From Minisyncoccota bacterium (lineage in GTDB: Bacteria; Patescibacteriota; Minisyncoccia; Phycocordibacterales; VMEP01): a DNA stretch of 64,000 nt. Below, piece after piece: positions 1 through 64,000 of the stretch. The stretch covers positions 4,884 to 68,883 of the forward strand of contig JBAZYZ010000001.1 of assembly GCA_041659085.1 (NCBI GenBank), written 5' to 3'. How positions within the stretch are numbered: the first letter of the stretch is position 1; every line of letters starts with the position of its first letter. The notes under the pieces were generated by a model. The model ran no database searches. It worked only from the letters and a program-made list of their open reading frames with translations, and was not told the DNA's origin. The translations under genes and the position numbers were made by a program.

Positions 1-2
1 CA

Positions 3-287
3 TTGGCCCTGCAGATGGAAGCAATTCAGCCAATTGTGAATAAGGATACGGTGACGGAGGTGATTAGAGAAGAAAGTAGGGCGTTTGTTTGTATTGGAGA
101 TATTGTTTCTAGGGAAGATTTAAAAAAGTTTGATGAACAGACTGATTTACTTACTAAGTTCGTTAAGGAAAGACAATTAAATACGCAAGAAAGAAAAGAA
201 TTTAGGACAGCTTTTTATGAAAAAGTTGGAAGCTACGCCTCGTTGGAGAGGTTATGCGATCTTGATTATTCAACGTTACCTAACTAG
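3..287 (+). CDS. hypothetical protein, C-terminal fragment (5' end outside window)
   Basis: ORF open at the window edge with stop at 285-287; no recognisable motifs. Confidence 0.3.
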   Translation: MALQMEAIQPIVNKDTVTEVIREESRAFVCIGDIVSREDLKKFDEQTDLLTKFVKERQLNTQERKEFRTAFYEKVGSYASLERLCDLDYSTLPN

Positions 288-293
288 AAAATT

Positions 294-3200
294 ATGAATT
301 TGTTTTCAACAAGAAATAAAGTATTCTTGTTCGTAGCAATAACAGCATTGTCTCCATTTTTTGTTTTTGCTCAATCCCAAAATCCTATTTGTTCACGCAC
401 AGGATATACGATTGAGGCACTCAATGGAGTATTCACCAATAGGGAAGGGGCAGTTGAAAACAGTAGTGCTTTACAACGTAAGTTACCGCCCACATACCAC
501 AACGAGCCTTTAACAGTTGACTATATTCTTAACCCCTCCCACCTAGGCGGCTTGGGGGACATTGCTAAGGCTGTGGAGCAAAAAGTTTTTGATTATGAAA
601 CGGTAGAGGACTATGACCTTACGAACATGCTCATTGACGCGAGTCAAAAAGTAAAAACTCAAAAACTCCTGCTAATTGGCCATTCCCAGGGTAATTTTTA
701 TGCCAACTCCATCTATGATAAGTTGGCCGGGAAACAAGGAGGGGTTCCCAAAGAATCAATCCGTGTTTATTCCGTAGCCACGCCATCAGCGCGTGTGGCC
801 GGGGAAGGCAAATGGCTCACTTCCGATACAGACAAGATTATTTCCGGTCTCGTGGCTCGTGTTCTGGGGAGAGACATTAAAAAACCTAATATTCACATTG
901 ACCTTGGTCCTAATGGCGTAGGTCACAGTTTTTCCGAGGTGTATTTAAAGTACCAGCCCGGACGAATTATTTCCGACATTGAAGCTTCACTCCAGCAACT
1001 TAAGGAAAATGATGTTCAGAATGAAATCAGTCCGTGCTTTACTCCGCCAGATGTTACTTCCGCCTATAAAGTACAGGGAGCGTTGCTTACGGTCACGGAC
1101 TTTGCATCCGATAGAATCGCGTATGGAGTAACGTCCACCGCAAAAGTTGTTCGCGATACCGGCTTGGCGTTAGGCGGCATTGTGAATCAGACCGCATCAG
1201 CTGTACTGTCCATAACCACCGGTCGAAGCGAGAATTCCACGGACAATAACCAAAAACAAGTTGCTGCGGCGGCTGTTACTCAAAACAAAAATAACGACAC
1301 CACCGCTCCGTCCGGCGAAGACACGGCAATAGTTGATTCCGCTCTAATTTCTCCACCCGCTAACTTGGAAGCCGAACTCCCAAGTAGAGCAGGGTCGCCC
1401 AACTTGGAGGCTCAGCCTCCAAGCGTCGCGCAAACTAACAATCCTCCAACCCCGCAAATTAATTTCAGCATGTCGCCCGGGTTTGGGGGTGGTGGAGGGG
1501 GCACGCCTGCGATAGTGAATGATGTCCGGCAACAAATGGATAGTGGTGATACAGATGAGGCCACTACTGCAGCTTCCACAACTTGCGATGATTTATTGGC
1601 AACTAATTTCGGCGGTTCTTTACCATGCTTGTACCCGCCAGAAGCTCCGCTTAAACCCACAATAATTTCCCCCACAGATTTTTCCGCGCCGTTTGCCACG
1701 ACTACGCTCACGTTTGTCGGCACATCTTCGCCAGGTTTTATTATTTCAAACACTCTAACCAGCGCCACTACGACCGCAGATGGCGCAGGCGGTTGGACTC
1801 TAGTTTTTAGTAATCTTTCCGAAGGCGACATGAATATAAATTTTATCGCCACCGATTTATCCGGCGCGACTTCTACCCCAAGTCAAATTTCTTTTAATAT
1901 AGTTTTGCCGCGCCCCAATCCTCCTTTAATTTCTTCACCCACATTCCCGCTTCAGATTATGAACTCCCAATCAATTACTTTCATGGGCTCTACCACCCCC
2001 GGCTTTTCCGTATCTAACAATTACACAGACGCTACCACTACCGCCGATTCTTCCGGTTCTTGGTCTTTTTCTTTTATTAATCTTTCTGAAGGCACAACTA
2101 CAATAAGTTTTTACGCAACAGACATGACCACAAACGTGTGGCCAGCCGGACTCCAATCGGAGGCAAGAACAGTTTCGTTTAATGTTTTTAACTATTCACC
2201 CCAAGCGAGCGGTCCATCAGTCGGTGAGTGCGCGTATTCCCTGACACCCTACCCTGACTGCTATCTTCCTGCCGGACAGGCCACTCTTTCGTGGGCAGTA
2301 AATTCCCCAAATTATAGATATTTTGAAATCATGCGGGGCACTTTTAGCTTTACCACGGGGCGGACAGCCTATTCTCTTTTTGCCACGACTACCGCGACTT
2401 CAACGGTAATACAAACAACAGAGACGGATTCCTCGTATGTTTTTCAGGTACGTAGTGTTGATATTTTCGGGACGATTCAAGACGCGAATAGTCAGGTTAC
2501 TTTTTATATGGCCCATTCCCCGCCAGTTTCCATAACTGAAGTCGCCTGGGCTGGTACAGCCGCCTCACCGGGAGACCGGTGGATTGAATTGAAAAACAAT
2601 TTTGACTTTGGCATTGACCTTTCTCTTTTCCGGCTTACTTCCGACTCAGGCTTAAACAGAGTTCTTTCTGGAATCATACCCGGACTCGGCTACGCAATCA
2701 TTGATTTGAGCCAGGATGGGCGCGCCTTAACGGGCGTTTCTACCGCTTCAACTTCCGTACCGTATTTTCTCTCTGCAAGCGGCGATGTCCTCTACTTGAT
2801 ATACGACGGGGGAGTTTCCACTACAACTATTGATCAAACACCACCGGTCGCAGGTTGTGGCGGCTGGTGCGGCGGTTCCACTTCCAACTACATGACCATG
2901 GAAAGACGGCAGGTGGAAACCGCCGGCTCAGATAAAAATAATTGGCTGTCAAACAACGCCACTACTGTAAATGGTGGAGATAGAAACGGTGCCGCCATAA
3001 ACGGCACGCCTGGCACGCAAAATAGCGTGTCAATGGGAGGAGTCGGTTTCTATTGCTCACCCTACAGGACGAGTTTTGTGGAAGGAGGAATTTATTTGCC
3101 AAACGTGTCCTCGTCTGGTTATGCGGACTGCTTCTTTTTGTCTCCGGGTTTGTCCGGTCTTCGGGTCGGAGGTCTCTATAAGGGAGTATTGGGGAACTCA

Positions 3201-3437
3201 ACATACCTTGATGGGTGGTATAACAATGGTGATCAAAATGCATCCCGCCATCAAAGTTTAAATATTGGCCAGCCTAATTTAGGCGACAATTATTTCTCTG
3301 TCGTCAGAGAGCTCCATAATCCTTCTATCAGCGCCGAGGAAAGAGCGTCCTTTGATGATTTCTTTACCGGGTCAAACGGTGTTGTTTCTCCGCCGTACTC
3401 AAATTACGAAATCATAAATTGGAAGTACGGGTTGTAG
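294..3437 (+). CDS. large secreted multidomain surface protein: signal peptide, alpha/beta-hydrolase (lipase/esterase-like, GHSQG nucleophile elbow), S/T/P/G-rich linker, two tandem ~80-aa Ig-like repeats, C-terminal lamin-tail domain (LTD)
   Basis: ATG at 294; 1047-aa ORF; N-terminal hydrophobic signal peptide; 'LLLIGHSQGNF' GXSXG motif; internal repeats PTDFSAPFATTTLTFVGTSSPGFIISN... / PTFPLQIMNSQSITFMGSTTPGFSVSN...; 'ITEVAWAGTAASPGDRWIELKNN' LTD-like motif. Confidence 0.8.
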   Translation: MNLFSTRNKVFLFVAITALSPFFVFAQSQNPICSRTGYTIEALNGVFTNREGAVENSSALQRKLPPTYHNEPLTVDYILNPSHLGGLGDIAKAVEQKVFDYETVEDYDLTNMLIDASQKVKTQKLLLIGHSQGNFYANSIYDKLAGKQGGVPKESIRVYSVATPSARVAGEGKWLTSDTDKIISGLVARVLGRDIKKPNIHIDLGPNGVGHSFSEVYLKYQPGRIISDIEASLQQLKENDVQNEISPCFTPPDVTSAYKVQGALLTVTDFASDRIAYGVTSTAKVVRDTGLALGGIVNQTASAVLSITTGRSENSTDNNQKQVAAAAVTQNKNNDTTAPSGEDTAIVDSALISPPANLEAELPSRAGSPNLEAQPPSVAQTNNPPTPQINFSMSPGFGGGGGGTPAIVNDVRQQMDSGDTDEATTAASTTCDDLLATNFGGSLPCLYPPEAPLKPTIISPTDFSAPFATTTLTFVGTSSPGFIISNTLTSATTTADGAGGWTLVFSNLSEGDMNINFIATDLSGATSTPSQISFNIVLPRPNPPLISSPTFPLQIMNSQSITFMGSTTPGFSVSNNYTDATTTADSSGSWSFSFINLSEGTTTISFYATDMTTNVWPAGLQSEARTVSFNVFNYSPQASGPSVGECAYSLTPYPDCYLPAGQATLSWAVNSPNYRYFEIMRGTFSFTTGRTAYSLFATTTATSTVIQTTETDSSYVFQVRSVDIFGTIQDANSQVTFYMAHSPPVSITEVAWAGTAASPGDRWIELKNNFDFGIDLSLFRLTSDSGLNRVLSGIIPGLGYAIIDLSQDGRALTGVSTASTSVPYFLSASGDVLYLIYDGGVSTTTIDQTPPVAGCGGWCGGSTSNYMTMERRQVETAGSDKNNWLSNNATTVNGGDRNGAAINGTPGTQNSVSMGGVGFYCSPYRTSFVEGGIYLPNVSSSGYADCFFLSPGLSGLRVGGLYKGVLGNSTYLDGWYNNGDQNASRHQSLNIGQPNLGDNYFSVVRELHNPSISAEERASFDDFFTGSNGVVSPPYSNYEIINWKYGL

Positions 3438-3515
3438 CGGCAGGCTTCACTTTTCCCGGCATGGGAGTAGAATAAAAACAGAGTTTGCCGCGTAACTTTA
3501 ACAGGGGGATAAGAG

Positions 3516-4007
3516 ATGAGTTTTCCCAGGGATGGCAAGAAAGAACCGCTCCTTTTGCGGAATTACCACTGTCCGCCGGTTTTTTGCGGCAGCGATTTCA
3601 GACCGCTTGCTTACAGCTCAATATGGTTCTTTAACCCGAGTGAGGTGAGGGATTGCATACGCAGGAATCCCCTCTGGCGCGATTTTTGCCTGGAGTCCAA
3701 GCCAAACTATTTCAATGTCCTCGTCACGATGCTTACCATCGTGTCTGCCATGGTTGACACGAGAAATCAAAGAAAGAAGAAGTGGGCGGGGCAGGGGGTT
3801 TGCTTCCTGGCGAGAGAATTTGCTCTTAAGCCGAATGAAGGCGGCCAGTTCATTTTGTTGCGGAACTTCCTAACAGGAGAGCGTTCCGGTGAAATAATTC
3901 CTTCTGTTATTCCGCTTATTCTGCCGCAGGCGATTCTCGCTGAGACGAAGGATGACGGGAGCAAGGTTGTCCTCGAATCCATCAACCCAAAGATAACCGG
4001 TAGATAA
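3516..4007 (+). CDS. hypothetical protein (doubtful; region may be non-coding)
   Basis: ATG with upstream GGGGGA; Cys/Trp/Arg-rich composition atypical for the neighbouring proteins; ends just before the terminator at 4024-4056. Confidence 0.25.
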   Translation: MSFPRDGKKEPLLLRNYHCPPVFCGSDFRPLAYSSIWFFNPSEVRDCIRRNPLWRDFCLESKPNYFNVLVTMLTIVSAMVDTRNQRKKKWAGQGVCFLAREFALKPNEGGQFILLRNFLTGERSGEIIPSVIPLILPQAILAETKDDGSKVVLESINPKITGR

Positions 4008-4023
4008 CTTGTTCCGGATAATC

Positions 4024-4056
4024 AAAAAGCCCCGCCAGGAACGGGGCTTTTTTATT
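4024..4056 (+). terminator. rho-independent terminator
   Basis: aaaaagccccgccaggaacggggcttttttatt: GC stem plus T-tract. Confidence 0.7.
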
Positions 4057-4123
4057 TGAGTTTGTTGTAATCAGATTTAAAGGTCTTGTTTTACTAGAAA
4101 TCGCTGGCCAAAAAACTAATTTT

Positions 4124-4630
4124 ATGGAGGGAATACAAGAACGCAATAATCAGGGTGTTTGGAATTTTATTTTCGCGCTATTATATCTGGCGGTTTTTGG
4201 CTTGGGGTTGTGGTGGCTTACGCGGGTAAACGGCAAACTGCCGACCTCAATCAATCTTTTTGATTTCACACTTATTGTTCTGGCGACTTTCCGTCTGACC
4301 CGTCTTTTTGTTTATGACAAGATTACAAAATTTGTCCGCGACTGGTTTCTGGATGGGCGGGAGCTAACAACAAGCGCCGGCGATGTCTTGTTTTTGAGAG
4401 AAAAGCCCTTGGACGGTCCGCGTCGGACAATGGCTGATTTGCTCTCATGTCCGTGGTGCGCGGGTGCCTGGTTCGCGCCGCTTGTAGCTTTCTTTTATTT
4501 CCTGACCCCGTCGGCTTGGTTTGTAATTTTAGTCCTGGCAATCGCTGGCGCTGCTTCATTTATCCAGGTTCTTTCCAATATGCTCGGCTGGAGGGCGGAG
4601 TATCTGAAGCGGGAGGTAAACAAAGAATAG
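4124..4630 (+). CDS. integral membrane protein (DUF1360-like)
   Basis: 168-aa ORF with ATG start; 3-4 predicted TM helices; 'RLTRLFVYDKIT' and 'CPWCAGAW' motifs. Confidence 0.6.
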   Translation: MEGIQERNNQGVWNFIFALLYLAVFGLGLWWLTRVNGKLPTSINLFDFTLIVLATFRLTRLFVYDKITKFVRDWFLDGRELTTSAGDVLFLREKPLDGPRRTMADLLSCPWCAGAWFAPLVAFFYFLTPSAWFVILVLAIAGAASFIQVLSNMLGWRAEYLKREVNKE

Positions 4631-4639
4631 ATTTGACAG

Positions 4640-4920
4640 TAAGCCGGTGTTTTAGTATCTTTGTATTTACAAGCTCGTAGAAAGCAGGCGGTCCGCAAGA
4701 CCTTAATCAAAGCCTGCCTAGGGTCGATACTCAACCCCGGCATTAAGCCGGGTGCTTGTACGACTCCATCCGGAGTCGTTTCAAATTTTTGGTAAATTAA
4801 CGAGTGTAAACGAGTATAATTTAGCAACCCTGTTAAATAATTTTGTTACCGCAAAATTAGACCAAGGGTCTATTTAACAGGGTGATGATTTTAATAGTCG
4901 TTTCACTCCTTAAAAATCAA
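4640..4920 (+). promoter_or_regulatory. structured 5' leader upstream of rplJ (possible L10 autoregulatory leader)
   Basis: ~280 nt non-coding with several GC stems (ggcggtccgcaagacc; ccggcattaagccggg; ggagtcg...) directly upstream of rplJ. Confidence 0.3.
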
Positions 4921-4922
4921 TC

Positions 4923-5423
4923 ATGGCCATTACAAAACAAAAGAAAGTAGAAATCGTGGACAAGTTCAGGAAAGCCGTTTCAGGTGCTGTCTCTTTGGTG
5001 TTTGTTAATTTCCACGGCCTTACCGTGGTTGATTCAACGAAACTTAGGAAGGTTCTTAAGTCCAAATCAATCGGCTATACGGTCGGCAAAAAAACACTCA
5101 TCAAGAGAGCTTTGGATGAAACCAAAACTGAAGGCGAACTGCCGGAGCTTGGCGGAGAAGTAGCCCTAGTTTACGGGAATGACCCTATAGAACCCGCGCG
5201 CGAAATATATTCTTTCTTGAGGGAGCACAAAGACAAGATGAAAATCTTGGGTGGTGTTTTTGAAGGAAAGTATATGAACGCCGTTGCGATGACAGAAATC
5301 GCAACCATACCGTCCAGGGAAGTTCTTTACGGCAAGTTGGTTTACATGTTCGCAAGCCCGGTTCGCGGTTTGGCAATAGCTTTAAGTGAAATAGCCAAGT
5401 CAAAAGAGGGTAACGCCGCATAG
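4923..5423 (+). CDS. rplJ: 50S ribosomal protein L10
   Basis: MAITKQKKVEIVDKFRK... typical L10 N-terminus; followed by rplL. Confidence 0.9.
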   Translation: MAITKQKKVEIVDKFRKAVSGAVSLVFVNFHGLTVVDSTKLRKVLKSKSIGYTVGKKTLIKRALDETKTEGELPELGGEVALVYGNDPIEPAREIYSFLREHKDKMKILGGVFEGKYMNAVAMTEIATIPSREVLYGKLVYMFASPVRGLAIALSEIAKSKEGNAA

Positions 5424-5464
5424 GCAAAAAAGGAGACAATATTTAACAAATAATAATTAAAATT

Positions 5465-5854
5465 ATGTCAGAAGAAACAAAAGTTGAAGTTCCTGCAAAG
5501 TTCAAGAAACTTGTTGAGGAAATTGAAACTATGTCGGTTCTTGATTTGCACGAGTTGGTTAAAGTTCTTGAAAATAAGTTTGGCGTGTCGGCGGTTGCCT
5601 CAGCCGCTCCGGCAGCAGGCGCAGGCGAAGCGGTAGAAGAGAAAGACTCCTTTACTGTGGAGCTTACGGCCCCGGGCGAGCAGAAGATTGCCGTTATGAA
5701 GGTAGTCAAGGAAGCCCTAGGTCTTGGCCTCAAGGAAGCCAAAGATTTGGTGGATGGCGTTCCCTCGGTCCTTAAGGAAGGATTGAAGAAGGCCGAAGCA
5801 GAGGAGCTCAAGAAAAAGATTGAGGATGCCGGCGGCAAGGTTACCCTTAAGTAA
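5465..5854 (+). CDS. rplL: 50S ribosomal protein L7/L12
   Basis: Ala-rich hinge plus C-terminal '[20 protein letters not shown]...[22 protein letters not shown]' L7/L12 signature. Confidence 0.92.
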
Positions 5855-5861
5855 CCCGCGA

Positions 5862-5900
5862 TAACCCAAACAAAAAACCGCGTTTATGGCGGTTTTTTGT
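5862..5900 (+). terminator. rho-independent terminator after rplL
   Basis: ccaaacaaaaaaccgcgtttatggcggttttttgtttgg palindrome with T-tract. Confidence 0.7.
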
Positions 5901-5977
5901 TTGGGTTATTCTTTTGTGATATATTTTGTTCAGTCGTTTTTTTTGAATTTGTTTTGTTCTTATGTGGGAGAAAAAAA

Positions 5978-6175
5978 TTGAAAAAAAGATGTCCTTGCGC
6001 AACATTCAAGCCGGTTAAGGTTACGGTTTCGGGCAAAGACGGAGTTTTTACATACAACAAGTGCAGTCTTTGCGGAGACGTGTGGGGTAAGCGCCCGCTT
6101 GTGAGCGATGAAGGCAGGGTGACGCTCCCTGCCGGTTATACGAGATATTTACAGAGCCACTCTTCCGGCGGGTAG
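5978..6175 (+). CDS. small zinc-ribbon-like protein (CxC...CxxC), hypothetical
   Basis: TTG start 7 nt after GGGAG; 65 aa; Cys pairs CPC / CSLC; the listed ORF start (5897) lies inside the rplL terminator so it was trimmed. Confidence 0.35.
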   Translation: MKKRCPCATFKPVKVTVSGKDGVFTYNKCSLCGDVWGKRPLVSDEGRVTLPAGYTRYLQSHSSGG

Positions 6176-6370
6176 ATTTTGGGCATTTTAGACCAACAAA
6201 ACGGCGCGATTTTGTTCAAAAATCGCACCGTTTTTTATTAGCGCCGCGGGGTCGATGGGGTAAGTATCCTTTCGCGCCATAGAATCAAGGGGAGAATATA
6301 AAATCACGTCATTAAAGCGGCTATTTGGAAAAACCTTTATATTTCCCCCGTTGCGTATATAATAAAAGGC

Positions 6371-7003
6371 ATGGAAATCCTGGGTAAATTATTCGGCAGC
6401 GAGGCGCGTGTGCGTATGCTCCGGCTCTTCTTTTTGAATCCCGATACCATTTTTGACGCGGGGGATATTGCGCAAAAAACAAAAACAAAACCGGCTGTTG
6501 TCCGCCGCGAGATTTCAGTCATCCAGTCAGTCGGTATTATCAGGCGCTGCTCCTTTCCAAAAGAAATTAACAGGGTCGGTAAAATCACAAAATCCAATAA
6601 GGGCAAGAAGAAAATAACGGCGGGCTGGTGTCTCGATAAGACATTTAGTCACGGCGACCATTTAAGGAATCTGCTTGTAAGCGCAAGCTTTTTTAAAAAG
6701 AACGATATTCTCAGCAAATTTAAGAATGCCGGCAGGATAAAACTTCTGGTTATTTCCGGAATCTTTATCAAAGATGAAAACAGTCGAATTGACATTTTTA
6801 TAGTCGGAGACGGGCTGAAGAAGGGGGCGATTGACAGCATACTACGTTCTTTTGAGGCGGAGGCGGGCAAGGAACTGCGTTATTCGGTTTTGGATACCAA
6901 GGAGTTTAAATACCGTCTGGATATGTACGACAAATTTGTCCGTGATATTTTGGATTACCCGCACGAGACTATAATTGACCGCTTGGGTACCGGGATTTTC
7001 TAG
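6371..7003 (+). CDS. hypothetical protein with N-terminal winged-helix-like segment (possible regulator)
   Basis: 210-aa ORF with ATG start; basic N-terminal region resembling wHTH; no firm family assignment. Confidence 0.5.
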   Translation: MEILGKLFGSEARVRMLRLFFLNPDTIFDAGDIAQKTKTKPAVVRREISVIQSVGIIRRCSFPKEINRVGKITKSNKGKKKITAGWCLDKTFSHGDHLRNLLVSASFFKKNDILSKFKNAGRIKLLVISGIFIKDENSRIDIFIVGDGLKKGAIDSILRSFEAEAGKELRYSVLDTKEFKYRLDMYDKFVRDILDYPHETIIDRLGTGIF

Positions 7004-7029
7004 GGTTAAAAAACCCTTCTCCAGCCGTG

Positions 7030-7060
7030 CCCCGACAGTAAGTAATACTTACTGTCGGGG
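7030..7060 (+). terminator. perfect 14-bp-stem hairpin terminator
   Basis: ccccgacagtaagtaatacttactgtcgggg perfect inverted repeat immediately after the 6371-7003 CDS. Confidence 0.6.
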
Positions 7061-7143
7061 TAGAGTGAATTTGGTCTGCCTGTGAATACACGTAGACAGG
7101 CGATTTTTACGCTTTAGCGCGCTGCCAAAATCTGTTACGGGAT
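7058..7143. repeat. intergenic palindromic repeat element, copy A (family CCCyGTrGyAGATTTTGGCA)
   Basis: arms gtagagtgaatttggtctgcc / gctgccaaaatctgttacggg; related to copies at 8215, 23941, 24886 and 37518. Confidence 0.55.
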
Positions 7144-7384
7144 ATCCACATGTTTCCTTTCAAAAACGCTTGCAAATGTTAAAATATAAGTAACTTTAAG
7201 GGTCGAACTTAAAGTTGTTACGCGTAGGAACTTTGGCGCTATTTGCCATTTTGGAAGGCGCGCGGTGTAAAATTCACCTAGCTTTTGCCGGACAAAAACA
7301 AAAAAGCCCCAAGACTCTTTATTAGGTAATAATAGTGTTAGCTATCCGTTTTTATTCGTTGTCTATAGCATTTGAATTTAAACG

Positions 7385-7399
7385 GTGGTTGTATAATTT
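7385..7399 (+). promoter_or_regulatory. extended -10 promoter (TGtTATAAT) abutting the start codon: candidate leaderless mRNA
   Basis: ggttgtataatttATG; -10 hexamer ends 2 nt before the ATG at 7400; no SD. Confidence 0.4.
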
Positions 7400-8092
7400 A
7401 TGTCTTTATTGGAAGTTTCGAGCAATGCGCTCGGTGGAGCGTTCTATAATCTTTGGGATGGAGTTATCAGTTCTGCCGTCAGCATAATTGTGGCAGTTAT
7501 TATTTTTGTTTTGGGCTGGGTCGTCGCATCCCTTGTTGAGAAGCTGATTGAGCAGCTTTTCAAGGCCATTATGGTCGATAAGGCTCTAAAAAGCGCCGGT
7601 GTTGAGGAAGCCCTCTCAAAGGGCGGAGTCAATTTGAATTCAGGAGCTTTCTTTGGAGGACTTGTTAAGTGGTTCCTCATCGTCGTGGTTTTGATGGCCT
7701 CGCTCCAGGTAGTCGGATTGACTCAGGTCAACGACTTCCTACGCGCGGTTGTAGGATATTTGCCGAACGTTATTGTAGCGGCGTTTATCTTGCTTGTTGC
7801 GGCAGTTGTTTCAAACGTTGTCGCACACATCGTCACGTCATCGTCCAAATCGGCCGGGGTTTCATCAGCCGGTTTCTTGGGCGGCATATCAAGGTGGGCT
7901 ATCTGGGTCTTTGCTTTCATGGCCGCGCTTGCGCAGCTTGGCATTGCCGGACAGCTTATGTTTATCCTCCTTCAGGGTATCGTAGCGATGCTTGCCATTG
8001 CCGGCGGTCTCGCTTTTGGTCTGGGAGGAAAAGAAGCGGCAGCCCGTTATATAGAAAAATTGCGCGAGGAGATTTCCAACAAAAGAGGCTAA
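7400..8092 (+). CDS. polytopic membrane protein with two internal TM-helix repeats, hypothetical
   Basis: 230 aa; 5-6 hydrophobic helices; two halves are similar (…IIVAVIIFVLGWVVASLVEK… / …VIVAAFILLVAAVVSNVVAH…). Confidence 0.65.
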   Translation: MSLLEVSSNALGGAFYNLWDGVISSAVSIIVAVIIFVLGWVVASLVEKLIEQLFKAIMVDKALKSAGVEEALSKGGVNLNSGAFFGGLVKWFLIVVVLMASLQVVGLTQVNDFLRAVVGYLPNVIVAAFILLVAAVVSNVVAHIVTSSSKSAGVSSAGFLGGISRWAIWVFAFMAALAQLGIAGQLMFILLQGIVAMLAIAGGLAFGLGGKEAAARYIEKLREEISNKRG

Positions 8093-8120
8093 CAGTTCGA
8101 CTGAGTTGGATATGTTTTAA

Positions 8121-8158
8121 TAAGAAAAACGCCCCGATTGGGGCGTTTTTCTTATTAA
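8121..8158. terminator. bidirectional hairpin terminator
   Basis: taagaaaaacgccccgattggggcgtttttcttatt: palindromic with A/T tracts on both sides. Confidence 0.65.
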
Positions 8159-8214
8159 AAAGAGGCAAGGTGACCCCTCTGTTTCTTGGTATTTTACGGT
8201 CTGGGGACATAAAA

Positions 8215-8377
8215 CGCTCTCTGTTTGACCCTGTGGCAGATTTTGGCGATGCGCCATGATGGTGTTGTTGATTTAGCGGTATTTATCTGTGAGTTTTACT
8301 ACCTTGTTTTTGGACATATTTCCGAGTGTTTTAAAGCCTTTCCGCCAAAGTTTACCGCGGGGTTGACATCGCTTTTC
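8215..8377. repeat. intergenic palindromic repeat element, copy B
   Basis: TTGAC-ccctgtggcagattttggcgatgcgcc ... ccgccaaagtttaccgcgggg-TTGAC; arms inverted; flanking TTGAC pentamers as in copy C. Confidence 0.5.
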
Positions 8378-8469
8378 TTTCATATATACTGTTCAAATCT
8401 AAGTATGTTTATTAACGAAAAACTAACCAACCGGCGTTTCAAATAAAGCCTTTTGTTAGGTTTTGTCTG

Positions 8470-8492
8470 AAACCGCCACAAGGCGGTTTTTT
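8470..8492 (+). terminator. hairpin with T-tract upstream of the 23S leader
   Basis: aaaccgccacaaggcggtttttt. Confidence 0.45.
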
Positions 8493-8704
8493 AGTTGTAA
8501 ACGTCTTAGCGTGTTCGTTGAAAATCGAATCCTGTTACCCGGTATATCCCAATTGTTATCTGGGGTCTGATTACCGGAGTAAACAGAATGTGAGACCTCG
8601 TTTCCCTGATTGTAGGGGAAATGAGATGGCGTGACTGAAGGAAGCGGTTCCGGATGTCGCGCAGCTTGCCCGAATTAATTTATTTAAGGCGGGTGAGTGC
8701 AATG

Positions 8705-12378
<3,674 letters not shown>

Positions 12379-12473
12379 CATTGCAAAAATACAATTAAAA
12401 AGAGTCGCGGAAAAAATTCCGCGCCTCGCACAAGCGCGTGACGCGCGTTTATGCGAGGCGCGAAAGTGTTTTG

Positions 12474-12549
12474 GGGTCTGTAGCTCAGTTGGGAGAGCGC
12501 TACGATGGCATCGTAGAGGTCACCGGTTCGATCCCGGTCGGGTCCACCA
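12474..12549 (+). tRNA. tRNA-Ala (anticodon GGC), CCA encoded
   Basis: Manual cloverleaf: acceptor gggtctg/cgggtcc with G3:U70; anticodon loop atGGCat; T-loop ttcgatc. Confidence 0.8.
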
Positions 12550-12593
12550 AAACATTTTTCGCCTCAAAGTTCGTCCCCGGCGAAAGTCGGCGA

Positions 12594-12666
12594 GTGGCCA
12601 TAGCTCAGCCTGGCAGAGCATCGGGCTCATACCCCAATGTCCTTGGTTCAAATCCAAGTGGCTACT
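12594..12666 (+). tRNA. tRNA-Met (anticodon CAU; elongator Met or Ile-lysidine type)
   Basis: acceptor gtggcca/tggctac; anticodon loop ctCATac; T-arm cttgg-ttcaaat-ccaag; one C-A mismatch in the anticodon stem; no encoded CCA. Confidence 0.65.
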
Positions 12667-12698
12667 CGGTTTAGATTTTTAAAAAAGTCGGGGTGTAG

Positions 12699-12772
12699 CT
12701 CAGCCCGGTAGAGCGTCTCCTCGGGGAGGAGAATGTCGGGGGTTCGAATCCCTTCACCGCGACCCGCCCGAA
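12699..12772 (+). tRNA. tRNA-Pro (anticodon GGG)
   Basis: C1-G72 pair typical of tRNA-Pro; anticodon stem tctcc/ggaga with loop tcGGGga; T-loop ttcgaat; one acceptor mismatch at 3:70. Confidence 0.6.
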
Positions 12773-12852
12773 CGGATTCATCCGGTAGGGCCACAGTTCT
12801 TTGTTTTATTTTTTTAACTCATTTTCGCGCAACTTAGCGCGTGATTGAGTGT

Positions 12853-12970
12853 CTTGTTCTGGTGATTTAATACAAGGGTCACACCTCTTCCCATTCCGAA
12901 CAGAGTCGTTAAGCCTTGCTATCGCGATGATACTCCTTGCGGGGAAAGTAGCTATCGCCAGAACAAGATA
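12853..12970 (+). rRNA. rrf: 5S ribosomal RNA
   Basis: helix I tcttgttctggtg / cgccagaacaaga; conserved cccattccgaacagag and gcggggaaagtag blocks. Confidence 0.75.
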
Positions 12971-12979
12971 CTCAAAAGT

Positions 12980-13007
12980 AAAAAACGCCCAAGAGGGCGT
13001 TTTTTAC
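12980..13007 (+). terminator. rho-independent terminator closing the 23S-tRNA-5S unit
   Basis: aaaaaacgcccaagagggcgttttttac. Confidence 0.75.
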
Positions 13008-13043
13008 TTGCCTACAAAGGTCAAAAGCTATAAGCTGGAAGTT

Positions 13044-13817
13044 ATGGATTGGTCCACGAAGAGAAAACTTACATACCTTTCAATTTTATTGCTCGTCATT
13101 TTGGTGGTCGCCGCTTATTTTCTGTACCCATTGTTTATAGAAAATCCGACCTGCTCCGACGGGAAACAAAATGGCGATGAAGTCGGAGTAGACTGCGGCG
13201 GTATATGCAACAATTTTTGCGCTTCCCAGGTCCGCCCCCTTAGTATTATTTGGCAGCGTTCGTTTGAGGTTGCGCCCGGCATTTATGACGTTCTCGGATA
13301 CGTGGAAAATCAAAACGCTGACGCCGGGGTGTCATCCCTTCTTTACAGGTTCAAACTCTACGATGATAAAAATGTTCTTATTGCCGAGCGCGATGGAAAA
13401 ACTTTCATTGGACCTAATCAGTCCGGGGCAATATTTAGCGGCGGCATAAATACGGGAGAGAGGATTCCTAAGCTCGTTTATTTGGAATTTGAAGATTATC
13501 AATGGACAAAGATAGACCCGCGTTTTTTGAAAATAAATTTTTCAGTTAAAAATCAGCAACTACTCAATGCTTCAACCAGCCCGCGATTGGCTGTTTCCGT
13601 GGGAAACGAATCTCTTACTGATTTAAGAAATGTTGAGGCAGCCGCGATTTTGCGCGACCAGGATGACAATGCCATCGCGGTAAGCAATACGGTTATAGAA
13701 AGTCTGCCCAAACAAAGTTCCAAGGATATTTTTTTCACCTGGCTGACTCCGCTCGAATTGCCTGTCGCAAGGATTGAGATAATTCCGCGTGTTAACCCCT
13801 TTACGGTTTCTTATTAG
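13044..13817 (+). CDS. membrane-anchored extracytoplasmic protein, hypothetical
   Basis: ATG at 13044 (the listed ORF start at 12849 overlaps the 5S rRNA); N-terminal TM helix, then 'CSDGKQNGDEVGVDCGGICNNFC' Cys-rich segment. Confidence 0.6.
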   Translation: MDWSTKRKLTYLSILLLVILVVAAYFLYPLFIENPTCSDGKQNGDEVGVDCGGICNNFCASQVRPLSIIWQRSFEVAPGIYDVLGYVENQNADAGVSSLLYRFKLYDDKNVLIAERDGKTFIGPNQSGAIFSGGINTGERIPKLVYLEFEDYQWTKIDPRFLKINFSVKNQQLLNASTSPRLAVSVGNESLTDLRNVEAAAILRDQDDNAIAVSNTVIESLPKQSSKDIFFTWLTPLELPVARIEIIPRVNPFTVSY

Positions 13818-13839
13818 ATATTTTTGGTATATTGAGGAC

Positions 13840-14976
13840 ATGGTTTTACCGGTATTCGCTCGAAGAATAATAAGCGGTGTTGATTGGATTTTATTTTTTG
13901 CGGTTTTACCGCTTCTGTTTTTTGGCCTGGTGACGATGAGTTCGTTTACTGACGCCAATATGTTTTTTGAAAAACAGCTTATCTGGATTGCTGTCGGGCT
14001 GTTTTTCTTTTTTCTGTTTGCTTCTATAGACGCGGGACCGCTTAAAAAAACCGGATTTTTGGTTTCTCTCTTTGCTTTTGCCTTGGCGCTCCTTCTCCTG
14101 GTGGCTTTTACGGGCAGCGCCGTTAAAGGCGCCAGAAGCTGGTTTAACCTCGGGTTTTTTTCGTTTGAGCCGGCCGATCCGGTAAAACTCTTGATTATAC
14201 TGATGCTTGCCAAGTATTTTTCCAGGCGCCATGTTGAAATAGCCCACTATAAGCATATTCTAATTTCCGGTTTGTATGCCTTCATACCGTTCATTCTCAT
14301 AATGCTTCAGCCCGATTTTGGTTCCGGGTTGATTATTTTTCTTATTTGGCTCGGCATGGTTATGGTTTCCGGGGTTTCCAAAAAACACCTTTTTATAATC
14401 TTTTCCATAGGTGTTATTTCTTTTGGGATGCTTTGGATGTTTGTGTTCAAGCCGTATCAAAAAAACCGCATTTTGACTTTCATACATCCGTTAACCGACA
14501 TTCGCGGCGCCGGGTACAATGCTTACCAGTCCACTATTGCCGTAGGCTCCGGAGAGATTTGGGGAAAGGGGATAGGGTATGGCACCCAATCCCGCCTCAA
14601 GTTCTTGCCCGAGTACGAGACTGATTTCGTATTCGCGGCTTTTGCCGAGGAGTGGGGTTTTGCGGGGATATTTCTTTTTTTTCTGCTTATCGGCATTGTC
14701 ATTTGGCGTATTTTGACTAATGCGCTGATTGGGGCGACCAATTTTGAAATGCTTTTTGGCATGGGCCTCGCGATATTTTTTATGAGCCACATAATCGTTA
14801 ATGTCGGCATGAACATAGGCCTTCTTCCCGTAACGGGAATTCCGCTGCCATTTATGAGTTACGGCGGTTCACACTTGGTAACCGAATTTATCGGGTTGGG
14901 AGTGCTTATGAGCATGCGTCGCAACAGCAGGGCCGCTCATCGCGATGCCATGAAGAATGAATTCTTGGGGATTTAG
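13840..14976 (+). CDS. ftsW: SEDS-family peptidoglycan glycosyltransferase (FtsW/RodA)
   Basis: 10-TM protein; C-terminal 'GLLPVTGIPLPFMSYGGSHLV' FtsW/RodA signature; ATG at 13840 chosen over the in-frame GTG at 13789. Confidence 0.85.
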   Translation: MVLPVFARRIISGVDWILFFAVLPLLFFGLVTMSSFTDANMFFEKQLIWIAVGLFFFFLFASIDAGPLKKTGFLVSLFAFALALLLLVAFTGSAVKGARSWFNLGFFSFEPADPVKLLIILMLAKYFSRRHVEIAHYKHILISGLYAFIPFILIMLQPDFGSGLIIFLIWLGMVMVSGVSKKHLFIIFSIGVISFGMLWMFVFKPYQKNRILTFIHPLTDIRGAGYNAYQSTIAVGSGEIWGKGIGYGTQSRLKFLPEYETDFVFAAFAEEWGFAGIFLFFLLIGIVIWRILTNALIGATNFEMLFGMGLAIFFMSHIIVNVGMNIGLLPVTGIPLPFMSYGGSHLVTEFIGLGVLMSMRRNSRAAHRDAMKNEFLGI

Positions 14977-16178
14977 GCCCCGTACAGTTCTTCGGTTTTT
15001 TTCATCATTTCGCCCAATGAAAATCTATCGGCTATTTTACGGGAAAGATTCTCTCCAAATTCTGAGGCGCGTTCCGGATTCTCAGACATGAATAAAATAG
15101 CCATAGCAAGTTCCTTGGGTTGCCGTGGGCGGACCAGTATTCCGGTTTTCATATCTTCAATAATCTCCGGCACGCCCCCCACTGAGGTGGCGACAACAGG
15201 CATACCGGCGGCTCCCGCTTCCAATATTGAAATGCTCAACGCCTCGGTGATTGAAGGCAGCAGGAAAATGTCAAAAGCCTTTAGAAGCCTGGAGGCTTCA
15301 TCCACAAAGCCCGCCAATTTAACAACTTTGGAAAGATTGTGCCTGGATACGAGTTTTTCCAGGCGTTTTTTTTCCTCACCTTCTCCAAATATGGTGTAGG
15401 AAATATTCCTCTTCTCTTTCTTTATTATCGACATGGCTTCTATTGCGTAAGACAGCCCTTTATTCTTGTGCAGTTCCGCGATTGTCACTACGCGGAGTGT
15501 TTTTTCTTCCCCGATATTTTTTAATTTTCCTCCAAGCGCCGCGATAGCTTCGTCTTTAGGCAGCGCGGGAGACAGAGATACTCCGTTCCAGATAACGCGC
15601 ATTTTTTTATCCGGCAGGAACAGTTTAGGAGCCGTGTCGGCTATGTTTTTTGAAACGGCTATTGTCTCGTGGGACAATATGATAGTCAGCCATGCCAGCA
15701 ATTTTATTACTATCTTTGAAAAGAAAGAGCGTTCTTCGTTGAAGGCCCAACCATGTGCCGTGAAGATAATTTTGGTTTTTAGTCCGTATTCTCCGCTTTT
15801 CAGGAAAAGATTTAAAAAGGAAACCGATAAATTATAAGTTCGTCCGGCGAGAGCGCCCAGTCCGCCTATTTTGGAACTGTTTAAATGCACGATGTCAGGC
15901 CGCTCTTTCCCGTAGAGGCGGAGTAGGCGATAGAATACGTAAAATTCATCAAAAAACTTTATATCCCGGTCAAGTCTCGGGATAGTGACTACCCTCACGT
16001 TTGATTTTTGCAGCTTGTCTTTTAGAGCCCCCTTTCCGCCAAGCGCCACCATGGTCTCAAACTCCGCCCGGGGAATGCCTGTGGCCAAGTCGTAAAGATA
16101 GCGCTGCGCGCCGCCCCAATTTGACTTGGTTATGACGTATAAAACTTTCCTTTTCCCGTGTCTTTTCCCTGTACCCAT
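14973..16178 (-). CDS. glycosyltransferase family 4 (GT4)
   Basis: C-terminal 'FLLPSITEALSISILEAGAAGMPVVATSVGGVPEIIEDMKTGILV' GT4 E-x7-E-type motif; start trimmed to the ATG at 16178 (MGTGKRHGKRKVLYVITKS). Confidence 0.8.
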   Translation of the reverse strand: MGTGKRHGKRKVLYVITKSNWGGAQRYLYDLATGIPRAEFETMVALGGKGALKDKLQKSNVRVVTIPRLDRDIKFFDEFYVFYRLLRLYGKERPDIVHLNSSKIGGLGALAGRTYNLSVSFLNLFLKSGEYGLKTKIIFTAHGWAFNEERSFFSKIVIKLLAWLTIILSHETIAVSKNIADTAPKLFLPDKKMRVIWNGVSLSPALPKDEAIAALGGKLKNIGEEKTLRVVTIAELHKNKGLSYAIEAMSIIKKEKRNISYTIFGEGEEKKRLEKLVSRHNLSKVVKLAGFVDEASRLLKAFDIFLLPSITEALSISILEAGAAGMPVVATSVGGVPEIIEDMKTGILVRPRQPKELAMAILFMSENPERASEFGENLSRKIADRFSLGEMMKKTEELYGA

Positions 16179-16263
16179 ATATTTATGAGATTGTAACGCT
16201 ATTTCAGTTATTGCGAAAGGATGACCTTGTCTAAGGCATATTTTGCGGTAGTATTGTGTGGTA

Positions 16264-17604
16264 ATGACCATATCCAACAAAAGTGAGCCATTTATCCTGT
16301 TTTTGGGCGATATCGCCGTTTTTGTAGTGGCTCTGTGGCTGACGCTGTTTGTGCGTTATGGCGAAGTGCCGTCGGGGAATCTTTTTTTCAGCCATTTGGA
16401 GCCGTTCTCCATACTTTTTGTTTTGTGGTCCCTGGTCTTTTTTATTGCCGGTCTTTACGACAAACACACATCTATTTTAAAAAGCCGTTTGCCCGGCATT
16501 CTCTTGAACTCCCAGGTAACCAACAGCGCCGTCGCGGTTATCTTTTTTTATCTTTTCCCGTATTTCGGCATAAACCCGAAAACAAATCTTCTCATATATC
16601 TGGTTATATCGTTTGCCCTGATCCTCCTTTGGAGGATATACGGAGTCGGATTATTTGGTTCCCACCGTCGCGAAAAAGCTGTGCTCATAGGAAGCGGAGA
16701 AGAGATGAGGGACCTTCGTGACGAAATAAACGGAAACGACAGATACAGCATTAAGTTTGTTTCCTCTGTCGATTTGAGCAGTCTGGAAAGCTTTGATTTC
16801 AAATCTGAAGTTCTGGATGTTATTTACGCTGAGGGGATTTCTGCCGTTGTAATTGATTTAAAAAACGAAAAAGTCGGACCGATTTTGCCCAATCTTTATA
16901 ATCTGATTTTCTCCAACGTTAAATTTATAGACATGTACAAAGTTTATGAAGACACATTTGACCGTATCCCGCTGTCACTCTTGAATTACAATTGGTTTTT
17001 GGAAAACATTTCCCTGTCGGTTCATGCCGGATATGACGTCCTGAAGCGTTTGATGGACTTGGCAATATCTCTTATTCTTGGGATTATCTCACTTGTATTT
17101 TATCCTTTTGTTTTTTTGGCGATTAAGCTTGAGGATGGGGGTCCGGTATTTATCGCGCAGGAGCGCATAGGCGAAGGCAATATACCGGTTAGGCTTATTA
17201 AATTCCGCAGTATGAAAAAAAATGACTCGGGGGTTTGGCCGACGGATGGGGACGGTCGGATTACCGGTGTAGGCAAGTTTTTGCGCAGGACGCGCATTGA
17301 TGAATTGCCTCAGCTTTGGAGCGTAGTCACCGGAGACTTGTCTCTTATAGGTCCGCGGCCGGATATAATAGACCTTGGGCGCAAATTGGCCGGAGAAATT
17401 CCTTATTATACGGTCAGGAATCTTATCAAACCCGGTCTTTCCGGGTGGGCGCAAATAAAACAGGATTTGCCGCCGCACTCCGTCGAAGAAACAAAACTCC
17501 GTTTGTCGTACGATTTATATTACATAAAGAATCGCTCTTTTATGTTAGACTTGCGTATAGCGCTGCAGACTATAAAAACGCTTTTGTCGCGTTCAGGCAA
17601 ATAA
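16264..17604 (+). CDS. polyprenyl-phosphate glycosyl-1-phosphate transferase (WbaP/CpsE-like initiating sugar transferase)
   Basis: N-terminal TM helices; C-terminal bacterial sugar transferase domain 'PVFIAQERIGEGNIPVRLIKFRSM...DELPQLWSVVTGDLSLIGPRP'. Confidence 0.85.
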   Translation: MTISNKSEPFILFLGDIAVFVVALWLTLFVRYGEVPSGNLFFSHLEPFSILFVLWSLVFFIAGLYDKHTSILKSRLPGILLNSQVTNSAVAVIFFYLFPYFGINPKTNLLIYLVISFALILLWRIYGVGLFGSHRREKAVLIGSGEEMRDLRDEINGNDRYSIKFVSSVDLSSLESFDFKSEVLDVIYAEGISAVVIDLKNEKVGPILPNLYNLIFSNVKFIDMYKVYEDTFDRIPLSLLNYNWFLENISLSVHAGYDVLKRLMDLAISLILGIISLVFYPFVFLAIKLEDGGPVFIAQERIGEGNIPVRLIKFRSMKKNDSGVWPTDGDGRITGVGKFLRRTRIDELPQLWSVVTGDLSLIGPRPDIIDLGRKLAGEIPYYTVRNLIKPGLSGWAQIKQDLPPHSVEETKLRLSYDLYYIKNRSFMLDLRIALQTIKTLLSRSGK

Positions 17605-17704
17605 AGGGTTATCAGACCCTTTATTCCGACTTCGCTCAGATGCTGTGTAAGGGTATTTGCCCACAAGCTCTTCGTTCGTCGGAATAAAAACAAAAAATAT
17701 AAAG

Positions 17705-18784
17705 ATGACAGAAATAAATAAACATACAATTTTTATTACCGGCGCGGCCGGTTATGTCGGAGCGATGCTGGCCGATCAATTTTCCAAACGACCGGATGTG
17801 GGAGAAGTTGTCGCCCTTGATATGGAACCTCAGCCTAAAATTCTTGAAAAGAACCCGAAGATTTTTTGGATTACCGCCAACACCTCGGATGACTCCTGGC
17901 AGGAAATCGCGCGTTCAAAAAACCCCGACATAGTTATCCATACCGCCTGGCAGATTCGCGAACTCTACGGCAATCGCGAGCTTGAGTGGAAGTGGAACGT
18001 TGGCGGCTCAATAAATATTTTTAACTTCGCCTTTGAAACACCGGAGGTTAAAAAGCTGGTTCATTTTTCCACAGTGTCTTCTTATGGCGCGTTTCCGGAA
18101 AATTCCACAGACCATTTTTTTACCGAAGACGAACCGTTCAGAAAGAGTGAATATTTATACGCGGAGGAAAAGAGAATAGTGGAAGAGAAACTTGAGGAGA
18201 CCTACAGGAAACGTTTTGGGAAACTTAGAGTGCCGGAGATTGCCATAATACGCCCTGCCGCCATAACCGGCCCGCGCGGCAGATACGCGCGCATCAGATT
18301 CGGTCTTCAGTCCGCCCTTTCCGGTTCGCTCAGGCAGCAGGGTTCTTTCCTCTATGATTTTATTTCGCTCTGGGTGTCTTGGGTTCCGGTAACGCCAAAG
18401 TGGCTCCGCCAATACGTGCATGAAGACGATATTACCGATATTGTGGCGTTACTCTCATTCTCTCCGCTTAAGCGCGGTTATGAAGTGTTGAACGCCGCCC
18501 CGCCGGGGGAAGCTGTGTTCGGCAAAGACATGGCGGAAGCTGTGGGGAAGAAGACGCTTCCCATACAACCCTGGATGGTACGCCTGGCTTTCTTTTGGAT
18601 GTGGCATTTGACCAGAGGTCGTGTTCCCACAGCTCCCGGAAGTTGGAGAGGATATTCATATCCTATCGCCGTTGACGGTTCCAAGATAAGCAAAGAATAC
18701 GGCTACTCTTACAAGCTTGAATCAAAAGACGCCTTTACCAAGAAAGAAGGCAGATATGCGGCGGATGCTCTTGCCCAAGACTGA
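17705..18784 (+). CDS. NAD-dependent epimerase/dehydratase family protein
   Basis: 'IFITGAAGYVGAMLADQF' Rossmann motif; extended SDR fold; ATG at 17705. Confidence 0.7.
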   Translation: MTEINKHTIFITGAAGYVGAMLADQFSKRPDVGEVVALDMEPQPKILEKNPKIFWITANTSDDSWQEIARSKNPDIVIHTAWQIRELYGNRELEWKWNVGGSINIFNFAFETPEVKKLVHFSTVSSYGAFPENSTDHFFTEDEPFRKSEYLYAEEKRIVEEKLEETYRKRFGKLRVPEIAIIRPAAITGPRGRYARIRFGLQSALSGSLRQQGSFLYDFISLWVSWVPVTPKWLRQYVHEDDITDIVALLSFSPLKRGYEVLNAAPPGEAVFGKDMAEAVGKKTLPIQPWMVRLAFFWMWHLTRGRVPTAPGSWRGYSYPIAVDGSKISKEYGYSYKLESKDAFTKKEGRYAADALAQD

Positions 18785-18787
18785 TAA

Positions 18788-19324
18788 ATGAATTTTTTAA
18801 TTTTTAACTTCCTAAACGGCATAGCGGTTAAGTACCCCGATCTTGACCGGTTATTTGTATTTATGGCGAACAACTTGGGGTACATTGCTGTTGCCGCTCT
18901 TGTTTATTATTTGTTTTCACACGACGAAAGAAAGAAGGGGATGCAGGAAGTTGCAATGATTGTTGCCATAGCCGGCCTCGCCTGGGTTGCGGCTCATTTC
19001 TTGAAAGATGTTTTTCATACAGCCCGGCCGTTCATCGCATTATCCGATGTTAAGAATTTGTTTCCCGGAGAATCGGGTTATGCGTTTCCTTCAGGTCATG
19101 CCACGTTTTATTCCGCGCTTGCCATGATGATGTATTTTTACCACAAGCGTATTGGGTTAGGACTCGGACTCATCGCCCTTATAATCGGAATTTCGCGCAT
19201 TATTTCCGGCGTCCATTGGCCGATTGACATATTGGGCGGTTTTATTTTGGGACCGGTGATTGCGATATTGGCCTACTTTTTTATCAAAAAATACCTGTTT
19301 GCAAATCTGCCTCAAAACCGCTAG
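18788..19324 (+). CDS. PAP2-family phosphatase (undecaprenyl-diphosphate/phosphatidate phosphatase-like)
   Basis: PAP2 motifs 'PSGHATF' and 'SRIISGVHWPIDIL'; polytopic. Confidence 0.8.
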   Translation: MNFLIFNFLNGIAVKYPDLDRLFVFMANNLGYIAVAALVYYLFSHDERKKGMQEVAMIVAIAGLAWVAAHFLKDVFHTARPFIALSDVKNLFPGESGYAFPSGHATFYSALAMMMYFYHKRIGLGLGLIALIIGISRIISGVHWPIDILGGFILGPVIAILAYFFIKKYLFANLPQNR

Positions 19325-19341
19325 AATAGCCCAATATTATT

Positions 19342-20748
19342 ATGCTGAAAACACGGATATTCGCTCTCGCCATACTCTTGGCCGGTCTCTCTATTGGCTA
19401 CTTTTTATACGCTTCCGAGGCGAAGCTTCATGGCGCGTCAAAGCCGTGGGGGAGTTCGGCTCTCTCCGGGTTTTCGTTTAAGCTCGGACTTGACCTTTCG
19501 GGCGGCACACATCTCATTTATCGCGCCGATGTTTCCAAAGTTGCCGGGAGCGAAGTTAAAAATGCGATGGACGCGCTGCGCGATGTCATAGAACGCCGTG
19601 TGAATCTTTTTGGAGTGTCCGAACCACTGGTCCAGTTGGAATCGGGCGGTTTTGCCGGCAATGAGCAAAGGCTCATAATTCAGCTTCCCGGCGTTACTGA
19701 TGTTAATCAGGCGGTGACCATGATTGGGCAGACGCCTCTTCTTGAATTCAAGACCGAACGTCCGAATGGCGCAGAAAAAGATTCTATAATAAAAGCCATT
19801 GAGGCGTATCAGAAAGCCAAAAAAGACGGGAAAGAACCCGCCTTTGACCCTCTTCTTCTCCAGGATCCAGGCTACATCTCCACTGAACTGACCGGACGTT
19901 TTCTTGAGAAGGCCACTCTTGATTTTGACCAGCAGACCGGAGAACCGACGGTGGGATTGCAGTTCAACAGCGAAGGCACGAAACTTTTTGCCGATATAAC
20001 CAAATCAAACGTCGGTAAGACAGTGGCGATTTATTTGGATAATGCCCCAATCTCGTCTCCCGTAGTCCGCGAGGAAATCGCGAGTGGCAAGGCGCAGATT
20101 TCCGGCAACTTCACGCCACAGGAAGCAAAGACTCTGGTTGGGCGTTTGAATTCCGGGGCCCTTCCCGTGCCGATTGAACTTATTTCCACTCAAACTATCG
20201 GCGCTCCGCTTGGAGAGAAGGCGTTAAACGGGGGAGTGAAAGCAGGCTTGCTGGGACTCTTGGCCGTCGCAATCTTCCTGATTGCCTGGTACCGTTTGCC
20301 GGGACTTGTTGCTGTAATAGCGCTTGGTGTCTATGTGGTCATTATGCTCGCCGTGTTTAAGCTTATCCCGATAACGCTTACCGCCGCCGGTATTGCCGGA
20401 TTTATTTTGTCGGTGGGTATGGCGGTTGACGCCAACATATTGGTTGCCGAACGGACCAAGGAAGAGCTTCGCAATGGACGCGACGTTATCGACGCCATAA
20501 AAGAAGGATTTTCGCGCGCCTGGTCTTCTATTCGCGACTCAAATATTTCAAGCATGATAACCGGCGTTATGTTGTTTTGGTTCGGGACGAGCCTTATACA
20601 AGGATTTGCGCTCACTTTCCTTCTTGGCGTCCTTATATCAATGTTCTCCGCCATTACCGTAACCCGCACATTCCTGTTTTCGCTCGGAGTTACGAAGCGT
20701 ACCAAACTTGCTTCTTTCTTATTCAGCAGCGGATTTAATCTGAAATAA
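19342..20748 (+). CDS. secD: protein translocase subunit SecD
   Basis: 'LGLDLSGGTHLIYRAD' periplasmic-domain motif; C-terminal 6-TM block; followed by secF. Confidence 0.88.
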   Translation: MLKTRIFALAILLAGLSIGYFLYASEAKLHGASKPWGSSALSGFSFKLGLDLSGGTHLIYRADVSKVAGSEVKNAMDALRDVIERRVNLFGVSEPLVQLESGGFAGNEQRLIIQLPGVTDVNQAVTMIGQTPLLEFKTERPNGAEKDSIIKAIEAYQKAKKDGKEPAFDPLLLQDPGYISTELTGRFLEKATLDFDQQTGEPTVGLQFNSEGTKLFADITKSNVGKTVAIYLDNAPISSPVVREEIASGKAQISGNFTPQEAKTLVGRLNSGALPVPIELISTQTIGAPLGEKALNGGVKAGLLGLLAVAIFLIAWYRLPGLVAVIALGVYVVIMLAVFKLIPITLTAAGIAGFILSVGMAVDANILVAERTKEELRNGRDVIDAIKEGFSRAWSSIRDSNISSMITGVMLFWFGTSLIQGFALTFLLGVLISMFSAITVTRTFLFSLGVTKRTKLASFLFSSGFNLK

Positions 20749-20752
20749 ATTT

Positions 20753-21643
20753 ATGTTTATCGTAAAGTATAAAAACTTGTTTTTCGCCATCTCGGCCGTT
20801 CTCGTGGCCGCCGCTTTGGGCGCGATGGTTGTAAAAGGGTTCAATGTCGGCATTGATTTTAAAGGTGGTTCAATGATTGAGGTTAGCTACACCGATGCCC
20901 GGCCTGATATTGCGGCGCTAGAGGAATCAATCAAGGACAAATTCCCCGGTTCCCATATGCAGCTTGCGGGGGAGAAAGACCTCATTGTCCGTACCAAAGA
21001 CCTGAGCGATAAAGAACACACGGACATAATTGAAGAACTCTCGCTTAGCGGCGCAAACCATCTTACGGAAAAGCAGTTTAGTTCGGTTGGACCGACCATA
21101 GGCAAAGAACTCCGTTCCCGCGCCTGGGCTGCAATGATTGCGGTCTTGCTCGGCATTGTTCTCTTCATCGCTTTTGCCTTCAGGAAGGTTTCTTTACCCG
21201 TTTCTTCCTGGAAGTACGGTTTGATTACTTTGGTGTCTTTGGTGCACGACGTAATCATTCCCGCCGGTATTTTCGCTTACCTCGGCAAAGAAGTTAATTC
21301 TCTTTTTGTGGTGGCGCTGCTTTCTATACTCGGCATTTCCGTGCACGATAAAATTGTCGTGTTTGACCGCATCCGCGAGAACTTGAAGCTTCATACGGCC
21401 AAAGAGTTTAGTGATACTGTAGGGAAGAGTTTGGAGCAAACTTTCGCCCGTTCTATAAACACCTCTCTCACCATCCTTATCGTCTTAGGCGCGCTCTGGT
21501 ACCTCGGTCCCGATTCAACCCGCGATTTCTCAATGCTCCTGTTTGCCGGTGTCGCCATCGGTACCTACTCGTCAATTTTCTTTGCCAGTCCATTGGTTGT
21601 TCTTGCCGAGAAACTACAGATAAAGAATAGAAGTAAAAAATAG
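20753..21643 (+). CDS. secF: protein translocase subunit SecF
   Basis: 'GIDFKGGSMIEVSY' motif; 6 TM helices. Confidence 0.88.
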   Translation: MFIVKYKNLFFAISAVLVAAALGAMVVKGFNVGIDFKGGSMIEVSYTDARPDIAALEESIKDKFPGSHMQLAGEKDLIVRTKDLSDKEHTDIIEELSLSGANHLTEKQFSSVGPTIGKELRSRAWAAMIAVLLGIVLFIAFAFRKVSLPVSSWKYGLITLVSLVHDVIIPAGIFAYLGKEVNSLFVVALLSILGISVHDKIVVFDRIRENLKLHTAKEFSDTVGKSLEQTFARSINTSLTILIVLGALWYLGPDSTRDFSMLLFAGVAIGTYSSIFFASPLVVLAEKLQIKNRSKK

Positions 21644-21740
21644 AGAAGCGACAGTCCCGTAGTGAACCGGGCTTGTAGAGGTTCTACTACTTTGATTTCA
21701 AGGGGGGGGGGTAGGGTTGATTTTCTCAATAAATAAGCTT

Positions 21741-21766
21741 AAAAAAGGCCTAAAAAGGCCTTTTTT
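21741..21766 (+). terminator. rho-independent terminator after secF
   Basis: aaaaaggcctaaaaaggccttttttg. Confidence 0.7.
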
Positions 21767-21773
21767 GCTGCCC

Positions 21774-21801
21774 TTGACTTACGTTTCTCACCGAGTATAC
21801 T
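21774..21801 (+). promoter_or_regulatory. sigma70-type promoter for the stand-alone 16S rRNA gene
   Basis: TTGACT (21774-21779), 16-nt spacer, TATACT (21796-21801); ~320 nt upstream of the 16S 5' end. Confidence 0.5.
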
Positions 21802-22123
21802 AGTGAAGCGTCTAGAGGTAGACGGCTTTTAATTTGTAATTGCCCGATACTTTCTGGAACGTGTGAACTTTGACAAGATCCATAGTGCCCGATGGCTTGA
21901 ATAACCGTCGGGTAGAAAGGATCCACATAGTTAGTGCAAAATCACAACTCCGCCGGAGACAGCCTGTCTCTGGTGGTTAAAAAAATTCCAGTTTTAATCG
22001 AGTAGATTAAATTGGGACAAAGAAACCCGCCTCGTTTTTTACAAAACGATTCGGGCAGGTATTTTTTCTTTTGTTCCGCCTAATAATTTTTCGAAATTTT
22101 AATTTCACAAAATTTTCATTTAG

Positions 22124-23650
<1,527 letters not shown>

Positions 23651-23884
23651 ATTGAAAATGTTCGAGATTTATTTCGAATTCTTGGCCGGTGTTTATGCTT
23701 CACAAGGGCATAAATGGGTAATTATTGCCAAAACCCTAATTCGCAATACATTGCTCTGGATGTACCAGAGCAGAAAACCTAGCGTGGGAACGCAAAGGTT
23801 GGACGGAACAAAAGAAAGAATATTAACCCGCCTAAATTTTTGCGAACAAAAATTTTGGTGGGTAAGCACTAACTATAAGTCATC

Positions 23885-23915
23885 AAAAAAACGCCCTAAA
23901 TGGGGCGTTTTTTGA
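23885..23915 (+). terminator. rho-independent terminator ~240 nt after 16S
   Basis: aaaaaaacgccctaaatggggcgttttttg. Confidence 0.7.
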
Positions 23916-23940
23916 TGGGTGGATAGTGGTATTGACCCTG

Positions 23941-24017
23941 TAGTAGATTTTGGCACTGCGCCAAGAGGCGCGGGCATAGCCAGTGCCAAAATTCACTACG
24001 GGGTTGACTTTTTAGCC
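23941..24017. repeat. intergenic palindromic repeat element, copy C (best-preserved copy)
   Basis: TTGAC-cctgtagtagattttggcactgcgcc ...25 nt... cagtgccaaaattcactacgggg-TTGAC; ~23-bp inverted arms with identical flanking TTGAC pentamers. Confidence 0.6.
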
Positions 24018-24060
24018 GAAAGGTGCTTTAATTAAGGAAGGTCAACAACAGGAGATTGAT

Positions 24061-24325
24061 TATGATGTATCAAGGTCATCCGTTTACACAAGGGTTGCCG
24101 ACTGGCGTACAGCGAGTCATACAGAGCCTGATGGGGGTCGTCAGCCTGGTCGTCGTCGTTGTCCTTGTCGTCTTTATGGTCAAGGACTTAAAGAGCAAGC
24201 TCGATGCTCCCCAAGTCTACGTCTCCAATTCAACGGGGGAATGCGTGAAAGTTGTTTCGCCAAAGGGCGAGCAGCCATGCAAGCCAGGAGACGAAAGGAA
24301 ATATGAGCGTGTCTGGGTGAAGTAG
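24061..24325 (+). CDS. small membrane protein (one TM helix, Cys-containing C-terminal ectodomain), hypothetical
   Basis: caggag SD 8 nt upstream of the ATG at 24061; 'VVSLVVVVVLVVFMV' TM helix; C-terminal '...GECVKVVSPKGEQPCKPG'; GC elevated (~50%) relative to neighbours. Confidence 0.5.
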
Positions 24326-24346
24326 CTCACCTACGCTCAAGCAACA

Positions 24347-24373
24347 AAATGGGCCGGGTTCGTAATGAACCCG
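24347..24373. terminator. bidirectional hairpin terminator shared by convergent genes
   Basis: gggccgggttcgtaatgaacccggccc. Confidence 0.65.
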
Positions 24374-24381
24374 GCCCTTTC

Positions 24382-24741
24382 CTATTGTCTCGGCGCTCTT
24401 TGCAGCCGGTCGTTCAAAATCTCGTTTAGGACGCCGCGTAATTTGCGTCCCAGGCGGCCGCTTTCGAATTTCGTTTCCAGGTGCGCCAGAACGCTAGACA
24501 GCGTTTGGAGCCTGGTTGTCCCGAGTCTGCCCGCTTGGCGCAGCTTTTCCAGCTTCTTCAGTTCCAATATGAATCGTTCCTGGTCGGATGATTTGAGAGA
24601 TATCATCCAGTGGGTGTCCTTCTGCACCCTTTCTTTGTCTGATAATCTGCCGGCCCTGACTTCGCCGCGCTTCGTGTTCCTTGTGGTCATTTGCCCCATA
24701 CGCGCCGGAACCGCAGATTTCATTACCAGTATTCTGCACAT
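24382..24741 (-). CDS. small basic protein (119 aa, Arg/Lys-rich), hypothetical
   Basis: strong GGAGGA SD 9 nt upstream of the ATG on the minus strand; the opposite-strand ORF is S/P/R/L-rich junk; stop abuts the hairpin terminator. Confidence 0.55.
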   Translation of the reverse strand: MCRILVMKSAVPARMGQMTTRNTKRGEVRAGRLSDKERVQKDTHWMISLKSSDQERFILELKKLEKLRQAGRLGTTRLQTLSSVLAHLETKFESGRLGRKLRGVLNEILNDRLQRAPRQ

Positions 24742-24885
24742 TGTTTGTTATCCTCCGTTAGTTGAACATATTGCACCCGTACTGCCTGTTTAAGATGCTA
24801 GCATAACCCGAAAAGTTTAAGCAATACATTGCTGAAAGACCGGTTTTTTGCTACATTTGCATTGTTCTATAGGGTTTCGAGGGTG

Positions 24886-24925
24886 TAGTTCCCCTGTGGC
24901 AGGGCAAAGCTCACTACGGGGCAGG
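24886..24925. repeat. degenerate palindromic repeat element, copy D
   Basis: cccctgtggcagggcaaagctcactacgggg; shares the CCCyGTrG / CACTACGGGG termini of the family. Confidence 0.4.
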
Positions 24926-24962
24926 CAGTACGATGAAACATCATATATAATTTATTTCCTGC

Positions 24963-25036
24963 GCGCGCGTGTAGTTCAGTGGTAGAACGCTGTCCTGATA
25001 AGACAGAGGTCGAAAGTCCGATTCTTTCCACGCGCA
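24963..25036 (+). tRNA. tRNA-Ile (anticodon GAU)
   Basis: acceptor gcgcgtg/cacgcgc; D-arm gttc-agtggta-gaac; anticodon stem ctgtc/gacag with loop ctGATaa; no encoded CCA. Confidence 0.8.
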
Positions 25037-25107
25037 CACAGGATGTAAGTTGTTGAAGGGCGTTTTGAATGCCTTGAAATAGAAGAGGATAGTAGTAAAA
25101 TGAAGTT

Positions 25108-25704
25108 ATGAAAAACAAAAAATTCACAATCTGGGAGGCGATTGATTTTGGCTGGAAGTCCGCGGAAAAGAACCTTTGGTTCCTGGTTGGGCTGTTTCTT
25201 TTGGTGTTTATGTTATCTTCGGGAACAGGCTGGTTCCCGGGCAGTTCTTTCGTCATTTCTATTTTGGGCGGCATCTCAATCCTGACCGCGGTGCTTGATA
25301 TTTACGCCGGCAAAAAAGCCGCCGTGGAAAATCTTTTTTCAAAATACAACCTGATACTCCAATACCTTGTGACATCCGTGCTTTACTTGGCTATGGTTTT
25401 TGTCGGGTTGGTCCTGTTTATCATCCCCGGGATATACGTTATGCTTAGGTTCCAATTCTATAAATTCCTTATTGTTGACAAGGAAATGGAACCGATTGAG
25501 GCGTTGCGCGGAAGCGCTCAAATGACAAGAGGTCATGTCTGGCAGCTTTTCGGTTTGCTCTGCATTTCTGTGGCGTTAAATATCTTGGGACTTCTTGCCC
25601 TGGGTGTCGGGTTGCTCGTGACGGTTCCCGTGACGTTGCTTGCATATACTTTTGTCTACAAAAAACTCCTTGCCGAAGAACATCATTCTACGGTAGCATC
25701 GTAG
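25108..25704 (+). CDS. polytopic membrane protein (DUF975-like), hypothetical
   Basis: 198 aa; 4-5 TM helices; ATG preceded by a 3-codon uORF (atgaagttatga). Confidence 0.6.
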   Translation: MKNKKFTIWEAIDFGWKSAEKNLWFLVGLFLLVFMLSSGTGWFPGSSFVISILGGISILTAVLDIYAGKKAAVENLFSKYNLILQYLVTSVLYLAMVFVGLVLFIIPGIYVMLRFQFYKFLIVDKEMEPIEALRGSAQMTRGHVWQLFGLLCISVALNILGLLALGVGLLVTVPVTLLAYTFVYKKLLAEEHHSTVAS

Positions 25705-25770
25705 AGAACAGCAAAATAGTGGAATAACCGAATATTCAAATATTTTATTATTTGATTATTTTGATATATG

Positions 25771-25854
25771 CCGAGGTGGTGAAATTGGTAGACACGTACG
25801 CTTCAGAAGCGTATGTCGAAAGACATGGGAGTTCAAGTCTCCCCCTCGGCACCA
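25771..25854 (+). tRNA. tRNA-Leu (anticodon CAG), type II with long variable arm
   Basis: acceptor gccgagg/cctcggc; anticodon loop ttCAGaa; variable arm tgtcgaaagacatg; 3' ...cctcggcacca. Confidence 0.8.
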
Positions 25855-26258
25855 TGAGAATAAAAGTATATTTGGCTGGCCAGGCTGACGAATACGAAAA
25901 CAATTGGAAGAAAAAATTTGGCGACATAGGTGTGTGTGATTTTCACGACTGGGAAATACACTCAGATCAAACGTCACCAGACACATATTTCCCAGATGAT
26001 TTAAGCGGAGTTAAAAATTCCGAATATCTTATAGCAAACCCAGGAGTAGTTTCATCAGAAGGCACATGGATAGAGGTAGGCGCTTTCTACGCTTACAAGA
26101 CTAAATCACCAGGAGAGTTTTGTGACAGTTTAATTATTATTTGGAGCGAGAATAGGAATCCTAAATGGTCTCTTGATTTTGTTAAGAAAACTGGACATGT
26201 TGTTTTAACGGTTGAAGAAGCTAAAGAAAAATTGCTTGAGTTATTAAGTAAAAGATAA
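25854..26258 (+). CDS. nucleoside 2-deoxyribosyltransferase-like (YtoQ-family-like) protein
   Basis: ATG overlaps the last nucleotide of tRNA-Leu; 'RIKVYLAGQ...W...DFHDWE' resembles the N-deoxyribosyltransferase-like fold; assignment tentative. Confidence 0.45.
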   Translation: MRIKVYLAGQADEYENNWKKKFGDIGVCDFHDWEIHSDQTSPDTYFPDDLSGVKNSEYLIANPGVVSSEGTWIEVGAFYAYKTKSPGEFCDSLIIIWSENRNPKWSLDFVKKTGHVVLTVEEAKEKLLELLSKR

Positions 26259-26265
26259 CTGATTT

Positions 26266-27099
26266 ATGAAACTCCTATACGGCAAACCGACCGCCGAAAA
26301 GATACTCGGCGATGTAAAAAAGAAAATTGCGGAGTCCGGGGTTACGCCGGGGCTTGCTGTTATTTTGGTTGGAGACGATAGGGCTTCGCATATTTATGTT
26401 TCTCTCAAGGAAAAAAAAGCCAAAGAAAACGGTTTTTATTTCGAGAAGCATGTTTTTCTTGCCGACGTTAAGACGTCCGAGATAACGGGTCTCATTGAAG
26501 AGCTGAACGATAAGCCGAATATTCACGGTATTCTGGTACAGCTGCCTTTGCCTACGCACACGGACACGGAGGCTGTTATTGCCGCTATTGCTCCCGTAAA
26601 AGATGCTGACGGATTTCATAAAGAGACAATCAGGAAATTTCTGGACGCCGACGTGGAATCAGCGCCGGTATTCCCGCAGGCGATTATTGAAATTATAAAA
26701 GAAAGCGGTGTCTCCCTCTCAAACAAAAAAGTCGCGATTGTTGTAAATTCCGCATTGTTTGGAGGAGTGCTTCAAAAAGCACTAGAGAACATCGGTCTTG
26801 CGGTTCGGATAATTCAGCTTGCCGAGCTGTCTCAAAACATCAGCGCGTTGAAAGAAGCGGATATTATTGTGACGGCTTGCGGCAAGCCGAAACTTATAAC
26901 GGGGGGTATGGTCAAAGGTAACTGTCTGGTCGTTGATGGAGGAACCTGCGAGCTCCATGGCAAGACTGTCGGTGATGTTGATGTGCAAAGTATGGAAAAT
27001 ACGGATGTTGTTTTGACCTCTGTCCCGGGCGGGGTCGGACCACTTACAGTGGCTTGCCTGTTGCGCCGCGCGGCAAGGCTTGCAGGGGTGGCGGTCTAG
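26266..27099 (+). CDS. folD: bifunctional methylenetetrahydrofolate dehydrogenase/cyclohydrolase
   Basis: 'ILVQLPLPTH' and 'TPGGVGPLTVACLL' FolD signatures. Confidence 0.88.
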   Translation: MKLLYGKPTAEKILGDVKKKIAESGVTPGLAVILVGDDRASHIYVSLKEKKAKENGFYFEKHVFLADVKTSEITGLIEELNDKPNIHGILVQLPLPTHTDTEAVIAAIAPVKDADGFHKETIRKFLDADVESAPVFPQAIIEIIKESGVSLSNKKVAIVVNSALFGGVLQKALENIGLAVRIIQLAELSQNISALKEADIIVTACGKPKLITGGMVKGNCLVVDGGTCELHGKTVGDVDVQSMENTDVVLTSVPGGVGPLTVACLLRRAARLAGVAV

Positions 27100-27114
27100 C
27101 GGGTATTCTGGTGA

Positions 27115-28458
27115 ATGCGTATGGATTATAAGAATTATTTCAAAAACAAGAAAATAACCGTAATGGGCCTCGGTCTTTTAGGCCGTGGGGTGGGGGACGC
27201 GATTTTTTTGGCCGGGTGCGGGGCGAAACTTACGGTAACCGACTTTAAGACCAAAGAGCAGTTGGCGACATCAATCAAGAAGCTCTCAAAATGCAAAAAT
27301 ATAAAATTTTCTTTAGGTGGGCATAAGCTGAGGGATTTTAACGGTAAAGATTTTGTACTGAAAGCCGCCGGTGTGCCGATTGATTCGCCGTATATAAAAG
27401 AAGCGAGAAAAAACAAAATTCCGGTGGAAATGAGCTCGTCTCTTTTTGTCAAACTGGCGGGGATACCCATAATCGGCGTGACGGGCACGCGTGGTAAATC
27501 TACAGTCGCTTACCTTATACATCACATACTAAAATCAGCCGGCAAAAAAGTTTTTCTGGGGGGTAATGTTCTTGGTGTTTCCACACTGTCTTTTTTGCCT
27601 AAAGCCAAGCAGTATGATTACGCCGTGCTCGAACTTGATTCCTGGCAGCTGCAGGGGTTTGGCGAAAGCAAGTTGTCTCCGGACATATCGGTGTTCACGA
27701 CGTTCTTGGACGATCACCTTAATTACTATGCTTCGACTTCGCTCAGCACAAGCCGCAAGAAATATTTTACGGATAAGGCCGGTATTTTTAAGTATCAAAA
27801 AGGTGACGATTTATTGATTGCCGGCAAACAGGCGTATCCGTTTATAAAGAAATGGGGCAGTAAAGTTCGCGGGGAGTTGGTTGTGCCCGAAGAGTCTTTG
27901 CCTCGGGGATGGAAAATAAGTTTGCCGGGCAAACACAACGAATACAACGCGCGGTTAGCCGTTGAAGTCGCGCGTTCTCTCTGGATTCCTGACGCGGTAA
28001 TCAAAAAATCCCTGGCCACATTTTCTTCCGTGCCCGGACGGCTTGAATTAATCCGCATGGTGAAAGGTGTGCGAATCTACAACGATACCAACTCCACAAC
28101 GCCAGATGCCACTATCGTCGCCCTCCGCGCACTTGGCGGTTCAACCGCCAAGTTGAAGAAGATAGTATTGATAGCAGGCGGGGCGGACAAGGGGCTTGAA
28201 ATGAGCGCGCTCGTAAAAGAAATTCCAAAATACTGCAAAGAGGTGGTATTACTTAAGGGGAGTGGTACAGAAAAAATTAAGAATAAAATTAAAGGAAAAG
28301 AATTTGATAATTTTAAAAAAGCTGTTCAATATGCTTTTGGCAAAGCAAAAAGGGGAGATGTATTATTGCTCAGCCCCGCCTTTGCTTCATTTGGTATGTT
28401 TAAGAATGAATACGACAGGGGGGAACAGTTTGTTAGATTAGTAAAGAAGTTGAAGTGA
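27115..28458 (+). CDS. murD: UDP-N-acetylmuramoylalanine--D-glutamate ligase
   Basis: N-terminal 'KKITVMGLGLLGRG' Rossmann-like domain; 'IGVTGTRGKSTV' Mur-ligase P-loop. Confidence 0.8.
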   Translation: MRMDYKNYFKNKKITVMGLGLLGRGVGDAIFLAGCGAKLTVTDFKTKEQLATSIKKLSKCKNIKFSLGGHKLRDFNGKDFVLKAAGVPIDSPYIKEARKNKIPVEMSSSLFVKLAGIPIIGVTGTRGKSTVAYLIHHILKSAGKKVFLGGNVLGVSTLSFLPKAKQYDYAVLELDSWQLQGFGESKLSPDISVFTTFLDDHLNYYASTSLSTSRKKYFTDKAGIFKYQKGDDLLIAGKQAYPFIKKWGSKVRGELVVPEESLPRGWKISLPGKHNEYNARLAVEVARSLWIPDAVIKKSLATFSSVPGRLELIRMVKGVRIYNDTNSTTPDATIVALRALGGSTAKLKKIVLIAGGADKGLEMSALVKEIPKYCKEVVLLKGSGTEKIKNKIKGKEFDNFKKAVQYAFGKAKRGDVLLLSPAFASFGMFKNEYDRGEQFVRLVKKLK

Positions 28459-29513
28459 TGGAAGAGAAAATAAAAAATATTTTAGAAGAAGCTATTCAGG
28501 GCCGTGTATTCCCCGGAGCTACGGTCGGTATACTTCATAAAGACTTGTCGCGGAAGTTTGTTAGCGCCGGGAGATTTGAATATGACAGCTCTTCTCCGCC
28601 GGTATTGGACAGTACCATTTATGACACAGCTTCTATCACAAAATCAATTCCCATTGCCCTGACTGCGCTCATGTTTATTGAAAAAGGATTGCTGTCACTA
28701 GAAGATAGAATAATCAAATATATACCCGAAATTATCATAGAAAATGCTGAAAAGGCTTTAATAAGACATCTGCTGACTTATACGTATGTTTTAAAAAAGA
28801 ATTCTGACCCCAATTTTTCCTACGAGCATTCAAAGGCTGAAGATATTTTTGGTTTCCTTTTCAAAAGAGAATTTGAATTTTTACCTGGGACTCGTTATCA
28901 ATACAGCAATACTCCTTTAAATCTTTTGGGAATAATTCTTGAAAGAATATCGGGAGAAAAGCTTTATAGTTTGGCGGGGAAAATTGTTTTTGGTCCGCTT
29001 GAGATGAAAACTTCCACTTTTTTAATAAAAGACAAACAAAAAATTCCTCCGACCGAAATTGTCTCGTGGAGAGGAAAGATTCAGGGCGTAGTACACGATG
29101 AAACCGCTTATATTCTAGGGAAAGAGGGTTTCAATCCCGGCTGTGCCGGACTGTTCTCTACCACGGAAGATATCCTAAATGTGGCAGAAATGATTCTGAA
29201 CAATGGTTCTTTTAGGGGAATTAAAATTTTTGGTTCGAAAACTATTGGATTAATGAAGGCAAACGCTCTTGGTGACATTGGTGAGTGGTGTGGTATAGGA
29301 TGGGAGCTAAATCAGCTTAGGTTTATGGGGGACTACTCGCATGAGCAGATGATTGGTAAAACTGGGTTCACGGGCACATGTTGTATTATTGACCCTAAGC
29401 AGTCTAAGGCGCTGGTTATCTTATCAAACCGAACTTATCCAAAACGCCCCATAAATGGAGATGCTATCAATGAAATAAGACGCAGCATTTCAAATGTGGT
29501 ATTTAAATCATGA
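28458..29513 (+). CDS. serine hydrolase of the beta-lactamase/PBP family
   Basis: 'ASITKSIP' S-x-x-K active-site motif; ATG overlaps the murD stop (TGATG). Confidence 0.75.
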   Translation: MEEKIKNILEEAIQGRVFPGATVGILHKDLSRKFVSAGRFEYDSSSPPVLDSTIYDTASITKSIPIALTALMFIEKGLLSLEDRIIKYIPEIIIENAEKALIRHLLTYTYVLKKNSDPNFSYEHSKAEDIFGFLFKREFEFLPGTRYQYSNTPLNLLGIILERISGEKLYSLAGKIVFGPLEMKTSTFLIKDKQKIPPTEIVSWRGKIQGVVHDETAYILGKEGFNPGCAGLFSTTEDILNVAEMILNNGSFRGIKIFGSKTIGLMKANALGDIGEWCGIGWELNQLRFMGDYSHEQMIGKTGFTGTCCIIDPKQSKALVILSNRTYPKRPINGDAINEIRRSISNVVFKS

Positions 29514-30841
29514 ATGAAATTAACTTAGATAAAATTAAGCACGTGCACTTTATAGGCATCGGCGGAATCGGTGTTTCAGCTGTGGCTAGGATGATGCTCG
29601 TCCAAGGTAAAAATGTTTCCGGTTCGGATGTGTCCGAGTCTAGGGTCACCAAGGAACTCATGGAACTCGGCGCGCATATTTCTATCGGACATAAAGCGGG
29701 AAATATTCCAAGGGAAGCTGATTTGATGATCCATACCATCGCCGTCTCGCCGAATAATCCTGAGTTTGAAGAAGCTACGCGCCGCGATATTCCGGCTTTT
29801 TCATACCCGGAATTCCTCGGAATAATTTCTGAGAATATGTTTACTATTGCCGTTTCCGGAACGCACGGGAAGACTACCACTACGGCGATGCTCGCGGATG
29901 TTCTTTGGAGTGAGGGGATAAACCCCACGGTAATTGTGGGTAGTCTGTTAAAAAATGCCGGGAGCAATTTTATTGCCGGAGATTTTCCGGCTCATATTTT
30001 AGGCGAGGAATATGATAAGGGGGTGTTGGTTGTTGAAGCCTGCGAATACCGACGCTCGTTCATAAATTTGAATCCGCGCGTTCTTATTATTACAAACATT
30101 GATAACGACCACCTTGATTACTATAAGGATATTGGCGATATAATTTCGGCTTTTAATGAGGTTGCCTGCAAAGTTCCGGAGAATGGTTTTATTATCGCCA
30201 ATACCCAAAATTCTTACATTAAGAGGGCTTTAAAAGGAGTGAAGGCGCAGATTATAGATTATTCCGTTTATGACGCTTCGGACCTTAGTTTAAAGGTTCC
30301 CGGAACCCATAACAGAGAAAATGCCAAAGCTGTCTTGGCTCTGGTATCGGTGCTTAGATCTGACCCGGCTAAAGCCGAAGAGGCTCTCGATGACTTCTCT
30401 GGCACTTGGCGGAGATTTGAATTCAAGGGCGGGACGAAAGGTGGTGCTATTATTTATGATGACTATGGACATCACCCGACAGAAGTTAAGGCTACGCTTT
30501 CCGGCGCGCGGGAGAAATTCCCGGACCGCAAAATTACCGTTGTTTTTCAGCCCCATCTTTATTCCCGCACCAAACTTCTGCTTGACGATTTTGCCCGCGC
30601 TTTCGGCGATGCCGACAATGTCATTCTTGCTCCGATTTACGCAGCTCGGGAAGAATTTGACCCGAACATAAATAGCGAGATGTTGGCCGAAAAAATACGC
30701 ATGTTGAATGGCAGCGTCAGCTCCTTTACTGATTTAAAAAATATCGTTGAGTATTTGAAGCATAGCCTTAAACACGGCGACATATTGATCACTATGGGCG
30801 CTGGAGATGTTTACAAAGTGGGGGAAGCATTGACAGAATAG
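29510..30841 (+). CDS. murC: UDP-N-acetylmuramate--L-alanine ligase
   Basis: 'VHFIGIGGIGVSAVARMM' plus 'IAVSGTHGKTTTTAML'; ATGA overlap with the upstream gene. Confidence 0.88.
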   Translation: MNEINLDKIKHVHFIGIGGIGVSAVARMMLVQGKNVSGSDVSESRVTKELMELGAHISIGHKAGNIPREADLMIHTIAVSPNNPEFEEATRRDIPAFSYPEFLGIISENMFTIAVSGTHGKTTTTAMLADVLWSEGINPTVIVGSLLKNAGSNFIAGDFPAHILGEEYDKGVLVVEACEYRRSFINLNPRVLIITNIDNDHLDYYKDIGDIISAFNEVACKVPENGFIIANTQNSYIKRALKGVKAQIIDYSVYDASDLSLKVPGTHNRENAKAVLALVSVLRSDPAKAEEALDDFSGTWRRFEFKGGTKGGAIIYDDYGHHPTEVKATLSGAREKFPDRKITVVFQPHLYSRTKLLLDDFARAFGDADNVILAPIYAAREEFDPNINSEMLAEKIRMLNGSVSSFTDLKNIVEYLKHSLKHGDILITMGAGDVYKVGEALTE

Positions 30842-30919
30842 TATTTTTATTACATACTACGAAGTAGTGTTCTCAAAATGTTTTTGGGCTTGTCGGATAA
30901 ATATCAACCGGAGAGGAAG

Positions 30920-31102
30920 ATGAAGGAATCAAGAAATCCGTTTAGGCACACTAGGCTGTGCGCCGGGTGCGGCAGGCCAACAGCGCTCCTTGTTCACGAC
31001 GGCTGCGCGGAAAGGTTTGCGAAGAAGGCCAAAAATAAGCCCGCAAGAAAGGCCAGGAAGAAAACATCCTATCCTGAGGGGTTTATAAAAACCCTAGAAT
31101 GA
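30920..31102 (+). CDS. small basic Cys-containing protein (CAGCG...DGC), hypothetical
   Basis: GGAGAGGAAG 2 nt before the ATG; 60 aa; Lys/Arg-rich C-terminus; followed by a terminator. Confidence 0.45.
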   Translation: MKESRNPFRHTRLCAGCGRPTALLVHDGCAERFAKKAKNKPARKARKKTSYPEGFIKTLE

Positions 31103-31120
31103 GTTTCCAGATTTTTGATT

Positions 31121-31150
31121 GAGCCCCGCTTTACGCGGGGCTTCGTTTTG
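31121..31150 (+). terminator. rho-independent terminator
   Basis: gagccccgctttacgcggggcttcgttttg. Confidence 0.65.
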
Positions 31151-31164
31151 TGTACGTTATTCAT

Positions 31165-31860
31165 ATGTCCACTCTATATATCGTCGCCACTCCAATCGGA
31201 AATCTTGAAGACATTACTCTCCGGGCTATCCGAATTTTGAAGGAAGTTGAGTTGATACTCTGCGAGGATACGCGGATGACTAAGAGGCTTTTGAATAAGT
31301 ATGAAATCAGCACACCGACTATGAGTTATCACGCCCAGTCCAAACTTTCAAAGGTCGGAAAAATTTTTGAACTTTTGGAAGAAGGGAAAAATCTGGCGCT
31401 TGTGTCTGACGCCGGCACTCCGACTATTTCCGACCCCGGGGTTCTGCTCGTTTCTCAGGTAAAGGAAAAATTCGGCAGTGAGACAAAAATAGTGCCCGTC
31501 CCGGGGGCCTCAGCTGTCATTTCCGCCCTGTCGGCTTCAGGCGTACTATCCTCAGAATTTACTTTCTTGGGCTTCTTACCGCACAAGAAAGGAAGAGAGA
31601 CTTTATTTAAAGAGATCGCTGAGGCGAAAAGAACAACGGTTTTTTATGAGTCTCCGCATCGCATAATGAAGACACTCGCATCTCTTTCATCCCATTTGGA
31701 AGCCTCGCTTCCAAGCAAAAGAAAAATAGTGGTTGCGCGGGAATTGACTAAAATACATGAAGAGTTTCCGGAAGGAACCCCTGCGGAACTATTGGAATAT
31801 TTCAATAAAAATAAGGAGAGAGTTCGCGGGGAATTTGTGGTCATCGTATCCGGAAAGTAG
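31165..31860 (+). CDS. rsmI: 16S rRNA (cytidine1402-2'-O)-methyltransferase
   Basis: 'LYIVATPIGNLEDITLRAIRILKEVELILCEDTR' RsmI/tetrapyrrole-methylase-fold signature; ATG at 31165 preferred over GTG 31150, which lies inside the terminator. Confidence 0.85.
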   Translation: MSTLYIVATPIGNLEDITLRAIRILKEVELILCEDTRMTKRLLNKYEISTPTMSYHAQSKLSKVGKIFELLEEGKNLALVSDAGTPTISDPGVLLVSQVKEKFGSETKIVPVPGASAVISALSASGVLSSEFTFLGFLPHKKGRETLFKEIAEAKRTTVFYESPHRIMKTLASLSSHLEASLPSKRKIVVARELTKIHEEFPEGTPAELLEYFNKNKERVRGEFVVIVSGK

Positions 31861-31896
31861 GTTTTAAAGATGTCTTAGGTTTGCTATAATCCTCCC

Positions 31897-32139
31897 ATGT
31901 CAAAAAAGCGAACGATTATAATCTTGGGTTTATTGGTGGCGCTTTTGCCGTTTTCCGGCATTCCAAGGGGAATACGCGAATCACTTTCGGCTTTAGCGGG
32001 TCTTGTTATAGCGGTGCTGGCTTTTCTTTTGAAGCGTAAGATTGAGCGGATGGCTATGGGGGAGAGCAATGACACTTTTTCACAAAACAGCGTTTACTCG
32101 GTTCCTCAGGAGGGAGGAGAAAAAGAAGCAAAAAGCTAA
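31897..32139 (+). CDS. small membrane protein (two TM helices), hypothetical
   Basis: preceded by an extended -10 (tgctataat) 6 nt upstream of the ATG: leaderless candidate. Confidence 0.5.
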   Translation: MSKKRTIIILGLLVALLPFSGIPRGIRESLSALAGLVIAVLAFLLKRKIERMAMGESNDTFSQNSVYSVPQEGGEKEAKS

Positions 32140-32163
32140 AGCCCCGCTTAATCCGGTCCAATA

Positions 32164-33438
32164 ATGAAAAGAATTTTTAAGGGGAAACATTTTTTTGTCG
32201 GAGCGTCCCTCGGCGTTTTTGCCGTGGCTGGTTATTTGGGACTGTCATTTATACCAGGCGAAACATACAGTTCGGAAGGCGGGTTGGAGGCGCTTGCGAC
32301 TAGCTCTGCAGACAAAATTGTTGAAGTAAAAAACACGGATGGTAAAAGCGCTAATTTCCAGGCAGTTGCGCATATGGAGACACCAGAACCGCTCAAGGCG
32401 ATTTATATGACCGCCTGTGTCGCAGGTACTCCGTCCTGGCGCGAACGTATGGCAAAATTGGTTGAGACGACGGAATTAAACTCAATCATTATTGATATCA
32501 AAGATTATAGCGGCGCCATCTCAATTGAAACAAATAACCCTATCTTTAAGGATAATGTCGGCAAAGGTTGCCGGGTAAAAGATATGCGGGAATTCGTGTC
32601 GTTTCTGCACGACAAAGGCATATATGTAATAGGGCGTATTACCGTTTTTCAGGACCCATATTACACAAAAGCTCACCCGGAACTGGCGGTGAAAAAAATG
32701 TCCAACAAGGAAGTTGTATGGAAAGACCGCAAAGGACTTTCTTTTATAGATGTCGGAGCCAAGCCTTATTGGGATTATATCGTAGAGCTTGGCAAAGAAT
32801 CTTACGATATGGGTTTTGATGAACTGAATTTTGACTACATCCGTTTCCCGTCCGATGGCGATATGAGGGACATCTACTTCTCTTACGGCGTGGGAAAAAC
32901 AAAAGCTGAGGCGCTGGAAGAGTTCTTTATATACCTTAATGACCAACTGAAGCCAATTGGCGCTGTTTTGTCCGCCGATTTGTTTGGCATGACAGCGACC
33001 AATAATGACGACCTCAATATCGGGCAGGTTCTTGAACGCGCTCTCCCGCATTTTGATTACGTGTCGCCGATGGTTTATCCGTCGCATTACCCGACCGGTT
33101 TCAACGGCTGGAAAAACGTTAATGCCCATCCGTATGACATTGTTAAGTTCTCGCTTGCTCGCGCGGTGGAGAGGACCGAGGCAACCACGACGGCGGTTAA
33201 CTTTTTGGGAGCGGCAATCATATCCTCGGGAACTACCACGAAGAGTGTTATATACGCGAAGGAGCCTTACCCTAGGGGGAAAATCCGCCCGTGGCTGCAG
33301 GATTTCAGCTATCCCGTAACATATACGCCGGAGATGGTGAAAGCGCAGATACAAGCGACATATGATGTAGGCCTCACTAGTTGGATGCTCTGGGACCCGG
33401 CCAATAAATATACTCCCAGTATTTTGCTGAAGGAGTAA
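32164..33438 (+). CDS. putative glycoside-hydrolase-like TIM-barrel protein (DUF4015/YngK-like), N-terminally membrane-anchored
   Basis: N-terminal TM helix; '...NSIIIDIKDYSG...GIYVIGRITVFQDP...GFDELNFDYIRFP' resembles GH-like (GHL) families. Confidence 0.5.
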   Translation: MKRIFKGKHFFVGASLGVFAVAGYLGLSFIPGETYSSEGGLEALATSSADKIVEVKNTDGKSANFQAVAHMETPEPLKAIYMTACVAGTPSWRERMAKLVETTELNSIIIDIKDYSGAISIETNNPIFKDNVGKGCRVKDMREFVSFLHDKGIYVIGRITVFQDPYYTKAHPELAVKKMSNKEVVWKDRKGLSFIDVGAKPYWDYIVELGKESYDMGFDELNFDYIRFPSDGDMRDIYFSYGVGKTKAEALEEFFIYLNDQLKPIGAVLSADLFGMTATNNDDLNIGQVLERALPHFDYVSPMVYPSHYPTGFNGWKNVNAHPYDIVKFSLARAVERTEATTTAVNFLGAAIISSGTTTKSVIYAKEPYPRGKIRPWLQDFSYPVTYTPEMVKAQIQATYDVGLTSWMLWDPANKYTPSILLKE

Positions 33439-33584
33439 CTTTTTGGTTTATCCCCAAAAACTATTGACCGCCATTACCCGTGTGGTAACATTTAAATAGT
33501 CGCTGCTTCACGATATTAAGCGGCTAAACGCTCTTCCCCTCGGCATTTTTGTGAGGGACAAACTCAATAGAAGAAGGAGACTAT

Positions 33585-33986
33585 ATGAAACGCAACAAAC
33601 TGTTGTCCCTCGCGTTGGTAGCTCTGGCAATCAGCGTCGGCGCCTCCAGCGTATTCGCAGCCTCGAATCCGACCGTCGGCGGCGTCGATCAAGCGACCAC
33701 CACCAAGACTTTCACCAACCCGGCGCCCGTGGCTGCGGGTACCAACACCGGCGCGCGCGAGGCCGTGGCCAGTCCGACCGTCAACGTGAAGCCGGCAGCA
33801 GCGACCATCAGCGCGCAGAAAGCGACCACCGCCAGCGCCAAGGACCAGATCGCCGCCAAGGCCGTCTCGCTCGATTCGGCAACCGCCACCGCCACCGCTG
33901 CGGTCAATGCCGGCCTCGTTCTCGCCGTCGCGCATACGGTCGACGCCTCCGCCAACCCGGCAGCAATGGTACCGCTGCTGAACTGA
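33585..33986 (+). CDS. secreted Ala/Thr-rich low-complexity protein encoded in a GC-rich (~64%) segment
   Basis: AAGGAG SD 6 nt before the ATG; signal peptide MKRNKLLSLALVALAISVGASSVFA|A; GC3-rich codons (gcc/acc/ggc/gtc) contrast with flanking ~40% GC. Confidence 0.65.
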   Translation: MKRNKLLSLALVALAISVGASSVFAASNPTVGGVDQATTTKTFTNPAPVAAGTNTGAREAVASPTVNVKPAAATISAQKATTASAKDQIAAKAVSLDSATATATAAVNAGLVLAVAHTVDASANPAAMVPLLN

Positions 33987-34014
33987 GCTTTCTGTTCTAG
34001 GGTCTTACGGCCCA

Positions 34015-34038
34015 ACCCCCCTCTTCGGAGGGGATTTT
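34015..34038 (+). terminator. rho-independent terminator
   Basis: cccccctcttcggaggggattttt. Confidence 0.7.
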
Positions 34039-34145
34039 TGTTTTGTGCTAACAATATTTTCATATATACTTTTAAAATAGACGCGAGGAGCTAGAAATCA
34101 GAAGTTGGGTAATCTAACTTCCGATTTCTAACCTCTAATTTCCAA

Positions 34146-36032
34146 ATGTCAGACCAGGATAAAATCACATATATCGGGGAGACCGATTTTCGCAATAAAA
34201 AAATAAAATTTGGCATCAAGGCCAAAGATCGGACGCGCCATGTTTACATCATCGGTAAGACGGGCATGGGTAAGTCCACGCTTCTTGAAAATATGGCGGT
34301 GCAGGATATTGTGAACGGCGAAGGCATGGCTTTCATAGACCCTCACGGTGGCACAGCGGAAAAGCTTCTGGACTATATCCCCGAGAGCCGCGTCAAAGAT
34401 GTTATTTATTTTGCCCCGTTTGACGCGGATTACCCGGTTTCTTTCAATGTGATGGAAGACGTCGGCGCCGATAAGCGGCATCTGGTGGCAAACGGACTCA
34501 TGAACGCTTTCAAAAAAATCTGGGTGGATGCCTGGAGCGCCCGCATGGAATATATTTTAAACAATGTCCTCTTGGCTCTTCTTGAATACCCCGATTCCAC
34601 GATTCTAGGCGTCAACCGCATGCTCTCCGACAAGGATTACCGCAATCTGGTGGTGGCAAATGTTACCGATGCTTCGGTAAAGTCTTTCTGGGTGGATGAG
34701 TTCGCCAAATATGGCGACAAATATATGCAGGAAGCCGGCGCGGCGATTCAGAATAAAATAGGACAGTTTATCTCCAACCCGCTTATAAGAAACATAATCG
34801 GCCAGCCTAAATCTTCCTTTGATATAAGGAAGATAATGGATGAGAAAAAAATTCTCATCATGAACCTTTCCAAAGGAAGGATGGGTATTGAGAACTCTAC
34901 GCTCTTGGGCAACATGCTGGTAACCAAAATTTACCTCGGGGCAATGTCGCGCGCGGACGCGTCCGCTTCTCTGTTGCAAAAACTCCCAAATTTTTACTTC
35001 TATGTTGACGAATTTCAATCTTTTGCCAACGAATCGTTTGCCGATATTTTGTCTGAGGCGCGCAAATATAAGTTGTCGCTTACCATAGCGCACCAGTATG
35101 TGAATCAGATGCCGGAAGAGGTAAGAGACGCGGTTTTCGGCAACGTGGGTTCTATGGTTACTTTTCGCATCGGTCCGGAGGATGCCGAATTATTCGAAAA
35201 AGAATTTGCCCCTGAATTCATAGCGGATGATTTGGTTAATCTGGGGTTTTCTCAGATATATCTCCGTCTTATGATAGACGGGATAGGTTCCAAGCCGTTT
35301 TCCGCCACGACATTGCCTCCGATCGCGCAGGAGAGAGAGTCCCATAAAGACGAGGTCATAGATGGGACCAGAAAAATTTACGCGACTCCGCGAACGAAGG
35401 TTGAAGGATTCATAAACAAATGGTATGAGTCGGTTGCGCCGCCCAAAGCGCCAAGGGAAAGGAAAGATAAAGACGCCCCGGAGCAACCCGCTTCTCCGCG
35501 CGAATTCAAAAACGATGTGGCCGGATCCGGGTCAAGGCCGGCTCCGGATAAAAAACCGGTCGACCACATTATCCGGGAAGAAATTAAAGTCGGACATACG
35601 ACACCAGTTGCTCCTCGGGAAATCCCGCATGAGGCCCAAAAATGGCCCACGATGAATGATAAAGCGGGTGTGAGTAATGTCGATAGAACGCCCAAAAACA
35701 GGCCGTTTATAGCTAAAATAGAGCCCAAGCCGATAACACCTGTTTCTTTGAGTCAGCTTAAGCCTGAGGCTGTAAAAGGGCAGTCAAGGAACTCAATGGC
35801 CTTAAAGGAGGCGTTGGCTGCCGCTCTCAAAGAAAAAGTTGCCGTCCCGTTTTCATCCGAACCAAAAAAAGAAGTTCCAACAAGCAGTGTTCCCCAAAAT
35901 ATACCTGAGGCTACGGATGGCGGACTAAGACAGGAAGAAAAAAAGTGGGAAGAGATGAAAAAACATCACGATACCCCAAAAGCTCCAAAGGAAATTCCGG
36001 AAGATGTTTTGAGAAAAATATTAAACGAATAA
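34146..36032 (+). CDS. TraG/VirD4/HerA-superfamily P-loop ATPase (type IV coupling-protein-like, no N-terminal TM segment) with ~230-aa disordered K/P/E-rich C-terminal tail
   Basis: Walker A 'IIGKTGMGKSTLL'; 'AFIDPHGG'; Walker B 'FYFYVDEFQSF'; 'SLTIAHQYVNQMPEEVRDAVFGNVGSMVTFRIG' resembling T4CP motifs; low-complexity tail. Confidence 0.65.
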   Translation: MSDQDKITYIGETDFRNKKIKFGIKAKDRTRHVYIIGKTGMGKSTLLENMAVQDIVNGEGMAFIDPHGGTAEKLLDYIPESRVKDVIYFAPFDADYPVSFNVMEDVGADKRHLVANGLMNAFKKIWVDAWSARMEYILNNVLLALLEYPDSTILGVNRMLSDKDYRNLVVANVTDASVKSFWVDEFAKYGDKYMQEAGAAIQNKIGQFISNPLIRNIIGQPKSSFDIRKIMDEKKILIMNLSKGRMGIENSTLLGNMLVTKIYLGAMSRADASASLLQKLPNFYFYVDEFQSFANESFADILSEARKYKLSLTIAHQYVNQMPEEVRDAVFGNVGSMVTFRIGPEDAELFEKEFAPEFIADDLVNLGFSQIYLRLMIDGIGSKPFSATTLPPIAQERESHKDEVIDGTRKIYATPRTKVEGFINKWYESVAPPKAPRERKDKDAPEQPASPREFKNDVAGSGSRPAPDKKPVDHIIREEIKVGHTTPVAPREIPHEAQKWPTMNDKAGVSNVDRTPKNRPFIAKIEPKPITPVSLSQLKPEAVKGQSRNSMALKEALAAALKEKVAVPFSSEPKKEVPTSSVPQNIPEATDGGLRQEEKKWEEMKKHHDTPKAPKEIPEDVLRKILNE

Positions 36033-36048
36033 AAATAAGTGTTCTGTC

Positions 36049-37491
36049 GTGAACTACAGAAGCATAATAATTTTTTTATGTTTTGTTCAGTTGATTGCGC
36101 CGTCTCCGGTGCGCGCTGGTATTATATTTTCGGAAATAATGTACGACTTGGACGGTTCTGACACCGGCCGCGAGTGGGTGGAAATTTTCAACGATAGTGG
36201 CAGCAGTATTGATTTAACCGGTTGGAAGTTTAATGACGGATCCAATCACGTACTTAACATTCCGCCCAAAAATGGAAGCTCGGGTTCCATGGTGGTTCCT
36301 TCCGGCGGATACGCTGTCTTTGCGGGCGATGCCGTCGTATTTTTGAGCGAATACCGCGGATTTGCGGGAACTGTTATCGACACGGCGATGAGTCTCGGTA
36401 ACTCAAGCTCAACGCTCTCGATTATTGATTCAAACGGCTCTGTTGTTGATTCTGTTTTATACGATAAATCCGCCGGCGCGAACGGAGACGGAAACTCTTT
36501 GCAAAAAAATATAAACGGCGCGTGGGTTGCCGCCGCGCCGGTCCCTGGCGCGGGGTCGTTTGTTATTTCCGGTCAAAACGAGACAAGTTCTCCTCCCGAT
36601 AATGATATTTCTCCAGCGCCGGTATCTTCGGGGGGAGGGGATACAAGATGGTTGGTGGAGCCGCAGGTATTTGCCGACGCCGGCAAGGATAGGGCGGTTA
36701 TTGTAGGCGCTTCAGCTGTGTTTGAAGCCAAGGCATTCGGTCTCAAGAAGGAGCCGCTTGATAACGCCAGATATCTTTGGAATTTTGGCGATGGGGCTAT
36801 CGGGGAAGGAAAAATGGCCGAACACACATATCGGCACCCCGGGGATTATTTGGTTGTGGTGGAAGTTGCCTCAGGCTATTACTCGGGTGAAGACCAGCTT
36901 AAGGTGCGGGCGGAAGCTTCGCCGCTTTCGGTTTCGGCGATTACTGACGGCTCGGGTTATTTTGTGGAACTTTCCAATCCCTCAAACACCGACATCAACA
37001 TTTCGCACTGGGGGCTCGCGCTCGCGGATAAAGTTTTTGCCATCCCCAAGAACACTTTCGTGATGGCGGGCAAAAAACTTATTTTCCCGAATGAAGTAAC
37101 CGGACTTTTGGTCGGGGCGGGAAGCGCGCCGGAGCTTCGTTATCCGAATGGGACTTTGGCAAGCAGGTTTGGCGAAGTAAAAAATAAATCGGCTGAGGTG
37201 GCTGTTCAAATGACGCCAAAATCGGAGCAGCAGGGGATTTCCAATAGAGATATGCCGGCGGATAATGGAGTGAGAATTGCTCAGGCGGAAGAAAACGATT
37301 CAGGGAAGGAGAACATGGCCGCCGTATCAGAGAGTTTGCCGAAAAAATCTTCAACAAAATACATTTGGCTTTTCGGGGTAGTTGGTATTTCCGCCCTGGC
37401 TCTCTCGGGGGTGTTTTTGGCGCGCAGGCTTGAACAACCGAATGACAGGCTTAAAAAACTCGCGGATGAAATAGAAATTATTGAAGAATAG
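36049..37491 (+). CDS. cell-surface protein: signal peptide - lamin tail domain - PKD domain - second LTD - C-terminal TM anchor
   Basis: GTG start 16 nt after the upstream stop; 'GIIFSEIMYD...GREWVEIFNDSGSSIDLTGWKF' LTD; 'YLWNFGDGAIGEGKMAEHTYRHPGDYLVVVEV' PKD; 'GYFVELSNPSNTDINISHWGLA' second LTD; C-terminal 'IWLFGVVGISALALSGVFLA'. Confidence 0.75.
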   Translation: MNYRSIIIFLCFVQLIAPSPVRAGIIFSEIMYDLDGSDTGREWVEIFNDSGSSIDLTGWKFNDGSNHVLNIPPKNGSSGSMVVPSGGYAVFAGDAVVFLSEYRGFAGTVIDTAMSLGNSSSTLSIIDSNGSVVDSVLYDKSAGANGDGNSLQKNINGAWVAAAPVPGAGSFVISGQNETSSPPDNDISPAPVSSGGGDTRWLVEPQVFADAGKDRAVIVGASAVFEAKAFGLKKEPLDNARYLWNFGDGAIGEGKMAEHTYRHPGDYLVVVEVASGYYSGEDQLKVRAEASPLSVSAITDGSGYFVELSNPSNTDINISHWGLALADKVFAIPKNTFVMAGKKLIFPNEVTGLLVGAGSAPELRYPNGTLASRFGEVKNKSAEVAVQMTPKSEQQGISNRDMPADNGVRIAQAEENDSGKENMAAVSESLPKKSSTKYIWLFGVVGISALALSGVFLARRLEQPNDRLKKLADEIEIIEE

Positions 37492-37517
37492 CCCCGGTAG
37501 TACCTGCCTGCCGACAA

Positions 37518-37591
37518 GTAGGTAGGGAATTTGGCAAAGCAGGCCGTAGTCACGGCCTGCGCATTACTCAATTGCCAAATTCACCACAGGG
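37518..37591. repeat. intergenic palindromic repeat element, copy E
   Basis: ggtagggaatttggcaaagc-aggccgtagtcacggcct-...caattgccaaattcaccacaggg. Confidence 0.5.
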
Positions 37592-37635
37592 TTCGGTTGG
37601 AAAAGAAGGAATTTTAGTATATTGTCATCTTGTAT

Positions 37636-38484
37636 ATGGGAAATACAAAAGGAAAAGTTTGCTTGATTACCGGCGCCACTTCGGGTATTGGCAAAGAGGC
37701 GGCTATCGCTTTGGCCAGGTCCGGCATGAGGGTGGTTTTTACCGCGCGCGCTGAAAGCCCCGGCGAATCAACCAGAAAAGAAATAAAAGAAAAGACCGGC
37801 GCGGATGCGGATTATTTATTGTGCGATTTATCGTCTTTGGATGAAGTAAGAAAACTCACGGAAGAGTTTCAGAAAAAATATAACCGTCTTGATGTCCTGA
37901 TTAACAATGCCGGAGTGGGTGAGACAGAGCTTAAATTTTCCAAAGATAATATTGAAATGGATATGGCGGTGAATTATTTCGCGCCGTTCCTTCTTACCGG
38001 GCTGCTTCTGCCGGCGCTTAAAAAAAGCGCCCCATCACGCATCATTAACGTTTCTTCCATGATGCACGCGGAGGGTCATATTGATTTTGATAATTTGACC
38101 GAGGGTAAAAATTTTGAACGGTACGACACATATGCTCAATCCAAACTTGCCCTTCTATTATTTACACGCAAACTCGCGGCTGATTTGAAGGGGACAGACG
38201 TTACGGTCAATGCCATGCACCCGGGAATAATAAACACGAAGATTACGAAGGAGTTAATGAATGAAACCAACTTTATCGTTAAATCTTTTTTCCGTTTAAA
38301 AATGATAAGCGAAGAAAAAGCCGGAGATGGTATCGCGTATCTGGCGACTAACCCTAACGTTGAGGGGATGACTGGGGAGTATTTTGACAGGACGACAAGA
38401 AAGCGTTCGTCTGATGAATCTTATGACATGGAGATTGCAGAGAGGCTTTGGGCTGAAACGGAGCGTATTTTGAGACATTATTGA
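37636..38484 (+). CDS. short-chain dehydrogenase/reductase (SDR) family oxidoreductase
   Basis: 'KVCLITGATSGIGKEAA' TGxxxGxG motif; 'NNAG'; catalytic Y-x3-K region 'YAQSK'. Confidence 0.8.
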   Translation: MGNTKGKVCLITGATSGIGKEAAIALARSGMRVVFTARAESPGESTRKEIKEKTGADADYLLCDLSSLDEVRKLTEEFQKKYNRLDVLINNAGVGETELKFSKDNIEMDMAVNYFAPFLLTGLLLPALKKSAPSRIINVSSMMHAEGHIDFDNLTEGKNFERYDTYAQSKLALLLFTRKLAADLKGTDVTVNAMHPGIINTKITKELMNETNFIVKSFFRLKMISEEKAGDGIAYLATNPNVEGMTGEYFDRTTRKRSSDESYDMEIAERLWAETERILRHY

Positions 38485-38555
38485 CTTTTATTTTAGGAAA
38501 AACTATCTTAATTACGGAAACACCCCGTCAACCAGGATTAAAGAGGTAGCCAGAT

Positions 38556-38780
38556 ATGACAGTCGCCATCATTGATTTGCCGGATGGAGTTACCAAGATT
38601 TTGCACAGGGACAGCCACCGCATCGTCCTTCAGTTCCAGACCGCTAAAGACCTGGACGATTTCAACAGGGGGCTAAACGAAGCTCAGAAGTCTGAAGAGC
38701 AGCGCTATCAGGAAAGCCTGGAGAGAAACCCGGAGTTGGTCGGGCTAGGAGATTCCCCGGAGCCTTCCCGCGCGGAATAG
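38556..38780 (+). CDS. hypothetical small acidic protein
   Basis: 74-aa ORF; agagg 7 nt upstream; followed by a terminator. Confidence 0.4.
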   Translation: MTVAIIDLPDGVTKILHRDSHRIVLQFQTAKDLDDFNRGLNEAQKSEEQRYQESLERNPELVGLGDSPEPSRAE

Positions 38781-38793
38781 CGCGTATGCGGCA

Positions 38794-38821
38794 AAAAGCC
38801 GGGTCTGACCCGGTTTTTTTA
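38794..38821 (+). terminator. rho-independent terminator
   Basis: aaaaagccgggtctgacccggttttttt. Confidence 0.7.
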
Positions 38822-38858
38822 TTGGTCAACAAAGCTGTTTTTTGTTAGAGTATGGGGT

Positions 38859-39911
38859 ATGAAAAAAGTCCTTATTTTAGGCATAAACGGCTTCATTGGG
38901 CACCATCTTTCAAAGCGCATTTTGGACACCACCGATTGGGAAGTTTACGGCATGGATATGCAAAGCGACCGGGTGTCGGAATTTTCTTCAAATCCAAGGT
39001 TCCATTTTTTTGAGGGTGATATTCTCGTAAACAAAGAGTGGATTGAGTACCACATAATCAAATGCGATGTTGTTTTGCCTCTTGTGGCCATCGCCACCCC
39101 CATGAGTTACGTGAAGTCTCCGCTAAAGACGTTTGAGCTTGATTTTGAGGCAAACTTGCCTATTGTACGCGCAGCAGTCAAATACAAGAAACGCCTGATT
39201 TTTCCGTCCACTTCCGAAGTGTACGGCATGAGCGATGACGCGGAATTTCATCCTTACGAATCAAATCTTGTATTGGGTCCGATAGATAAGCAGCGCTGGA
39301 TATATTCCTGTTCCAAACAAATGCTCGACCGCGTTATCTGGGCATATGGGCAGGAGCAGGGGTTTGATTTTACCTTGTTCCGTCCGTTCAACTGGATTGG
39401 AACCGGACTGGACCGGCTTTCCGCCAACAAGGAAGGCAACTCGCGCGTTATTACCCAATTTTTGGGAAACATTGTCCGCGGTCAGAGTATCCACCTGGTT
39501 GACGGCGGTTTGCAGAAGAGAGCTTTTACTTACATTGATGACGGTATTGACGCGCTTATGAAGATTATAGAGAACAAGGACAGCATCGCGACCGGCAAGA
39601 TTTACAACATTGGACACCCCGGCAACAACTGGTCCATAAAAGAACTTGCGGAGAAGATGATTGCTTTAGCGAATGAATATCCGGAATATCAAAAATATGC
39701 ACATGAGGCAAAAATTACAGACACTACCGCCGAAGGATATTACGGTAAGGGTTACCAAGATGTAAAAAATCGCGTGCCTTTTATCGAAAATACCAAGGGT
39801 GAACTTGGATGGGAGCCGAAGGTCGGGATGGAAGATGCCCTGCGCATGATTTTTGACGGTTATCGCAATCAAGTAGAGGAAGCGAGAGGGCTTGCTGATC
39901 TCGGTGTTTAA
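38859..39911 (+). CDS. UDP-glucuronic acid oxidative decarboxylase, ArnA C-terminal (dehydrogenase) domain homologue (forms UDP-4-keto-pentose)
   Basis: long colinear similarity to the E. coli ArnA decarboxylase domain recalled from memory: 'VLILGINGFIGHHL', 'HFFEGDI', 'EWIEYHIIKCDVVLPLVAIATP', 'FELDFEANL', 'FPSTSEVYGM', 'RWIYSCSKQMLDRVIWAYG', 'FTLFRPFNWIG'. Confidence 0.85.
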   Translation: MKKVLILGINGFIGHHLSKRILDTTDWEVYGMDMQSDRVSEFSSNPRFHFFEGDILVNKEWIEYHIIKCDVVLPLVAIATPMSYVKSPLKTFELDFEANLPIVRAAVKYKKRLIFPSTSEVYGMSDDAEFHPYESNLVLGPIDKQRWIYSCSKQMLDRVIWAYGQEQGFDFTLFRPFNWIGTGLDRLSANKEGNSRVITQFLGNIVRGQSIHLVDGGLQKRAFTYIDDGIDALMKIIENKDSIATGKIYNIGHPGNNWSIKELAEKMIALANEYPEYQKYAHEAKITDTTAEGYYGKGYQDVKNRVPFIENTKGELGWEPKVGMEDALRMIFDGYRNQVEEARGLADLGV

Positions 39912-39932
39912 TTTTTTCACCTCTTAATATTT

Positions 39933-41132
39933 ATGGCACAGCCAAAACGCATACTATTTTTTTCTTTGACCTACTATCCTTTTATTGGCGGAGCGGAGGT
40001 GGCCATAAAAGAAGTTACGGACCGTATCCCGGAAGAGAAATACAGTTTTGACATGATTACGCTCCGTTTTAACAGCGATCTGCCCCGGTTTGAGAGGTTT
40101 GGTAGCATAGATATTTTTCGTATTGGTTTCGGACAAAAAGGCGCCAAGATACAGGATTTCAATAAATTCCCGTTGTTTATAATGAAATATTTGTATCCGT
40201 TCTGGGCTTTGGCGGCAGCCGTTGTCCTCCATAGGCGAAAACCGTATGATGCCATTGCGACGGTCATGACTAGCTATGCTTCTTTTGCGGCGCTTTTCTT
40301 TAAGTTTTTATTCCCGGGAGTTCCTTATATTGTGCGTCTGGACGACGGCGACCCGTTTGAACATTATCGCAAGAAAGCAAGAATCACAGGCCCTCTTTTT
40401 GGGAAACTTTTTACCAAAGCGGATTTTGCGGTTACCGCCTCGACGTATCTTTCAAAAATGGCCAGGGAAATGGGATATAAAAAAGAAATCGCCATTGTGC
40501 CCAACGGAGTAAACGCCGAGCTTTTTTCAAAAGAGTATTCTGCGGAAGAACTTAATAAGCTTAAGAAAAAGCTCGGCAAAAAAGATGACGATTTTTATCT
40601 TATAACCACGTCGCGATTGGTCAAGAAGAATGCCTCTGATGACGTTATCAGGGCAATGCCGCTCTTGCCTCAAAATGTTAAATTTTTGATACTTGGCGTT
40701 GGTCCGGACGAAGGAATACTACATGAGCTTGCCGGTAACTTAAACGTGTCTGACCGGGTTATATTCCTTGGACAGATAGGGCGCGATGAAATCCCTAAAT
40801 ACTTGAAGATATCGGATATTTTCATTCGCCCTTCTCTTTCGGAGGGATTCGGCATTTCATTCGTTGAAGCGATGATTGCGGGGTTGCCTGTCATCGCGAC
40901 TTCGGTCGGCGGTATCACCGATTTTTTGGTTGATAAAGAAACTGGATTATTTTGCGAAGTCCGGAGTCCGGCGAGCATAGCGGAAAAAGTTAAGTTAATT
41001 ATTTCCAGTCCGGATTTAAGAGAACACATCGTGAAGACTGGCGCGCGCATGGCCCGCGAGCGGTATGATTGGAATTTGGTAGCCAAAATGATGAAAGAAA
41101 GTGTTTTTGACAGGGTGTTTAATGAAGAATAA
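39933..41132 (+). CDS. glycosyltransferase family 4
   Basis: 'RPSLSEGFGISFVEAMIAGLPVIATSVGGITDFLVDKETGLF' GT4 C-terminal motif. Confidence 0.8.
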   Translation: MAQPKRILFFSLTYYPFIGGAEVAIKEVTDRIPEEKYSFDMITLRFNSDLPRFERFGSIDIFRIGFGQKGAKIQDFNKFPLFIMKYLYPFWALAAAVVLHRRKPYDAIATVMTSYASFAALFFKFLFPGVPYIVRLDDGDPFEHYRKKARITGPLFGKLFTKADFAVTASTYLSKMAREMGYKKEIAIVPNGVNAELFSKEYSAEELNKLKKKLGKKDDDFYLITTSRLVKKNASDDVIRAMPLLPQNVKFLILGVGPDEGILHELAGNLNVSDRVIFLGQIGRDEIPKYLKISDIFIRPSLSEGFGISFVEAMIAGLPVIATSVGGITDFLVDKETGLFCEVRSPASIAEKVKLIISSPDLREHIVKTGARMARERYDWNLVAKMMKESVFDRVFNEE

Positions 41133-41135
41133 AAC

Positions 41136-42239
41136 ATGAAAATCCTAATCGCGACCGGCATATATCCGCCGTCAATCGGTGGGCCGGCGACATATTCCAA
41201 GATACTTTTTGACGAGCTGCCGAAGCGGGGGATTGGCGCTGCGGTGTTTTCTTTTGACGAAGTCAGGCATTTGCCGAAAGTAATCAGCCATATCGCTTAT
41301 TTTTTCAAAGTTCTGGCGCACGGAGTTTCGTGCGACATTATTTATGCTCAGGATCCAATCTCTGTCGGTTTGCCGGCGCTTTTCGCCGCAAAAATTTTGA
41401 GAAAAAGGTTTTTCCTGAAAGTGGTCGGCGATTATGCCTGGGAACAGGGCGCCCAGCGCTTCGGGGTCACCGATTTGTTGGACGAGTTTTCAAAAGAGCC
41501 GTTATCGGGCTATTCCGCCCCGGTGCGGTTTTTACGCAAGGCGGAATCTTTTGTGGCCCGTAGAGCCGAGAGGGTGATAGTGCCGAGCAGATACTTGAAA
41601 AAAATTGTTACTAGGTGGGGGGTCCCGGAAGAAAGAATTTGTGTAATTTATAATGCCCTTGAGGGGGTTGCCGAGCCGGGCAATGAAGAGCATCCGAAGA
41701 TTCTTTTGAGCGGGAAATCGGTTGTTTCTGCCGGCAGACTGGTTCCGTGGAAAGGATTCCTGTCTTTGGTTGAGACGATGATTGAACTCACGAAAAAATT
41801 TCCTGATCTGAAACTCTATATCATCGGTGACGGTCCGGAACGCGAGACGATAGAGAGGAGAATAAAGCAACTGGAACTTGGCCGAAACGTTCATTTGGTC
41901 GGCGGCGTTCCGCAGAAAATGCTTTTTGAATACATAAGAGCGGGGAGTATTTTCGCTCTCAATACCGGCTACGAGGGATTTTCACACCAGCTTTTGGAGG
42001 TTATGGCGCTTGGAGTGCCGCTTGTGACAACGAACGTCGGCGGCAATCCGGAGATTGTAAGAGAAGGGGAGAATGGTCTCTTGGTTCCGTACGACGACAA
42101 GCGCGCGCTTGCCCAAGCTATTGAAAAAATGCTTCGCGACGAAGATTTTGCCGCGAAATGCGCCGCTTCGGGCAAGAGTACCGCCGCTTTGTTCACAAAG
42201 GAGAGAATGGTAGGCGATTTGGTCAAAATACTTGCATGA
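41136..42239 (+). CDS. glycosyltransferase family 4
   Basis: 'GYEGFSHQLLEVMALGVPLVTTNVGGNPEIVREGENGLLV'. Confidence 0.8.
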   Translation: MKILIATGIYPPSIGGPATYSKILFDELPKRGIGAAVFSFDEVRHLPKVISHIAYFFKVLAHGVSCDIIYAQDPISVGLPALFAAKILRKRFFLKVVGDYAWEQGAQRFGVTDLLDEFSKEPLSGYSAPVRFLRKAESFVARRAERVIVPSRYLKKIVTRWGVPEERICVIYNALEGVAEPGNEEHPKILLSGKSVVSAGRLVPWKGFLSLVETMIELTKKFPDLKLYIIGDGPERETIERRIKQLELGRNVHLVGGVPQKMLFEYIRAGSIFALNTGYEGFSHQLLEVMALGVPLVTTNVGGNPEIVREGENGLLVPYDDKRALAQAIEKMLRDEDFAAKCAASGKSTAALFTKERMVGDLVKILA

Positions 42240-43348
42240 AAGTTTTAATGATTTCAACCGACAGGAAAATATTGGAAGAAGGAAGCGCTGTTCGGGCGCG
42301 TATGGTTTTATATGGGACGATTTGTGATGAACTTCATATAATTCTGGCTTCTGTCGGCGGTAGAAAAGAGACAGCATCAATCTCCGGAAATGTTTTTGTG
42401 CATCCTACGGCCTCTCTATGCGCCGCGTTTTCCAGACTGTCTTTATTTTTGTCATCAAACCTTATTTCTGCGGATCTGGTTACCGCGCAGGATCCTTTTG
42501 AGACCGGTTTTGCCGCTTGGTACATGTCAAAAAGGGTTGGTGCCAGGCTCGAGATTCAAATCCATACCGATTTTTTGAGCCCGTATTTTGGGCGGGGATC
42601 ATTTATAAATAAAATCCGCGTTTTAATCGCAGGAATTGTTTTGCCCAGAGCTGACGGAATTCGTGTCGTATCTGAACGTATCGCGAATTCACTCGGTACT
42701 TTGCGCTTGTTACCGGGCGCCAATATTACGGTTCTCCCCATTTACGTTGATATTGAAAAAATCAGGAATTCCCAAGTGATTTCCGATTTGCGCAAAAAAT
42801 ACCCGCAGTTTGATTTTATGATACTGATGACCTCACGCCTCACGAAAGAAAAAAACATTAGTCTGGCCATTGAGGCAATGCGCGAGATCATAAATAGGCA
42901 TCCCAAGGCCGGGCTTGTTATAGTCGGTTCAGGCCCTGAAGAAGTGGAACTTAAGCTGCTTGCTAAAAAATACAATCTGCAACCCAGTATTGTTTTTGAG
43001 TCATGGTCTGATGATGTCATCTCATATATGAAAACCGCGGACTGTTTTCTGTTAACTTCAAATTATGAAGGGTTCGGGCTCTCTCTTGTTGAAGCAGCCG
43101 CATCCGATTGCCCCATTATTTCAACGGAGGTGGGTATCATTGGCGAGCTTTTGCGTCCCGAGGAGGATATCTTGGCTTGCCCGGTTGGCGACGCCGGCTG
43201 TATCTTGGACAGGTTGGAACGCCTTATGAATTCTCCCGGTCTCGCCCACCAACTTTCTTTAAAAGCCCAATCTTCGTTTAAGCCACTTATAATGAGCAAG
43301 GAGGATTATTTAAAGAAGTTACGCACGGCTTGGGAAAAGTGTTTTTAG
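42236..43348 (+). CDS. glycosyltransferase family 4
   Basis: ATGA overlap with the upstream stop; 'SNYEGFGLSLVEAAASDCPIISTEVGIIGELL'. Confidence 0.75.
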   Translation: MKVLMISTDRKILEEGSAVRARMVLYGTICDELHIILASVGGRKETASISGNVFVHPTASLCAAFSRLSLFLSSNLISADLVTAQDPFETGFAAWYMSKRVGARLEIQIHTDFLSPYFGRGSFINKIRVLIAGIVLPRADGIRVVSERIANSLGTLRLLPGANITVLPIYVDIEKIRNSQVISDLRKKYPQFDFMILMTSRLTKEKNISLAIEAMREIINRHPKAGLVIVGSGPEEVELKLLAKKYNLQPSIVFESWSDDVISYMKTADCFLLTSNYEGFGLSLVEAAASDCPIISTEVGIIGELLRPEEDILACPVGDAGCILDRLERLMNSPGLAHQLSLKAQSSFKPLIMSKEDYLKKLRTAWEKCF

Positions 43349-43392
43349 TTTGTTATACTACCCGGGCTTATAAGGGTTTGTTTAGATGCTAT

Positions 43393-44403
43393 ATGCCAAA
43401 AACCGCAAAAAAATACAAAAAGATTTTAGTGACAGGGACGGCCGGTTTTATCGGATTTCACCTTGCCAAGGAGCTGCTTAGAGACAAGGACTGCGAGGTT
43501 GTTGGCATCGACAGCATAACCGACTATTACGATGTCCGTATGAAGCAAAAACGTAATGAGGTTTTGAAAAAATACTCCAATTACACATTCTATAAAGTTA
43601 ACCTGGCTGATTATAAAAAACTTGAAAATATAATCAAAAAAGAGAAGCCGGAGGCTATAATCCATCTGGCGGCCCAGGCAGGAGTCAGGTATTCTCTTAC
43701 CAACCCGTGGGCTTACGAACAGTCAAACTATTTAGGGACACTCAATATTTTTGAGGCATCGAAAAATTTCGGCATCAAACGTGTGCTGTTTGCTTCCTCA
43801 AGTTCGGTTTACGGTTCCAACAAAAAAGTTCCATTTAGTGAGAAAGACATAGTTGACCACCCTATTTCAATTTATGCCGCATCCAAAAAGGCCAACGAAG
43901 TTCTTGCCCATTCATACCACCATCTTTACGGCACAGAAACTGCCGGCATGAGATTCTTTACAGTCTATGGCGAATATGGCCGGCCGGACTTGGCTCTTTT
44001 CAAGTTCACTAAAAATATTCTGCTTGATAAGCCTATTGATGTCTATAACGGCGGCAAGATGATGAGGGACTTTACGTATGTTGACGATATTGTTGCCGGG
44101 ATTATCGGGATACTGAACAAGAGGGATTTAAAGTACGAGATTTACAATTTGGGAGGCGACAACCCCGTGTCTCTTATGGGGTTCATAAGACTGATTGAAA
44201 AATTTTTGGGAAAGAAAGCTAAAATCAATTTTATGCCGCTTCAGCCGGGGGATGTGACAAAAACGATGGCGGATATATCAAAAGCCAAAAAAGAAATAGG
44301 ATTTGAACCAAAAACGCGGATAGAGGATGGTACCGAGAAATTCATCCGCTGGTTTCTGGAGAATAAGAACTGGCTTCTTAAGCTGGAAGACCCCAAGCAG
44401 TAG
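43393..44403 (+). CDS. NAD-dependent epimerase/dehydratase (UDP-glucuronate/UDP-sugar 4-epimerase-like)
   Basis: 'ILVTGTAGFIGFHLAKELL'; 'YAASKKANE' Y-x3-K; extended SDR length. Confidence 0.75.
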   Translation: MPKTAKKYKKILVTGTAGFIGFHLAKELLRDKDCEVVGIDSITDYYDVRMKQKRNEVLKKYSNYTFYKVNLADYKKLENIIKKEKPEAIIHLAAQAGVRYSLTNPWAYEQSNYLGTLNIFEASKNFGIKRVLFASSSSVYGSNKKVPFSEKDIVDHPISIYAASKKANEVLAHSYHHLYGTETAGMRFFTVYGEYGRPDLALFKFTKNILLDKPIDVYNGGKMMRDFTYVDDIVAGIIGILNKRDLKYEIYNLGGDNPVSLMGFIRLIEKFLGKKAKINFMPLQPGDVTKTMADISKAKKEIGFEPKTRIEDGTEKFIRWFLENKNWLLKLEDPKQ

Positions 44404-44461
44404 GTTTTCTAAGGGAAATGCCGGTTTGGCAAAAACGTTTGATTTAATTACAATAGCCCCC

Positions 44462-45304
44462 ATGGATAAAAATAAAAAAATTGGTTTTATCGGTCAGGGA
44501 TATATAGGCAAAAACTACGCCGACGATTTTGAGAAACGCGGCTATTCGGTTGTGCGCTATGCTTTAGAAGAACCTCATATTTCAAACAAAGAGAAGATCG
44601 CGGAATGTGACATTGTGTTTATCGCCGTGCCGACCCCGACAACTCCGGAAGGATTTGACGACCATATCGTTGACGAGGCCATTAATCTTGTTGGCGCTGG
44701 CAAAATTGCCGTGATTAAGTCCACGGTTCTTCCGGGCACTACGGAGAAACTTCAAAGGGCGCATAGCGGTGTCTTGGTATTAAATTCGCCGGAATTTCTT
44801 TCGGAAGCGACAGCGGCGCATGATGCGGCTCATCCGGCGCAAAATATTATCGGCATTCCCGAGGACACGGCCGGGCATCGCGAAGCCGCGGAGCTTGTCT
44901 TGTCTATTTTGCCGGAAACACAGAGTTCGCTCGTGTGTAAAAGCGCCGAATCCGAGCTTTTCAAGTACGCGCATAACATGAGCGGCTATGTGCAGATTGT
45001 GCTGTTTAATATTATTTATGATTTGGCGCAAAAATTAGGCTGTGACTGGGAGCCTATTCAGAAAGCGATTGAAGCGGACCCGCTTATTTCCAACCGATAC
45101 GCGCGGCCGATTCACAAAAGCGGAAGGGGCGCAGGAGGTCACTGTTTTATAAAAGATTTTGAAGCTTTTTCGAGCCTTTATCACAGCAAGATTGCTGACC
45201 CGCTCGGGGACAAGGTAATGGCCGCTTTGAGGGAGAAAAATATTGATTTGCTGAAAAAGAGCGGCAAAGATTTGGATTTATTGAAAGGAGTTTATGGCAA
45301 TTAG
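44462..45304 (+). CDS. UDP-glucose/GDP-mannose dehydrogenase family protein (short form, 280 aa)
   Basis: N-terminal 'KIGFIGQGYIGKNYA' Rossmann motif; 'GRGAGGHCFIKDFEAF' resembling the UGDH catalytic Cys motif GFGGSCFPKD. Confidence 0.55.
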   Translation: MDKNKKIGFIGQGYIGKNYADDFEKRGYSVVRYALEEPHISNKEKIAECDIVFIAVPTPTTPEGFDDHIVDEAINLVGAGKIAVIKSTVLPGTTEKLQRAHSGVLVLNSPEFLSEATAAHDAAHPAQNIIGIPEDTAGHREAAELVLSILPETQSSLVCKSAESELFKYAHNMSGYVQIVLFNIIYDLAQKLGCDWEPIQKAIEADPLISNRYARPIHKSGRGAGGHCFIKDFEAFSSLYHSKIADPLGDKVMAALREKNIDLLKKSGKDLDLLKGVYGN

Positions 45305-46349
45305 ATTATTAATCATTACGCAAAAAGTCGATAGGAATGATCCTATATTGGGATTTTTTCACAGGTGGATAGAAGAATTTTCAAAGAGTTGCGAAAAAAT
45401 AACGGTAATTTGTTTGGGGGAAGGCGAGTACAGCCTGCCGGGTAATATAAAAGTTTTATCTCTGGGAAAAGAAGGAGGTGTGTCTGGCTTCGTATACCTG
45501 TTTCGTTTTTATAAATATATTTTCGAGGAGCGCAAAAATTATGATGTTGTTTTTGTGCACATGAATCAGGAGTACGTTTTACTGGGCGGGCTACCCTGGC
45601 AATTTATGGGAAAGAAAATAATGATGTGGAGAAACCATCCGGGTGGGGGTTTTTTAACGGATATGGCTGTGTTTTTGTCCAACAAGGTTTTCTGCACTTC
45701 AAATCAATCATATACTGCGCGTTTCAAGAAAACACAAATCATGCCGGTTGGTATAGACACATCATTTTTTACCGATAAAAAGGGTGAAAGAATTAAAAAT
45801 TCCCTACTTATTCTCGGCAGAATTGCCCCGGTAAAAAAACAGGAACTTATTATTGACGCGCTTAAAATATTGCGCGAGAAAGGAACCTCTTTTACTGCCC
45901 ATTTTATTGGGGACGCTCTTCCAAAGGACTCTGATTATTATGATATGCTCCAAAAGAAGGCGTCCGAGGCTAGCATGTCGGAATCGGTTTCTTTTAAGAA
46001 GTCTGTTTCAAACATGGAGACACCGGATATTTACAATAAGTTTGAAATATTTATCAATGCCACGCCAAGCGGCAGTTTGGACAAAACAATTTTTGAGGCA
46101 ATGGCCTGCGGGGCGTTACCCATGACTTCCAATAAAAGTCTCATTGGGGTTATTGACCAGCGGTCTATTTTTGAAGAAGACAACGCCAATGATCTGGCGG
46201 AAAAGATAAAAGAGTTATTTATTCTGAATGACGAGGAGAAAAATATTTACCGCATAAAGAACCGCGATTTTGTTGTTGACGATCATTCCCTGAAGAGTCT
46301 TGTGGAAAAAGTTGTTTTATACTGCGAAGAGAATGATTTACAAAAATAA
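45294..46349 (+). CDS. glycosyltransferase (GT4/GT1-like)
   Basis: C-terminal 'FINATPSGSLDKTIFEAMACGALPMTS' GT-B fold motif. Confidence 0.65.
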   Translation: MAIRLLIITQKVDRNDPILGFFHRWIEEFSKSCEKITVICLGEGEYSLPGNIKVLSLGKEGGVSGFVYLFRFYKYIFEERKNYDVVFVHMNQEYVLLGGLPWQFMGKKIMMWRNHPGGGFLTDMAVFLSNKVFCTSNQSYTARFKKTQIMPVGIDTSFFTDKKGERIKNSLLILGRIAPVKKQELIIDALKILREKGTSFTAHFIGDALPKDSDYYDMLQKKASEASMSESVSFKKSVSNMETPDIYNKFEIFINATPSGSLDKTIFEAMACGALPMTSNKSLIGVIDQRSIFEEDNANDLAEKIKELFILNDEEKNIYRIKNRDFVVDDHSLKSLVEKVVLYCEENDLQK

Positions 46350-46989
46350 AAAGGAACTGATAGGAACCCTGGTAAACTCAAAGGATACAATTCTTGATGT
46401 TGGGTTTTGGGGGCAGGGTCAGACTATTGATAATCCGAAATGGCCGCATCGTTTTATTTTGGAGAAAGCTGGAGGCGCATATACGTATGGTTTAGACGTG
46501 GATTTTGACGAAGGAAAGCTGGGGAAGATAAATGACATTTCTCATTACAAAAAGGGAAGTGCGGAAGATTTCCAAATAAGCCTAAAATTTGATGTTATTT
46601 TTGCTGCTGACCTAATTGAGCATTTGTCCAACCCCGGATTATTTCTCAAGTCTTGTCGCGATAATCTAAAGGATGGCGGCAGTTTGGTTATTACAACCCC
46701 GAATTGTTTTAGCCTTTTCAATATTGCCGAAAAACTGACAAAAACCGAGCCTACGGTTAATTCCGACCATACTATGTATTTCAATTCAAAAACACTAAGA
46801 ACTCTGTTCGCGAAAAATGACTGGAGTATTGTTTCGATGGATTACTTATACAGTCTTGATACAGGCTACGTGGAAAGTTGGAAAAAGAAATTTTTGAATG
46901 CTATTTACCACGCACTTTCTTGGTATACGCCCAAATATATTGAAACATTGGTTATTGTGGCTAAGCCGGATAATCTGGCTAAGGGGTAG
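46333..46989 (+). CDS. class I SAM-dependent methyltransferase
   Basis: 'ILDVGFWGQGQ' motif I variant; 'DVIFAADLIEHLSNP'; 'GGSLVITTPN'. Confidence 0.65.
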   Translation: MIYKNKKELIGTLVNSKDTILDVGFWGQGQTIDNPKWPHRFILEKAGGAYTYGLDVDFDEGKLGKINDISHYKKGSAEDFQISLKFDVIFAADLIEHLSNPGLFLKSCRDNLKDGGSLVITTPNCFSLFNIAEKLTKTEPTVNSDHTMYFNSKTLRTLFAKNDWSIVSMDYLYSLDTGYVESWKKKFLNAIYHALSWYTPKYIETLVIVAKPDNLAKG

Positions 46990-47034
46990 ACGATGGAGAT
47001 TCCTTGTTGGTCATTTTTTGAGTAAGATTATGTG

Positions 47035-47712
47035 ATGAATAGAACTGAAAAAAGATTTGAAAATGCTGTCATATCAAAAACATTCCGAAAGATTGTAAGT
47101 ACTTTTGAATTGGGACACAAAGAGGTGTTAGATCTCGGTTGCGGTTTTGGGGAACATCTGTCGTTATTTGGCGATGGTAGTATCGGCGTGACGACAAACA
47201 TGAAAGAAGTTAATGAAGGTAAGGATAGGGGATTATCAATTATTTATGGAAATATCGAGGAGCTTGAAAAACTTCATATTAAAGATAGTTTTGATATTAT
47301 TTGGGCTAATAACTTTTTTGAGCATATTTTGTCCCCGCACGCTTTTTTGGCAAAACTTAGGGGTGTTGCCGGAAGTGACACCAAATTAATTTTAGGTGTC
47401 CCGGTGATACCGCCACTCCAATCGCTGCTTATTTTCTCCAAATTCCGCGGAGCGCTCGCCAGTAATCATATAAATTTTTTCAACAGAAAAACTCTTTTGC
47501 TTACGGTATTGCGCGCGGGATGGCATATCAATGACGTCCGTCCGTTTATATCGGGCTTTGCTCCGCTCGACAGATTTCTTGGTTTATTTGCCCCCCATCT
47601 GTATATAGTCGCGCGTAAGAATGAATCATTTTTATATCCGGAAAAGAAATTGCAGGAATGGAAGGGGGTTGATTACTACGCCTCATTTCTTAAGGACACA
47701 GGACAATTATGA
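47035..47712 (+). CDS. class I SAM-dependent methyltransferase
   Basis: '[12 protein letters not shown]' motif I; '[13 protein letters not shown]'. Confidence 0.7.
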
Positions 47713-48845
47713 ATAGAAAGCTGATTTACATCGCCAATATAAGATTACCGACGGAAAAAGCGCACGGCATTCAGATAATGAAAACCTGCGAAGCTTTTGC
47801 TCGTGCGGGTTTACGGGTTGAACTTGTCGTACCGTGGCGGAATAATGAAATAAAAGACAGCCCGTTTGATTATTACGTAGTAGAAAAGATTTTTGGTATC
47901 CGCCGGATTTTTTCTCTTGACTTGGTTTCATTTGGGAAAATTGGTTTTTTGATACAGCTGGCGACTTTTTCCGTCGCGGTTCTTTGGAAAATCTATTTTG
48001 GGCGTGACAAAAATCAGCAGACGTTTTTTTATTCCCGCGACGAACTCCCTCTTTTCTTACTGTCGCTTTTCCCGTCGCTACGAAACCACATTGTTTGGGA
48101 AGCTCATATGGGACATATGAATATGTTTATATACACTCTTATCAAGCGTCATGTTCCGGTCGTGGCTATTTCCAATGGACTTATGGAATTGTATCGTTCT
48201 TGCGGGGCAAAAAATATTTTGGTTGCTCCTGACGGCGTGGATTTGGGGCAATTTAGTGTTAAGGAAAATAAAAAAGAAGCCAGGGCGGAGCTTGATTTAC
48301 CGGAAGACAAACATATTGTTTTGTACACAGGTCATCTTTATGTGCGGAAGGGGGTTGATACGCTGGCGCAGGCTGTTTCTAAGCTTAGCGATGACACCTG
48401 CGTTGTTTTTGTGGGAGGGACAAAAAAGGACACAGAATCATTCAAAAGTAAGTATGGAGATATAGAGAATATAATGATTCTGGGAGGTAAGCCCCATAGT
48501 GAAATTCCCATGTACCTTCGAGCCGCCGATGTATTGATTATCCCGAATAGCGCCAAAGAAGAAGACTCGCGACTCTATACTTCACCGATGAAGCTTTTTG
48601 AATATATGGCAAGCGGTGTTCCCATTGTTGCTTCTAATCTGCCGTCGCTTAGGGAGGTTTTGAATGAAGAAAATGCTATATTGGTGCAGCCGGATAGTCC
48701 GGCGGATTTAGCTGACGGCATAGTTTCTGTTTTTAGCGATGAAAAAAAATCTGCGATATTGGCAGAGAAAGCCCTAGAGGACGTCCTCCGATACAGTTGG
48801 GCAAAACGGGCGGAAGCGATTATAAGTTTCATATATACCAATTGA
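47709..48845 (+). CDS. glycosyltransferase family 4
   Basis: '[32 protein letters not shown]'. Confidence 0.8.
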
Positions 48846-48877
48846 ATTTAAAAATAAAAATCAAAAATTTTTTTCTT

Positions 48878-49258
48878 ATGCTCATGAGCTGGTATTTTCT
48901 GAAAAGTGTAATTTCAGGAGGAACCACGGCTCTTGTTGACCTATCTCTATTGTTTGTTTTTCGGGAGATACTACACGTGTCTTATTGGTTATCAGTCAAC
49001 ACTTCTTTTGCCGTTGCCATCGCAGTTAATTTTTCCCTTCAGAAATTCTGGACCTTTTCCAATAAAGATTTAGATTCTGCGCACAAACAATTTATTAAGT
49101 TTTTTCTGTTGGCGATGGGGAATATGGCTATGAATAGTTTGCTTATGTATGTGTTGTCAATCGTGTTTGGCCTTTGGTATCTCGGGGCGCAAGTTATTAC
49201 AATAGGTACGTTGGCAATAGTAAATTTTGTCTTGTACAGGAATTTTGTTTTCAAATAG
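48878..49258 (+). CDS. GtrA-family membrane protein (polyprenyl-P-sugar translocation)
   Basis: 126 aa; 4 TM helices; 'ISGGTTALVDLSLLFVF...VNFSLQKFWTFS' GtrA-like signature; immediately upstream of the GtrB/ArnC-like GT2. Confidence 0.7.
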   Translation: MLMSWYFLKSVISGGTTALVDLSLLFVFREILHVSYWLSVNTSFAVAIAVNFSLQKFWTFSNKDLDSAHKQFIKFFLLAMGNMAMNSLLMYVLSIVFGLWYLGAQVITIGTLAIVNFVLYRNFVFK

Positions 49259-49321
49259 ACATTTCCTCCGCTCCTATTTTTAGTTTTTGCCGTATTTCTC
49301 CGCTTCTGATAGAATTCTGCC

Positions 49322-50263
49322 ATGAAGCTATCGGTCATTATCCCCGTCTATAATGAAGAAGAGAACATAAAAAAGCTACACAGGGAGCTTGTTTCTGTCA
49401 TGGGTGACATCAAACTTTCTTATGAGATTATTTGGGTCAACGACGGTTCCAAAGACGCTAGTCTGGCGGTGCTTGAGGAAATAGCAAAGATTGATGCGAA
49501 TTCAAAGATTATAGATTTTGCGCGAAATTTCGGACAGACTGCCGCAATGTCGGCCGGTATTAAGCAGGCGACGGGAGACATTATTATACCGATGGACGCC
49601 GATTTGCAGAATGACCCGGTTGATATTCCTAAGTTTTTAAAAAAGATTGAAGAGGGCTACGACGTAGTTTCTGGCTGGCGCAAGAATCGCAAGGACGCCC
49701 TTCTCTTAAGAAAGGTTCCTTCATGGATTGCAAATTCAATTATCGCCGCCATTACCGGTGTGCGTATTCATGATTACGGATGTTCAATGAAAGCTTATAG
49801 GCGAGATATTATCCAGGGAATTATTCTTTATGGAGAGATGCATCGTTTTATTCCGGCATACGTGGGTTGGCATGGAGGCAAGGTGACCGAGATTGTGGTC
49901 AATCATCGCCCGCGTATTCACGGAGAGACTAAGTACGGAATTTCGCGTACCTTCCGCGTAATTCTTGACCTCATTTTAATAAAATTCCTTTCAAAGTATA
50001 TGAATCGCCCCATTCATTTTTTTGGGGGGATAGGTTTTATGTCTCTGGCTCTTGGCGGGATAGCCGCTATCGCCGCGGTTTACCTGAAGTTGTTTAATTC
50101 GATATCCTTTATCACGACTCCGTTGCCTATCTTTTCGGCAATGCTGGTGATCGTCGGCGTGCAGCTTATTGCCATGGGCGTTATAGCGGAAATGCTTATG
50201 CGCGTCTACTATGAGTCGCAGGGGAAACAGCCTTATTCCATTAAGAAGACCATGAACACCTAA
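49322..50263 (+). CDS. GT2 polyprenyl-phosphate glycosyltransferase (ArnC/GtrB/DPM1-like)
   Basis: 'LSVIIPVYNEEENI', 'WVNDGSKD', 'IIPMDADLQNDP' DxD; two C-terminal TM helices. Confidence 0.85.
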   Translation: MKLSVIIPVYNEEENIKKLHRELVSVMGDIKLSYEIIWVNDGSKDASLAVLEEIAKIDANSKIIDFARNFGQTAAMSAGIKQATGDIIIPMDADLQNDPVDIPKFLKKIEEGYDVVSGWRKNRKDALLLRKVPSWIANSIIAAITGVRIHDYGCSMKAYRRDIIQGIILYGEMHRFIPAYVGWHGGKVTEIVVNHRPRIHGETKYGISRTFRVILDLILIKFLSKYMNRPIHFFGGIGFMSLALGGIAAIAAVYLKLFNSISFITTPLPIFSAMLVIVGVQLIAMGVIAEMLMRVYYESQGKQPYSIKKTMNT

Positions 50264-50267
50264 AGGT

Positions 50268-52157
50268 ATGTGCGGTATAGCGGGATATTCAGGGGAGGGG
50301 GATACTCTTATTCTAAAGAAAATGGCGGATACGCTGCGCCATCGTGGGCCTGATGATGAGGGATACTACTCTGATGGACGCGTGGGGTTGGCTCACAGGC
50401 GTCTTTCCATTATAGATTTAAGCCCCGCCGGACATCAGCCGATGACGGTGGAAAAAGGAGATATCCAGGTTGTTTTCAATGGGGAGATTTATAATTTTGG
50501 GGATTTAAGGAAGGGCCTTGAGTCTCGACATAAGTTTACGGGCCATTCAGATACTGAAGTCATAGCTCATCTGTACGAAGAAACCGGCGAAAAAGTCTTT
50601 TCAAAAATAGACGGGATGTTCGCGATTGCCATTTATGACAAAACCCGCAGTAAACTTTTTTTGGCGCGAGACCGCATGGGCAAGAAGCCGCTTTATTACG
50701 GAATATTTGACGGTACCCTGATCTTTGGATCCGAATTGAAAGCTCTGATGGTTCATCCGAAATTTGAAAAAGAGCTTGATATAGTTTCCTTAAACAAATA
50801 TCTCCAATACGAATACATACCGACACCCCATACCATGTTTAAAAATGTCTGGAAGCTTGAGCCTGGACACTATGCTTCGTATGACGGCACAGTACTTACT
50901 AAGACTAAATTTTGGGAGATATCTTTCGTGGGGAAAGAAATAGAAGCTCCTTCGCTTAAGGATTCACTCGAGCGTCTGGACACGCTGCTTTATAATGCCG
51001 TGAAAAAACGCATGGTAAGCGATGTTCCGCTTGGCATTTTTCTGAGCGGCGGGATTGATTCAAGCACCATCGCTTATTACGCGCAAAGAATAGCCCGCGA
51101 AAACGGAGCAAAACCGGTTAAAACATTTTCCATAGGCTTCAGCGAAGGCAGTTTTGACGAATCCGCTTATGCTCGTCAGGTATCAAAATATTTGGGTACC
51201 GAGCACGAGGAGAAGATTCTAAGCGCCAAGGATTCACTCTCACTTATACCGGACATAGCGGATTTTCTGGACGAGCCCCTTGCCGACGCGTCTATTATTC
51301 CGACTTATTTGCTCTCGCGCTTTACGCGTGAACACGTGACGGTTGCTTTAGGCGGCGACGGGGGAGACGAGCTCTTGTGCGGTTACGATACGTTTCTTGC
51401 TCACAGGCTTGCGGATATTTACGAAAAAATTCCCGAGTTTATGCGAAAGGATATTTTTGAAAAACTGATTCCGCTTCTGCCGGTTTCGCAAAGAAATATG
51501 AGCTTTGATTTCAAGGCAAAGAAATTTATCGCCGGTTTTTACGGTGATAAAAAATATCGCAATCAGAGATGGCTGGGTGCTTTTGATAAGTCAGAGCGCG
51601 CAGAGCTTTTTTCGAGTGAGGTTTGGAGAGGGCTTGAGGGGGCTAATGAGTTTGATGACATAGATCGCTACTTGGCGGAATGTCCGAGCGATGATTACTA
51701 TAACCAGCTTATGTTTATGTATCTCCGCACCTATATGATGGACGATATTTTAGTGAAGGTTGACCGGGCCAGTATGTACAACTCTCTTGAGGTGCGCGCG
51801 CCGTTTCTGGACACGGAGGTTGTTAATTTTCTCGTCAAACAACCCCTGTCATTTAAGTTGCGCGGTCTTACTACCAAGTATCTTCTGAAGCAACTCATGG
51901 AAGATAAGTTACCTAGTGAAATAGTGTATCGCAATAAAAAAGGTTTTGGGATACCGCTTACAGAGTGGCTCAAAGGGGAGTTGAAACCTCTTGTTAAAGA
52001 GACATTAAGCGAGGAAAGCATTAAAAATCAAGGTTTGTTTAATATGGAGTATATTGATAAGCTTAAAAAAGAACACTTCTCCGGCCAGAAGGACAACAGG
52101 AAACAGTTATGGGCGCTCATGGTTTTCTCCTTATGGCACAAAAAGTGGATGGAATAA
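50268..52157 (+). CDS. asparagine synthetase B-family glutamine amidotransferase (possible sugar-uronate amidotransferase, WbpS-like)
   Basis: N-terminal 'MCGIAGY' Ntn nucleophile; 'SGGIDSS' PP-loop. Confidence 0.85.
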   Translation: MCGIAGYSGEGDTLILKKMADTLRHRGPDDEGYYSDGRVGLAHRRLSIIDLSPAGHQPMTVEKGDIQVVFNGEIYNFGDLRKGLESRHKFTGHSDTEVIAHLYEETGEKVFSKIDGMFAIAIYDKTRSKLFLARDRMGKKPLYYGIFDGTLIFGSELKALMVHPKFEKELDIVSLNKYLQYEYIPTPHTMFKNVWKLEPGHYASYDGTVLTKTKFWEISFVGKEIEAPSLKDSLERLDTLLYNAVKKRMVSDVPLGIFLSGGIDSSTIAYYAQRIARENGAKPVKTFSIGFSEGSFDESAYARQVSKYLGTEHEEKILSAKDSLSLIPDIADFLDEPLADASIIPTYLLSRFTREHVTVALGGDGGDELLCGYDTFLAHRLADIYEKIPEFMRKDIFEKLIPLLPVSQRNMSFDFKAKKFIAGFYGDKKYRNQRWLGAFDKSERAELFSSEVWRGLEGANEFDDIDRYLAECPSDDYYNQLMFMYLRTYMMDDILVKVDRASMYNSLEVRAPFLDTEVVNFLVKQPLSFKLRGLTTKYLLKQLMEDKLPSEIVYRNKKGFGIPLTEWLKGELKPLVKETLSEESIKNQGLFNMEYIDKLKKEHFSGQKDNRKQLWALMVFSLWHKKWME

Positions 52158-52168
52158 TTACGAACATT

Positions 52169-52741
52169 ATGAAAGAAAATATGAAAAAATTGAATCTCGG
52201 ATGCGGAGTTTCCAGAAAAGAAGGGTACGTAAATATTGATTGGCAAAAAGAGACCAATCCTGACGTTGTGCATAATTTGAATGTTTTCCCCTATCCTTTT
52301 CCTGACGATTTTTTTGATTCCATTGAGGCCTCTCATATACTTGAACATTTAAACAGTCCGTTTGATGTTATGAGGGAGTTGCGCAGGATTTTAAAAAAGG
52401 GAGGATCTTTGTATATTAAAGTTCCTCATTTCAGCCGCGGATTTACTCACGCGGAGCACACCCACGGATTTGATGTTACTTTTCCTCTTTATTTCAACAA
52501 AAATTTTACCAAATCGGGATTTTTCGGTGTCGAATTTGATTTAGACATGATGAAACTCCACTGGCTGGCGTTTTTCCATCTGATGCCGTATATGGGCTAT
52601 GGCAGTACCACTATATTTATATTGAGGATAATGAATTCCGTCGTCTCTTTTTTTGCGAATCTTTCCCCGGCCTTTGCGAGCAGAATTTGGTGCTTTTGGG
52701 TCGGCGGTTTTGATGAGGTGGAATTCTGGTTCCATAAGTAA
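52169..52741 (+). CDS. class I SAM-dependent methyltransferase (type 11-like)
   Basis: 'KLNLGCGVSRKEGYVNID'; 'GGSLYIKVPH'. Confidence 0.65.
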   Translation: MKENMKKLNLGCGVSRKEGYVNIDWQKETNPDVVHNLNVFPYPFPDDFFDSIEASHILEHLNSPFDVMRELRRILKKGGSLYIKVPHFSRGFTHAEHTHGFDVTFPLYFNKNFTKSGFFGVEFDLDMMKLHWLAFFHLMPYMGYGSTTIFILRIMNSVVSFFANLSPAFASRIWCFWVGGFDEVEFWFHK

Positions 52742-52750
52742 AATATCCCC

Positions 52751-54727
52751 ATGGTTTTTATTGCTGTAAAACTATTTCTGTTTTTATTTGCAGTCATTTC
52801 TTTTGGCTATTTGGCGAGTTTTCTTTTTTTGAAAGAAAGAAAAATTTCCACCCTTATTCCGTTCTCTGTCCTTATCGGCGTAAGCGGATATGTATTTTTC
52901 GTCAACACATTTTCTTATTTTGTCGGAGTTAAGGAGGTTGTGTGGCTGGTATTACTACTATTTGTACTGTTTATTTTTTATCAAATTTACGCAAAGGGGA
53001 TAGGGGGATTTCGTCCGGAAATTGATTTAACAGGGAAAGAGTCTAAAATTCTTTTTAGTCTGGCAATAATAATTTCAATAACATCGGGGATTGTCGCCTT
53101 AAGAGCCCTTGACCCGGACGGATACGTTCATTTGACATTTTCCTCAACTATAAGTGAAGGGAATTTCCCTCTTATGAATCCGGTAGATCCAGACACGCTT
53201 ATTCCGTATCACTACGCGCCGGATTTGCTTTCTGCCGCGATGCATAGAGTAACCGGCGTCTCGCTATTGTGGGGTTACAATATTCAGACTTTCTTCTTTA
53301 GCGGCCTGACTTTTTTACTCGCTTTTATTTTGGCTTTTTATGTGACCGGAAGATTTTACACTTCAATAATTGCGTCTTTGTTTTTCTTCTTTGGAGCGGG
53401 GGCTCTTTTTTTGAATATTACACACGGATTTTCTCCCCTCTATCACAAGTATATTTTGGGTGAAAACGCAGTTGGCGCATGGAAATTTGTGGCCGAGATG
53501 CTTTGGCCTAAGATAAATAATTTTTATACTTATGCAATTAGAAATTACACAACGGTTATGGGCACGCCGATAATGCTTTCTGTCATATACTTATATTTTA
53601 AATTCATTGATGAAGGCAAAACTCAAATCAAAAAAATAATTATTGCAGGACTCCTTCTCGGTTTTTTGGCATTAAGCCTGGAAACAAATTTTGTTATACT
53701 GTCGTTCGTTTTAGGGCTATCCCTGCTCTATAAAATCTATTTGTTGTCTTGCAATAAGAACGATGATTTGAGAGAAAGGTATCTCAATGGCGTAAAAGTA
53801 ATAGTCCTTGTTTTGTTCATAGGTTCGGCAGTTGCGTATATGCAGGGAGGGGTTATAACCGCTTCTTTGAAGAGCGATAAAGGTGTCGTTGCCGGCCAAA
53901 GCTCCGGAGTTGGTGGGCGGCAGAGTTTTGTCTTGAATGGCAACCCTTCAGAACTTATAATTTCGCGTCAGGGAGAAGACAAGGTTCCAATATTTAGTTT
54001 GACCTTTTTAAAAGAATTCGGCCTTACTCTTATTTTGTTTCCGTTGGCAGTTTTTGTTTTCAGGAGAGATAAAAAAATATTATTTTTATCGTCAGTCGGC
54101 CTGACAGCTTTTTTGATTCCAATTTTCGTTATCTACGCTTCTTGGCCAGGGGAATTGGCCAGGGTATTTGTTGTATCTACTACAATTTTTTCTTTTGTTT
54201 CCGCTCTTTTTATCTGTCTTCTCTACGGTAAGTATAAAGAAAACATAAAAATTAAATCTATTTTGATTACCATCTCTTTGATGGTAATATTTGGTGGACT
54301 TTCTTTCCAATTAGTTTCTATGGTTACCCCGTACAGTAATTTTGGCAAGATTAGAGTTCCTTTTGCGGCGAGTCTTCCCGCGCTTTCTGATACTGACAGC
54401 AGGGTTTATGAATGGGTACGCGCCAATACAGTCAATTCATCCAGGTTTTTCCCCTACAATCAAAGATTAATAATTGAGACGGGCAGAATGTCTCCAAGCG
54501 ATATCGTTGGATTTGTCCCGAAGTATAAAATTCCGATTTACAAAGATATTGCTGATAATTGCGGGACAGATTCAATAAAGAAACTGGGAATAAATTATTT
54601 TGTCTTGTCTCCGGGCGGTTTTTCCAAGGAAAGTTTTCTAGGCAAATGTTCCTCACTTAATTCCGGTTTAGTTTTTAGCGTTAAGGAGGGCGGGGATTAT
54701 CGGGAGATTTACCAGATAAAGAATTAA
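52751..54727 (+). CDS. large polytopic membrane protein (~13 TM plus extracytoplasmic C-terminal domain); candidate GT-C-type glycosyltransferase/polymerase
   Basis: 658 aa; many hydrophobic helices; soluble C-terminal ~130 aa; no firm family motif identified. Confidence 0.6.
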   Translation: MVFIAVKLFLFLFAVISFGYLASFLFLKERKISTLIPFSVLIGVSGYVFFVNTFSYFVGVKEVVWLVLLLFVLFIFYQIYAKGIGGFRPEIDLTGKESKILFSLAIIISITSGIVALRALDPDGYVHLTFSSTISEGNFPLMNPVDPDTLIPYHYAPDLLSAAMHRVTGVSLLWGYNIQTFFFSGLTFLLAFILAFYVTGRFYTSIIASLFFFFGAGALFLNITHGFSPLYHKYILGENAVGAWKFVAEMLWPKINNFYTYAIRNYTTVMGTPIMLSVIYLYFKFIDEGKTQIKKIIIAGLLLGFLALSLETNFVILSFVLGLSLLYKIYLLSCNKNDDLRERYLNGVKVIVLVLFIGSAVAYMQGGVITASLKSDKGVVAGQSSGVGGRQSFVLNGNPSELIISRQGEDKVPIFSLTFLKEFGLTLILFPLAVFVFRRDKKILFLSSVGLTAFLIPIFVIYASWPGELARVFVVSTTIFSFVSALFICLLYGKYKENIKIKSILITISLMVIFGGLSFQLVSMVTPYSNFGKIRVPFAASLPALSDTDSRVYEWVRANTVNSSRFFPYNQRLIIETGRMSPSDIVGFVPKYKIPIYKDIADNCGTDSIKKLGINYFVLSPGGFSKESFLGKCSSLNSGLVFSVKEGGDYREIYQIKN

Positions 54728-54736
54728 GTAATTGCT

Positions 54737-55576
54737 ATGAATAGCTCTAATGAAATAGTCCAGGACAAAAAAACGGCTGACGCCTTCGCCAACTCGTGGA
54801 ACAATTTACCGTCAGGTTCTATTTATACGGAAGATCAGTTTACCGACTGGATGATGCCCTTGGAAAGGAAAGACATTGAGGGTAAAAGAGTATTGGAGCT
54901 CGGTTGTGGTAATGGGAGCCTGATGTCTCATATGGTCAGTTGGAATCCCTCATACCTTGAAGGAGTTGATTTGGGGGATTCGGTCTTGTCCGCGGAAAGT
55001 AATTTGAGGAAAACAAATTATAAGAATTGGAAAGTTACTAAAGGTGACCTCACTGAATATAGAAGCGCGGGATTTGATGTAGTCTATTGCATCGGAGTTA
55101 TCCATCATCTGAAAGTCCCTGAGAAAGGTTTTGAGTCGGTTATTAAAAATACAAAAAGGGGAGGACGGTTTCATGTGTGGGTATATGCCAGAGAGGGGAA
55201 TAGCATTATTGTTTATTTTGTGGACCCAATCAGAAAGGTTGTGTCCCATCTGCCATGGTGGTTTACGAAATATTTTGTCGCAACCCCTCTCGTTGTTCCT
55301 TATTACTTATACGCTAAGTTCCTGTCGCTGTTTAAAAGGAATTCGTTGTTGGAGAAATTACCTCTTTACGAATACAGTCTGTGGATATCAAAGAGAGAAT
55401 TCGCTTTTTTTAGGCATGTCGCCTTTGACCAGCTTGTTACTCCGCAGACCGCTTATATAAAGAAAGAGGTAATAGAGAGTTGGCTCAATTCATGTTCGGG
55501 AATAGATAAGACAAGCACGTATATAATTATGAGAAATGGCAATTCATGGAAATTCGGTGGCAGAGTAAAAATATGA
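54737..55576 (+). CDS. class I SAM-dependent methyltransferase
   Basis: 'RVLELGCGNGSL' motif I; 'FDVVYCIGVIHHL'. Confidence 0.7.
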   Translation: MNSSNEIVQDKKTADAFANSWNNLPSGSIYTEDQFTDWMMPLERKDIEGKRVLELGCGNGSLMSHMVSWNPSYLEGVDLGDSVLSAESNLRKTNYKNWKVTKGDLTEYRSAGFDVVYCIGVIHHLKVPEKGFESVIKNTKRGGRFHVWVYAREGNSIIVYFVDPIRKVVSHLPWWFTKYFVATPLVVPYYLYAKFLSLFKRNSLLEKLPLYEYSLWISKREFAFFRHVAFDQLVTPQTAYIKKEVIESWLNSCSGIDKTSTYIIMRNGNSWKFGGRVKI

Positions 55577-56721
55577 AAATTTTACTTATAAATTATGAAT
55601 TTCCTCCGCTTGGAGGCGGCGCAGGTAATGCAACAAAAAATATTGCGCGGGAGATGTCTTCCCTAGGCCATTCCGTGTTTGTAATCTCAACTTGGTTCAG
55701 TGGATTACCGGAAGAAGAAGTGACAGATGGTTATACGATATTAAGAGTTCATTCCTTAAGAAAGAAAGAGGACAGGTCAAATATTTTTGAGATGTTTGAT
55801 TTTGTCCGGAAAGTTATCGGAGAGAAGGATAAATTCGTCAAAAATTTTAAGCCAGACGTAATTATATCCTTTTTTGCCATACCAACCGGAATCATCGCAT
55901 ACTATTTTAAAAAGAAGTATGGCATACCATATATTTTATCTTTGCGTGGAGGGGATGTTCCCGGTTTTTTACCCATAAATTTAAGGTATTACCATACTAT
56001 ATCTTATCCGATTACCAATTTAATTTGGGAAAATTCCTCCGGTATTGTTGCAAACAGTAAAGGATTGCAAAAATTGGCGGAGAAAACGTCGTTAAGGTTT
56101 AATAAAAAAGTGGAGTATATCTCAAATGGAGTTAATACTGAGGAATTCTTTCCGGATTTGAATAAAAAAGATCCAGAAACACTTAATGTTATTTTTGTCG
56201 GACGCCTGACGGAGCAGAAGGGAGTCATATTTTTGATCAAGGCCATCGAGCGGCTTATAAAGGAAGATAAAAGCCTGAGAGGGGTTTTAAAATGTGATAT
56301 CATTGGAGACGGTCCGCTGAGAAAAAGCCTTGAAATTGAAGCAGAGAATAGGGATTTACAGGATAACATTAAGTTTTACGGCTGGATTCATCGGGAAGAA
56401 TTGTTGTTTTATTATCAAAAAGCCGATGTTTTTGTTCTGCCTTCATATGATGAAGGGATGCCCAATGTGATACTGGAGGCAATTGCTTCCGGGTTGGCTA
56501 TTATCGCCACAGATATTGCCGGCAACGAGGAGTTGGTTTCAGACGGCGTAAACGGCTTTCTTTATAAGGAGCAATCTGATTTACAAGGTTTGATTGATAA
56601 ATTCATAAAGAATCATGGTTTAAAGCATCAATTCGGAGCCTCTTCTCTTGAAAAGGCTCGGGAGTTTTCTTGGAAGTCAGTATCTGAAAAGTACATAGAT
56701 ATATGTCAAAAAATAAAATAG
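55573..56721 (+). CDS. glycosyltransferase family 4
   Basis: ATGA overlap; 'MKILLINYEFPPLGGGAGNA'; 'PSYDEGMPNVILEAIASGLAIIATDIAGNEELVSDGVNGFL'. Confidence 0.8.
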   Translation: MKILLINYEFPPLGGGAGNATKNIAREMSSLGHSVFVISTWFSGLPEEEVTDGYTILRVHSLRKKEDRSNIFEMFDFVRKVIGEKDKFVKNFKPDVIISFFAIPTGIIAYYFKKKYGIPYILSLRGGDVPGFLPINLRYYHTISYPITNLIWENSSGIVANSKGLQKLAEKTSLRFNKKVEYISNGVNTEEFFPDLNKKDPETLNVIFVGRLTEQKGVIFLIKAIERLIKEDKSLRGVLKCDIIGDGPLRKSLEIEAENRDLQDNIKFYGWIHREELLFYYQKADVFVLPSYDEGMPNVILEAIASGLAIIATDIAGNEELVSDGVNGFLYKEQSDLQGLIDKFIKNHGLKHQFGASSLEKAREFSWKSVSEKYIDICQKIK

Positions 56722-57449
56722 ACAATAAAAAAATCTATGATGACAATTGGGCAGATTGGGTTGATATGAAAATTTATGGTCCGGCCAGCCGCTGGCTACG
56801 CGGGCTAATAGGAGAACATCTCTGTTTGATTAATACGGAAAATATAAGTTCCGTTTTGGATGTCGGGTCGGGAGAGGGGACCATTACATATTACATAGCT
56901 AAGCATTTTCCGGAAGCTGAGGTGACTGGCATAGATTTTTCCCAGTCTGGCATCAATTGTGCCTCCGAAGCTTATAATTTGCCGAATCTAGATTTTATCC
57001 AAGATGAAGACTCCACTCATCTGAAAAATAAATATGATTTAGTCGCAGCTTACGAAGTTTTAGAGCATGTTGAGGACTGGGAAGGTTTGTTGGGGAGGAT
57101 GGCAGACGCGTCGAATAAATATATAATGCTGTCGTTTCCGGTTGGAAGAATGAGGTCGTTTGAGAAGATAGTAGGTCATTTGAGAAACTTTAAAAAAGGA
57201 GAAGTGGAGAATTTTTTGAGCGGAAAAGGTTTCAGGCCGGTTAATATTTTTTATGCGGGATTCCCATTCTATAACCCTGTTTACAGAGAGCTTTGTAATT
57301 TGACAAACTCCGCCGGGAATTCGTTTACCAAGGGTAAATACGGCTGGGGTCAGAAAATAACTGCATCTGTTTTTTATTTTTTATTCAGGTATTGTTCAAC
57401 GAAATATTTTTTAGGCAACCAGTTTTGCGGCTTATTTGAGCGTATATGA
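56703..57449 (+). CDS. class I SAM-dependent methyltransferase
   Basis: 'VLDVGSGEGTITYYIA' motif I; 'YDLVAAYEVLEHVED'. Confidence 0.7.
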   Translation: MSKNKIDNKKIYDDNWADWVDMKIYGPASRWLRGLIGEHLCLINTENISSVLDVGSGEGTITYYIAKHFPEAEVTGIDFSQSGINCASEAYNLPNLDFIQDEDSTHLKNKYDLVAAYEVLEHVEDWEGLLGRMADASNKYIMLSFPVGRMRSFEKIVGHLRNFKKGEVENFLSGKGFRPVNIFYAGFPFYNPVYRELCNLTNSAGNSFTKGKYGWGQKITASVFYFLFRYCSTKYFLGNQFCGLFERI

Positions 57450-58321
57450 CAATAACACCGGAGATCTACAAACGTGTTCTGGATATTTACGGCAATTATT
57501 ATGAGCCCATTACTGGCATATTACCCCAGAAGTTAACAGACGACGTTCTCTCTTTTAAAAAACCAATCGAGCAGATTGCTGTCATAGAAAGATATTCGGG
57601 CTCCATTAAAGGTAAGAAATTATTGGAGGTCGGATCAGGCTTTGGAATATTTGTTGTTACCGCAAGGCAGAACGGTATTGAGGCTTACGGTGTAGAGCCC
57701 GATTCCGAGGGATTTAACGGATCATATGAATTATCCCAGGAGATACTCAGTTTGAACGAAATTGACCCAGGGGTGATAACAAGCGGTATCGGAGAGGCGT
57801 TACCGCTCCCGGACCATTCGTTTGACGTCGTTTACTCAACAAATGTCCTAGAGCATGTCTCAAACCCGAGAGCTTTTTTGGGAGAGGCTATTCGCGTCTG
57901 TAAACCCGGGGGGTTTATACAAATTGTTGTCCCTAACTATGGTTCGTTTTATGACGGACATTATTCATGTTTCTACGTTCCTTATCAGCCCAAATGGTTG
58001 TGGAAAATATTTATTAAGTTATTCCACAAAAAAGACATCTCGTATATTGATACCCTGCGCACGGAAATAAATTATTTCGCGATGCTAAAATGGCTGAAGC
58101 CGTACGTAAGGAGCGGGGCAGTATCTATTTTAGGTATGGGCGAAGATATTTTTAGAGAGAGGATGGATAGTGTAGATTTTTCCGCTTGGGCCGGGCTGGA
58201 AAAAGTAAAAAACTGGCTAGCTCTTGTCCATAAGTTCAGGATTACAGAATTAGTAATATGGTTGCTCTTGGCTACAAAATCGTACTCTCCCTTGATTGTT
58301 ACTATCCGCAAGAATAAATAG
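57446..58321 (+). CDS. class I SAM-dependent methyltransferase
   Basis: 'LLEVGSGFGIFVV'; 'FDVVYSTNVLEHV'; 'GGFIQIVVPN'. Confidence 0.7.
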   Translation: MTITPEIYKRVLDIYGNYYEPITGILPQKLTDDVLSFKKPIEQIAVIERYSGSIKGKKLLEVGSGFGIFVVTARQNGIEAYGVEPDSEGFNGSYELSQEILSLNEIDPGVITSGIGEALPLPDHSFDVVYSTNVLEHVSNPRAFLGEAIRVCKPGGFIQIVVPNYGSFYDGHYSCFYVPYQPKWLWKIFIKLFHKKDISYIDTLRTEINYFAMLKWLKPYVRSGAVSILGMGEDIFRERMDSVDFSAWAGLEKVKNWLALVHKFRITELVIWLLLATKSYSPLIVTIRKNK

Positions 58322-58335
58322 AAGTTCCAATACCT

Positions 58336-59298
58336 ATGGATAAAAATATTAAATGGCAAAAGACAGGCAAGATTCTTAAGATTTTATTTTCACTTTTTCT
58401 GTTTGTGTGCGTCATCCTCGTCTTAAAGATAAATCTGCCCTCCGTACTTGTCTTCATAAAGAATATTCCGGTTGTTTATATTTTTTCAGCGCTGTTGGTT
58501 TATTTGCTCGCCGTTTTTGTGGCATCAATTAAATGGAGGTTGTTCCTCCCCAATTATTCAATAAGGCGAATTCTAAGATATACATTTGTCGGACAATTCT
58601 ACTCTGTTATTTTACCCGGGCAGTTTGTTGGGGAGGCGGCTAAGGCCTATCGCCTTGGGGCCGTGAACAAAAATTTGGAAGAGGTTGGCGCGTCCGTCTT
58701 ATTGGATAAGGCCACAGGTATATTGGGCATACTTATCGTCGCTTTTGTAGGAATTGTCTTTACTGGATCGTTTCTTCCTCCAGCCTTGCTCTATATTATC
58801 TTGTTCGGATTAATTATATGTGTATTGGTTTTGTTATTGCTCCGCAGGGAAGAAGTATATGTGTTTGTACACCGAAAGATATTGTCAGCAGAAGACAGAC
58901 ATCTTGCGCTGAATAGTTTTTTGCGTTTCATTCGTATTTTTGTTGAACATTGGCACGAATATTCAAGAAGGACAGGCAGACTATTGCTTAGCGTATTTGC
59001 CGGGGTAATATACCAGCTCTTGATAGTTGCTTTAATTGCCATTCTGGCTTCAGGGTTAAATATTTATCTTTCGTTTTTTGACTGGTCGTGGATATTCGGC
59101 ATTGTGTCTGTCTCAGTTTTCATTCCGGTTACAATAGGGGGAATAGGCTTGAGAGAGGGGGTGTTTGTTGGTCTTCTGTCCCTGCTTCATGTGTCGCCGG
59201 AATTGGCGGTATCGCTCTCCCTAGCTTCCTTTGCTTTTCAACTACTGGGGGCTTTGATTGGCGGAACATTTGAGGCGATGGAGTTAAAAAACCGTTAG
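58336..59298 (+). CDS. flippase-like membrane protein (UPF0104/YbhN/MprF-N-terminal-like)
   Basis: 8 TM helices; 'RILRYTFVGQFYSVILPGQFVGEAAKAYRLG' typical of lysylphosphatidylglycerol-synthase-TM-region-like proteins. Confidence 0.65.
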   Translation: MDKNIKWQKTGKILKILFSLFLFVCVILVLKINLPSVLVFIKNIPVVYIFSALLVYLLAVFVASIKWRLFLPNYSIRRILRYTFVGQFYSVILPGQFVGEAAKAYRLGAVNKNLEEVGASVLLDKATGILGILIVAFVGIVFTGSFLPPALLYIILFGLIICVLVLLLLRREEVYVFVHRKILSAEDRHLALNSFLRFIRIFVEHWHEYSRRTGRLLLSVFAGVIYQLLIVALIAILASGLNIYLSFFDWSWIFGIVSVSVFIPVTIGGIGLREGVFVGLLSLLHVSPELAVSLSLASFAFQLLGALIGGTFEAMELKNR

Positions 59299-59313
59299 AA
59301 ATCCAATTTAAAA

Positions 59314-61041
59314 ATGGAGAAAATTACCAAAATAATTCAGGAATACCGCTTTGTTTTGCTTCTAGCCGTTTTTTGTGGCGCTGTCTATGTGGCACCCCAT
59401 TTGTTTTTTAAGATTACCCTTGGGAACTCCTTCCACGGCATTGAACTTACACCAAGGGATGCGGAGACACATTACCTGTCAATGCTGAATGAGGTCAAAC
59501 AGGGATACCTTACCCATAGCAGCACATATTTGTATGAATATAAGGATAGTAAAGTGTCCCCGATTGAATATTCCGAGACATTTTACGGGACGATAATAAA
59601 ACTTTTCAATCTTGGAGCTCCTGGATTTTATTTATTTTGCGAGTTCTTTTTTCCGGTAGTTATATTTTTACTTTGGTATTATTTTTCCTTGCTTGTTACC
59701 AAAAACAAAAGGAGCGCTATTTTGTCAGCTCTTTTTTTAATGTTCGGTACCTACATTTTAAGCAACGTAAGCATCATAAAACAATTTGATATTTTATTTT
59801 GGAAGACGGCAAACATACCTCTCCTTGCCTACGGCAGAATTATAAATCCATTACTTACATTCCCATTCTTTTTTGCCGGTCTAATCTTCGCTTATAAGCT
59901 GTTCTCTGAGAACACAAAAAAAATGGCGGTCTTTTCCGGCATAGCTCTGGGAATAATGTTTTATGTCTATTTTTACTTTTGGACATATTTTTTAGCCCTG
60001 AGTTTTTTAATGCTGGTGTTCGGAGTGTCGAAAAAAGAGTGGCAATTGGTGAAAAATATTTCTCTAAGTATTTCTATATCTCTGCTCATTGGTTCATATT
60101 TTATTGTCAGTATGATAAAGACGGTCGTTAGTTCAGTTGGGGTTCAATCCGGAGGCTCATTATCTCCATATGTTTTTGCCTTAAGCCATAATCCGTCCCT
60201 GCCGTCCTTGGTGGTTTTGGGAGTGGCGTTATTTTCTTTTTTTATTTATTTGAGGAGGAGAAAGGGGATACCATTGGAGAGAGGGGATGCATTCATCTTT
60301 CTCCTGTTATCTACTGCCGTAGTTGTTGTTAATCAGCAGATAATAACTGGACGGTCTGTTGAACCGGGACACTTTCATTGGTATGCGAATGTGCCGGTTT
60401 TCTTTTTAACTGTAAGTTATATCATTGTCGACTTGTTGGGAAAAATAAGAATAAGATATCTTGGCAAAACGTTATTTATAATTTTATGTTTATATCTAAT
60501 CACGTTTGGCATAGGTACACAGGTTTCCGGATATAAACAGAGGTTTGATAATTTTTCTTATATTCAGAAATACGGAGCTGTCTTCGACTGGTTCAATAGG
60601 AATACGGAAAAAGAATCGGTTATTTTTGGCGGAAACGGATTTTCGGATCTCACTCCTGCATATACCCAAAATAATGTCTATTTTGCAGCTTACGGGGCTT
60701 ACTACCCGTCTAATCCGCTCGAACGCAGAATTCATACCGCATACATTTATTATTTCTTGGATAATAAAAAGGAGGACATTTTGCAAAAGATTTATCCATC
60801 CTTAACTTCAAATGGCTGTGTCAGCGCCGGATGTGTTGATTCTGACATTTTTGCAAAAACTATGGCTAATTATGGAGAATTTTTAAAGACGCCATTTTAT
60901 GAAAATTTGAAAAAATATAGGGTAGACTATATGGTCTGGGACAAAAACACGAACCCTTCATGGAATTTGGATAAGTTTAGTTTCTTAAAACCAGTCTATA
61001 ATTATGATAATGTTCTGGTTTATAAAATTTTAAACAAATGA
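59314..61041 (+). CDS. large polytopic membrane protein with extracytoplasmic C-terminal domain; candidate GT-C glycosyltransferase/polymerase
   Basis: 575 aa; ~11 TM helices then ~170-aa soluble domain; no firm family motif. Confidence 0.55.
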   Translation: MEKITKIIQEYRFVLLLAVFCGAVYVAPHLFFKITLGNSFHGIELTPRDAETHYLSMLNEVKQGYLTHSSTYLYEYKDSKVSPIEYSETFYGTIIKLFNLGAPGFYLFCEFFFPVVIFLLWYYFSLLVTKNKRSAILSALFLMFGTYILSNVSIIKQFDILFWKTANIPLLAYGRIINPLLTFPFFFAGLIFAYKLFSENTKKMAVFSGIALGIMFYVYFYFWTYFLALSFLMLVFGVSKKEWQLVKNISLSISISLLIGSYFIVSMIKTVVSSVGVQSGGSLSPYVFALSHNPSLPSLVVLGVALFSFFIYLRRRKGIPLERGDAFIFLLLSTAVVVVNQQIITGRSVEPGHFHWYANVPVFFLTVSYIIVDLLGKIRIRYLGKTLFIILCLYLITFGIGTQVSGYKQRFDNFSYIQKYGAVFDWFNRNTEKESVIFGGNGFSDLTPAYTQNNVYFAAYGAYYPSNPLERRIHTAYIYYFLDNKKEDILQKIYPSLTSNGCVSAGCVDSDIFAKTMANYGEFLKTPFYENLKKYRVDYMVWDKNTNPSWNLDKFSFLKPVYNYDNVLVYKILNK

Positions 61042-62198
61042 TCGGCAAGCTCAATAACATTTATATCCTGATCCTCTGTTTCATCTACGCGATTTTTCGC
61101 GGGAAGGCGACACGCAAGGCGGTGAATCCGCGGAAGATTCTTATTCTCCAGATGGCAAAACTTGGGGATATGGTTTGCACTACACCCATGTTCCGGGCGG
61201 TAAAAGAAAAATATCCTAAGGCGAAACTGTATGTGGTCGGTAATTCAATCAATAAAGAAATTCTTCTTGGGAACAACGATGTGGACGAGTATATAGTATG
61301 GAACAAAAATAACTTTTGGGAATTGGTTAAGCGTTTACGCGGGGGAAAAATAGATTTCGCCTGTCAGACGGGGCCAATCTTTGATTTTCTGGCCATGTTT
61401 TATCTGGCCGGCATTCCATCCATAGCTACTCCGAAAATAGAAAATGGTTACTGTCCGTGGGAAACTAAGGCCTATAAACTCTTGCGACGATTCGCGACAC
61501 TTATACCGCACAGGATGGGTTCATATGCCCCGAGGGAATATTTACGCCTCCTTGAGCCCATAGACATATATACTGACAATACGACAAAGTATCTGGCCTT
61601 TTCCAAAGAAGCCGGAAAAAGGGTTGAAGATATTTTTATTGAGAACGGAGTCGGGAAAGAAGAGTTTTTGTTTTGTATTTCTCCCGCTGCCGGAAATAAG
61701 ATAAAGCAATGGCCGGCTGGGAGATTTGCGAAAGTGGCAGACCATATTTATGGAAAATACGAGACGAAAATATTTATCATTGGCGCCAAGAATGATCGGA
61801 CCGAGGTTCTTGAGATGGTTTATAACTTGAATAAGGAAACAAAAGTGATAAACCTTTTGGATAAATTAAGCCTAGAAGAGCTGAAGGCTCTTATGTCAAG
61901 AATGAATATGTTCGTAAGCGTTGATACCGGCCCGATTTATATTGCTGAAGCTTTTGGCATACCGACGGTTGATATAACAGGCCCCATAGACGAGAATGAA
62001 CAGCCGCCGATTAGCAAGCTAAACCGAATTGTTAATATAAAAAACAGGAAAAAGCCGGAGCTTTATGTAATGAATGCGAGAGTATATGATGAGGCTGAGG
62101 CGAGAAGGCAGACAGAGGAAATAACGATGGAAATGGTCACAGATGAAATTGATGATTTATACGGTCATATAAAGAAAAATGATAAAAAAATTAATTAA
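61038..62198 (+). CDS. glycosyltransferase family 9 (ADP-heptose:LPS heptosyltransferase-like)
   Basis: 'KILILQMAKLGDMVCTTPMFRAVKEKYPKAKLYVVG' GT9 N-terminal signature; '...CISPAAGNKIKQWPAGRFA...'. Confidence 0.7.
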   Translation: MIGKLNNIYILILCFIYAIFRGKATRKAVNPRKILILQMAKLGDMVCTTPMFRAVKEKYPKAKLYVVGNSINKEILLGNNDVDEYIVWNKNNFWELVKRLRGGKIDFACQTGPIFDFLAMFYLAGIPSIATPKIENGYCPWETKAYKLLRRFATLIPHRMGSYAPREYLRLLEPIDIYTDNTTKYLAFSKEAGKRVEDIFIENGVGKEEFLFCISPAAGNKIKQWPAGRFAKVADHIYGKYETKIFIIGAKNDRTEVLEMVYNLNKETKVINLLDKLSLEELKALMSRMNMFVSVDTGPIYIAEAFGIPTVDITGPIDENEQPPISKLNRIVNIKNRKKPELYVMNARVYDEAEARRQTEEITMEMVTDEIDDLYGHIKKNDKKIN

Positions 62199-62874
62199 GA
62201 AAGGTTTGTTAACTGCCGGTCTTGAGATTAAAAGAAAATTAAAAGGAGGCCCCGACCCAATACATCTGTGGGAAACGGAAGAGCATTTTAATTCTTTATA
62301 CAGCCAGGTTAACACGCACACTCTGGTCAGTCGGGTTCGTTGCTTCATACTCTATAAGTTTTTTAGCCATACGAGGACACTTCCTGGGGACGTGGCGGAG
62401 GTTGGCGTTTATCGCGGCGGTACGGCAAAGTTTCTGGCTTTGCTTAATGGAGAATATCAGTTAAATAAAAATATTTACCTTTTCGACACTTTTGGCGGAA
62501 TGCCTGAAACTTCCGCGGAGAAGGACCTTCATAAGGAAGGTGATTTCTCAGACACCTCATTAGAAGGCGTTTTGGCTTATCTAAAAGGATTACAGAGGAT
62601 TTCTCTTCATAGGGGATTGTTTCCTGGGACAGCCGGTCCGGTAAAAGATAAGAAATTTTCATTTGTCCATCTTGACGTTGATATATACAAATCAGTTCTT
62701 GATTGTTGCGATTTTTTCTATCCCAGGATGGTACAGGGAGGAATTATTATTTTTGACGATTACGGTTTTGTCTCTTGTCCGGGGGCCAAGCTTGCGGTTG
62801 ATGAATTTTTTAAAGACAAGAAAGAGACACCTGTTTATTTGCAGAGCGGCCAGTGTCTTATTATAAAACTATGA
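62179..62874 (+). CDS. TylF/MycF-family (macrocin O-methyltransferase-like) SAM-dependent O-methyltransferase
   Basis: 'GDVAEVGVYRGGTAKFLA'; 'LFDTFGGMPE'; 'VHLDVDIYKSVLDCCDFFYPRMVQGGIIIFDDYG'. Confidence 0.7.
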   Translation: MIKKLIKKGLLTAGLEIKRKLKGGPDPIHLWETEEHFNSLYSQVNTHTLVSRVRCFILYKFFSHTRTLPGDVAEVGVYRGGTAKFLALLNGEYQLNKNIYLFDTFGGMPETSAEKDLHKEGDFSDTSLEGVLAYLKGLQRISLHRGLFPGTAGPVKDKKFSFVHLDVDIYKSVLDCCDFFYPRMVQGGIIIFDDYGFVSCPGAKLAVDEFFKDKKETPVYLQSGQCLIIKL

Positions 62875-63773
62875 GCATGGCTAAACTTGATTGCATTGTT
62901 TGCGGAGCCCGCGGCCATGAAATTACGATAAATAATCTTCCGATGCTTATTTGTGATTCCTGCGGGCTGTTTTGGCGCGCCAGTTTTGATTTGCCGGAAA
63001 ATTTTTATGAAACGAGGGAGTTTGAGACGGAAAAAAGGGGTAAAATAGAGGCCCGTTATGCCAACTCGATTGGGAGAATTGAAACATTGCGAAGATATGC
63101 TGATGTGAATAATTTATGCGATGTGGGATGCGGAGAAGGGATTTTTCTGAAAGCCTTAAATGATTTGGGGTATAAAAATGTTTTTGGTTTAGAACCTAGC
63201 CTGGAGGCGCGTGATTTTGCCGTACTCAATAATTTAAAGATAGTTGCAGGCGGTATAGAAAATCTTAGCGAGTCATTTTTTACCAAGAACGATGTCCATA
63301 CTGTTACAATATTCCACGTTGTTGAACATCTGAAAGACCCGTATGCATCGCTTAAACTGATATACGACAACCTCGGTAAGGGCGACAAACTGGCTATTGA
63401 AACGCCGGATATGGACAGCTATGCCCTAAAGAAAAGTAATTATAAAAATGAACTCATAAATCCGGAGCATCTTCACTACTTTAACAAGACCAACTTGAAA
63501 AAGCTTCTTGAGAAAAGCGGTTTTACGGTTATTGCTTCCGGCAACAGGGATTTCAACGAAAAGAATATGAGCATTCGGGAATCTTTGTCCAGACTCGGAT
63601 TTATTAATGTTTCGCCAGACAAAAAAGACTCTGGCGCTAAATATGGAGAGGCAAGTTTGGGTGTTAAGGATGGTAATGATAGTATATTCAGAACAATAGT
63701 CAGAAGGACTCTTTCTTCCGTGGTGGGTTTTTTGGGACGCGGTAATTACCTTTGGATAGTTGCTCAAAAATAA
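62871..63773 (+). CDS. SAM-dependent methyltransferase with N-terminal zinc-ribbon (CxxC...CxxC)
   Basis: ATGA overlap; 'CIVCG...CDSCG'; 'LCDVGCGEGIFL' motif I. Confidence 0.7.
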   Translation: MSMAKLDCIVCGARGHEITINNLPMLICDSCGLFWRASFDLPENFYETREFETEKRGKIEARYANSIGRIETLRRYADVNNLCDVGCGEGIFLKALNDLGYKNVFGLEPSLEARDFAVLNNLKIVAGGIENLSESFFTKNDVHTVTIFHVVEHLKDPYASLKLIYDNLGKGDKLAIETPDMDSYALKKSNYKNELINPEHLHYFNKTNLKKLLEKSGFTVIASGNRDFNEKNMSIRESLSRLGFINVSPDKKDSGAKYGEASLGVKDGNDSIFRTIVRRTLSSVVGFLGRGNYLWIVAQK

Positions 63774-63795
63774 TGTTTACTCTAAAAATAAAAAA

Positions 63796-64000
63796 ATGAG
63801 AGAACCGAAAAGTTACACAAGAGAAGTCTTAAAAAATGTTTTGCCTAGGTATTGCAGAGGGAAGACCGTTGATGTCGGCGCCGGCCGGGCAAAGTACAAA
63901 AATTACATAAAGAAATACGCGGAAAGTTACATGACAGTAGACGACCTCTCCTCTGATTACCAGTTTGATGCTAAGGAGACAAAACCGGATGTAATTTCCA
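63796..64000 (+). CDS. SAM-dependent methyltransferase, N-terminal fragment (3' end outside window)
   Basis: ATG at 63796; 'KTVDVGAGRAKY' motif I; open to the window end. Confidence 0.5.
   Translation, partial: MREPKSYTREVLKNVLPRYCRGKTVDVGAGRAKYKNYIKKYAESYMTVDDLSSDYQFDAKETKPDVIS

Follow-up and report, generated by a model that had tools for sequence, protein, structure and literature searches.

The window, by which we mean the whole 64,000-nucleotide stretch of DNA analysed here, carries a set of short inverted-repeat elements, some of them next to rRNA, tRNA and protein-coding genes. A first-pass annotation had listed five copies. Each of those positions does have an inverted-repeat element at it or close by, but they are not equal copies, only copy C being intact; the list was also one short, having missed the remnant called copy F here, and copy E, which is real, starts at 37492 and not at 37518.

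7060..7142, minus strand: copy A, decayed and inverted (10.9 bits)
8225..8228: TTGA, left direct repeat of copy B
8229..8362, plus strand: copy B, 134 nt, enlarged and partly decayed, arms CCCTGTGGCAGATTTTGGCG and CGCCAAAGTTTACCGCGGGG, spacer of 92 nt
8363..8390, plus strand: 23S rRNA promoter adjoining copy B
21656..21690, minus strand: copy F, a possible remnant, CCCGTAGTGAAC..GTTCTACTAC (12.2 bits, E=0.29)
23932..23935: TTGA, left direct repeat of copy C and outer copy of the target duplication
23936..24003, plus strand: copy C, the canonical 68-nt element (77.6 bits, E=4e-20, covariance model), 5' arm CCCTGTAGTAGATTTTGGCA, 3' arm TGCCAAAATTCACTACGGGG, two spacer hairpins (GCGCC..GGCGC and GGC..GCC)
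24004..24009, plus strand: right direct repeat TTGA of copy C, within the -35-like TTGACT
24027-24032: weak -10 TTTAAT, 17 nt downstream of TTGACT and before the ORF at 24062-24325
24891..24921, plus strand: copy D, a 31-nt miniature with the outer arms only, CCCCTGTGGCAG-GGCAAAGC-TCACTACGGGG (8.8 bits alone)
37492..37591, plus strand (orientation ambiguous): copy E, a subfamily variant (19.2 bits, E=0.003), with outer 5' arm CCCCGGTAGTA, extra hairpin (37503-37526), inner arm GAATTTGGCAA, spacer hairpin and 3' arm TTGCCAAATTCACCACAGGG

The shared arms that tie these elements together had been correctly recognised: a 20-nt arm consensus gives three matches in the window at up to 3 mismatches, where 0.01 would be expected by chance. 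The fold of copy C has a z of -8.7 as RNA and -8.2 as DNA, and its right edge, judging from the two hexamers, may have promoter activity. Copy B is 86% identical to copy C across 35 nt; its arms contain five non-Watson-Crick positions and its DNA fold is no better than that of shuffled sequence. The 23S promoter that it adjoins consists of the -35 TTGACA (8363-8368, which contains the right TTGA), a 16-nt spacer and the -10 TATACT (8385-8390). Copy E represents a subfamily in which the 5' arm holds an additional hairpin (CCTGCCTGCC...), seen also at loci L083, L124 and L168, and adjoins TTCGGT-17 nt-TAGTAT ahead of an SDR gene, while copy D, with close parallels at L011 and L188, adjoins CAGGCA-18 nt-TATAAT ahead of tRNA-Ile. 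The 5' arm of copy A (minus strand) is CCCGTAACAGATTTTGGCAG, one arm of this copy fitting the strict search pattern; its 3' arm, GACCAAATTCACTCTAC, is degenerate and fused to a terminator hairpin (7030-7060), and its end adjoins TATCCACA (7143-7150). Copy F lies between secF and the 16S promoter. The sole other contig of the source organism, in Logan, is 100% identical to the window; no population-level polymorphism was seen in these 64 kb, and exact-protein look-ups found no further strain variants.

Chance palindromes, or a terminator or promoter consensus shared by these loci, could in principle give the appearance of a repeat where there is none. The right-hand TTGAC of copies B and C is indeed a -35 consensus, canonical terminators adjoin copies A, B and C, and none of copies A, D and F is significant individually. 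However, the element has no T-tract, separate terminators precede copies B and C, and about 180 further copies with both arms occur in other genomes. These copies refute the reading, which, given also the excess of arm matches in the window, has practically no chance of being correct. An intrinsic terminator was rejected for the missing T-tract and the separate terminators, and an invertible promoter switch because no promoter lies inside the element; a sigma-54 promoter, parS or another spaced operator were considered and dropped. The suggestion that copies C and D bracket a GC-elevated two-gene insertion was right about the composition, which is 54-56% GC against a window mean of 44.5%; nothing further supports a composite transposon or the mobilisation of the two genes by C and D.

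The window repeats are true members of a family of hairpin-forming mobile DNA elements of about 70 bp, apparently undescribed, which occurs in many Patescibacteria (CPR) genomes. An exact 23-nt pattern matched 66 loci in a scan of 185,579 species genomes; 61 of them are in Patescibacteria or unclassified MAGs, and every one of the 61 has the second arm, while the five loci in other phyla are without it. An independent scan of metagenomes with the other arm returned 123 matches, 115 of them with the partner arm (at least 115 loci), and here the arm that had not been selected for was at least 97% invariant at 17 of 18 positions. A scan of viral sequences, run as a control, gave chance matches only, and plasmid and phage collections held no match. 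In Rfam 15, no window copy matched at the gathering threshold, and five loci with canonical copies had no match even at E<=1. The arm sequences appear in no publication found in our literature search, which also returned no description of MITEs in CPR.

The near-invariant arms of about 20 nt, CCCYGTAGTAGATTTTGGCR...YGCCAAAATTCACTACRGGG, flank a variable spacer. They take the form (C)CCYGTAGTAGATTTTGGCR and YGCCAAAATTCACTACRGG(G), about 20-22 nt with 18 predicted pairs, and two fixed positions set one arm apart from the other (TAGA against TGAA). A typical unit is about 65-90 bp long; among 162 unique copies, lengths run from 41 to 152 nt with a median of 70, and none has an ORF of its own. About 2-7 copies are seen per genome, a low number, with at least seven in one contig of 701,796 bp (a 0.7-Mb genome), where the flanking repeats differ from copy to copy (TTTTA, TATGG, TTGA, TCAA and others). 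An identical 65-nt element stands at two unrelated sites, L020 and L120, and between L120 and L155 the element has been inverted in situ, with 64 of 65 nt identical against about 83% for its flanks. The spacers are lineage-specific and differ in sequence between genomes, whereas the arms are common to all; both arms are kept in every copy and solo arms were not found. The orientation of the copies is unrelated to neighbouring genes and promoters.

Most copies are flanked by short direct repeats. Repeats of at least 4 nt were found in 42 of 61 and 74 of 105 copies in two scans (about 70%), where shuffled pairing would give 7.5 and 8.3, with maxima of 15 and 17; the remaining 30% or so have no clear flanking repeat. 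The length is most often 4 nt, then 5, occasionally 6-7, and the sequence most often TTGA/TCAA; no fixed-length model fits every copy, and a constant duplication of 4, 5 or 6 bp was rejected. The TTGAC pentamers reported around copies B and C are present as described. The left one is made of the TTGA repeat and the first C of the element, and the right one of the TTGA repeat and the native C of the -35 hexamer. Since the right-hand TTGAC is also a real promoter -35 box, the promoter consensus contributes to the flanks, but not to the element itself.

Filled and empty versions of homologous sites are also present. The 16S gene is filled in L029 and empty in the window and in L044. The LeuRS gene of L034 has an in-frame insert of 25 aa at a place where residues 530/532 of the T. 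thermophilus LeuRS are contiguous, and Dus and SMC genes have in-frame inserts as well, the element in all three proteins being read in the one frame PVVDFG...AKIHYGV. At the 23S promoter, the element is present in the window, L021, L027 and L042, and absent from the syntenic L071.

Taken together, the window repeats are probably copies, variously decayed, of a non-autonomous palindromic mobile DNA element of the MITE/REPIN kind. The initial description of a small REP/MITE-like repeat with the pentamers as insertion footprints has therefore stood up well: the similarity is not confined to these loci, nor does a terminator or promoter consensus account for it, because the family extends beyond the window and has terminal inverted repeats, variable direct repeats and filled and empty sites. 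The copies would have spread by active transposition. A trans-acting enzyme would insert the unit at a target cut with a stagger of 4-5 bp, as the flanks suggest, preferably at the first bases of sigma-70-type promoter elements, TTGA (the -35 box) or TGnTA (the extended -10), or of a DnaA box. The duplication would restore the motif on one side and leave a spare copy on the other, which would be why copies B and C appear bracketed by TTGAC. Several findings count against this reading: no transposase or recombinase was found, no population-level polymorphism was seen, identical promoters are occupied in very distant genomes, the direct repeats vary in length and are unclear in about 30% of copies, copies A, D and F are not significant individually, and spacer hairpins are not expected of an ordinary DDE-type MITE.

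These hairpins are nearly always one or two, short and of Watson-Crick pairs, and 61 of 62 spacers fold better than their shuffles (mean z=-3.3). Because the pairs are Watson-Crick, a three-way junction can form on either DNA strand. G.U pairs make up 2-4% of spacer pairs on either strand, and the strand preference over 61-63 copies is small (-1.4 kcal/mol, 40 versus 22). The structure is thus at the level of DNA rather than RNA. A structured non-coding or cis-regulatory RNA, such as a three-way-junction RNA, an RNase III site or a transcript stabiliser, would explain the strong folds and the two arm base pairs that covary (A-U to G-C and U-A to A-U), as well as copies B and C, whose plus strand folds much better owing to G.U pairs. 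It is nevertheless a very improbable reading, and the small strand bias and rare G.U pairs led us to reject it as a general explanation. Its invariant stem and variable apex are the opposite of what RNAs typically show; copies face either way at random with regard to neighbouring genes and promoters; Rfam offers no match; and most copies are upstream of a -35 box, hence outside the adjacent transcript. At the Y:R arm position no covariation was seen (C-G 23, T.G 16, C.A 9, C.C 7, T-A 5). In the plus-strand fold of copies B and C, UUGAC pairs with GUUGA.

A fold available to either strand could also bear on how the element moves. It is conceivable, though quite unlikely, that a folded single strand is mobilised by an HUH/Y1 enzyme (RAYT- or IS200/IS605-like) or one of the tyrosine-recombinase type, which would make the element an analogue of REPINs or attC sites instead of a cut-and-paste MITE; this alternative is about how the element moves and nothing else. 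In its favour, hairpins are all that is conserved of the spacer, as in REPINs (PMC3337134). GTAG/CTAC occurs in the arms, either strand can fold into the three-way junction, and the combination of shared arms with lineage-specific spacers points to a long stay within lineages. To our knowledge, however, IS200/IS605-type transposition makes no variable direct repeats of the kind that differ here between copies. The arms are not palindromes themselves, no Y1 or RAYT gene is flanked by elements at about 180 loci, the R''/R' boxes of attC (RYYYAAC/GTTRRRY) are unmatched with flanks that are direct, not inverted, and the copy number is low. In the preferred MITE/REPIN-like reading as well, movement would involve a single-strand or cruciform intermediate.

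The enzyme itself was sought without success. No transposase or recombinase was found among the 30 ORFs of the window, and the recurrent neighbours at 169 loci are housekeeping genes, with no transposase or recombinase. Nor was an autonomous element seen at the loci covered: solo arms did not occur, and no two arms separated by 0.3-4 kb enclosed a transposase; the genes found between arms at that distance encode L20/IF3, an RNA-binding protein, an RNase J-like protein, L27 and L9. A cognate autonomous insertion sequence with matching ends, the expected source of a MITE's transposase, did not turn up in the window or in the roughly 1.3 Mb of DNA around the other loci.

The position of the copies relative to promoters was compared with controls. 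Abutting TTGnnn hexamers have TAnnnT at 16-18 nt in 22 of 32 and 27 of 35 cases, against 0-9 at control spacings. Abutting TTGA is promoter-like (-35) in 42 of 58 cases (72%), compared with 280 of 2080 background intergenic TTGA (13%, p=2e-23); for TTGC the figures are 12 of 14 (86%) and 11%, and for TTGAC[AT] 82% and 41% of background intergenic sites. The direct repeat tracks the local -35 variant, being TTTGA with TTTGACA and TTGC with TTGCAA, and some copies adjoin extended -10 motifs or DnaA boxes. We tentatively propose that integration or retention may be directed to the upstream edge of protein-occupied motifs, and is not a by-product of a preference for TTGA; those motifs might be the -35 and extended -10 bound by sigma-70/RNA polymerase, and the DnaA box. 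The TTGAC[AT] and TTGC excesses and the tracking of -35 variants favour an edge-directed process over sequence preference.

The promoter-edge position may reflect either targeting or retention. The same promoters are occupied in very distant genomes (23S, tuf, secE-nusG and lexA), which share only about 80% identity in 16S, about 77% in 23S and 54-78% (aa) in LexA, a pattern compatible both with repeated targeting and with selection that has kept the element in place over long periods. It is conceivable, although unlikely, that the element is now mainly a cis-acting module of strong host promoters, its transposon-like features being history; a conserved protein would recognise the arms, or the cruciform when extruded, and the unit, next to the -35 on its upstream side, would insulate or modulate the transcription of translation-apparatus genes, or take up supercoils there. 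Shared occupancy in either orientation, which extends to infC-rplT, L27 and L9, speaks for such a module, as do the much better conservation of the element than of its flanks, the retention of both arms, the tie to promoters and not to a tetranucleotide (the TTGC sites) and the outer direct repeat, which is intact even at deeply shared sites. Yet the distribution is patchy, with only the 66 strict matches and the syntenic 23S promoter of L071 empty, and no promoter role is possible for the copies within 16S, LeuRS, Dus and SMC. No recognisable promoter motif adjoins 95 of the 162 unique copies, spacers of 3-130 nt on B-DNA exceed the span of a single binding protein, and no candidate for that protein was found.

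Patescibacteria have tiny genomes, in which repeats and mobile DNA are usually considered scarce. In this case a single short element, almost identical at its ends, occurs across many of their lineages, and its insertions into rRNA and essential protein genes have not destroyed those genes. Since it marks the upstream promoter edge base for base, it offers a promoter map for bacteria that cannot be cultured alone, from which TTGACA-16/17-TATAAT, the extended -10 and leaderless starts can be read. Were the edge-directed process to hold, two kinds of element would come into question, a mobile one that homes to promoters and a domesticated cruciform module upstream of promoters, the latter belonging to the most highly expressed genes of the Patescibacteria. 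Promoter-directed integration is known from eukaryotic retroelements, and targeting would make the present family their bacterial counterpart; retention would make it a new kind of promoter-upstream structural module. On the practical side, the elements will break or confuse assemblies near rRNA genes, and their lineage-specific spacers are potential strain markers.

Among the known systems, IS200/IS605-derived palindrome-associated elements insert on the 3' side of a fixed tetra- or pentanucleotide and are not known to duplicate their target; the present copies do not fit this pattern, having the same short sequence on both sides, one that differs between copies of one genome. Integron attC sites have complementary core sites (R'' RYYYAAC and R' GTTRRRY), cassette arrays and intI. 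The present family resembles them as an imperfect palindrome, foldable as ssDNA, that has fixed mismatches, an outer stem that is conserved and a terminal structure that varies. Unlike attC, it has no R''/R' core sites, cassette arrays or nearby intI, its copies are dispersed in both orientations, and its flanks are direct and not complementary (GTCAAC...GTCAAC or TTGAC...TTGAC), so that attC was rejected as well.

The palindromic elements of Rickettsia (RPE) lie both between genes and in frame inside conserved protein genes, which they leave unbroken, much as the present palindromic repeats are intergenic and also in frame in LeuRS, Dus and SMC. They differ from the present family in sequence and host phylum, and the present family has clear direct repeats of 4-5 bp, with most copies intergenic and at promoter edges.

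In REPINs, the spacer is unconserved in sequence while its hairpin structure is kept, and the systems include a single-copy RAYT (Y1/HUH) gene flanked by repeats (PMC3337134). The two conserved inverted arms that form a hairpin, the spacer kept only as foldable (61 of 62), the lineage-specific spacers, the GTAG in the arm and the apparent long persistence within lineages are all common to the present family. Its arm CCCGTAGTAGATTTTGGCAT, however, has no internal palindrome, whereas each REPIN arm is a REP, in itself a short imperfect palindrome; the hairpins here are in the spacer only. It also has variable flanking direct repeats and a handful of copies per genome instead of tens to hundreds, with no RAYT-type gene among the recurrent neighbours at the 169 loci, nor one flanked by elements at the roughly 180.

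MITEs are about 50-800 bp long and have no coding capacity for a transposase (PMC11602168), which agrees with the 41-152 nt and the missing ORF of the present copies. Terminal inverted repeats of at least 10-15 bp (here arms of about 20-22 nt), target-site duplications of 2-10 bp that differ between copies (42 of 61 and 74 of 105) and filled and empty homologous sites (16S, LeuRS, and the 23S promoter with L071) are found as well. Among MITEs, the Correia/NEMIS elements of Neisseria are likewise short, code for no protein and combine terminal inverted repeats with brief target-site duplications; their dispersed copies fold into a long hairpin and are often immediately upstream of genes. The present family differs in its duplication of 4-5 bp, mostly TTGA and not TA, in adjoining an existing -35 or extended -10 without a promoter of its own, in having no cognate insertion sequence with matching ends that we could find, and in a spacer conserved as hairpins, with about 2-7 copies seen per genome and arms common to very divergent Patescibacteria. 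In-situ inversion has been reported for Correia elements (PMC10969869), and the pair L120 and L155 is its parallel in the present family.

The first-pass annotation had described five dispersed copies (here A to E) of a palindromic repeat in the window, with inverted arms around a variable loop. The unit is about 70 bp long, and its two arms, of about 20 nt each, enclose a hairpin-forming spacer. The arm consensus is indeed present far beyond chance (three window matches at up to three mismatches, against 0.01 expected), but the copies are unequal and only C is intact. Their ranking by a covariance model trained on 56 copies from outside the window is listed below, together with a sixth, previously unlisted and possible remnant, F.

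Copies of the element in the window, by covariance model score
C: 23936-24003, plus strand, 77.6 bits, E=4e-20, the sole intact copy
E: 37492-37591, plus strand (orientation ambiguous), 19.2 bits, E=0.003, with an extra hairpin in the 5' arm
F: 21654-21696, minus strand, 12.2 bits, E=0.29, possible remnant
A: 7060-7142, minus strand, 10.9 bits, E=0.69, second arm degenerate
B: 8229-8362, plus strand, 10.4 bits, E=0.98, both arms, long spacer
D: 24891-24921, plus strand, 8.8 bits, E=2.9, miniature form

The folding proposed as a check bears out the structure of C (z=-8.7 as RNA; z=-8.2 and -7.5 for the two strands as DNA), whose predicted empty site is GGATAGTGGTATTGACTTTTTAGCCG. Copy B is 86% identical to C across 35 common nt, and its low score arises because its 92-nt spacer is penalised by the model; its arms have five non-Watson-Crick positions, and folded as DNA it does no better than shuffles. 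Copy E was correctly recognized as an element, but its true start is at 37492. Its extra hairpin (37503-37526) is inserted 3' of GTAGTA, an architecture repeated in three loci outside the window (L083, L124 and L168; L-numbers denote such loci, found by pattern scans) with CCTGCC(T/G)GCC...GGCAGG at the same place. The miniature D reads CCCCTGTGGCAG-GGCAAAGC-TCACTACGGGG and has near parallels in L011 (CCTGTAGTAGAGCAGAGCTCACTACAGGG, 27.5 bits) and L188. One arm of A still fits the strict search pattern; its other arm has merged with the terminator hairpin that occupies 7030-7060. Eleven consecutive G (21704-21714) stand between F and the terminator ahead of the 16S promoter.

The copies are set in a window of 44.5% GC with nearly all genes on the plus strand and with split rRNA genes in an unusual order: the 23S gene (8716-12368), tRNA-Ala/Met/Pro and 5S come first (8716-12963), and some 9 kb beyond this group comes the 16S gene (22115-23652) under a separate promoter (TTGACT-16-TATACT at 21774), with tRNA-Ile and tRNA-Leu after it. 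At 3653 nt, the 23S gene exceeds the 2925-nt model and thus holds about 700 nt of insertions; the inverted repeats within it (10578-10669 and 11704-11949) do not match the element model. Directly 3' of 16S (23826-23863) is a second conserved hairpin, CCCGCCTAA(A/G)TTTT...AAAAyTTTGGyGGG, distinct from the element family and seen in at least two other Patescibacteria loci (L030 ~1770-1810 and L048 2844-2877). The two-gene stretch between C and D (24056-24741) is, as had been noted, elevated in GC (54-56%); its genes encode an 87-aa membrane protein (plus strand) and a 119-aa basic protein (minus strand), neither with a Pfam match. Upstream of E (34146-37491) are a 628-aa VirD4/TraG-like coupling ATPase and then, directly before the element, a 480-aa protein with lamin-tail and PKD domains. 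The stretch 4882-8759 is identical to a 3.9-kb Logan contig from SRR18595301.

That the repeat is a REP/MITE-like family extending beyond these loci is now well supported. A scan of 185,579 species, one genome each, with the 23-nt 5'-arm pattern CCYGTRRYAGATTTTGGCRNNGC returned 66 loci. By record title, from which all taxon labels are taken, 61 of them belong to Patescibacteria-type records or unclassified MAGs (Paceibacterota, Parcubacteria group, Kaiser-, Nomura-, Zambryski-, Wolfe- and Taylorbacteria, "Patescibacteria group" and, nominally, "uncultured Candidatus Saccharibacteria"), and in each of the 61 a 3' arm that matches lies no more than 130 nt away. Such an arm is missing from the five matches in other phyla and from the nine that viral contigs, scanned as a control, returned. 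An independent scan, of metagenomes and with the 3' arm as sole query, gave at least 123 matches at 120 or more loci; among the 123 listed, 115 have a 5' arm within 260 nt. Part of the 5'-arm conservation in the first scan is built in by the search pattern, a bias that the second scan removes only for the arm other than its query: this unselected 5' arm is at least 97% invariant at 17 of 18 positions in the metagenome matches listed. Pooled, the scans hold at least 162 unique copies with a median length of 70 nt (range 41-152). Other palindromes (L026 ~2560-2650, L015 6194-6266, L044 1899-2028, L063 2947-3082) have only the outermost bases in common with the element (CCCGT.../...ACGGG or CCCGGTAGTGAA...TTCTACTACCGGG), their inner arms being different; their flanking repeats of the same type (GTCAAC, TCAA, TTGCA) suggest a wider superfamily. 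A literature search, incomplete in coverage and not proof of novelty, turned up neither the arm sequences nor any account of MITEs in CPR bacteria.

The element has the consensus A-C-CCYGTAGTAGATTTTGGCR-N-[hairpin 1][hairpin 2]-N-YGCCAAAATTCACTACRGG-G-T. Its arms pair with each other at about 20 positions, with a fixed irregularity, TAGA opposite TTCA, in nearly all copies. Covariation is seen at two inner pairs (14 copies change A-U to G-C, 21 change U-A to A-U) and at the outermost (C-G in 49, T-A in 7), and is absent at the Y:R position. Spacers are entirely different between genomes and alike within one (four copies each in JBBTWE01 and JAGLPS01), and 61 of 62 fold better than shuffles (mean z=-3.3); 42 of the 62 form two hairpins. 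A functional RNA is disfavoured: pairing in the spacer hairpins is nearly all Watson-Crick whichever strand is read (G.U in 21 of 569 pairs on the plus and 12 of 557 on the minus), the strand preference of the whole element is small (-1.4 kcal/mol, 40 versus 22), orientation is unrelated to the direction of neighbouring genes, and Rfam is matched neither by any copy at the gathering threshold nor by canonical copies at five loci at E<=1. Together, the pairing, strand and orientation data point to a structure that acts as DNA, either as a single strand of either polarity or as a cruciform.

Evidence for insertion comes from the flanks. With the boundary defined to include the outer C...G pair, a direct repeat of at least 4 nt starts right at both ends in 42 of 61 genome copies and 74 of the 105 metagenome copies listed; when left and right flanks are re-paired at random (2000 trials), the counts fall to 7.5 and 8.3 and never exceed 15 and 17. 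The repeats are most often 4 nt (TCAA, TTGA), then 5 (TATCA, TAGCA, TAACA, TTATA, TGCAA) and rarely 6-7, and one contig of 701,796 bp carries at least seven copies with different repeats. An identical 65-nt element occupies two unrelated sites (L020 and L120). In pairs of related genomes with flanks about 80-85% identical, the copy at one site is inverted in situ, 64 of its 65 nt being identical (L120/L155), and the copy at another keeps its arms around an entirely different spacer (L020/L146). Filled and empty versions of a site are seen between genomes. A Kaiserbacteria MAG (L029) has the element within its 16S gene, at AAAG|ATTTAT, where part of the target is duplicated; the corresponding site is empty in the window and in L044. 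By crude stop-to-stop or longest-ORF gene calls, the LeuRS of L034 has a 25-residue in-frame insert, PVVDFGIAEQSPAKTDNAKIHYGVD, between WxPVD and VDxYxGGxEHA, a point at which T. thermophilus LeuRS has residues 530 and 532 side by side, and Dus (L025) and SMC (L081/L088, L156) hold in-frame copies in the same reading frame. The 23S promoter is filled in the window, L021, L027 and, with the element inverted, L042, whereas L071 has an empty site. Identity among these genomes is only ~77% in 23S, ~80% in 16S and 43-52% in the MscS-like protein. The window has the order L10-L12-hypothetical-MscS-like-23S in common with four Paceibacterota/Patescibacteria MAG loci. The element-free promoter of L071 (6690-6740) has two GTTGACAA copies 24 nt apart, which could be the footprint of a lost element or coincidence.

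In B, the TTGAC pentamers reported as bracketing the repeat are probably insertion flanks, and the right-hand one doubles as the 23S promoter's -35 box (TTGACA-16 nt-TATACT; promoter calls are motif-based throughout). The motif TTTCATATATAC(T/C), at 8378-8402, 34058-34082 and 48827-48851, takes in this -10 at the first site and probably represents a promoter -10 context that is common in this genome. Each of B, C, D and E adjoins a hexamer with a -10-like motif 16-18 nt on; in D and E the hexamers are weakly -35-like, and promoter activity is putative. Outside the window, a TTGnnn directly after the element has TAnnnT at 16-18 nt in 22 of 32 genome and 27 of 35 metagenome flanks listed, against 0-9 at control spacings. 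For TCAA-repeat copies the promoter lies on the opposite side, reading away, so that the element is found either way round: 39 promoters lie next to the 5' arm and 26 next to the 3' arm. An extended -10 (TGnTAnnnT) abuts fourteen copies, and in some loci (L033, L061, L068, L037, L028) an ATG only 7-9 nt past an element-adjacent -10 or extended -10 implies leaderless mRNAs. The promoters occupied include those of rRNA, tRNAs, tuf, secE-nusG, infC-rplT, L27, L9, nusA, clpB, lexA and similar genes; at tuf, the duplicated bases track the local -35 variant (TTTGA/TTTGACA in L101, TTGC/TTGCAA in L115).

Compared with the remaining intergenic sites of the same loci, TTGA is promoter-like in 42 of 58 cases abutting the element (72%) versus 280 of 2080 (13%; p 2e-23), TTGAC[AT] in 82% versus 41% (p 3e-6), and TTGC in 12 of 14 (86%) versus 11% (p 2e-10). 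A tetranucleotide preference alone cannot explain this excess at real promoters. Either targeting goes beyond sequence and relies on the structure of promoter DNA or on a protein bound there, or the promoter-edge copies are kept by selection; a promoter-directed or domesticated element is a possibility that we advance tentatively. Another motif at the edge is the DnaA-box-like TTATCCACA, which abuts 12 of 179 copies (among them L064 7652-7664, L100, L141, L143, L147, L154 and L185) and whose first 4-7 nt are the duplicated bases; the end of A adjoins TATCCACA (7143-7150). At a lexA-like promoter in four genomes, TTATCCACA precedes a -35/SOS-box/-10 arrangement by about 10 nt. L158 has two tandem elements at such a promoter.

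By the definition of MITEs in PMC11602168 and PMC10969869, the element is small and non-coding, with terminal inverted repeats, variable short target duplications and filled and empty sites. The sole exception is a cognate insertion sequence, none having been found in the window or in about 1.3 Mb around copies elsewhere; insertion would be carried out with a 4-5-bp stagger by some enzyme. In-frame coding insertions are known for the Rickettsia palindromic elements, which the element resembles in this respect. Like REPINs, it has a spacer that keeps hairpins and falls into lineage-specific families (PMC3337134); unlike them, its arms are not palindromes and it has direct repeats, and no RAYT-like gene flanked by its copies was found in about 180 loci. 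Inversion in situ and a position upstream of genes recall the Correia elements (PMC10969869). On these features and parallels, we read the family as a MITE-type mobile palindromic element with REPIN-like structural constraints.

Follow-up and report, generated by a model that had tools for sequence, protein, structure and literature searches.

How does a strongly GC-rich gene, led by a textbook Shine-Dalgarno (SD) motif, come to lie in DNA that is much poorer in GC and in a genome whose 16S rRNA cannot pair with that motif in the usual way? The question concerns an ORF for a protein of 133 amino acids, which lies near the middle of the 64-kb stretch of DNA that we analysed (we call the whole stretch the window). 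The contig belongs to the metagenome-assembled genome of an ultra-small bacterium, a Candidatus Paceibacterota (CPR). An earlier, sequence-only reading of this DNA had proposed that the gene was either a recent acquisition from a high-GC donor or a compositionally constrained surface glycoprotein. Our preferred answer, to which we give a probability of about one half, is that it is a monocistronic orphan gene, probably acquired horizontally into the junction between a DUF4015 gene and an ATPase gene, and that it encodes a small protein that is secreted by the Sec pathway. We hold our confidence at that level because no donor or relative of the gene was found and because similar GC-rich, SD-led genes occur in related loci. 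The coordinates of the main features are collected in Table 1.

Table 1. Features of the 133-aa gene and its neighbours in the window, and GC-rich genes at related loci (locus:positions).
Feature	Position	Strand	GC	GC3	Details
80-aa two-TM membrane protein gene	31897-32139				
DUF4015 glycosyl-hydrolase-like gene	32164-33438				upstream of 133-aa gene; Pfam
Promoter-like site	33464-33491	+			-35 TTGACC, 16-nt spacer, TG-extended -10 TAACAT; consensus scan
Shine-Dalgarno AAGGAG	33574-33579	+			5 nt 5' of ATG 33585
133-aa ORF, including stop codon	33585-33986	+	0.664	0.80	
Sec-type signal peptide (predicted)	33585-33659	+			residues 1-25; read by eye from translation
Mature protein	33660-33983	+			108 aa, ~10.3 kDa, pI ~8.4
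Intrinsic terminator	34018-34043	+			stem-loop 34018-34033 CCCCTC-TTCG-GAGGGG, then T-run ATTTTTGTTT
TrwB/VirD4/DUF87-like (T4SS-coupling-protein-like) ATPase gene	34146-36032				downstream of 133-aa gene; Pfam
GC-rich family member	L144:339-1421		0.60	0.80	AGGAG or AAGGAG SD; strong terminator
GC-rich family member	L158:276-1364		0.54	0.64	strong terminator
GC-rich family member	L162:246-1391		0.54	0.57	AGGAG or AAGGAG SD; strong terminator
Other GC-outlier gene	L004:8228-8473				0.11-0.22 above locus GC (range of the four)
Other GC-outlier gene	L042:7085-7951				as above
Other GC-outlier gene	L073:991-1761				as above
Other GC-outlier gene	L152:88-348				as above

The contrast in composition is large. 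The window as a whole has a GC content of 44.5%, and its long ORFs (n=48) have a GC content of 0.44±0.04 and a GC3 of 0.47±0.06, with a maximum GC3 of 0.60. Across the entire 64 kb, GC content exceeds 0.60 over 300 nt at just one place, which is the island at our gene (it peaks at 0.697, as compared to a mean of 0.446 and a standard deviation of 0.051). GC3 stays high from one end of the gene to the other (0.71-0.90 in segments of 20 codons), and the flanks of the island are host-like, with 0.425 GC on the 5' side and 0.396 on the 3' side, so the island is the ORF itself. Within the ORF, GC content by codon position is 0.61/0.58/0.80, and there is a three-base periodicity (chi-square 16.5, p=2.6e-4). 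The sequence-only reading had described a gene of about 64% GC with GC3-rich codons, and this agrees with the ORF; the wider segment 33440-34040 has a GC content of 0.596. It had also described the neighbouring DNA as about 40% GC, and this is too low: the surroundings are actually about 44-47% GC.

How much of this excess is due to the amino acids? We kept the amino-acid sequence and redrew its codons from the window's codon usage (5000 simulations). The resampled genes had a GC3 of 0.517±0.042 and never more than 0.66, and their total GC was expected to be 0.564, versus 0.664 as observed. The richness of the protein in Ala, Thr, Pro, and Gly accounts for about half of the GC excess, and codon choice accounts for the other half. 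So a composition that is driven purely by amino acids does not hold, while the third-position excess on which the sequence-only reading depended is large (0.80 versus 0.52 expected).

The codon choice is also distinctive. Codons that end in T are nearly absent: Val is encoded by GTC in 8 of 15 cases and by GTT just once, and Leu is encoded by CTC or CTG in 8 of 10 cases and never by CTT. Codons that end in G are up alongside those that end in C (GCG 10, CCG 6, TCG 3, CTG 4). In the native ribosomal protein genes L10 and L7/L12 (4923-5854), GC3 is just 0.50-0.52, and GTT and CTT/TTG are favoured. We rejected native translational selection as the cause of the codon bias, as the choices for Val and Leu are the opposite of those in L10 and L7/L12.

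The gene seems to have its own expression signals. Both the textbook AAGGAG and the GC-rich terminator of the sequence-only reading are there, the former at a 5-nt spacing and the latter with a T-run behind its stem-loop. The putative promoter matches 9 of the 12 consensus positions and has a TG ahead of the -10; it is a match to the consensus only, and the leader from it would be about 90 nt. Nearly all of the genes in the window are on the plus strand, as is this one.

What is odd about the SD is the ribosome that would have to read it. The host's 16S rRNA gene is on the same contig (22115-23652), and its 3' end (23640-23652) is GAUUAAUUCAAAU, which lacks the CCUCC anti-SD. The consensus for the tail of bacterial 16S rRNA is GAUCACCUCCUUU. 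Because the host 16S has no CCUCC, the AAGGAG of the 133-aa gene cannot pair with it canonically. The anti-SD motif is reported to be missing in about half of the Parcubacteria (PMC9297842). The genes in the window mostly do without SD motifs, as the sequence-only reading had said of the neighbours: 45 of 47 gene starts lack an SD match of at least 6 nt. The 133-aa gene has the sole well-spaced one, as the other AAGGAG (of the gene at 45294) is 3 nt from its ATG and lies within the preceding gene. Given a host without an anti-SD and with nearly all of its genes SD-less, the SD of the 133-aa gene looks foreign.

We made some other observations about translation in this genome. The AUUAAUU of the 16S tail is complementary to the 4-mers TAAT and AATT, and these are 4.6-5x enriched within the 12 nt before start codons, while other AT-only 4-mers are 2.2-2.8x enriched there. 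This may be a hint of alternative pairing, or it may merely reflect AT-rich leaders. The rRNA genes are unlinked or rearranged, with 23S and 5S about 10 kb upstream of 16S. The match to 23S rRNA (8716-12368) covers 3,653 nt while the model has 2,925 nt, so the gene contains roughly 700 nt of insertions; we saw no ORF resembling a homing endonuclease inside it. Between the 23S and 5S genes, at 12474-12765, are tRNA-Ala(GGC), tRNA-Met, and tRNA-Pro(GGG). GNN-anticodon tRNAs for Ala and Pro are an unusual retention for a very small genome.

We searched widely for relatives of the 133-aa protein, which is annotated at NCBI as "hypothetical protein WC835_00205". A word-index search against clusters that represent about 15 billion proteins found no homologue, and an exhaustive phmmer search of 1.84 billion representatives returned the protein itself and spurious matches only. 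Scans of metagenome and viral loci were negative, as were blastn against plasmids and tblastn against phages, and the sense protein had no match among PDB sequences. No family in Pfam, NCBIfam, or PHROGs matched in any of several frames; the single NCBIfam match, to EF0750_LPXTG (E=0.086), spans the signal peptide only. We discarded three weak matches to eukaryotic thrombospondin type-1 repeats, in which "TRTCTNPAP" is aligned repeatedly with "TKTFTNPAP", as repeat-summed noise. We also discarded two plasmid matches from blastn, which extend over 9-15% of the query and reflect chance similarity of GC-rich sequence. So equally biased homologues in related low-GC genomes, which the sequence-only reading would have counted against itself, did not turn up, and neither did homologues of any other composition. 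Nor did we find a homologue from a donor lineage with a conflicting phylogeny, which is a criterion for horizontal acquisition.

The neighbourhood is more familiar than the gene. The block of membrane protein, DUF4015, and ATPase genes is conserved across many Paceibacterota, and we found more than 540 relatives of the ATPase in each collection that we scanned (genomes and metagenomes). Among the 80 related genome loci that we kept, 49 have the DUF4015 gene directly before the ATPase gene, with gaps that range from 22 nt to 2.6 kb, and the 133-aa gene was not found in the junction of any of these 49. The mid-sized gaps that we inspected (24 loci, 240-1,260 nt) contain unrelated small ORFs, and at one locus, L031, a type IV pilin gene lies directly 5' of the ATPase. 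It appears from these comparisons that the slot between the DUF4015 and ATPase genes is variable and that the 133-aa gene is its lineage-specific occupant. Downstream, beyond the 133-aa gene and alongside the ATPase, is a gene for a surface protein with LTD and PKD domains; no other T4SS components were seen near the block. The ATPase itself carries a long disordered tail that is rich in Lys, Pro, and Glu.

Could the ends of an insertion be located? The closest relatives, from both the genome and the metagenome collections, have just 70-75% amino-acid identity in the ATPase, and scanning the metagenomes a second time brought up none nearer. With proteins that are only about 70% identical, the intergenic DNA cannot be aligned with that of the closest relatives (L001 and L002), so the ends of any insertion cannot be mapped. 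By Pfam analysis of the neighbouring genes, there is no mobility gene (integrase or transposase) next to the 133-aa gene. An 8-nt direct repeat, ATTTTTGT, at 33545-33552 and 34034-34041, flanks a 481-bp segment that contains the ORF along with its SD and its terminator stem, and each copy adjoins CCCCTC...GAGGG motifs. This is the only flanking repeat that we saw. It could be a target-site duplication, but a match of this length is at the level of chance (about 0.5 expected), and we set that idea aside. We also rejected the idea that the downstream hairpin is the attC site of an integron cassette: the motifs that resemble core sites are misordered and adjacent to each other, and an integrase is absent. 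Another inverted repeat, of 15 bp with a 9-nt loop (TAGAAATCAGAAGTT / AACTTCCGATTTCTA, 34092-34130), lies just 5' of the start of the ATPase gene. It has no T-run, is unique in the window, and is not kept in the closest relatives.

If the gene was acquired horizontally, then its source would be an unsampled organism that uses SD motifs and has a genome of roughly 60-65% GC. (From the general relationship between GC3 and genome composition, a GC3 of 0.80 suggests a donor in this range.) The gene would be transcribed from its own sigma-70-like promoter and transcription would end at its own terminator (Table 1). Translation would begin at the ATG that follows the AAGGAG, and the AAGGAG would be a relic of the donor, as the host 16S has no CCUCC with which to pair. 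The pre-protein would then pass through the Sec system, for which the window has SecD and SecF genes (19342-21643), and would lose its signal peptide by cleavage after VFA25. The 108-aa product would either leave the cell or stay at its surface through non-covalent contacts, and it would have a disordered N-terminal half, rich in Thr, Ala, Pro, and Asn, and a C-terminal Ala-rich helix. We infer the horizontal origin, the expression, the secretion, and the surface location of this protein; as to its role, we would guess that it serves an episymbiont as an accessory at the surface or in adhesion.

The prediction of secretion is based on the N terminus, with its MKRNK n-region, its h-region (LLSLALVALAISVGASS, a 17-residue hydrophobic core), and a putative signal peptidase I site at VFA↓A. 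These are the features expected of a Sec-exported protein that signal peptidase I cleaves: positive charge in the n-region, a hydrophobic stretch 10-20 residues long in the h-region, and small side chains at positions -3 and -1. The Kyte-Doolittle mean over 19 residues peaks at 2.1 in the N terminus, and the AF2 model has a helix across residues 3-26. The signal peptide of the sequence-only reading therefore stands, as a Sec-type signal peptide by eye, but its AXA site does not in the literal sense, as the motif is V-F-A↓A. The mature protein is 28% Ala, 15% Thr, and 11% Val and lacks Cys, Trp, and Tyr. A disordered stretch (residues 27-84) and an Ala-rich helix (residues 85-123) are predicted; this single-sequence AF2 model is of low confidence, with a mean pLDDT of 56 and values of 68-75 over helix residues 91-120. 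The Kyte-Doolittle mean of the mature part does not exceed 1.3, and there is one weakly hydrophobic C-terminal stretch.

How well is a foreign origin supported? The proposal of a recent acquisition from a high-GC donor survives in part. The GC3 excess, the mismatch between the SD and the host's anti-SD, and the absence of the gene from relatives all point towards it, while no donor was found and the argument is one from composition. Had the transfer been truly recent, then one might expect a relative to be detectable. Also, the GC-rich stretch coincides almost exactly with the ORF, and the promoter region is host-like, which is tidier than a random foreign fragment.

Perhaps, then, the gene is native. 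It could be a fast-evolving or de novo lineage-specific gene whose GC-rich codons, SD-like leader, and strong terminator are kept by selection, perhaps because they make expression very high or the mRNA stable. We consider this less likely. One argument for it comes from related Paceibacterota, in which we found a family of GC-rich genes (L144, L158, and L162) that has no match in Pfam. These genes encode proteins of 360-381 amino acids that are 37-44% identical, and they always lie just 5' of the conserved block (the genes for the small membrane protein, DUF4015, and the ATPase). Their flanks are at 0.34-0.44 GC, and each copy is 0.15-0.24 above the GC content of its own genome, with a GC3 of 0.57-0.80. 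Because the GC excess persists in genes that have diverged so deeply, a GC3 excess alone, in this clade, proves neither recency nor foreign origin. Like our gene, they combine an ORF-bounded excess of GC and GC3 with a strong terminator and a location by the same block, and at L144 and L162 an AGGAG or AAGGAG precedes the ATG by about 6-8 nt. In contrast to our gene, they encode much longer proteins without a signal peptide, and they lie 5' of the membrane protein gene rather than between the DUF4015 and ATPase genes. The proteins do not seem to be kin, as BLASTP gives E=2.6 and there is no sequence similarity.

The pattern extends to some of the other GC outliers at related loci. Those at L004, L042, and L073 are led by canonical SD motifs and followed by GC-rich terminators; that at L152 has a GAGGAG further upstream and an uncertain start codon. 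So the combination of SD, GC-rich ORF, and strong terminator, which favours a native gene, is also found at L144, L162, L004, L042, and L073. Under a strict definition, 4 of 11 GC outliers (including the 133-aa gene) have the SD pattern, as compared to a baseline of about 6% (p≈0.004, post hoc), and two more have SD cores of 5-6 nt. These recurring genes could reflect repeated import, or their composition could be maintained natively in the clade.

A native gene would also fit with the exact coincidence of island and ORF between host-like flanks and with the failure to find a donor, and native L7/L12 shares the preference for GCC and GGC. But the choice of Val and Leu codons is contrary to that in the native ribosomal protein genes, and the rise of G-ending codons along with C-ending codons fits a mutational GC bias better than selection driven by tRNAs. 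Furthermore, the SD cannot act canonically without an anti-SD, and the gene is absent from all of the relatives that we searched.

We think it improbable that a foreign GC-rich fragment was inserted in which the 133-aa ORF arose by chance or has no function. Stop codons are scarce in GC-rich DNA, and this could explain why four ORFs of 123-149 amino acids each, including the 133-aa ORF, overlap in the island. The sequence-only reading had viewed the stacking of ORFs in all frames as a side-effect of GC richness, and the ORFs that it listed are all present: 33551-34000 on the plus strand, and 33564-33935 and 33689-34063 on the minus strand. Two of the three plus-strand frames have at most one stop within the island. 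The lack of homologues for a low-complexity protein and the low-confidence AF2 model would also fit with an inert fragment. On the other hand, the ORF spans the island exactly, and it has an AAGGAG 5 nt before its start, a signal peptide with n-, h-, and c-regions, and a terminator on the same strand. Its in-frame GC3 is also far above its GC1 and GC2. A single other frame has the same GC-rich third positions, namely that on the minus strand at 33692-33988, within the ORF 33689-34063. As that ORF would start inside the terminator and ends within the island, we prefer the plus frame. The antisense frame also had no homologues in a search of protein databases, and so we rejected the idea that a donor gene was being read in another frame.

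A more exotic idea is that these genes form a recurrent class in Paceibacterota that lack the anti-SD, and that their signals match those of a GC-richer partner cell that does use SD motifs. They might be expressed there after a transfer like that of T-DNA, or they might be translated by a special route. Members of the proposed class would stand as single genes clustered around the DUF4015-ATPase block, and each would combine a strong terminator and a canonical SD with codons that are rich in GC. Expression in a partner cell is compatible with what we see, as the SD has no pairing partner in the host 16S, as several GC outliers in relatives are also led by SD motifs, and as the neighbouring gene encodes an ATPase that resembles a DNA translocase. 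Nevertheless, we view this as a long shot. The recurrence of GC-rich, SD-led genes in lineages without an anti-SD is the part of our results that most deserves a systematic survey.

We give very little credence to an error in assembly or binning (a chimera or a high-GC contaminant), even though this is a metagenome-assembled genome with an abrupt switch in composition. There are syntenic Paceibacterota genes on both flanks, all on one contig, and a chimera would switch composition on one side rather than inlay 400 bp that coincide with an ORF. Also, an independent Logan assembly of SRR18595301 contains the identical gene with the same neighbours across a 6.4-kb region, and the two bases that differ from our contig are about 2.3 kb away from the gene, so we rejected this explanation. 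Finally, GC-rich islands in low-GC genomes are often RNA genes, but that this is a structured non-coding RNA or a regulatory element, rather than a protein gene, is scarcely credible: the Rfam scan gave no match at the gathering threshold of any family (the single match at E ≤ 1, to rimP-leader, is at 33981-34073, 3' of the ORF, with E=0.097 and 25.6 bits versus a gathering threshold of 47), the predicted fold is no better than for shuffled sequences (MFE z-score +0.95), and the three-base periodicity is strong.

What of the idea that the protein is a glycoprotein, or an S-layer-associated substrate for nearby glycosylation machinery? There is a cluster of genes at 37.6-64 kb that looks like glycan biosynthesis: by Pfam, it encodes GT4, GT2, and GT9 glycosyltransferases, methyltransferases, and sugar-nucleotide enzymes (epimerases or dehydratases). 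The cluster is about 3.6 kb from the 133-aa gene, with two unrelated genes in between, and proximity is the only link. Pfam found no protein O-glycosyltransferase of the PMT/GT39 or PglL/Wzy_C type in the cluster. Similarly, the 133-aa protein has no LPXTG motif, no SLH domain, and no lipobox (there is no cysteine anywhere), and Pfam gave nothing for it. This part of the sequence-only reading is not supported by these results, and glycosylation of the protein is pure conjecture. Two genes of the cluster, at 52751-54727 and 59314-61041, encode proteins of 658 and 575 amino acids for which Pfam gave nothing, even at E ≤ 0.1.

If the 133-aa gene was indeed acquired from a GC-rich donor, then it is a clean case in which a streamlined CPR bacterium has gained one gene from outside, and that gene encodes a secreted protein. 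It would also be a gene that keeps translation signals that its host cannot read in the usual way, so it could be used, as an experiment of nature, to see what SD-independent ribosomes do with mRNAs that have an SD. And it would be a candidate for a surface factor in the contact between an episymbiont and its host. Its wider value is limited: this is a lone gene from a single genome, and it comes with neither a family nor a donor nor a functional handle.

How does this gene compare with known systems? We considered pilins, as the next gene encodes an ATPase that resembles a T4SS coupling protein and as a type IV pilin occupies the same slot at L031. Like the pilins of the VirB2/TrbC/TraA type and the type IV pilins, the 133-aa product would be a small exported protein encoded directly 5' of a secretion-type ATPase. 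But VirB2/TrbC/TraA pilins have a long leader and, in a mature part of about 70 amino acids, two hydrophobic helices, and the mature 133-aa product, given its low hydropathy, has no such pair; nor does it match TrbC/VirB2 or TraA in Pfam, and we rejected a conjugative pilin. Type IV pilins have the G↓FTLIE prepilin motif, which is absent from our protein, as is any Pfam match. There is also a likeness to the secreted proteins of high-GC Actinobacteria that are rich in Ala, Thr, and Pro and are often O-glycosylated, such as the mycobacterial Apa. These share with our protein a Sec signal peptide, a low-complexity region that is rich in Ala, Thr, and Pro and is probably disordered, and high-GC codons. 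They differ in that no homology was detected and in that neither a protein O-mannosyltransferase nor any other protein glycosyltransferase was recognised in the window.

As for the origin of the gene, horizontal transfer into Patescibacteria has been documented, with up to 13% of the genome length affected, and transfers of single genes are common (PMC12455944). Those transfers were identified by matches between donor and recipient, while ours is suggested by composition, the mismatch between SD and anti-SD, and synteny alone. Still, the acquisition of a compositionally alien gene is a known and ordinary type of event, and the 133-aa gene is a homologue-less case. It has in common with the single genes and islets that Patescibacteria are known to have acquired (PMC12455944) that it is an isolated gene, with deviant GC content and codons, that was inserted into a streamlined CPR genome with a conserved gene on either side.

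Follow-up and report, generated by a model that had tools for sequence, protein, structure and literature searches.

The 628-aa protein encoded at 34146..36032 (+) of the window, the whole 64-kb stretch of Minisyncoccota DNA that was analysed, is a VirD4/TrwB-type coupling-protein (T4CP) homologue in a short, TMD-less form, and its gene is followed after 16 nt by the gene for a 480-aa LTD-PKD-LTD type-I membrane protein (36049..37491, +; GTG start), so that both ORFs exist as the earlier note had described them. The two genes are neighbours in many Patescibacteria and the tails of their products carry motifs that co-vary, which leads us to favour, tentatively and at slightly less than even probability, the reading that the ATPase and the LTD protein form a split T4CP, tail-docked and membrane-tethered, which would thread a polymer at the membrane.

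The assignment to the T4CPs is borne out by the ORF, by sequence profiles and by structure. With respect to Pfam, the ATPase passes the cut-offs of TrwB_AAD_bind (PF10412; 31.2 bits, cut-off 20.5) and T4SS-DNA_transf (PF02534; 30.5 bits, cut-off 20.1), falls slightly below that of TraG-D_C (PF12696; 21.7, cut-off 22), exceeds marginally that of DUF87, the HerA central domain (25.6 bits, cut-off 23.2), and stays under that of FtsK_SpoIIIE (12.6 bits, cut-off 24). A profile of the ATPase family run by sequence against the PDB matched TrwB alone, and Foldseek with the ATPase model ranked TrwB first (E 1e-13), ahead of Cag-beta and DotL, with HerA and VirB4 further down. Aligned with TrwBdeltaN70 over about 415 columns, the model reaches a TM-score of 0.61-0.64 normalised to TrwB. 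The previously proposed TraG/VirD4-like identity is thus upheld, and membership of an unrelated housekeeping P-loop family is not what the classification gives.

The core of the ATPase (aa 1-430; 34146..35435, +), delimited by AlphaFold2, the TrwBdeltaN70 alignment and conservation, is modelled at pLDDT >90 up to about aa 430, with an all-helical domain (helices at about aa 108-218) inserted into the nucleotide-binding domain between Walker A and Walker B. Every motif quoted in the earlier note can be located in the protein, namely Walker A (GKTGMGKST, aa 37-45; 34254..34280, +), Walker B (FYFYVDEFQ, aa 283-291; 34992..35018, +), TIAHQ (aa 313-317) and FGNVGS (aa 331-336); the ATPase is presumably catalytically intact. 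Consistent with the reported lack of N-terminal TM helices, no transmembrane helix is found in the ATPase, as the 19-residue Kyte-Doolittle mean peaks at 1.02 and Walker A begins already at residue 37.

The ATPase has at least 8000 homologues, the best 120 of which are 55-86% identical and all from Patescibacteria, and at least 595 species-level matches among GTDB representatives. About 125 core positions are invariant in 112 sequences, among them Walker B (V287-D288-E289-F290-Q291), and Walker A is mostly so in both alignments examined (A1 and A2), G42 and T45 being conserved at 90% or more in A2. Mean identities over the same genome pairs are 72% for the ATPase core, 62% for RsmI, 55% for DUF4015 and 37% for the LTD protein, which places the core above a housekeeping 16S rRNA methyltransferase. 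Cumulatively, the ATPase is a chromosomal, vertically inherited, core-like gene of CPR/Paceibacteria under strong purifying selection.

These data also bear on the extremely improbable reading that the ATPase serves the conjugation of a mobile element or, as a HerA-type enzyme, defence against phages, which could draw on weak matches to conju_CD1115 (41.9 bits), PADLOC mad8 (47.7 bits) and HerA models. Every NCBIfam score, however, is far under the cut-offs of 250-650 bits: the top match is conju_CD1115 itself (cut-off 250), SXT_TraD scores 36.8 against 366, and no equivalog-level match to a named conjugative T4CP (TraD, CD1115 family, TrbC) was obtained. Moreover, the neighbourhood of the ATPase contains no relaxase, integrase, VirB4, NurA, Sir2 or other defence partner, the GC content of the locus resembles that of its flanks and the chromosomal synteny is stable over hundreds of species. 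A mobile-element or defence identity is effectively refuted by this genomic context.

The second protein, named 'lamin tail domain-containing protein' by NCBI, is a secreted, membrane-anchored protein with two LTD and one PKD domain as previously described, on which Pfam, a signal-like N-terminus and a C-terminal TM helix agree. Pfam detects two LTD stretches (PF00932; 86.2 bits, cut-off 34.3, E 2.5e-24) and a single PKD domain (44-48 bits, E 2e-12). The N-terminal signal peptide or signal-anchor (aa 1-23; 36049..36117, +) comprises a hydrophobic window at aa 5-23 and a modelled helix at aa 3-16, is kept in homologues and is missing from the 460-aa NCBI gene model. The ectodomain (36121..37167, +) consists of LTD1 (aa 25-162), an S/P-rich linker, PKD (aa 208-289) and LTD2 (aa 294-373), with beta-sandwich domains at pLDDT >90 and disordered linkers in the AlphaFold2 model, and retrieves generic PKD, Ig and S-layer matches only by Foldseek. 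A predicted C-terminal TM helix (aa 438-458; 37360..37422, +; Kyte-Doolittle mean 2.2; modelled helix at aa 439-461), the position of which is kept in homologues, leads into a cytoplasmic tail of about 20 aa, RRLEQPNDRLKKLADEIEIIEE (37423..37488, +), that ends in the acidic-aromatic/aliphatic motif ADEIEIIEE (37462-37488, +), that is [DE][DE][FYI]x[IL][IL][DE]. When 3885 ORFs were searched for a TM helix plus this tail motif, 18 of the 20 matches belonged to the LTD family and a 19th was the split-off tail of one member, so the combination is essentially specific to this family. As the LTD protein carries its own Sec-type signal, its export does not require the ATPase.

The adjacency of the two genes, in which the earlier note saw a possible module, is conserved well above chance in both search directions and amid various flanks. 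The LTD gene lies directly downstream of the ATPase gene on the same strand in 37 of 75 species representatives, the paired ATPases being scattered over the ATPase tree, and conversely the ATPase gene lies directly upstream of 47 of 65 LTD homologues from metagenomes. The two genes are separated by 2 nt in the median, with an overlap in 36 of 76 pairs, and no terminator is found between the two genes at the locus 34146-37491. A 'minimal' self-contained module, on the other hand, is not demonstrated, as in about half of the related species, with adjacency as the criterion scored, the ATPase has a class A end (see below) but no LTD gene next to it, an observation that also speaks against the split T4CP; a motif-bearing LTD subfamily away from the ATPase does exist.

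Upstream, the GC-rich gene (33585-33986; 66% GC) for a secreted protein, to which the earlier note had attached significance, does exist, but it forms its own transcription unit with a terminator-like hairpin at 34018-34033, before the ATPase gene; because other genomes do not conserve it at the corresponding position, it is irrelevant to the pair. The conserved upstream neighbour is instead a putative secreted glycoside hydrolase of the DUF4015 family (32164..33438, +; Pfam E 6e-89); in 50 of the 73 species representatives that could be evaluated its gene lies no more than four genes upstream, in many cases 10-100 nt before the start of the ATPase gene. As to the DNA uptake or transfer raised earlier, neither T4SS, pilus, competence nor relaxase genes occur within the 64-kb window, which contains rRNA, mur, ftsW, secDF and glycan genes, and no T4SS or relaxase gene was noted among the main recurrent neighbour clusters of 80 related loci.

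The gene order could, quite improbably, account for the adjacency by itself, in that the pair is an inherited arrangement in a conserved envelope region and the ATPase has an envelope/glycan or otherwise LTD-independent role without forming a complex. The block RsmI - DUF4015 - ATPase - LTD - glycosyltransferases is indeed syntenic across Paceibacteria; most loci continue with glycosyltransferase/epimerase genes, which come straight after the ATPase gene if the LTD gene is missing, and the window runs on into a glycan cluster of about 25 kb. The pair is nevertheless kept amid different flanks, such as in 14 paired loci without DUF4015 upstream (15 including locus L002) and in sigma-factor/DUF5667 contexts, and the operon-like gaps and co-varying tail motif classes likewise argue against mere inheritance of order. 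In addition, glycan synthesis or export is not known to involve an ATPase of the T4CP, FtsK or HerA type. The flanking DUF4015 hydrolase and glycosyltransferases point equally to envelope biology.

The tails of the two proteins carry the argument for a specific partnership. Beyond its core, the ATPase continues into a disordered P/K/E-rich tail (aa 431-628; 35436..36029, +; P 13.6%, K 13.1%, E 10.6%), recognised by pLDDT (<50 across most of aa 453-614), composition and a gappy alignment, in which length and sequence differ among species; the disordered C-terminus of the earlier note is therefore present, its length being about 200 aa and not 230 aa. The tail is not featureless, as conserved helices at aa 548-564 and aa 619-625 stand out from the disorder. 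The first, a predicted amphipathic helix with a block pLDDT of about 76, is part of the internal motif PVSLSQL...NSMALKEALAAALKEK (aa 532-564; 35739..35837, +), in which L553 and L557 are almost invariant in 112 sequences. The second is part of the 'class A' C-terminal motif PKEIPEDVLRKILNE (aa 614-628; 35985..36029, +), with E616 invariant and P618, E619, L622 and L626 conserved at 90% or more in the same number of sequences, and is proposed as a candidate docking helix.

When the ATPase ends in a class A-type motif (EVPEDVLRKIL type), the LTD partner carries the tail motif in 47 of about 65 pairs and a variant of it in about nine more. The other ATPase ends are ILKPGxKIKF (class B type; 5 pairs) and LERMMRV (4 pairs), and in class B and C pairs the LTD tails are short and motif-less (0 of 9 with the motif). 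The LTD tail motif thus co-varies with the class of the ATPase C-terminus, and to judge from these sequences the tails seem to have co-evolved; as only two independent clades, which lie apart in the ATPase tree, underlie the co-variation, it could also reflect shared ancestry. From the matched motifs it is argued that the LTD protein is a specific partner of the ATPase.

In the split T4CP that we tentatively favour, a RecA-like ring ATPase would reside in the cytoplasm on a flexible tether of about 200 residues, with its amphipathic C-terminal helix EIPEDVLRKIL docking on the LTD cytoplasmic tail ADEIEIIEE, so that the co-translated single-pass LTD protein would provide the membrane anchor. 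The Ig-like ectodomain may bind a target outside, be it a host surface, a glycan or a polymer, while the tethered ATPase, like T4CP, FtsK and HerA-type rings, would accept a polymer, most probably nucleic acid, and thread it at the membrane at the expense of ATP. Since a ring on six single-pass helices forms no obvious channel, another translocon would be needed, which could be the T4SS that is dispersed over patescibacterial chromosomes or a different one. That the two tails touch each other, that the ATPase forms hexamers and what kind of substrate it handles are inferred, and so is its recruitment to the membrane by the LTD protein, which is deduced from the co-varying tail motifs.

The same layout of motor and tether would suit a housekeeping DNA translocase of the FtsK kind that clears or segregates the chromosome at division, inverted to motor, linker and partner-based membrane attachment, to which we assign a low probability. 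In FtsK, membrane anchor and motor are set apart by a long disordered Pro-rich linker, comparable to the long Pro-rich tail here. The fold superfamily is common to FtsK and HerA, the ATPase acts as a core gene and division or cell-wall genes are close to the short form (murC, murD, ftsW) as well as to its long-form relatives (ftsQ, murB/C, ddl, murG). Yet the top sequence and structure matches are T4CPs and not FtsK, the gamma/KOPS-reading domain of FtsK was not found in the ATPase, an LTD ectodomain is unexpected for a septal DNA pump and, in at least one cultured patescibacterium, ftsK is annotated as a gene of its own (PMC10768705).

The long-form relatives, in Berkelbacteria and other Patescibacteria, combine a TM segment, DUF8128 (PF26449) and a T4CP-like ATPase. 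Their ATPase core is 46-55% identical to that of the short form and their C-terminal tails are disordered as well, some ending ILKPG/IKPGxxIxF-like as in short-form class B; they differ by their own N-terminal membrane segment and the DUF8128 of about 350 aa, which was found neither in the 64-kb window nor in 160 related loci. An LTD neighbour occurs in none of six long-form contexts examined, as expected if the LTD protein replaces the membrane anchor. A protein with Sigma70_r4 and HARE-HTH is encoded immediately upstream in four of six long-form loci, one long form has a C-terminal S1 domain (E 6e-20) and those of Berkelbacteria include tandem paralogues. A nucleic-acid substrate is hinted at by the T4CP family, the S1 fusion and the HTH neighbours; the latter two hints come from the long forms and not from the 628-aa ATPase.

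A survey of Patescibacteria (Quinonero-Coronel et al., 2025; PMC12102498) counted 5,713 T4CP homologues in 2,918 genomes and reported that a VirB4-based T4SS is widespread, usually near dnaA, with the T4CP homologues mostly elsewhere. Together with the T4CP membership of the ATPase and the use of surface adhesins in place of pili by Gram-positive T4SSs (PMC7434980), this would fit a T4CP that shares its operon by chance with an unrelated or merely accessory LTD adhesin, an explanation that is unlikely but to be taken seriously, and one that overlaps with the split T4CP, as the latter could feed that T4SS. Only 148 of the 5,713 homologues are near virB4, however, and exaptation was raised by the authors (PMC12102498); a core conserved above a housekeeping methyltransferase is unusual among T4CPs, and the matched tail motifs favour the LTD protein as a specific partner. 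Furthermore, in the sole genetically tractable patescibacterium the T4CP homologue is reported to be non-essential for epibiotic growth where the T4SS is essential (PMC12102498), an observation that also speaks against the split motor.

Improbably, the pair, possibly with the DUF4015 wall hydrolase, might even be a self-contained, T4SS-independent envelope machine of Paceibacteria that imports captured polymer, with the Ig-like LTD receptor on the cell surface capturing, for example, host-derived or environmental DNA and the tail-docked ring powering or gating import. If true, this would be an unrecognised route of nucleic-acid scavenging in organisms unable to make nucleotides.

With respect to novelty, the 'undescribed' function of the earlier note holds in part. 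As the 2025 survey counted thousands of them, orphan patescibacterial T4CPs, which are almost certainly the same protein set as the ATPase here, were already known to exist (PMC12102498), and a TMD-less T4CP subfamily with a small membrane partner, TraJ (Orf10) and TraI (Orf9) of pIP501, is recognised (PMC7434980). What appears unreported so far is the pairing with the LTD protein, the correspondence of the two tails and the split into short and long forms; the survey text mentions LTD or transmembrane features not once (PMC12102498). To that survey the present analysis adds the LTD partnership, the tail motifs, the distinction between short (TMD-less) and long (TM plus DUF8128) forms and the level of conservation.

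Compared with known systems, the ATPase belongs to the same ASCE/RecA-like ring ATPase superfamily as FtsK/SpoIIIE and HerA, but matches them more weakly than T4CPs in Pfam and Foldseek and has neither the N-terminal barrel and NurA-like neighbour of HerA nor the gamma domain and polytopic N-terminal domain of FtsK. Its fold is that of the soluble domains of TrwB (R388), VirD4, Cag-beta and DotL (Foldseek E 1e-13 to 1e-11) and, as in TrwB-type T4CPs, includes an all-helical domain inserted between the two Walker motifs; the ATPase differs from these canonical T4CPs by an identity of about 14%, the lack of an N-terminal TMD and of T4SS linkage, and an evolution much slower than that of typical plasmid T4CPs. 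The precedent for a split motor is TraJ/TraI of pIP501, a VirD4-type NBD without N-terminal TMD and an adjoining membrane protein thought to attach TraJ (PMC7434980), to which the present pair is likened by features and not by sequence orthology. In contrast to that system, the ATPase here is a chromosomal core gene outside a tra/T4SS operon and with no relaxase nearby, and bears a disordered tail of about 200 aa with conserved peptides, while its partner is encoded downstream and is a 480-aa single-pass protein with an LTD-PKD-LTD ectodomain, TraI being small and polytopic.

The two adjacent open reading frames pointed out in an earlier note lie on the forward strand at 34146-36032 (628 aa) and, after a spacer of 16 nt, at 36049-37491 (480 aa, GTG start), and the motifs ascribed to the first product are present as Walker A (aa 37-45), Walker B (aa 283-291), TIAHQ (aa 313-317) and FGNVGS (aa 331-336). 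This ATPase indeed has no N-terminal transmembrane helices (highest 19-residue hydropathy mean 1.02) and, as Walker A begins at residue 37, there is no space for an N-terminal membrane domain. The AlphaFold2 model, with 112 homologues as input, reaches a pLDDT above 90 for aa 1-430, and the disordered tail beyond it exists as described, with a length of ~200 aa instead of the 230 aa originally given. Residues 431-628 contain 13.6% proline, 13.1% lysine and 10.6% glutamate, and most of aa 453-614 is disordered in the model except for short helices at 548-564 and 595-605, with another at 619-625 past this region.

HMM classification, proposed as a check on the coupling-protein assignment, gives the ATPase scores that exceed the curated cut-offs for TrwB_AAD_bind and T4SS-DNA_transf, two type IV coupling protein (T4CP) families of Pfam, and that lie only marginally over the cut-off for the HerA central domain. 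TrwB was the sole match when PDB sequences were searched with the ATPase family profile and is also the best match of the predicted single-chain structure (E 1e-13, ~415 aligned columns, TM-score ~0.62 on TrwB), with Cag-beta and DotL next and HerA and VirB4 behind those; in the model, the helical block aa 108-218 between the Walker motifs corresponds to the T4CP all-alpha domain. The named conjugative T4CP equivalogs of NCBIfam are scored far under their cut-offs. The ATPase is a divergent T4CP-family member without a transmembrane domain, which is not recognisable as an orthologue of any plasmid T4CP.

At least 8000 homologues are found in the protein database, the best 120 of which are 55-86% identical and, where named, all from Patescibacteria/Paceibacteria, and scanning a single genome for each GTDB species yields at least 595 loci. 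Mean identity to the window protein over the same genome pairs amounts to 72% for the ATPase core, 62% for the 16S rRNA methyltransferase RsmI, 55% for the putative secreted glycoside hydrolase DUF4015 encoded upstream and 37% for the LTD protein, the 480-aa product. The GC content of the ATPase and LTD genes (47-50%) is near that of DUF4015 (47%) and the window average of 44.5%. The ATPase is a chromosomal core gene, and its interpretation as a mobile-element or defence gene is scarcely credible: relaxase, VirB4 and integrase genes were not found, the NCBIfam scores fall far short of their cut-offs and the chromosomal synteny is stable; with respect to defence, the mad8 and HerA P-loop matches are weak and the partner genes absent.

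The window encodes 23S, 5S and 16S rRNA, tRNAs, L10, ftsW, secDF, murD, murC, rsmI and a ~25-kb glycan-synthesis cluster; genes for a T4SS (type IV secretion system), a pilus, competence, a relaxase or an integrase are absent from its 64 kb. Recurrent closeness of mur and fts genes would suit an FtsK-like division translocase, a reading made quite improbable by the better T4CP matches of the ATPase and by a separate ftsK annotated in at least one cultured relative (PMC10768705). Unusually, the rRNA genes (8716-12368, 12858-12963 and 22115-23652) are not linked and run in the order 23S, three tRNAs and 5S, with 16S ~9 kb further downstream; the 23S match covers 3653 nt where the model has 2925 nt, indicating ~730 nt of insertions, possibly introns. 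The surface-glycan cluster (38859-64000) comprises NAD-dependent epimerases, UDP-glucose dehydrogenase, at least six GT4 genes, GT2, GT9, asparagine synthase, six methyltransferases and an LPG_synthase_TM protein, and in most relatives homologous glycosyltransferase genes come next, behind either the ATPase alone or its pair with LTD. Large open reading frames without a Pfam family above threshold are located at 52751-54727 (658 aa), 59314-61041 (575 aa) and 294-3437 (1047 aa), the last of which matches only an Ig-like model (Big_13) below threshold and, weakly, the LTD-PKD-LTD profile.

The GC-rich gene at 33585-33986 (+), which encodes a 133-aa Ala/Thr-rich secreted protein and possesses 66% GC (window 44.5%) and a strong AAGGAG ribosome-binding site, had been mentioned beside the pair. 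Its membership in the module is rejected, as the gene is missing from the DUF4015-ATPase interval elsewhere and has its own terminator-like hairpin (34018-34033). The DUF4015-ATPase gap in other genomes is often 10-100 nt, and the 133-aa open reading frame is a lineage-specific insertion.

The LTD protein is, as described, secreted and membrane-anchored with two lamin-tail (LTD) domains and one PKD domain; its N-terminus forms a signal-like helix, and its C-terminal transmembrane helix (aa 439-461) leads into a cytoplasmic tail of 20 residues. The NCBI model (460 aa, P0121) begins 20 codons (36049-36108) inside the 480-aa open reading frame of the Logan contig gene call; as the conserved signal peptide is thereby removed, its start is probably mis-annotated. 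The note's suggestions of DNA uptake or surface-protein export stay hypothetical; since the signal is of the Sec type, export of the LTD protein likely does not need the ATPase. When the ectodomain structure was searched for hints at a ligand, the matches were generic folds of the PKD, Ig and S-layer kinds and gave no pointer. LTD domains are associated with extracellular nucleases; in the searchable literature, no report linking them to DNA uptake or nucleases was found.

Conservation of the neighbourhood, on which the significance of the pair had been made to depend, was assessed from both sides, and the adjacency is kept in relatives. An LTD-PKD-LTD gene is located directly 3' of the ATPase on the same strand in 37 of the 75 species representatives with adequate downstream sequence (80 sampled), and these loci are dispersed across the ATPase tree. 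Conversely, among 80 metagenomic loci found with the LTD protein (10-sequence alignment), the ATPase lies directly 5' of the LTD gene in 47 of the 65 with adequate upstream sequence. With start codons refined, the spacer has a median of 2 nt and the genes overlap in 36 of 76 pairs; no terminator-like hairpin separates them in the window. The wider gene order consists of RsmI, a small transmembrane protein, DUF4015, the ATPase, optionally LTD, and glycosyltransferases, so that the adjacency might represent inherited envelope-region synteny without a complex. This we consider rather improbable; DUF4015 is missing from 14 LTD-paired loci (15 with locus L002), for example in the complete Nomurabacteria genome CP064973, which shows that the ATPase-LTD pair is retained in other contexts. 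At L002 itself (CP064973, 12030-13453), the LTD gene is split by a frameshift, real or a sequencing error, with the transmembrane helix and an ADEFELIEE tail in a separate overlapping 75-aa open reading frame. A contig labelled as Flavobacteriaceae MAG (JBLHIK010000012.1, L022) harbours a Paceibacteria-type ATPase-LTD locus (73% identity across aa 3-426, where the alignment is best) and is probably mis-binned.

Alongside a variable linker, the ATPase alignment has two conserved peptides: aa 532-564 (...VSLSxL...NxSxLKxAL...), an amphipathic helix inside the tail, and the extreme C-terminus, which is PKEVPEDVLRKILE-like. In the LTD alignment, the transmembrane helix is followed by a basic stop-transfer cluster, after which most of the proteins terminate in an acidic-aromatic/aliphatic motif, [DE][DE][FYI]x[IL][IL][DE], present as ADEIEIIEE in the window protein. 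A search of 3885 neighbourhood open reading frames for a transmembrane helix plus this motif gave 20 matches, 18 in the LTD family and a 19th being the split-off tail of a family member; in these neighbourhoods the tail is confined to the LTD family, and its function as a general sorting signal of surface proteins is unsupported.

The ends of the two proteins vary together, an association that appeared weak with crude regular expressions and became a clear pattern with refined classes and rows inspected singly. Among ~65 non-redundant pairs with an EVPEDVLRKIL-type ATPase end, the LTD tail motif is found in 47 and a close variant in a further ~9, and the LTD tail is short and devoid of the motif in all pairs with an ILKPGxKIKF (0/5) or LERMMRV (0/4) end, classes that each make up a clade of their own among the ATPases. 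This is what would be expected for co-evolving docking peptides, with only two independent switches. ATPases without an adjoining LTD gene mostly keep the classical C-terminal end, and a motif-bearing LTD subfamily (GDDFEILDE) is located away from the ATPase by transketolase and sugar-kinase genes, suggesting that in some genomes the partners may simply be unlinked. This LTD-PKD-LTD subfamily, with tails GDDF[EK][IL][LI]DE (L122, L132, L147, L149, L152, L154, L157, L158, L161), retains the tail motif even where unlinked and resides in a conserved block of putative ribulose-phosphate epimerase-like, apparent split transketolase and pfkB-like sugar-kinase genes, as annotated by eye.

An exhaustive search with the ATPase core retrieved 21,953 cluster representatives with an E-value of 1e-3 or lower, 5,754 of which reach 1e-30 or lower. 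The best 150 include many proteins of ~750-1200 aa in which the ATPase (46-55% identity) begins at residue 300-460, preceded in aligned examples by one or two transmembrane helices (not in P0319 and P0341) and a ~350-aa domain. According to precomputed Pfam annotation this domain is DUF8128 (PF26449), for which local Pfam, NCBIfam and PDB sequence libraries gave no match, no literature was found and no separately encoded homologue was detected in the window or in 160 short-form loci even at E <= 10. Named long-form members belong to Berkelbacteria, which carry two tandem paralogues, and other Patescibacteria. An LTD neighbour is missing from all six long-form contexts; in four of them a Sigma70_r4 and HARE-HTH protein is encoded directly upstream, and P0395 carries a C-terminal S1 RNA-binding domain, associations which give a weak hint at nucleic acid as cargo. 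Long-form genes (L163-L170) adjoin ftsQ, murB/C, ddl, murG, or secDF and L10/L12. The absence of LTD beside the self-anchored form and its frequency beside the anchorless form agree with a possible role of the LTD protein as a membrane anchor in trans.

The reading we favour, at somewhat short of an even chance, is that of a split coupling protein, in which the C-terminal helix of the cytoplasmic ring ATPase would be held by the LTD surface protein through its acidic-aromatic tail. At the membrane the ATPase would then act, by way of some channel, on a polymer that is most probably a nucleic acid. A possible if unlikely alternative, partly compatible with it, is that the ATPase serves as the T4CP of the dispersed chromosomal T4SS and the LTD protein is a bystander or adhesin.

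Patescibacteria (CPR), which live attached to other cells, account for a large part of bacterial diversity and possess thousands of 'orphan' coupling-protein genes (PMC12102498). In Paceibacteria the orphan T4CP lacks a membrane anchor and is encoded by a core gene under strong constraint; the tail of a specific, apparently co-evolving surface partner may recruit it. If a split coupling protein is formed, the LTD protein would be the first defined interaction partner of orphan T4CP ATPases, an extracellular Ig-like receptor would be linked to a cytoplasmic translocation motor, and EVPEDVLRKIL and DDFEIIE would be short peptides to mutate or use as baits. The short and long (DUF8128) forms would represent two anchoring modes for the same motor across the phylum.

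The orphan T4CP family is already known. A 2025 survey counted 5,713 VirD4-like T4CP homologues across 2,918 genomes of Patescibacteria, with just 148 located near virB4, noted that the homologue of Southlakia epibionticum is dispensable for epibiotic growth and suggested exaptation as possible; its text mentions neither LTD nor membrane topology (PMC12102498). The elements that appear new are the conserved LTD surface-protein partnership, the matching peptides at the ends of the two proteins and the division into short and long forms with different anchoring. Reviews of T4CPs recognise a subfamily without the transmembrane domain that works with a small adjacent membrane protein, as TraJ and TraI of pIP501 (PMC7434980). 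The logic is shared; however, the window ATPase is a chromosomal core gene outside any T4SS operon with a long disordered tether bearing conserved peptides and, in contrast to the small TraI, its LTD partner is large, crosses the membrane once and carries an Ig-like LTD-PKD-LTD ectodomain.

Follow-up and report, generated by a model that had tools for sequence, protein, structure and literature searches.

Gene content of the locus

The window analysed is a 64,000-nt stretch of contig JBAZYZ010000001.1 (GCA_041659085.1, positions 4,884-68,883) from an uncultured bacterium of the Paceibacterota, which belong to the CPR and have a single membrane. All coordinates refer to this window. Between 38859 and 64000, the ORF listing and junction analysis revealed 25 genes in a row, all on the + strand, with a 374-nt gap 5' of 38859 and no gap above 63 nt inside the block. 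With the most likely start codons, rather than the ORF openings, ATGA-type 4-nt overlaps were found at at least six junctions (42236, 47709, 55573, 57446, 61038 and 62871), in agreement with the overlapping, single-strand arrangement of glycan genes described in a first-pass annotation of this DNA. Promoter and terminator scans of the block gave nothing above shuffled controls, and co-transcription is thus a prediction. GC content drops from ~0.46 at 38-45 kb to ~0.39-0.42 at 46-64 kb. For comparison, we used 30 independent loci (each ≥8 kb) that contain one of the two GT-C families described below (L numbers). The genes are as follows.

38859..39911, +, stand-alone ArnA-C-type UDP-GlcA decarboxylase (UDP-4-keto-pentose/UDP-xylose synthase; NF008872 617.5 bits, cutoff 294)
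39933..41132, +, GT4a glycosyltransferase (Glycos_transf_1 140 bits)
41136..42239, +, GT4b glycosyltransferase (Glycos_transf_1 134 bits)
42236..43348 (ORF opening 42158), +, GT4c glycosyltransferase (Glycos_transf_1 118 bits)
43330..44403, +, generic SDR-family NDP-sugar epimerase/dehydratase (Epimerase 192 bits, GDP_Man_Dehyd 197 bits)
44462..45304 (ORF opening 44327), +, short UGDH-family dehydrogenase, 280 aa (Pfam/NCBIfam)
45294..46349, +, GT4d, GT4-like, first gene of the conserved low-GC core (Glycos_transf_1 54 bits)
46333..46989, +, MT1, class I SAM methyltransferase (Methyltransf_23 41 bits)
47035..47712, +, MT2, class I SAM methyltransferase (Pfam; orthologues in L002, L029, L045)
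47709..48845, +, GT4e, member of the conserved core (Glycos_transf_1 91 bits)
48878..49258, +, GtrA-family small membrane protein, putative polyprenyl-P-sugar flippase (GtrA_DPMS_TM 78.6 bits)
49322..50263, +, GtrB/ArnC/PgfS-like GT2, predicted polyprenyl-phosphate glycosyltransferase (Glycos_transf_2 121 bits)
50268..52157, +, AsnB-family glutamine-dependent amidotransferase (Asn_synthase 338 bits)
52169..52741 (ORF opening 52109), +, MT3, class I (Methyltransf_11 40 bits)
52751..54727, +, MP658, GT-C-fold membrane glycosyltransferase of an unmodelled family
54737..55576, +, MT4, class I (Methyltransf_12 49 bits)
55573..56721 (ORF opening 55546), +, GT4f glycosyltransferase (Glycos_transf_1 134 bits)
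56703..57449, +, MT5, class I (Methyltransf_12 56 bits)
57446..58321, +, MT6, class I (Methyltransf_11 60.6 bits)
58336..59298, +, MprF-type flippase-like membrane protein (LPG_synthase_TM, PF03706 117.6 bits)
59314..61041, +, MP575, GT-C-fold membrane glycosyltransferase of a large unmodelled family
61038..62198, +, GT9, heptosyltransferase-family glycosyltransferase (Glyco_transf_9 81.7 bits, cutoff 22)
62179..62874, +, TylF-family O-methyltransferase (PF05711 81 bits, cutoff 23)
62871..63773 (ORF opening 62853), +, MT8, class I, with an N-terminal CxxC...CxxC zinc ribbon (Methyltransf_23 78.6 bits)
63797..64000, +, MT9, 5' part only (complete to 216 aa in L026)

Start analysis favoured 42236 for GT4c, creating the first of the overlaps. 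The window holds seven GT-B enzymes, six of GT4 (ORFs at 39933, 41136, 42158, 45294, 47709 and 55546) and the GT9 (61038), which bears out an earlier count of at least seven. Contig L026, which overlaps the window from 61208 and supplies the sequence past its edge, encodes a seventh GT4 (422 aa) just beyond, followed by a KpsF/GutQ-type sugar-phosphate isomerase. In NCBIfam, GT4a met no equivalog cutoff, the GT9 fell under that of every heptosyltransferase and the SDR under all. The decarboxylase is the only enzyme of the locus to reach one, so every substrate is a guess. A UDP-sugar epimerase named in the first-pass annotation accordingly stands as an SDR-family protein but only with a generic epimerase/dehydratase assignment.

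Concerning the 5' part of the block, the decarboxylase gave 555 bits and ~72% identity with PDB 3slg, and ~417 bits with the C-terminal domain of E. coli ArnA. It was not found in the related loci, the sole match being a weak 27% SDR in L058, and because it is missing there it is classed, on sequence comparison, as an accessory gene. It was probably acquired from Proteobacteria. The first six genes are without clear orthologues in the related loci except for the short UGDH, whose orthologue in L060 is also 280 aa long, lies at the same place and is 60% identical (blastp). The UGDH-like dehydrogenase noted earlier is thus present, as a copy with the catalytic-Cys motif GGHCFIKD but without the UDP-binding domain at the C-terminus.

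The 25 kb of 38859-64000 contain no gene for a phosphoglycosyltransferase, for Wzx or Wzy, or for an ABC exporter. One candidate phosphoglycosyltransferase lies 21 kb upstream, outside the locus; its neighbours are a GT4 (14973-16280, - strand), an SDR and a PAP2 phosphatase:

16258..17604, +, Bac_transf candidate initiating phosphoglycosyltransferase (PF02397 177.6 bits)

A tie between this gene and the locus would be by inference only; its presence in the same window was counted for the surface-glycan interpretation given below.

Methyltransferases

Nine methyltransferases, including the TylF-like and zinc-ribbon enzymes, had been proposed, and family assignment recovered all of them (ORFs at 46300, 47032, 52109, 54737, 56703, 57446, 62179 (TylF), 62853 and 63797, the last partial). 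MT1 matched no specific NCBIfam family. The first-pass annotation had named rRNA or protein methyltransferases as the finding that would overturn its view; the eight enzymes compared with NCBIfam (MT1 to MT6, the TylF-family enzyme and MT8) reached no cutoff of its rRNA, tRNA or protein methyltransferase models. Judged by these profiles, they are generic small-molecule-type class I enzymes, and we infer that they methylate sugars rather than other substrates. Pairwise similarity does not exceed 37% identity over ~90 aa, a divergence that argues against recent duplication. Clear TM segments are missing from all nine; a single hydrophobic stretch occurs at the C-terminus of MT6.

Several keep their place or sequence in the related loci. 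MT3 lies directly 5' of a GT-C gene also in L002, L027, L034, L046, L049, L054 and L060, MT4 has orthologues of 69-73% identity in L007, L027 and L029, and MT8 has orthologues in eight loci. Most widespread are the MT9-like enzymes (19 members, 15 loci). The density, which had been called unusual, is high within the window (9 in 18 kb of the locus, vs 1 methylase, at 31150-31860, among the 23 Pfam-scanned ORFs of the other 38 kb), but it characterises the locus family as a whole and not just one genome.

The GT-C proteins and the GtrA/GtrB module

The two large polytopic proteins MP658 and MP575 had been singled out as orphans of possible GT-C type. Both were found at precisely the coordinates given there. 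Neither matched Pfam or NCBIfam, and both have a GT-C fold. MP658 consists of 13 hydrophobic segments and a globular domain at its C-terminus. The two aligned in hhalign with a probability of 98% (E 2e-13, 471 columns), which identifies them, at the profile level, as distant paralogues. The family of the 575-aa protein comprises 3629 clusters at 50% identity. An acidic residue is conserved in the first extracytoplasmic loop of the GT-Cs, D123 (16/16 sequences) and E51; at the latter position, 92% of 143 sequences (median identity 25%) have an acidic residue. Paralogous GT-Cs are frequently adjacent (L002, L006, L007, L010, L012 and L060).

The gtrA-gtrB-like pair at 48878-50263 was confirmed by GtrA_DPMS_TM and Glycos_transf_2 matches. 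The best NCBIfam matches of the GT2, ArnC (216 bits, cutoff 529) and PgfS (186 bits), were both under cutoff; it has two TM segments at its C-terminus and is 81-84% identical in L060 and L029. Rosetta-stone fusions occur in the family of MP575, with an N-terminal GT2 in five members and an N-terminal GtrA in three (P0097, P0161 and P0064, all MP575-family). Adjacency and these gene fusions link the predicted GT-Cs to GtrA/GtrB, as had been supposed from the polyprenyl-P-sugar module.

Family profiles likewise supported the AsnB-family, GT9 and flippase-like assignments. AsnB passed TIGR01536 (500.7 bits, cutoff 267) and missed TIGR03108 (603 bits, cutoff 817); since the former is a generic asparagine-synthase model, the enzyme could be a housekeeping one. 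It occurs in 9/30 related loci, mostly directly 3' of GtrB, and is a conserved partner of GtrB. The flippase-like protein scored 52.7 bits with TIGR00374 (cutoff 43.2), and in L058 and L059, too, an LPG_synthase_TM gene lies directly 5' of the orthologue of MP575.

Conservation across Patescibacteria

Among the 30 loci, a GtrB-like gene was found in 22, a homologous methyltransferase and a GT4 in 24 each, GT9 in 12 and AsnB in 9. A core of GT4, GtrA, GtrB, AsnB, MT, GT-C, GT9, MTs and GT4 recurs across Patescibacteria and is collinear in the independent contigs L060, L002, L029, L034 and L012; this recurrence indicates that the locus is one functional unit, in line with the single glycoconjugate locus of the first-pass annotation. 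The gene order of the window is found again in L060 for 17 genes (short UGDH, GT4, MT, GT4, GtrA, GtrB, AsnB, MT3, MP658, MT, MP575, GT9, TylF, MT8, GT4, KpsF, Wzx), and L002 and L029 keep most of this order. GT4d has orthologues in L002 and L060, GT4e in more than 10 loci (34-62% identity), and the GT9 is the conserved gene directly 3' of the GT-C. At the end of the relatives' loci lie genes for Wzx-type flippases, accompanied in some by ligase-like Wzy_C proteins. Some relatives also have genes of the heptose pathway, small ArnE/F-like transporters and a KdsB/NeuA-like cytidylyltransferase.

Proposed function of the locus

Starting from the established gene content, GT-C fold, paralogy, conserved synteny and domain fusions, we consider it fairly probable that the locus directs synthesis of a cell-surface glycan, assembled and O-methylated in the cytoplasm and then decorated outside the membrane by GtrA, GtrB and the GT-Cs. 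The membrane GT-Cs, GtrA and flippase-like protein, together with the Wzx and Wzy_C genes of relatives, point to the surface. Sugar identities, the order of steps and the acceptor are what we infer. At the cytoplasmic face, presumably, the short UGDH-like protein, the decarboxylase (yielding UDP-4-keto-pentose/UDP-Xyl) and the SDR would supply UDP-GlcA-derived sugars, from which seven GT4 and one GT9 enzymes would assemble an oligosaccharide on a lipid carrier. The nine mutually unrelated, soluble SAM methyltransferases would O-methylate its residues prior to export, because SAM is available in the cytoplasm only; methyltransferases and Leloir transferases are about equal in number, so that heavy methylation of the glycan is expected. 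Export may proceed through a Wzx-type flippase, as in relatives, and/or the MprF-type protein.

The second arm, a three-component extracytoplasmic one, is the better supported of the two. The GtrB-like GT2 would load one sugar onto polyprenyl phosphate, GtrA would assist flipping of the lipid-linked sugar, and MP658 and MP575 would pass it to the glycan, or to protein, at the outer side of the membrane. More speculatively, AsnB and the GT-C-adjacent methyltransferases might tailor this sugar, for instance from a uronic acid to a uronamide. Several points weigh against this interpretation. The proposed assembly and export steps had to be taken over from relatives and from a gene at a distance of 21 kb, and there is one GtrB vs two GT-Cs. 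The guessed substrates, the methyltransferases' included, the possibly housekeeping AsnB and the promoter and terminator scans without signal count against it as well.

That several unrelated operons merely adjoin here is extremely improbable. The GC drop and the mostly orthologue-less first six genes do separate an accessory from a core module, but the genes share one strand with gaps of at most 63 nt and many overlaps, the core is collinear in L060, L002 and L029, and the short UGDH of the accessory part keeps its position in L060. An Arn-like modification of lipid or envelope charge, or an LPS-core-like (Kdo/heptose) glycolipid adopted by a cell with a single membrane, is quite improbable. 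It would account for the ArnA-C-type decarboxylase, far over its cutoff, the GT9, the KdsD-like KpsF/GutQ isomerase just past the window, and the heptose-pathway, KdsB/NeuA-like and ArnE/F-like genes of some relatives. However, the ArnA/ArnC-type chemistry proposed earlier holds for the decarboxylase only, which stands outside the conserved machinery; the GT2 is far under the ArnC cutoff, the locus has no gene for ArnB aminotransferase, a formyltransferase, ArnD, an ArnT-family protein or ArnE/F, and the window holds no lipid A genes or Arn genes of this set (ArnB, formyltransferase domain, ArnD, ArnE/F).

The first-pass annotation had likened the locus to the mycobacterial MGLP/MMP, heavily O-methylated polysaccharides. 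A cytoplasmic storage or chaperone polysaccharide of this kind would fit nine soluble methyltransferases, many GT4 enzymes and the absence of an exporter within 25 kb, but we judge it very improbable and do not retain the likeness: the conserved core centres on membrane proteins (two GT-Cs, GtrA, TM-anchored GtrB, flippase-like protein), relatives carry Wzx at the locus end, and GpgS-type GT81, GH57 branching enzyme, acyltransferase and MMP hydrolase are absent among the Pfam matches of the locus. General protein glycosylation is a possible, if rather unlikely, alternative, in which GtrB would make a polyprenyl-P-sugar that the GT-Cs transfer to Ser/Thr (PMT-like, Pgf/PgtC2-like) or Asn of pilins, S-layer proteins or other proteins at the surface, with GT4, GT9 and methyltransferases elaborating or building the attached glycan. 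Against this, MP658 and MP575 lack the WWDYG motif, the Pfam scan of the locus found no MIR or YfhO domain, AftA, which acts on polysaccharide, matches structurally as well or better, no Ser/Thr-rich candidate acceptor is encoded beside the locus, and the relatives' Wzx and Wzy_C suit a poly- or oligosaccharide pathway equally. On the other hand, PgfS is the second-best NCBIfam match of the GT2, and the frequent adjacency of GT-C paralogues recalls Pmt1-Pmt2 heterodimers. The streptococcal Pgf operon, composed of the GT2 PgfS, the epimerase PgfE and the two GT-Cs PgfM1 and PgfM2, and the GtrB-PgtC2 pair both glycosylate proteins outside the membrane, and share their architecture with the present locus (PMC12041528).

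Gene content of the locus

ORF listing identified 25 consecutive genes on the forward strand from position 38859 to the window edge. The gap upstream of 38859 is 374 nt. Junction analysis gave a largest internal gap of 63 nt, and with the most plausible start codons, ATGA overlaps of 4 nt are present at at least six junctions. Promoter and terminator scans were uninformative either way on operon structure, with counts at or close to shuffled expectation and no site in any intergenic gap. A short Logan contig overlapping the window edge (L026) extends the readable sequence by 2.4 kb, to approximately 66.4 kb. The genes referred to individually are as follows.

38859-39911, + strand, stand-alone UDP-GlcA decarboxylase of the ArnA C-domain type
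44462-45304, + strand, short UGDH-like dehydrogenase
48878-49258, + strand, GtrA
49322-50263, + strand, GtrB-like GT2
50268-52157, + strand, AsnB-family amidotransferase
52169-52741, + strand, methyltransferase MT3
52751-54727, + strand, polytopic membrane protein MP658
54737-55576, + strand, methyltransferase MT4
58336-59298, + strand, LPG_synthase_TM (MprF-type) protein
59314-61041, + strand, polytopic membrane protein MP575
61038-62198, + strand, GT9
62179-62874, + strand, TylF-type methyltransferase
62871-63773, + strand, methyltransferase MT8
63797-64000, + strand, methyltransferase MT9 (partial)

Pfam and NCBIfam scans upheld nearly all of the gene assignments made in the first-pass annotation, including the AsnB amidotransferase and the MprF-type "flippase-like" protein. 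Seven GT-B enzymes (six GT4 and one GT9) are encoded in the window, and an eighth, a GT4, lies just past its edge. GtrA matched PF04138 with 78.6 bits. The GT2 matched PF00535 with 120.9 bits and has two C-terminal transmembrane (TM) segments; its top specific matches were ArnC (216 bits, cutoff 529) and PgfS (186 bits), both far under cutoff. The best specific model for AsnB was the XrtA/PEP-CTERM amidotransferase TIGR03108, at 603 bits against a cutoff of 817 that was not reached. Concerning GT9, PF01075 was matched with 81.7 bits (cutoff 22), and the best scores against the LPS heptosyltransferase equivalogs (WaaC/WaaF/WaaQ) were 82-86 bits, with none of the cutoffs of 135-467 reached. Heptose-pathway genes were not found within the window; they occur in the related loci L007, L009, L011, L035 and L051.

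The decarboxylase scored 617.5 bits against NF008872 (cutoff 294). It is approximately 72% identical to Burkholderia PbgP3 (PDB 3slg) and scores approximately 417 bits against the C-domain of E. coli ArnA. The gene is missing in related CPR loci, the sole match being a weak one to a 27% identical SDR in L058, and it is an accessory gene, probably acquired horizontally from Proteobacteria. The UGDH-like gene, with a likely start at 44462, encodes a 280-residue member of the UDP-glucose/GDP-mannose dehydrogenase family which retains the catalytic GGxCxxKD motif and is devoid of the entire C-terminal UDP-binding (nucleotide-sugar-binding) domain. Because a 280-residue orthologue with 60% identity occupies the same position in the related locus L060 (2369-3211), the short length is authentic and the gene is not a decayed one (pseudogene).

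Two membrane proteins with a predicted GT-C fold

MP658 and MP575 matched no Pfam family at E ≤0.01 and no NCBIfam model. Profile searches of both families against the PDB gave nothing, and neither protein showed a sequence match to PF13231, PF02366 or PF09586 (ArnT/PMT_2, YfhO). AlphaFold2 models built from homologues had a pLDDT of 85.6 and a pTM of 0.87 for MP658, and 80.3 and 0.81, respectively, for MP575. The predicted folds match solved GT-C enzymes, in agreement with the first-pass suggestion that both proteins are GT-C transferases. A profile-profile comparison of the two (hhalign) gave a probability of 98% and an E-value of 2e-13 over 471 columns; judged by these profiles, MP658 and MP575 are distant paralogues. 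An identity as oligosaccharyltransferase (STT3/PglB/AglB, GT66) was dropped, as the WWDYG motif is absent from both proteins.

Both proteins keep an acidic residue in the loop that follows their first core TM helix. Asp123 of MP658 is invariant across 16 sequences of its family, and the position of Glu51 in MP575 is acidic in 92% of 143 family sequences (median identity to MP575 25%). The two positions align in hhalign. They would correspond to the expected position of the catalytic acid in GT-C enzymes, which the GT-C topology would place on the extracytoplasmic side.

An exhaustive profile search indicated that the MP575 family comprises 3629 clusters (50% identity) at E ≤1e-3 and 1367 at E ≤1e-30. 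Typical members are still without a Pfam domain; MP575 itself is identical to the NCBI protein WC835_00330 from a Candidatus Paceibacterota bacterium, annotated as "hypothetical protein". A remote relative of MP658 (P0016) carries DUF2298. We also observed both GT-C families adjacent to one another, beside GtrB-like genes, on a contig whose label assigns it to a DPANN archaeon (L010, Candidatus Woesearchaeota, JAGVYE010000028.1), which reflects either inter-domain transfer or mis-binning.

Genome and metagenome scans provided 30 independent loci, each 8 kb or longer, that carry one or other of the GT-Cs. The metagenome pattern scan used a five-sequence MP575 alignment, and the contig of the window was not among the matches listed. 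A GtrB-like gene was present in the flanks of 22 of the 30 loci, often directly upstream of the GT-C. In the MP575 family, five members have an N-terminal GT2 domain and three an N-terminal GtrA domain. The locus itself encodes together the set of a Gtr-type three-component system, namely a GtrA-family protein, a GT2 with C-terminal TM helices and a GT-C, an arrangement known from such systems, for instance the streptococcal Pgf operon. Fusions, neighbourhood and architecture are three independent lines tying the GT-Cs to the polyprenyl-phosphate-sugar module, and the fusions and GtrB adjacency lend indirect support to a putative transfer by the GT-Cs from a polyprenyl-(P or PP)-linked donor.

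Conservation of the locus

Judged by its conservation in relatives, the locus is one unit. Across 17 genes, the related locus L060 keeps the gene order of the window. Its order is SDR, short UGDH, GT4, methyltransferase, GT4, GtrA, GtrB (81% identity), AsnB, MT3 (66%), MP658 (59%), methyltransferase, MP575, GT9, TylF (63%), MT8 and GT4, and its tail consists of an unnamed 603-residue protein, a KpsF-type SIS/CBS isomerase and, on the opposite strand, a Wzx-type flippase. The same core is seen in L002 and in L029, the latter with a GtrB that is 84% identical. The pairing of LPG_synthase_TM with MP575 recurs in L058 and L059. The first six genes of the locus (38.8-45.3 kb) have a GC content of approximately 0.46, compared with 0.39-0.42 in the conserved core. 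Since these six genes, apart from the short UGDH, are not conserved in related loci and the core is the lower-GC part, the locus can be divided into a conserved core and a strain-specific accessory module.

A conserved protein of approximately 600 residues without a Pfam match is found repeatedly near the ends of related loci, with the last GT4 on one side and KpsF on the other:

L060, 18674-20485
L047, 13788-15572
also in L030 and L038
none on the contig of the window, read to approximately 66.4 kb

A KpsF/GutQ (KdsD-like) arabinose-5-phosphate isomerase follows the locus on L026 (4616-5200, approximately 65.8-66.4 kb in window coordinates), and one relative has a KdsB/NeuA-like cytidylyltransferase; coordinates listed for isomerase or cytidylyltransferase genes are also L060 20517-21482 and L012 16297-17094. 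Taken as a pair, the two enzymes are a hint that a Kdo-like sugar may be made in a bacterium presumed to be without LPS.

Nine divergent methyltransferases

The nine methyltransferases of the locus are of class I or the TylF type, and one has an N-terminal CxxC...CxxC ribbon. MT9 is cut by the window edge, and its full 216 residues are encoded on L026. The first-pass annotation had noted that the enzymes might turn out to be rRNA or protein methyltransferases. When the other eight were run on NCBIfam, no RNA or protein methyltransferase family was matched above cutoff, and all scored far below specific-family cutoffs (for example, UbiG 27-44 bits, cutoff 103). Identity among the enzymes does not exceed 37%, over short stretches only; they therefore represent nine lineages, and recent tandem duplication was ruled out. 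Homologues were present in 24 of the 30 related loci, with five to six copies in the closest relatives, and methyltransferase richness is thus a trait of the locus family. Known methylated-glycan loci carry about one to four methyltransferases, and the load of nine is well above this figure. In other related loci, NDP-hexose C-methyltransferases are also encoded, along with numerous B12-binding radical SAM enzymes. The latter are strongly amplified beside MP575-family GT-Cs in other CPR genomes, with 35 copies in 14 loci and up to seven per locus; loci with such genes include L037, L035, L009, L011 and L050, and the window has none.

Export functions and the remainder of the window

Genes for an initiating phosphoglycosyltransferase, Wzx, or Wzy/ligase were not found inside 38859-64000. 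The sole initiating transferase seen in the window is a Bac_transf phosphoglycosyltransferase 21 kb upstream. Five relatives (L002, L045, L047, L058 and L060) have Wzx, and the first three of these also have Wzy_C. The Bac_transf gene belongs to a second, small envelope/glycan cluster:

13789-19324, between the 5S and 16S rRNA genes, comprising FtsW/RodA, a GT4 (- strand), Bac_transf (16258-17604), an SDR epimerase and a PAP2 phosphatase

A short way upstream of the locus, 34146-37491 encodes a TrwB/TraG-like coupling-protein ATPase and a 480-residue surface protein, which combines lamin-tail and PKD domains with a signal peptide and is anchored by a C-terminal TM segment. No convincing Ser/Thr-rich candidate for an acceptor protein emerged when the neighbourhood of the locus was searched. 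Genes for mur ligases, FtsW and SecDF are also present in the window, as are surface proteins bearing lamin-tail and PKD domains. Its rRNA genes are unlinked, and their order is unusual (23S, tRNA-Ala/Met/Pro, 5S, then 16S approximately 10 kb downstream), with the following coordinates listed:

8716-12368, 23S rRNA
11553-12032, within the rRNA region
12474-12963, within the rRNA region
22115-23652, 16S rRNA

The 23S gene exceeds the model length by approximately 700 nt, and a match to a group I intron within it stays below threshold (29 bits and E 1.2e-4, against a gathering score of 50). The unlinked rRNA genes and the remaining genes of the window fit a CPR bacterium.

A proposed two-arm scheme and its alternatives

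Taken together, we lean towards a scheme in which two arms jointly produce a surface glycan, and consider it reasonably probable. Its firm ground is the gene content, GT-C fold, paralogy, fusions and synteny. In one arm, the nucleotide-sugar enzymes would supply UDP-GlcA-derived sugars, including a 4-keto-pentose or xylose, and on the cytoplasmic side of the membrane the GT4 enzymes and GT9 would assemble an oligosaccharide linked to a lipid carrier. As SAM chemistry is cytoplasmic, the nine soluble methyltransferases would act ahead of export; their number, roughly one to each Leloir transferase, leads us to expect heavy O-methylation of the glycan. For export, a flippase of the Wzx type such as relatives have, the MprF-type protein, or both may serve. 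In the parallel arm, GtrB would form a polyprenyl-phosphate-monosaccharide, GtrA would assist its flipping, and MP658 and MP575 would add the sugar on the outer face. The strict conservation of AsnB and MT3/MT4 between GtrB and the GT-C suggests that they may tailor the donor sugar, conceivably by conversion of a uronic acid to a uronamide or by methylation.

Glycosylation of proteins, of the Pgf/PMT type, is a serious alternative to which we give a minor share of probability. The three-component core is common to this and the surface-glycan reading, and only the acceptor differs. The streptococcal Pgf operon encodes PgfS, an epimerase and two GT-Cs (PMC12041528). The remaining alternatives are poorly supported. 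A lipid modification resembling the Arn pathway or LPS core has the decarboxylase in its favour, and the first-pass proposal of ArnA/ArnC-type chemistry stands as far as this enzyme is concerned; on the other hand, the GT2 falls short of the ArnC equivalog, and DegT, Formyl_trans, deacetylase and EamA/SMR matches are absent among the 25 genes. With ArnB, the formyltransferase, ArnD and ArnE/F missing in the locus, the Arn pathway was rejected, and a modification of this kind is unlikely.

A cytoplasmic glycan like the mycobacterial methylglucose lipopolysaccharide (MGLP) is very unlikely. The first-pass annotation had drawn an analogy to methylglucose and methylmannose polysaccharides (MMP) from the methyltransferase density, which is not supported: none of the Pfam families of the specific enzymes (GpgS GT81, GH57 branching enzyme, acyltransferases, ManT/MeT1/MeT3/MmpH) was found among the locus proteins, and we rejected the reading as it is membrane and export functions around which the locus is organised. 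That unrelated operons have been juxtaposed by chance, a case also raised there, is scarcely credible, the core being collinear in L060 and shared with L002 and L029.

In returning to the two-arm scheme, a bolder version, which we offer only tentatively, is that of a surface-glycan system, undescribed to date, extending throughout the CPR/Patescibacteria lineage. Two new GT-C families, possibly a heteromeric pair with the MprF-type flippase, would attach a lipid-linked sugar, which AsnB and adjacent methyltransferases would have amidated and/or methylated while it was bound to polyprenyl phosphate, onto a nearly per-O-methylated, hydrophobic oligosaccharide with LPS-core-type chemistry (GT9, KdsD-like isomerase, ArnA-type pentose) in a one-membrane cell. 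If true, such a coat could be central to host attachment or phage evasion in episymbionts. CPR bacteria make up a large share of the diversity of bacteria, and attachment to other cells is their usual mode of life. In full-text literature, we found no paper on surface glycans, cell-surface chemistry or glycan/methyltransferase loci of CPR/Patescibacteria. The locus predicts an unusually methylated glycan and defines a conserved cassette (GT4, GtrA, GtrB, AsnB, methyltransferase, GT-C, GT9 and further methyltransferases). For heterologous biochemistry, it offers as targets the donor specificity of GtrB, the acceptors of the GT-Cs and the regiochemistry of the methyltransferases; it also bears on the annotation of membrane proteins, thousands of which are labelled "hypothetical", and on the search for methylated sugars in enrichments from groundwater.

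Comparison with known systems

As three-component glycosylation and methylated glycans are both known, the locus is not categorically new. What is new are the two GT-C families without a Pfam or NCBIfam model or a solved relative, one of them with thousands of members, the conserved GtrB-AsnB-methyltransferase-GT-C cassette, the presence of GT9 and a KdsD-like isomerase in a one-membrane cell, and the high methyltransferase load. To our knowledge, AsnB directly after GtrB has not been described for known systems. AsnB beside a UDP-GlcA-related dehydrogenase resembles the WbpS/WbqG-type enzymes that convert uronic acid to uronamide in O-antigens.

Three jointly encoded components, a polyprenyl-phosphate GT2 anchored by C-terminal TM segments, a member of the GtrA family and a polytopic GT-C, are common to the locus and to GtrA/GtrB/GtrC in O-antigen glucosylation, CsbB/GtcA/YfhO in teichoic-acid glycosylation, PgfS/PgfM1/PgfM2 and GtrB/PgtC2 in streptococcal protein glycosylation, and the GT136 pentofuranose systems (PMC12041528; PMC11127046). 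Unlike these, its GT-Cs belong to two families without sequence matches in Pfam, NCBIfam or the PDB, and are not of the YfhO, PMT_2, GT136 or GtrC type. In the conserved cassette, AsnB and one or two methyltransferases are interposed between the GtrB and GT-C genes, and the cassette is set in a block of eight GT-B enzymes and nine methyltransferases in a CPR host. The likeness to the Arn (PmrHFIJKLM) pathway of L-Ara4N lipid A modification consists of the decarboxylase, a GT2 resembling ArnC and a GT-C whose structural neighbours include ArnT, whereas an ArnT-family sequence signature is lacking together with the Arn-specific enzymes. No sequence-level kinship was found with mycobacterial and corynebacterial lipoglycan and arabinogalactan assembly (PimA/PimB, Ppm1, PimE, Mpt, Aft, Emb); the donor route here is GtrB-type and not DPA/PRPP, and no lipid-anchor enzymes were identified. 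With methylated-glycan loci (MGLP/MMP, glycopeptidolipids, WbdD caps and TylF deoxysugars), the locus shares class I and TylF-type SAM methyltransferases among glycosyltransferases, and differs in that its nine are all mutually divergent and number about one for each Leloir transferase.
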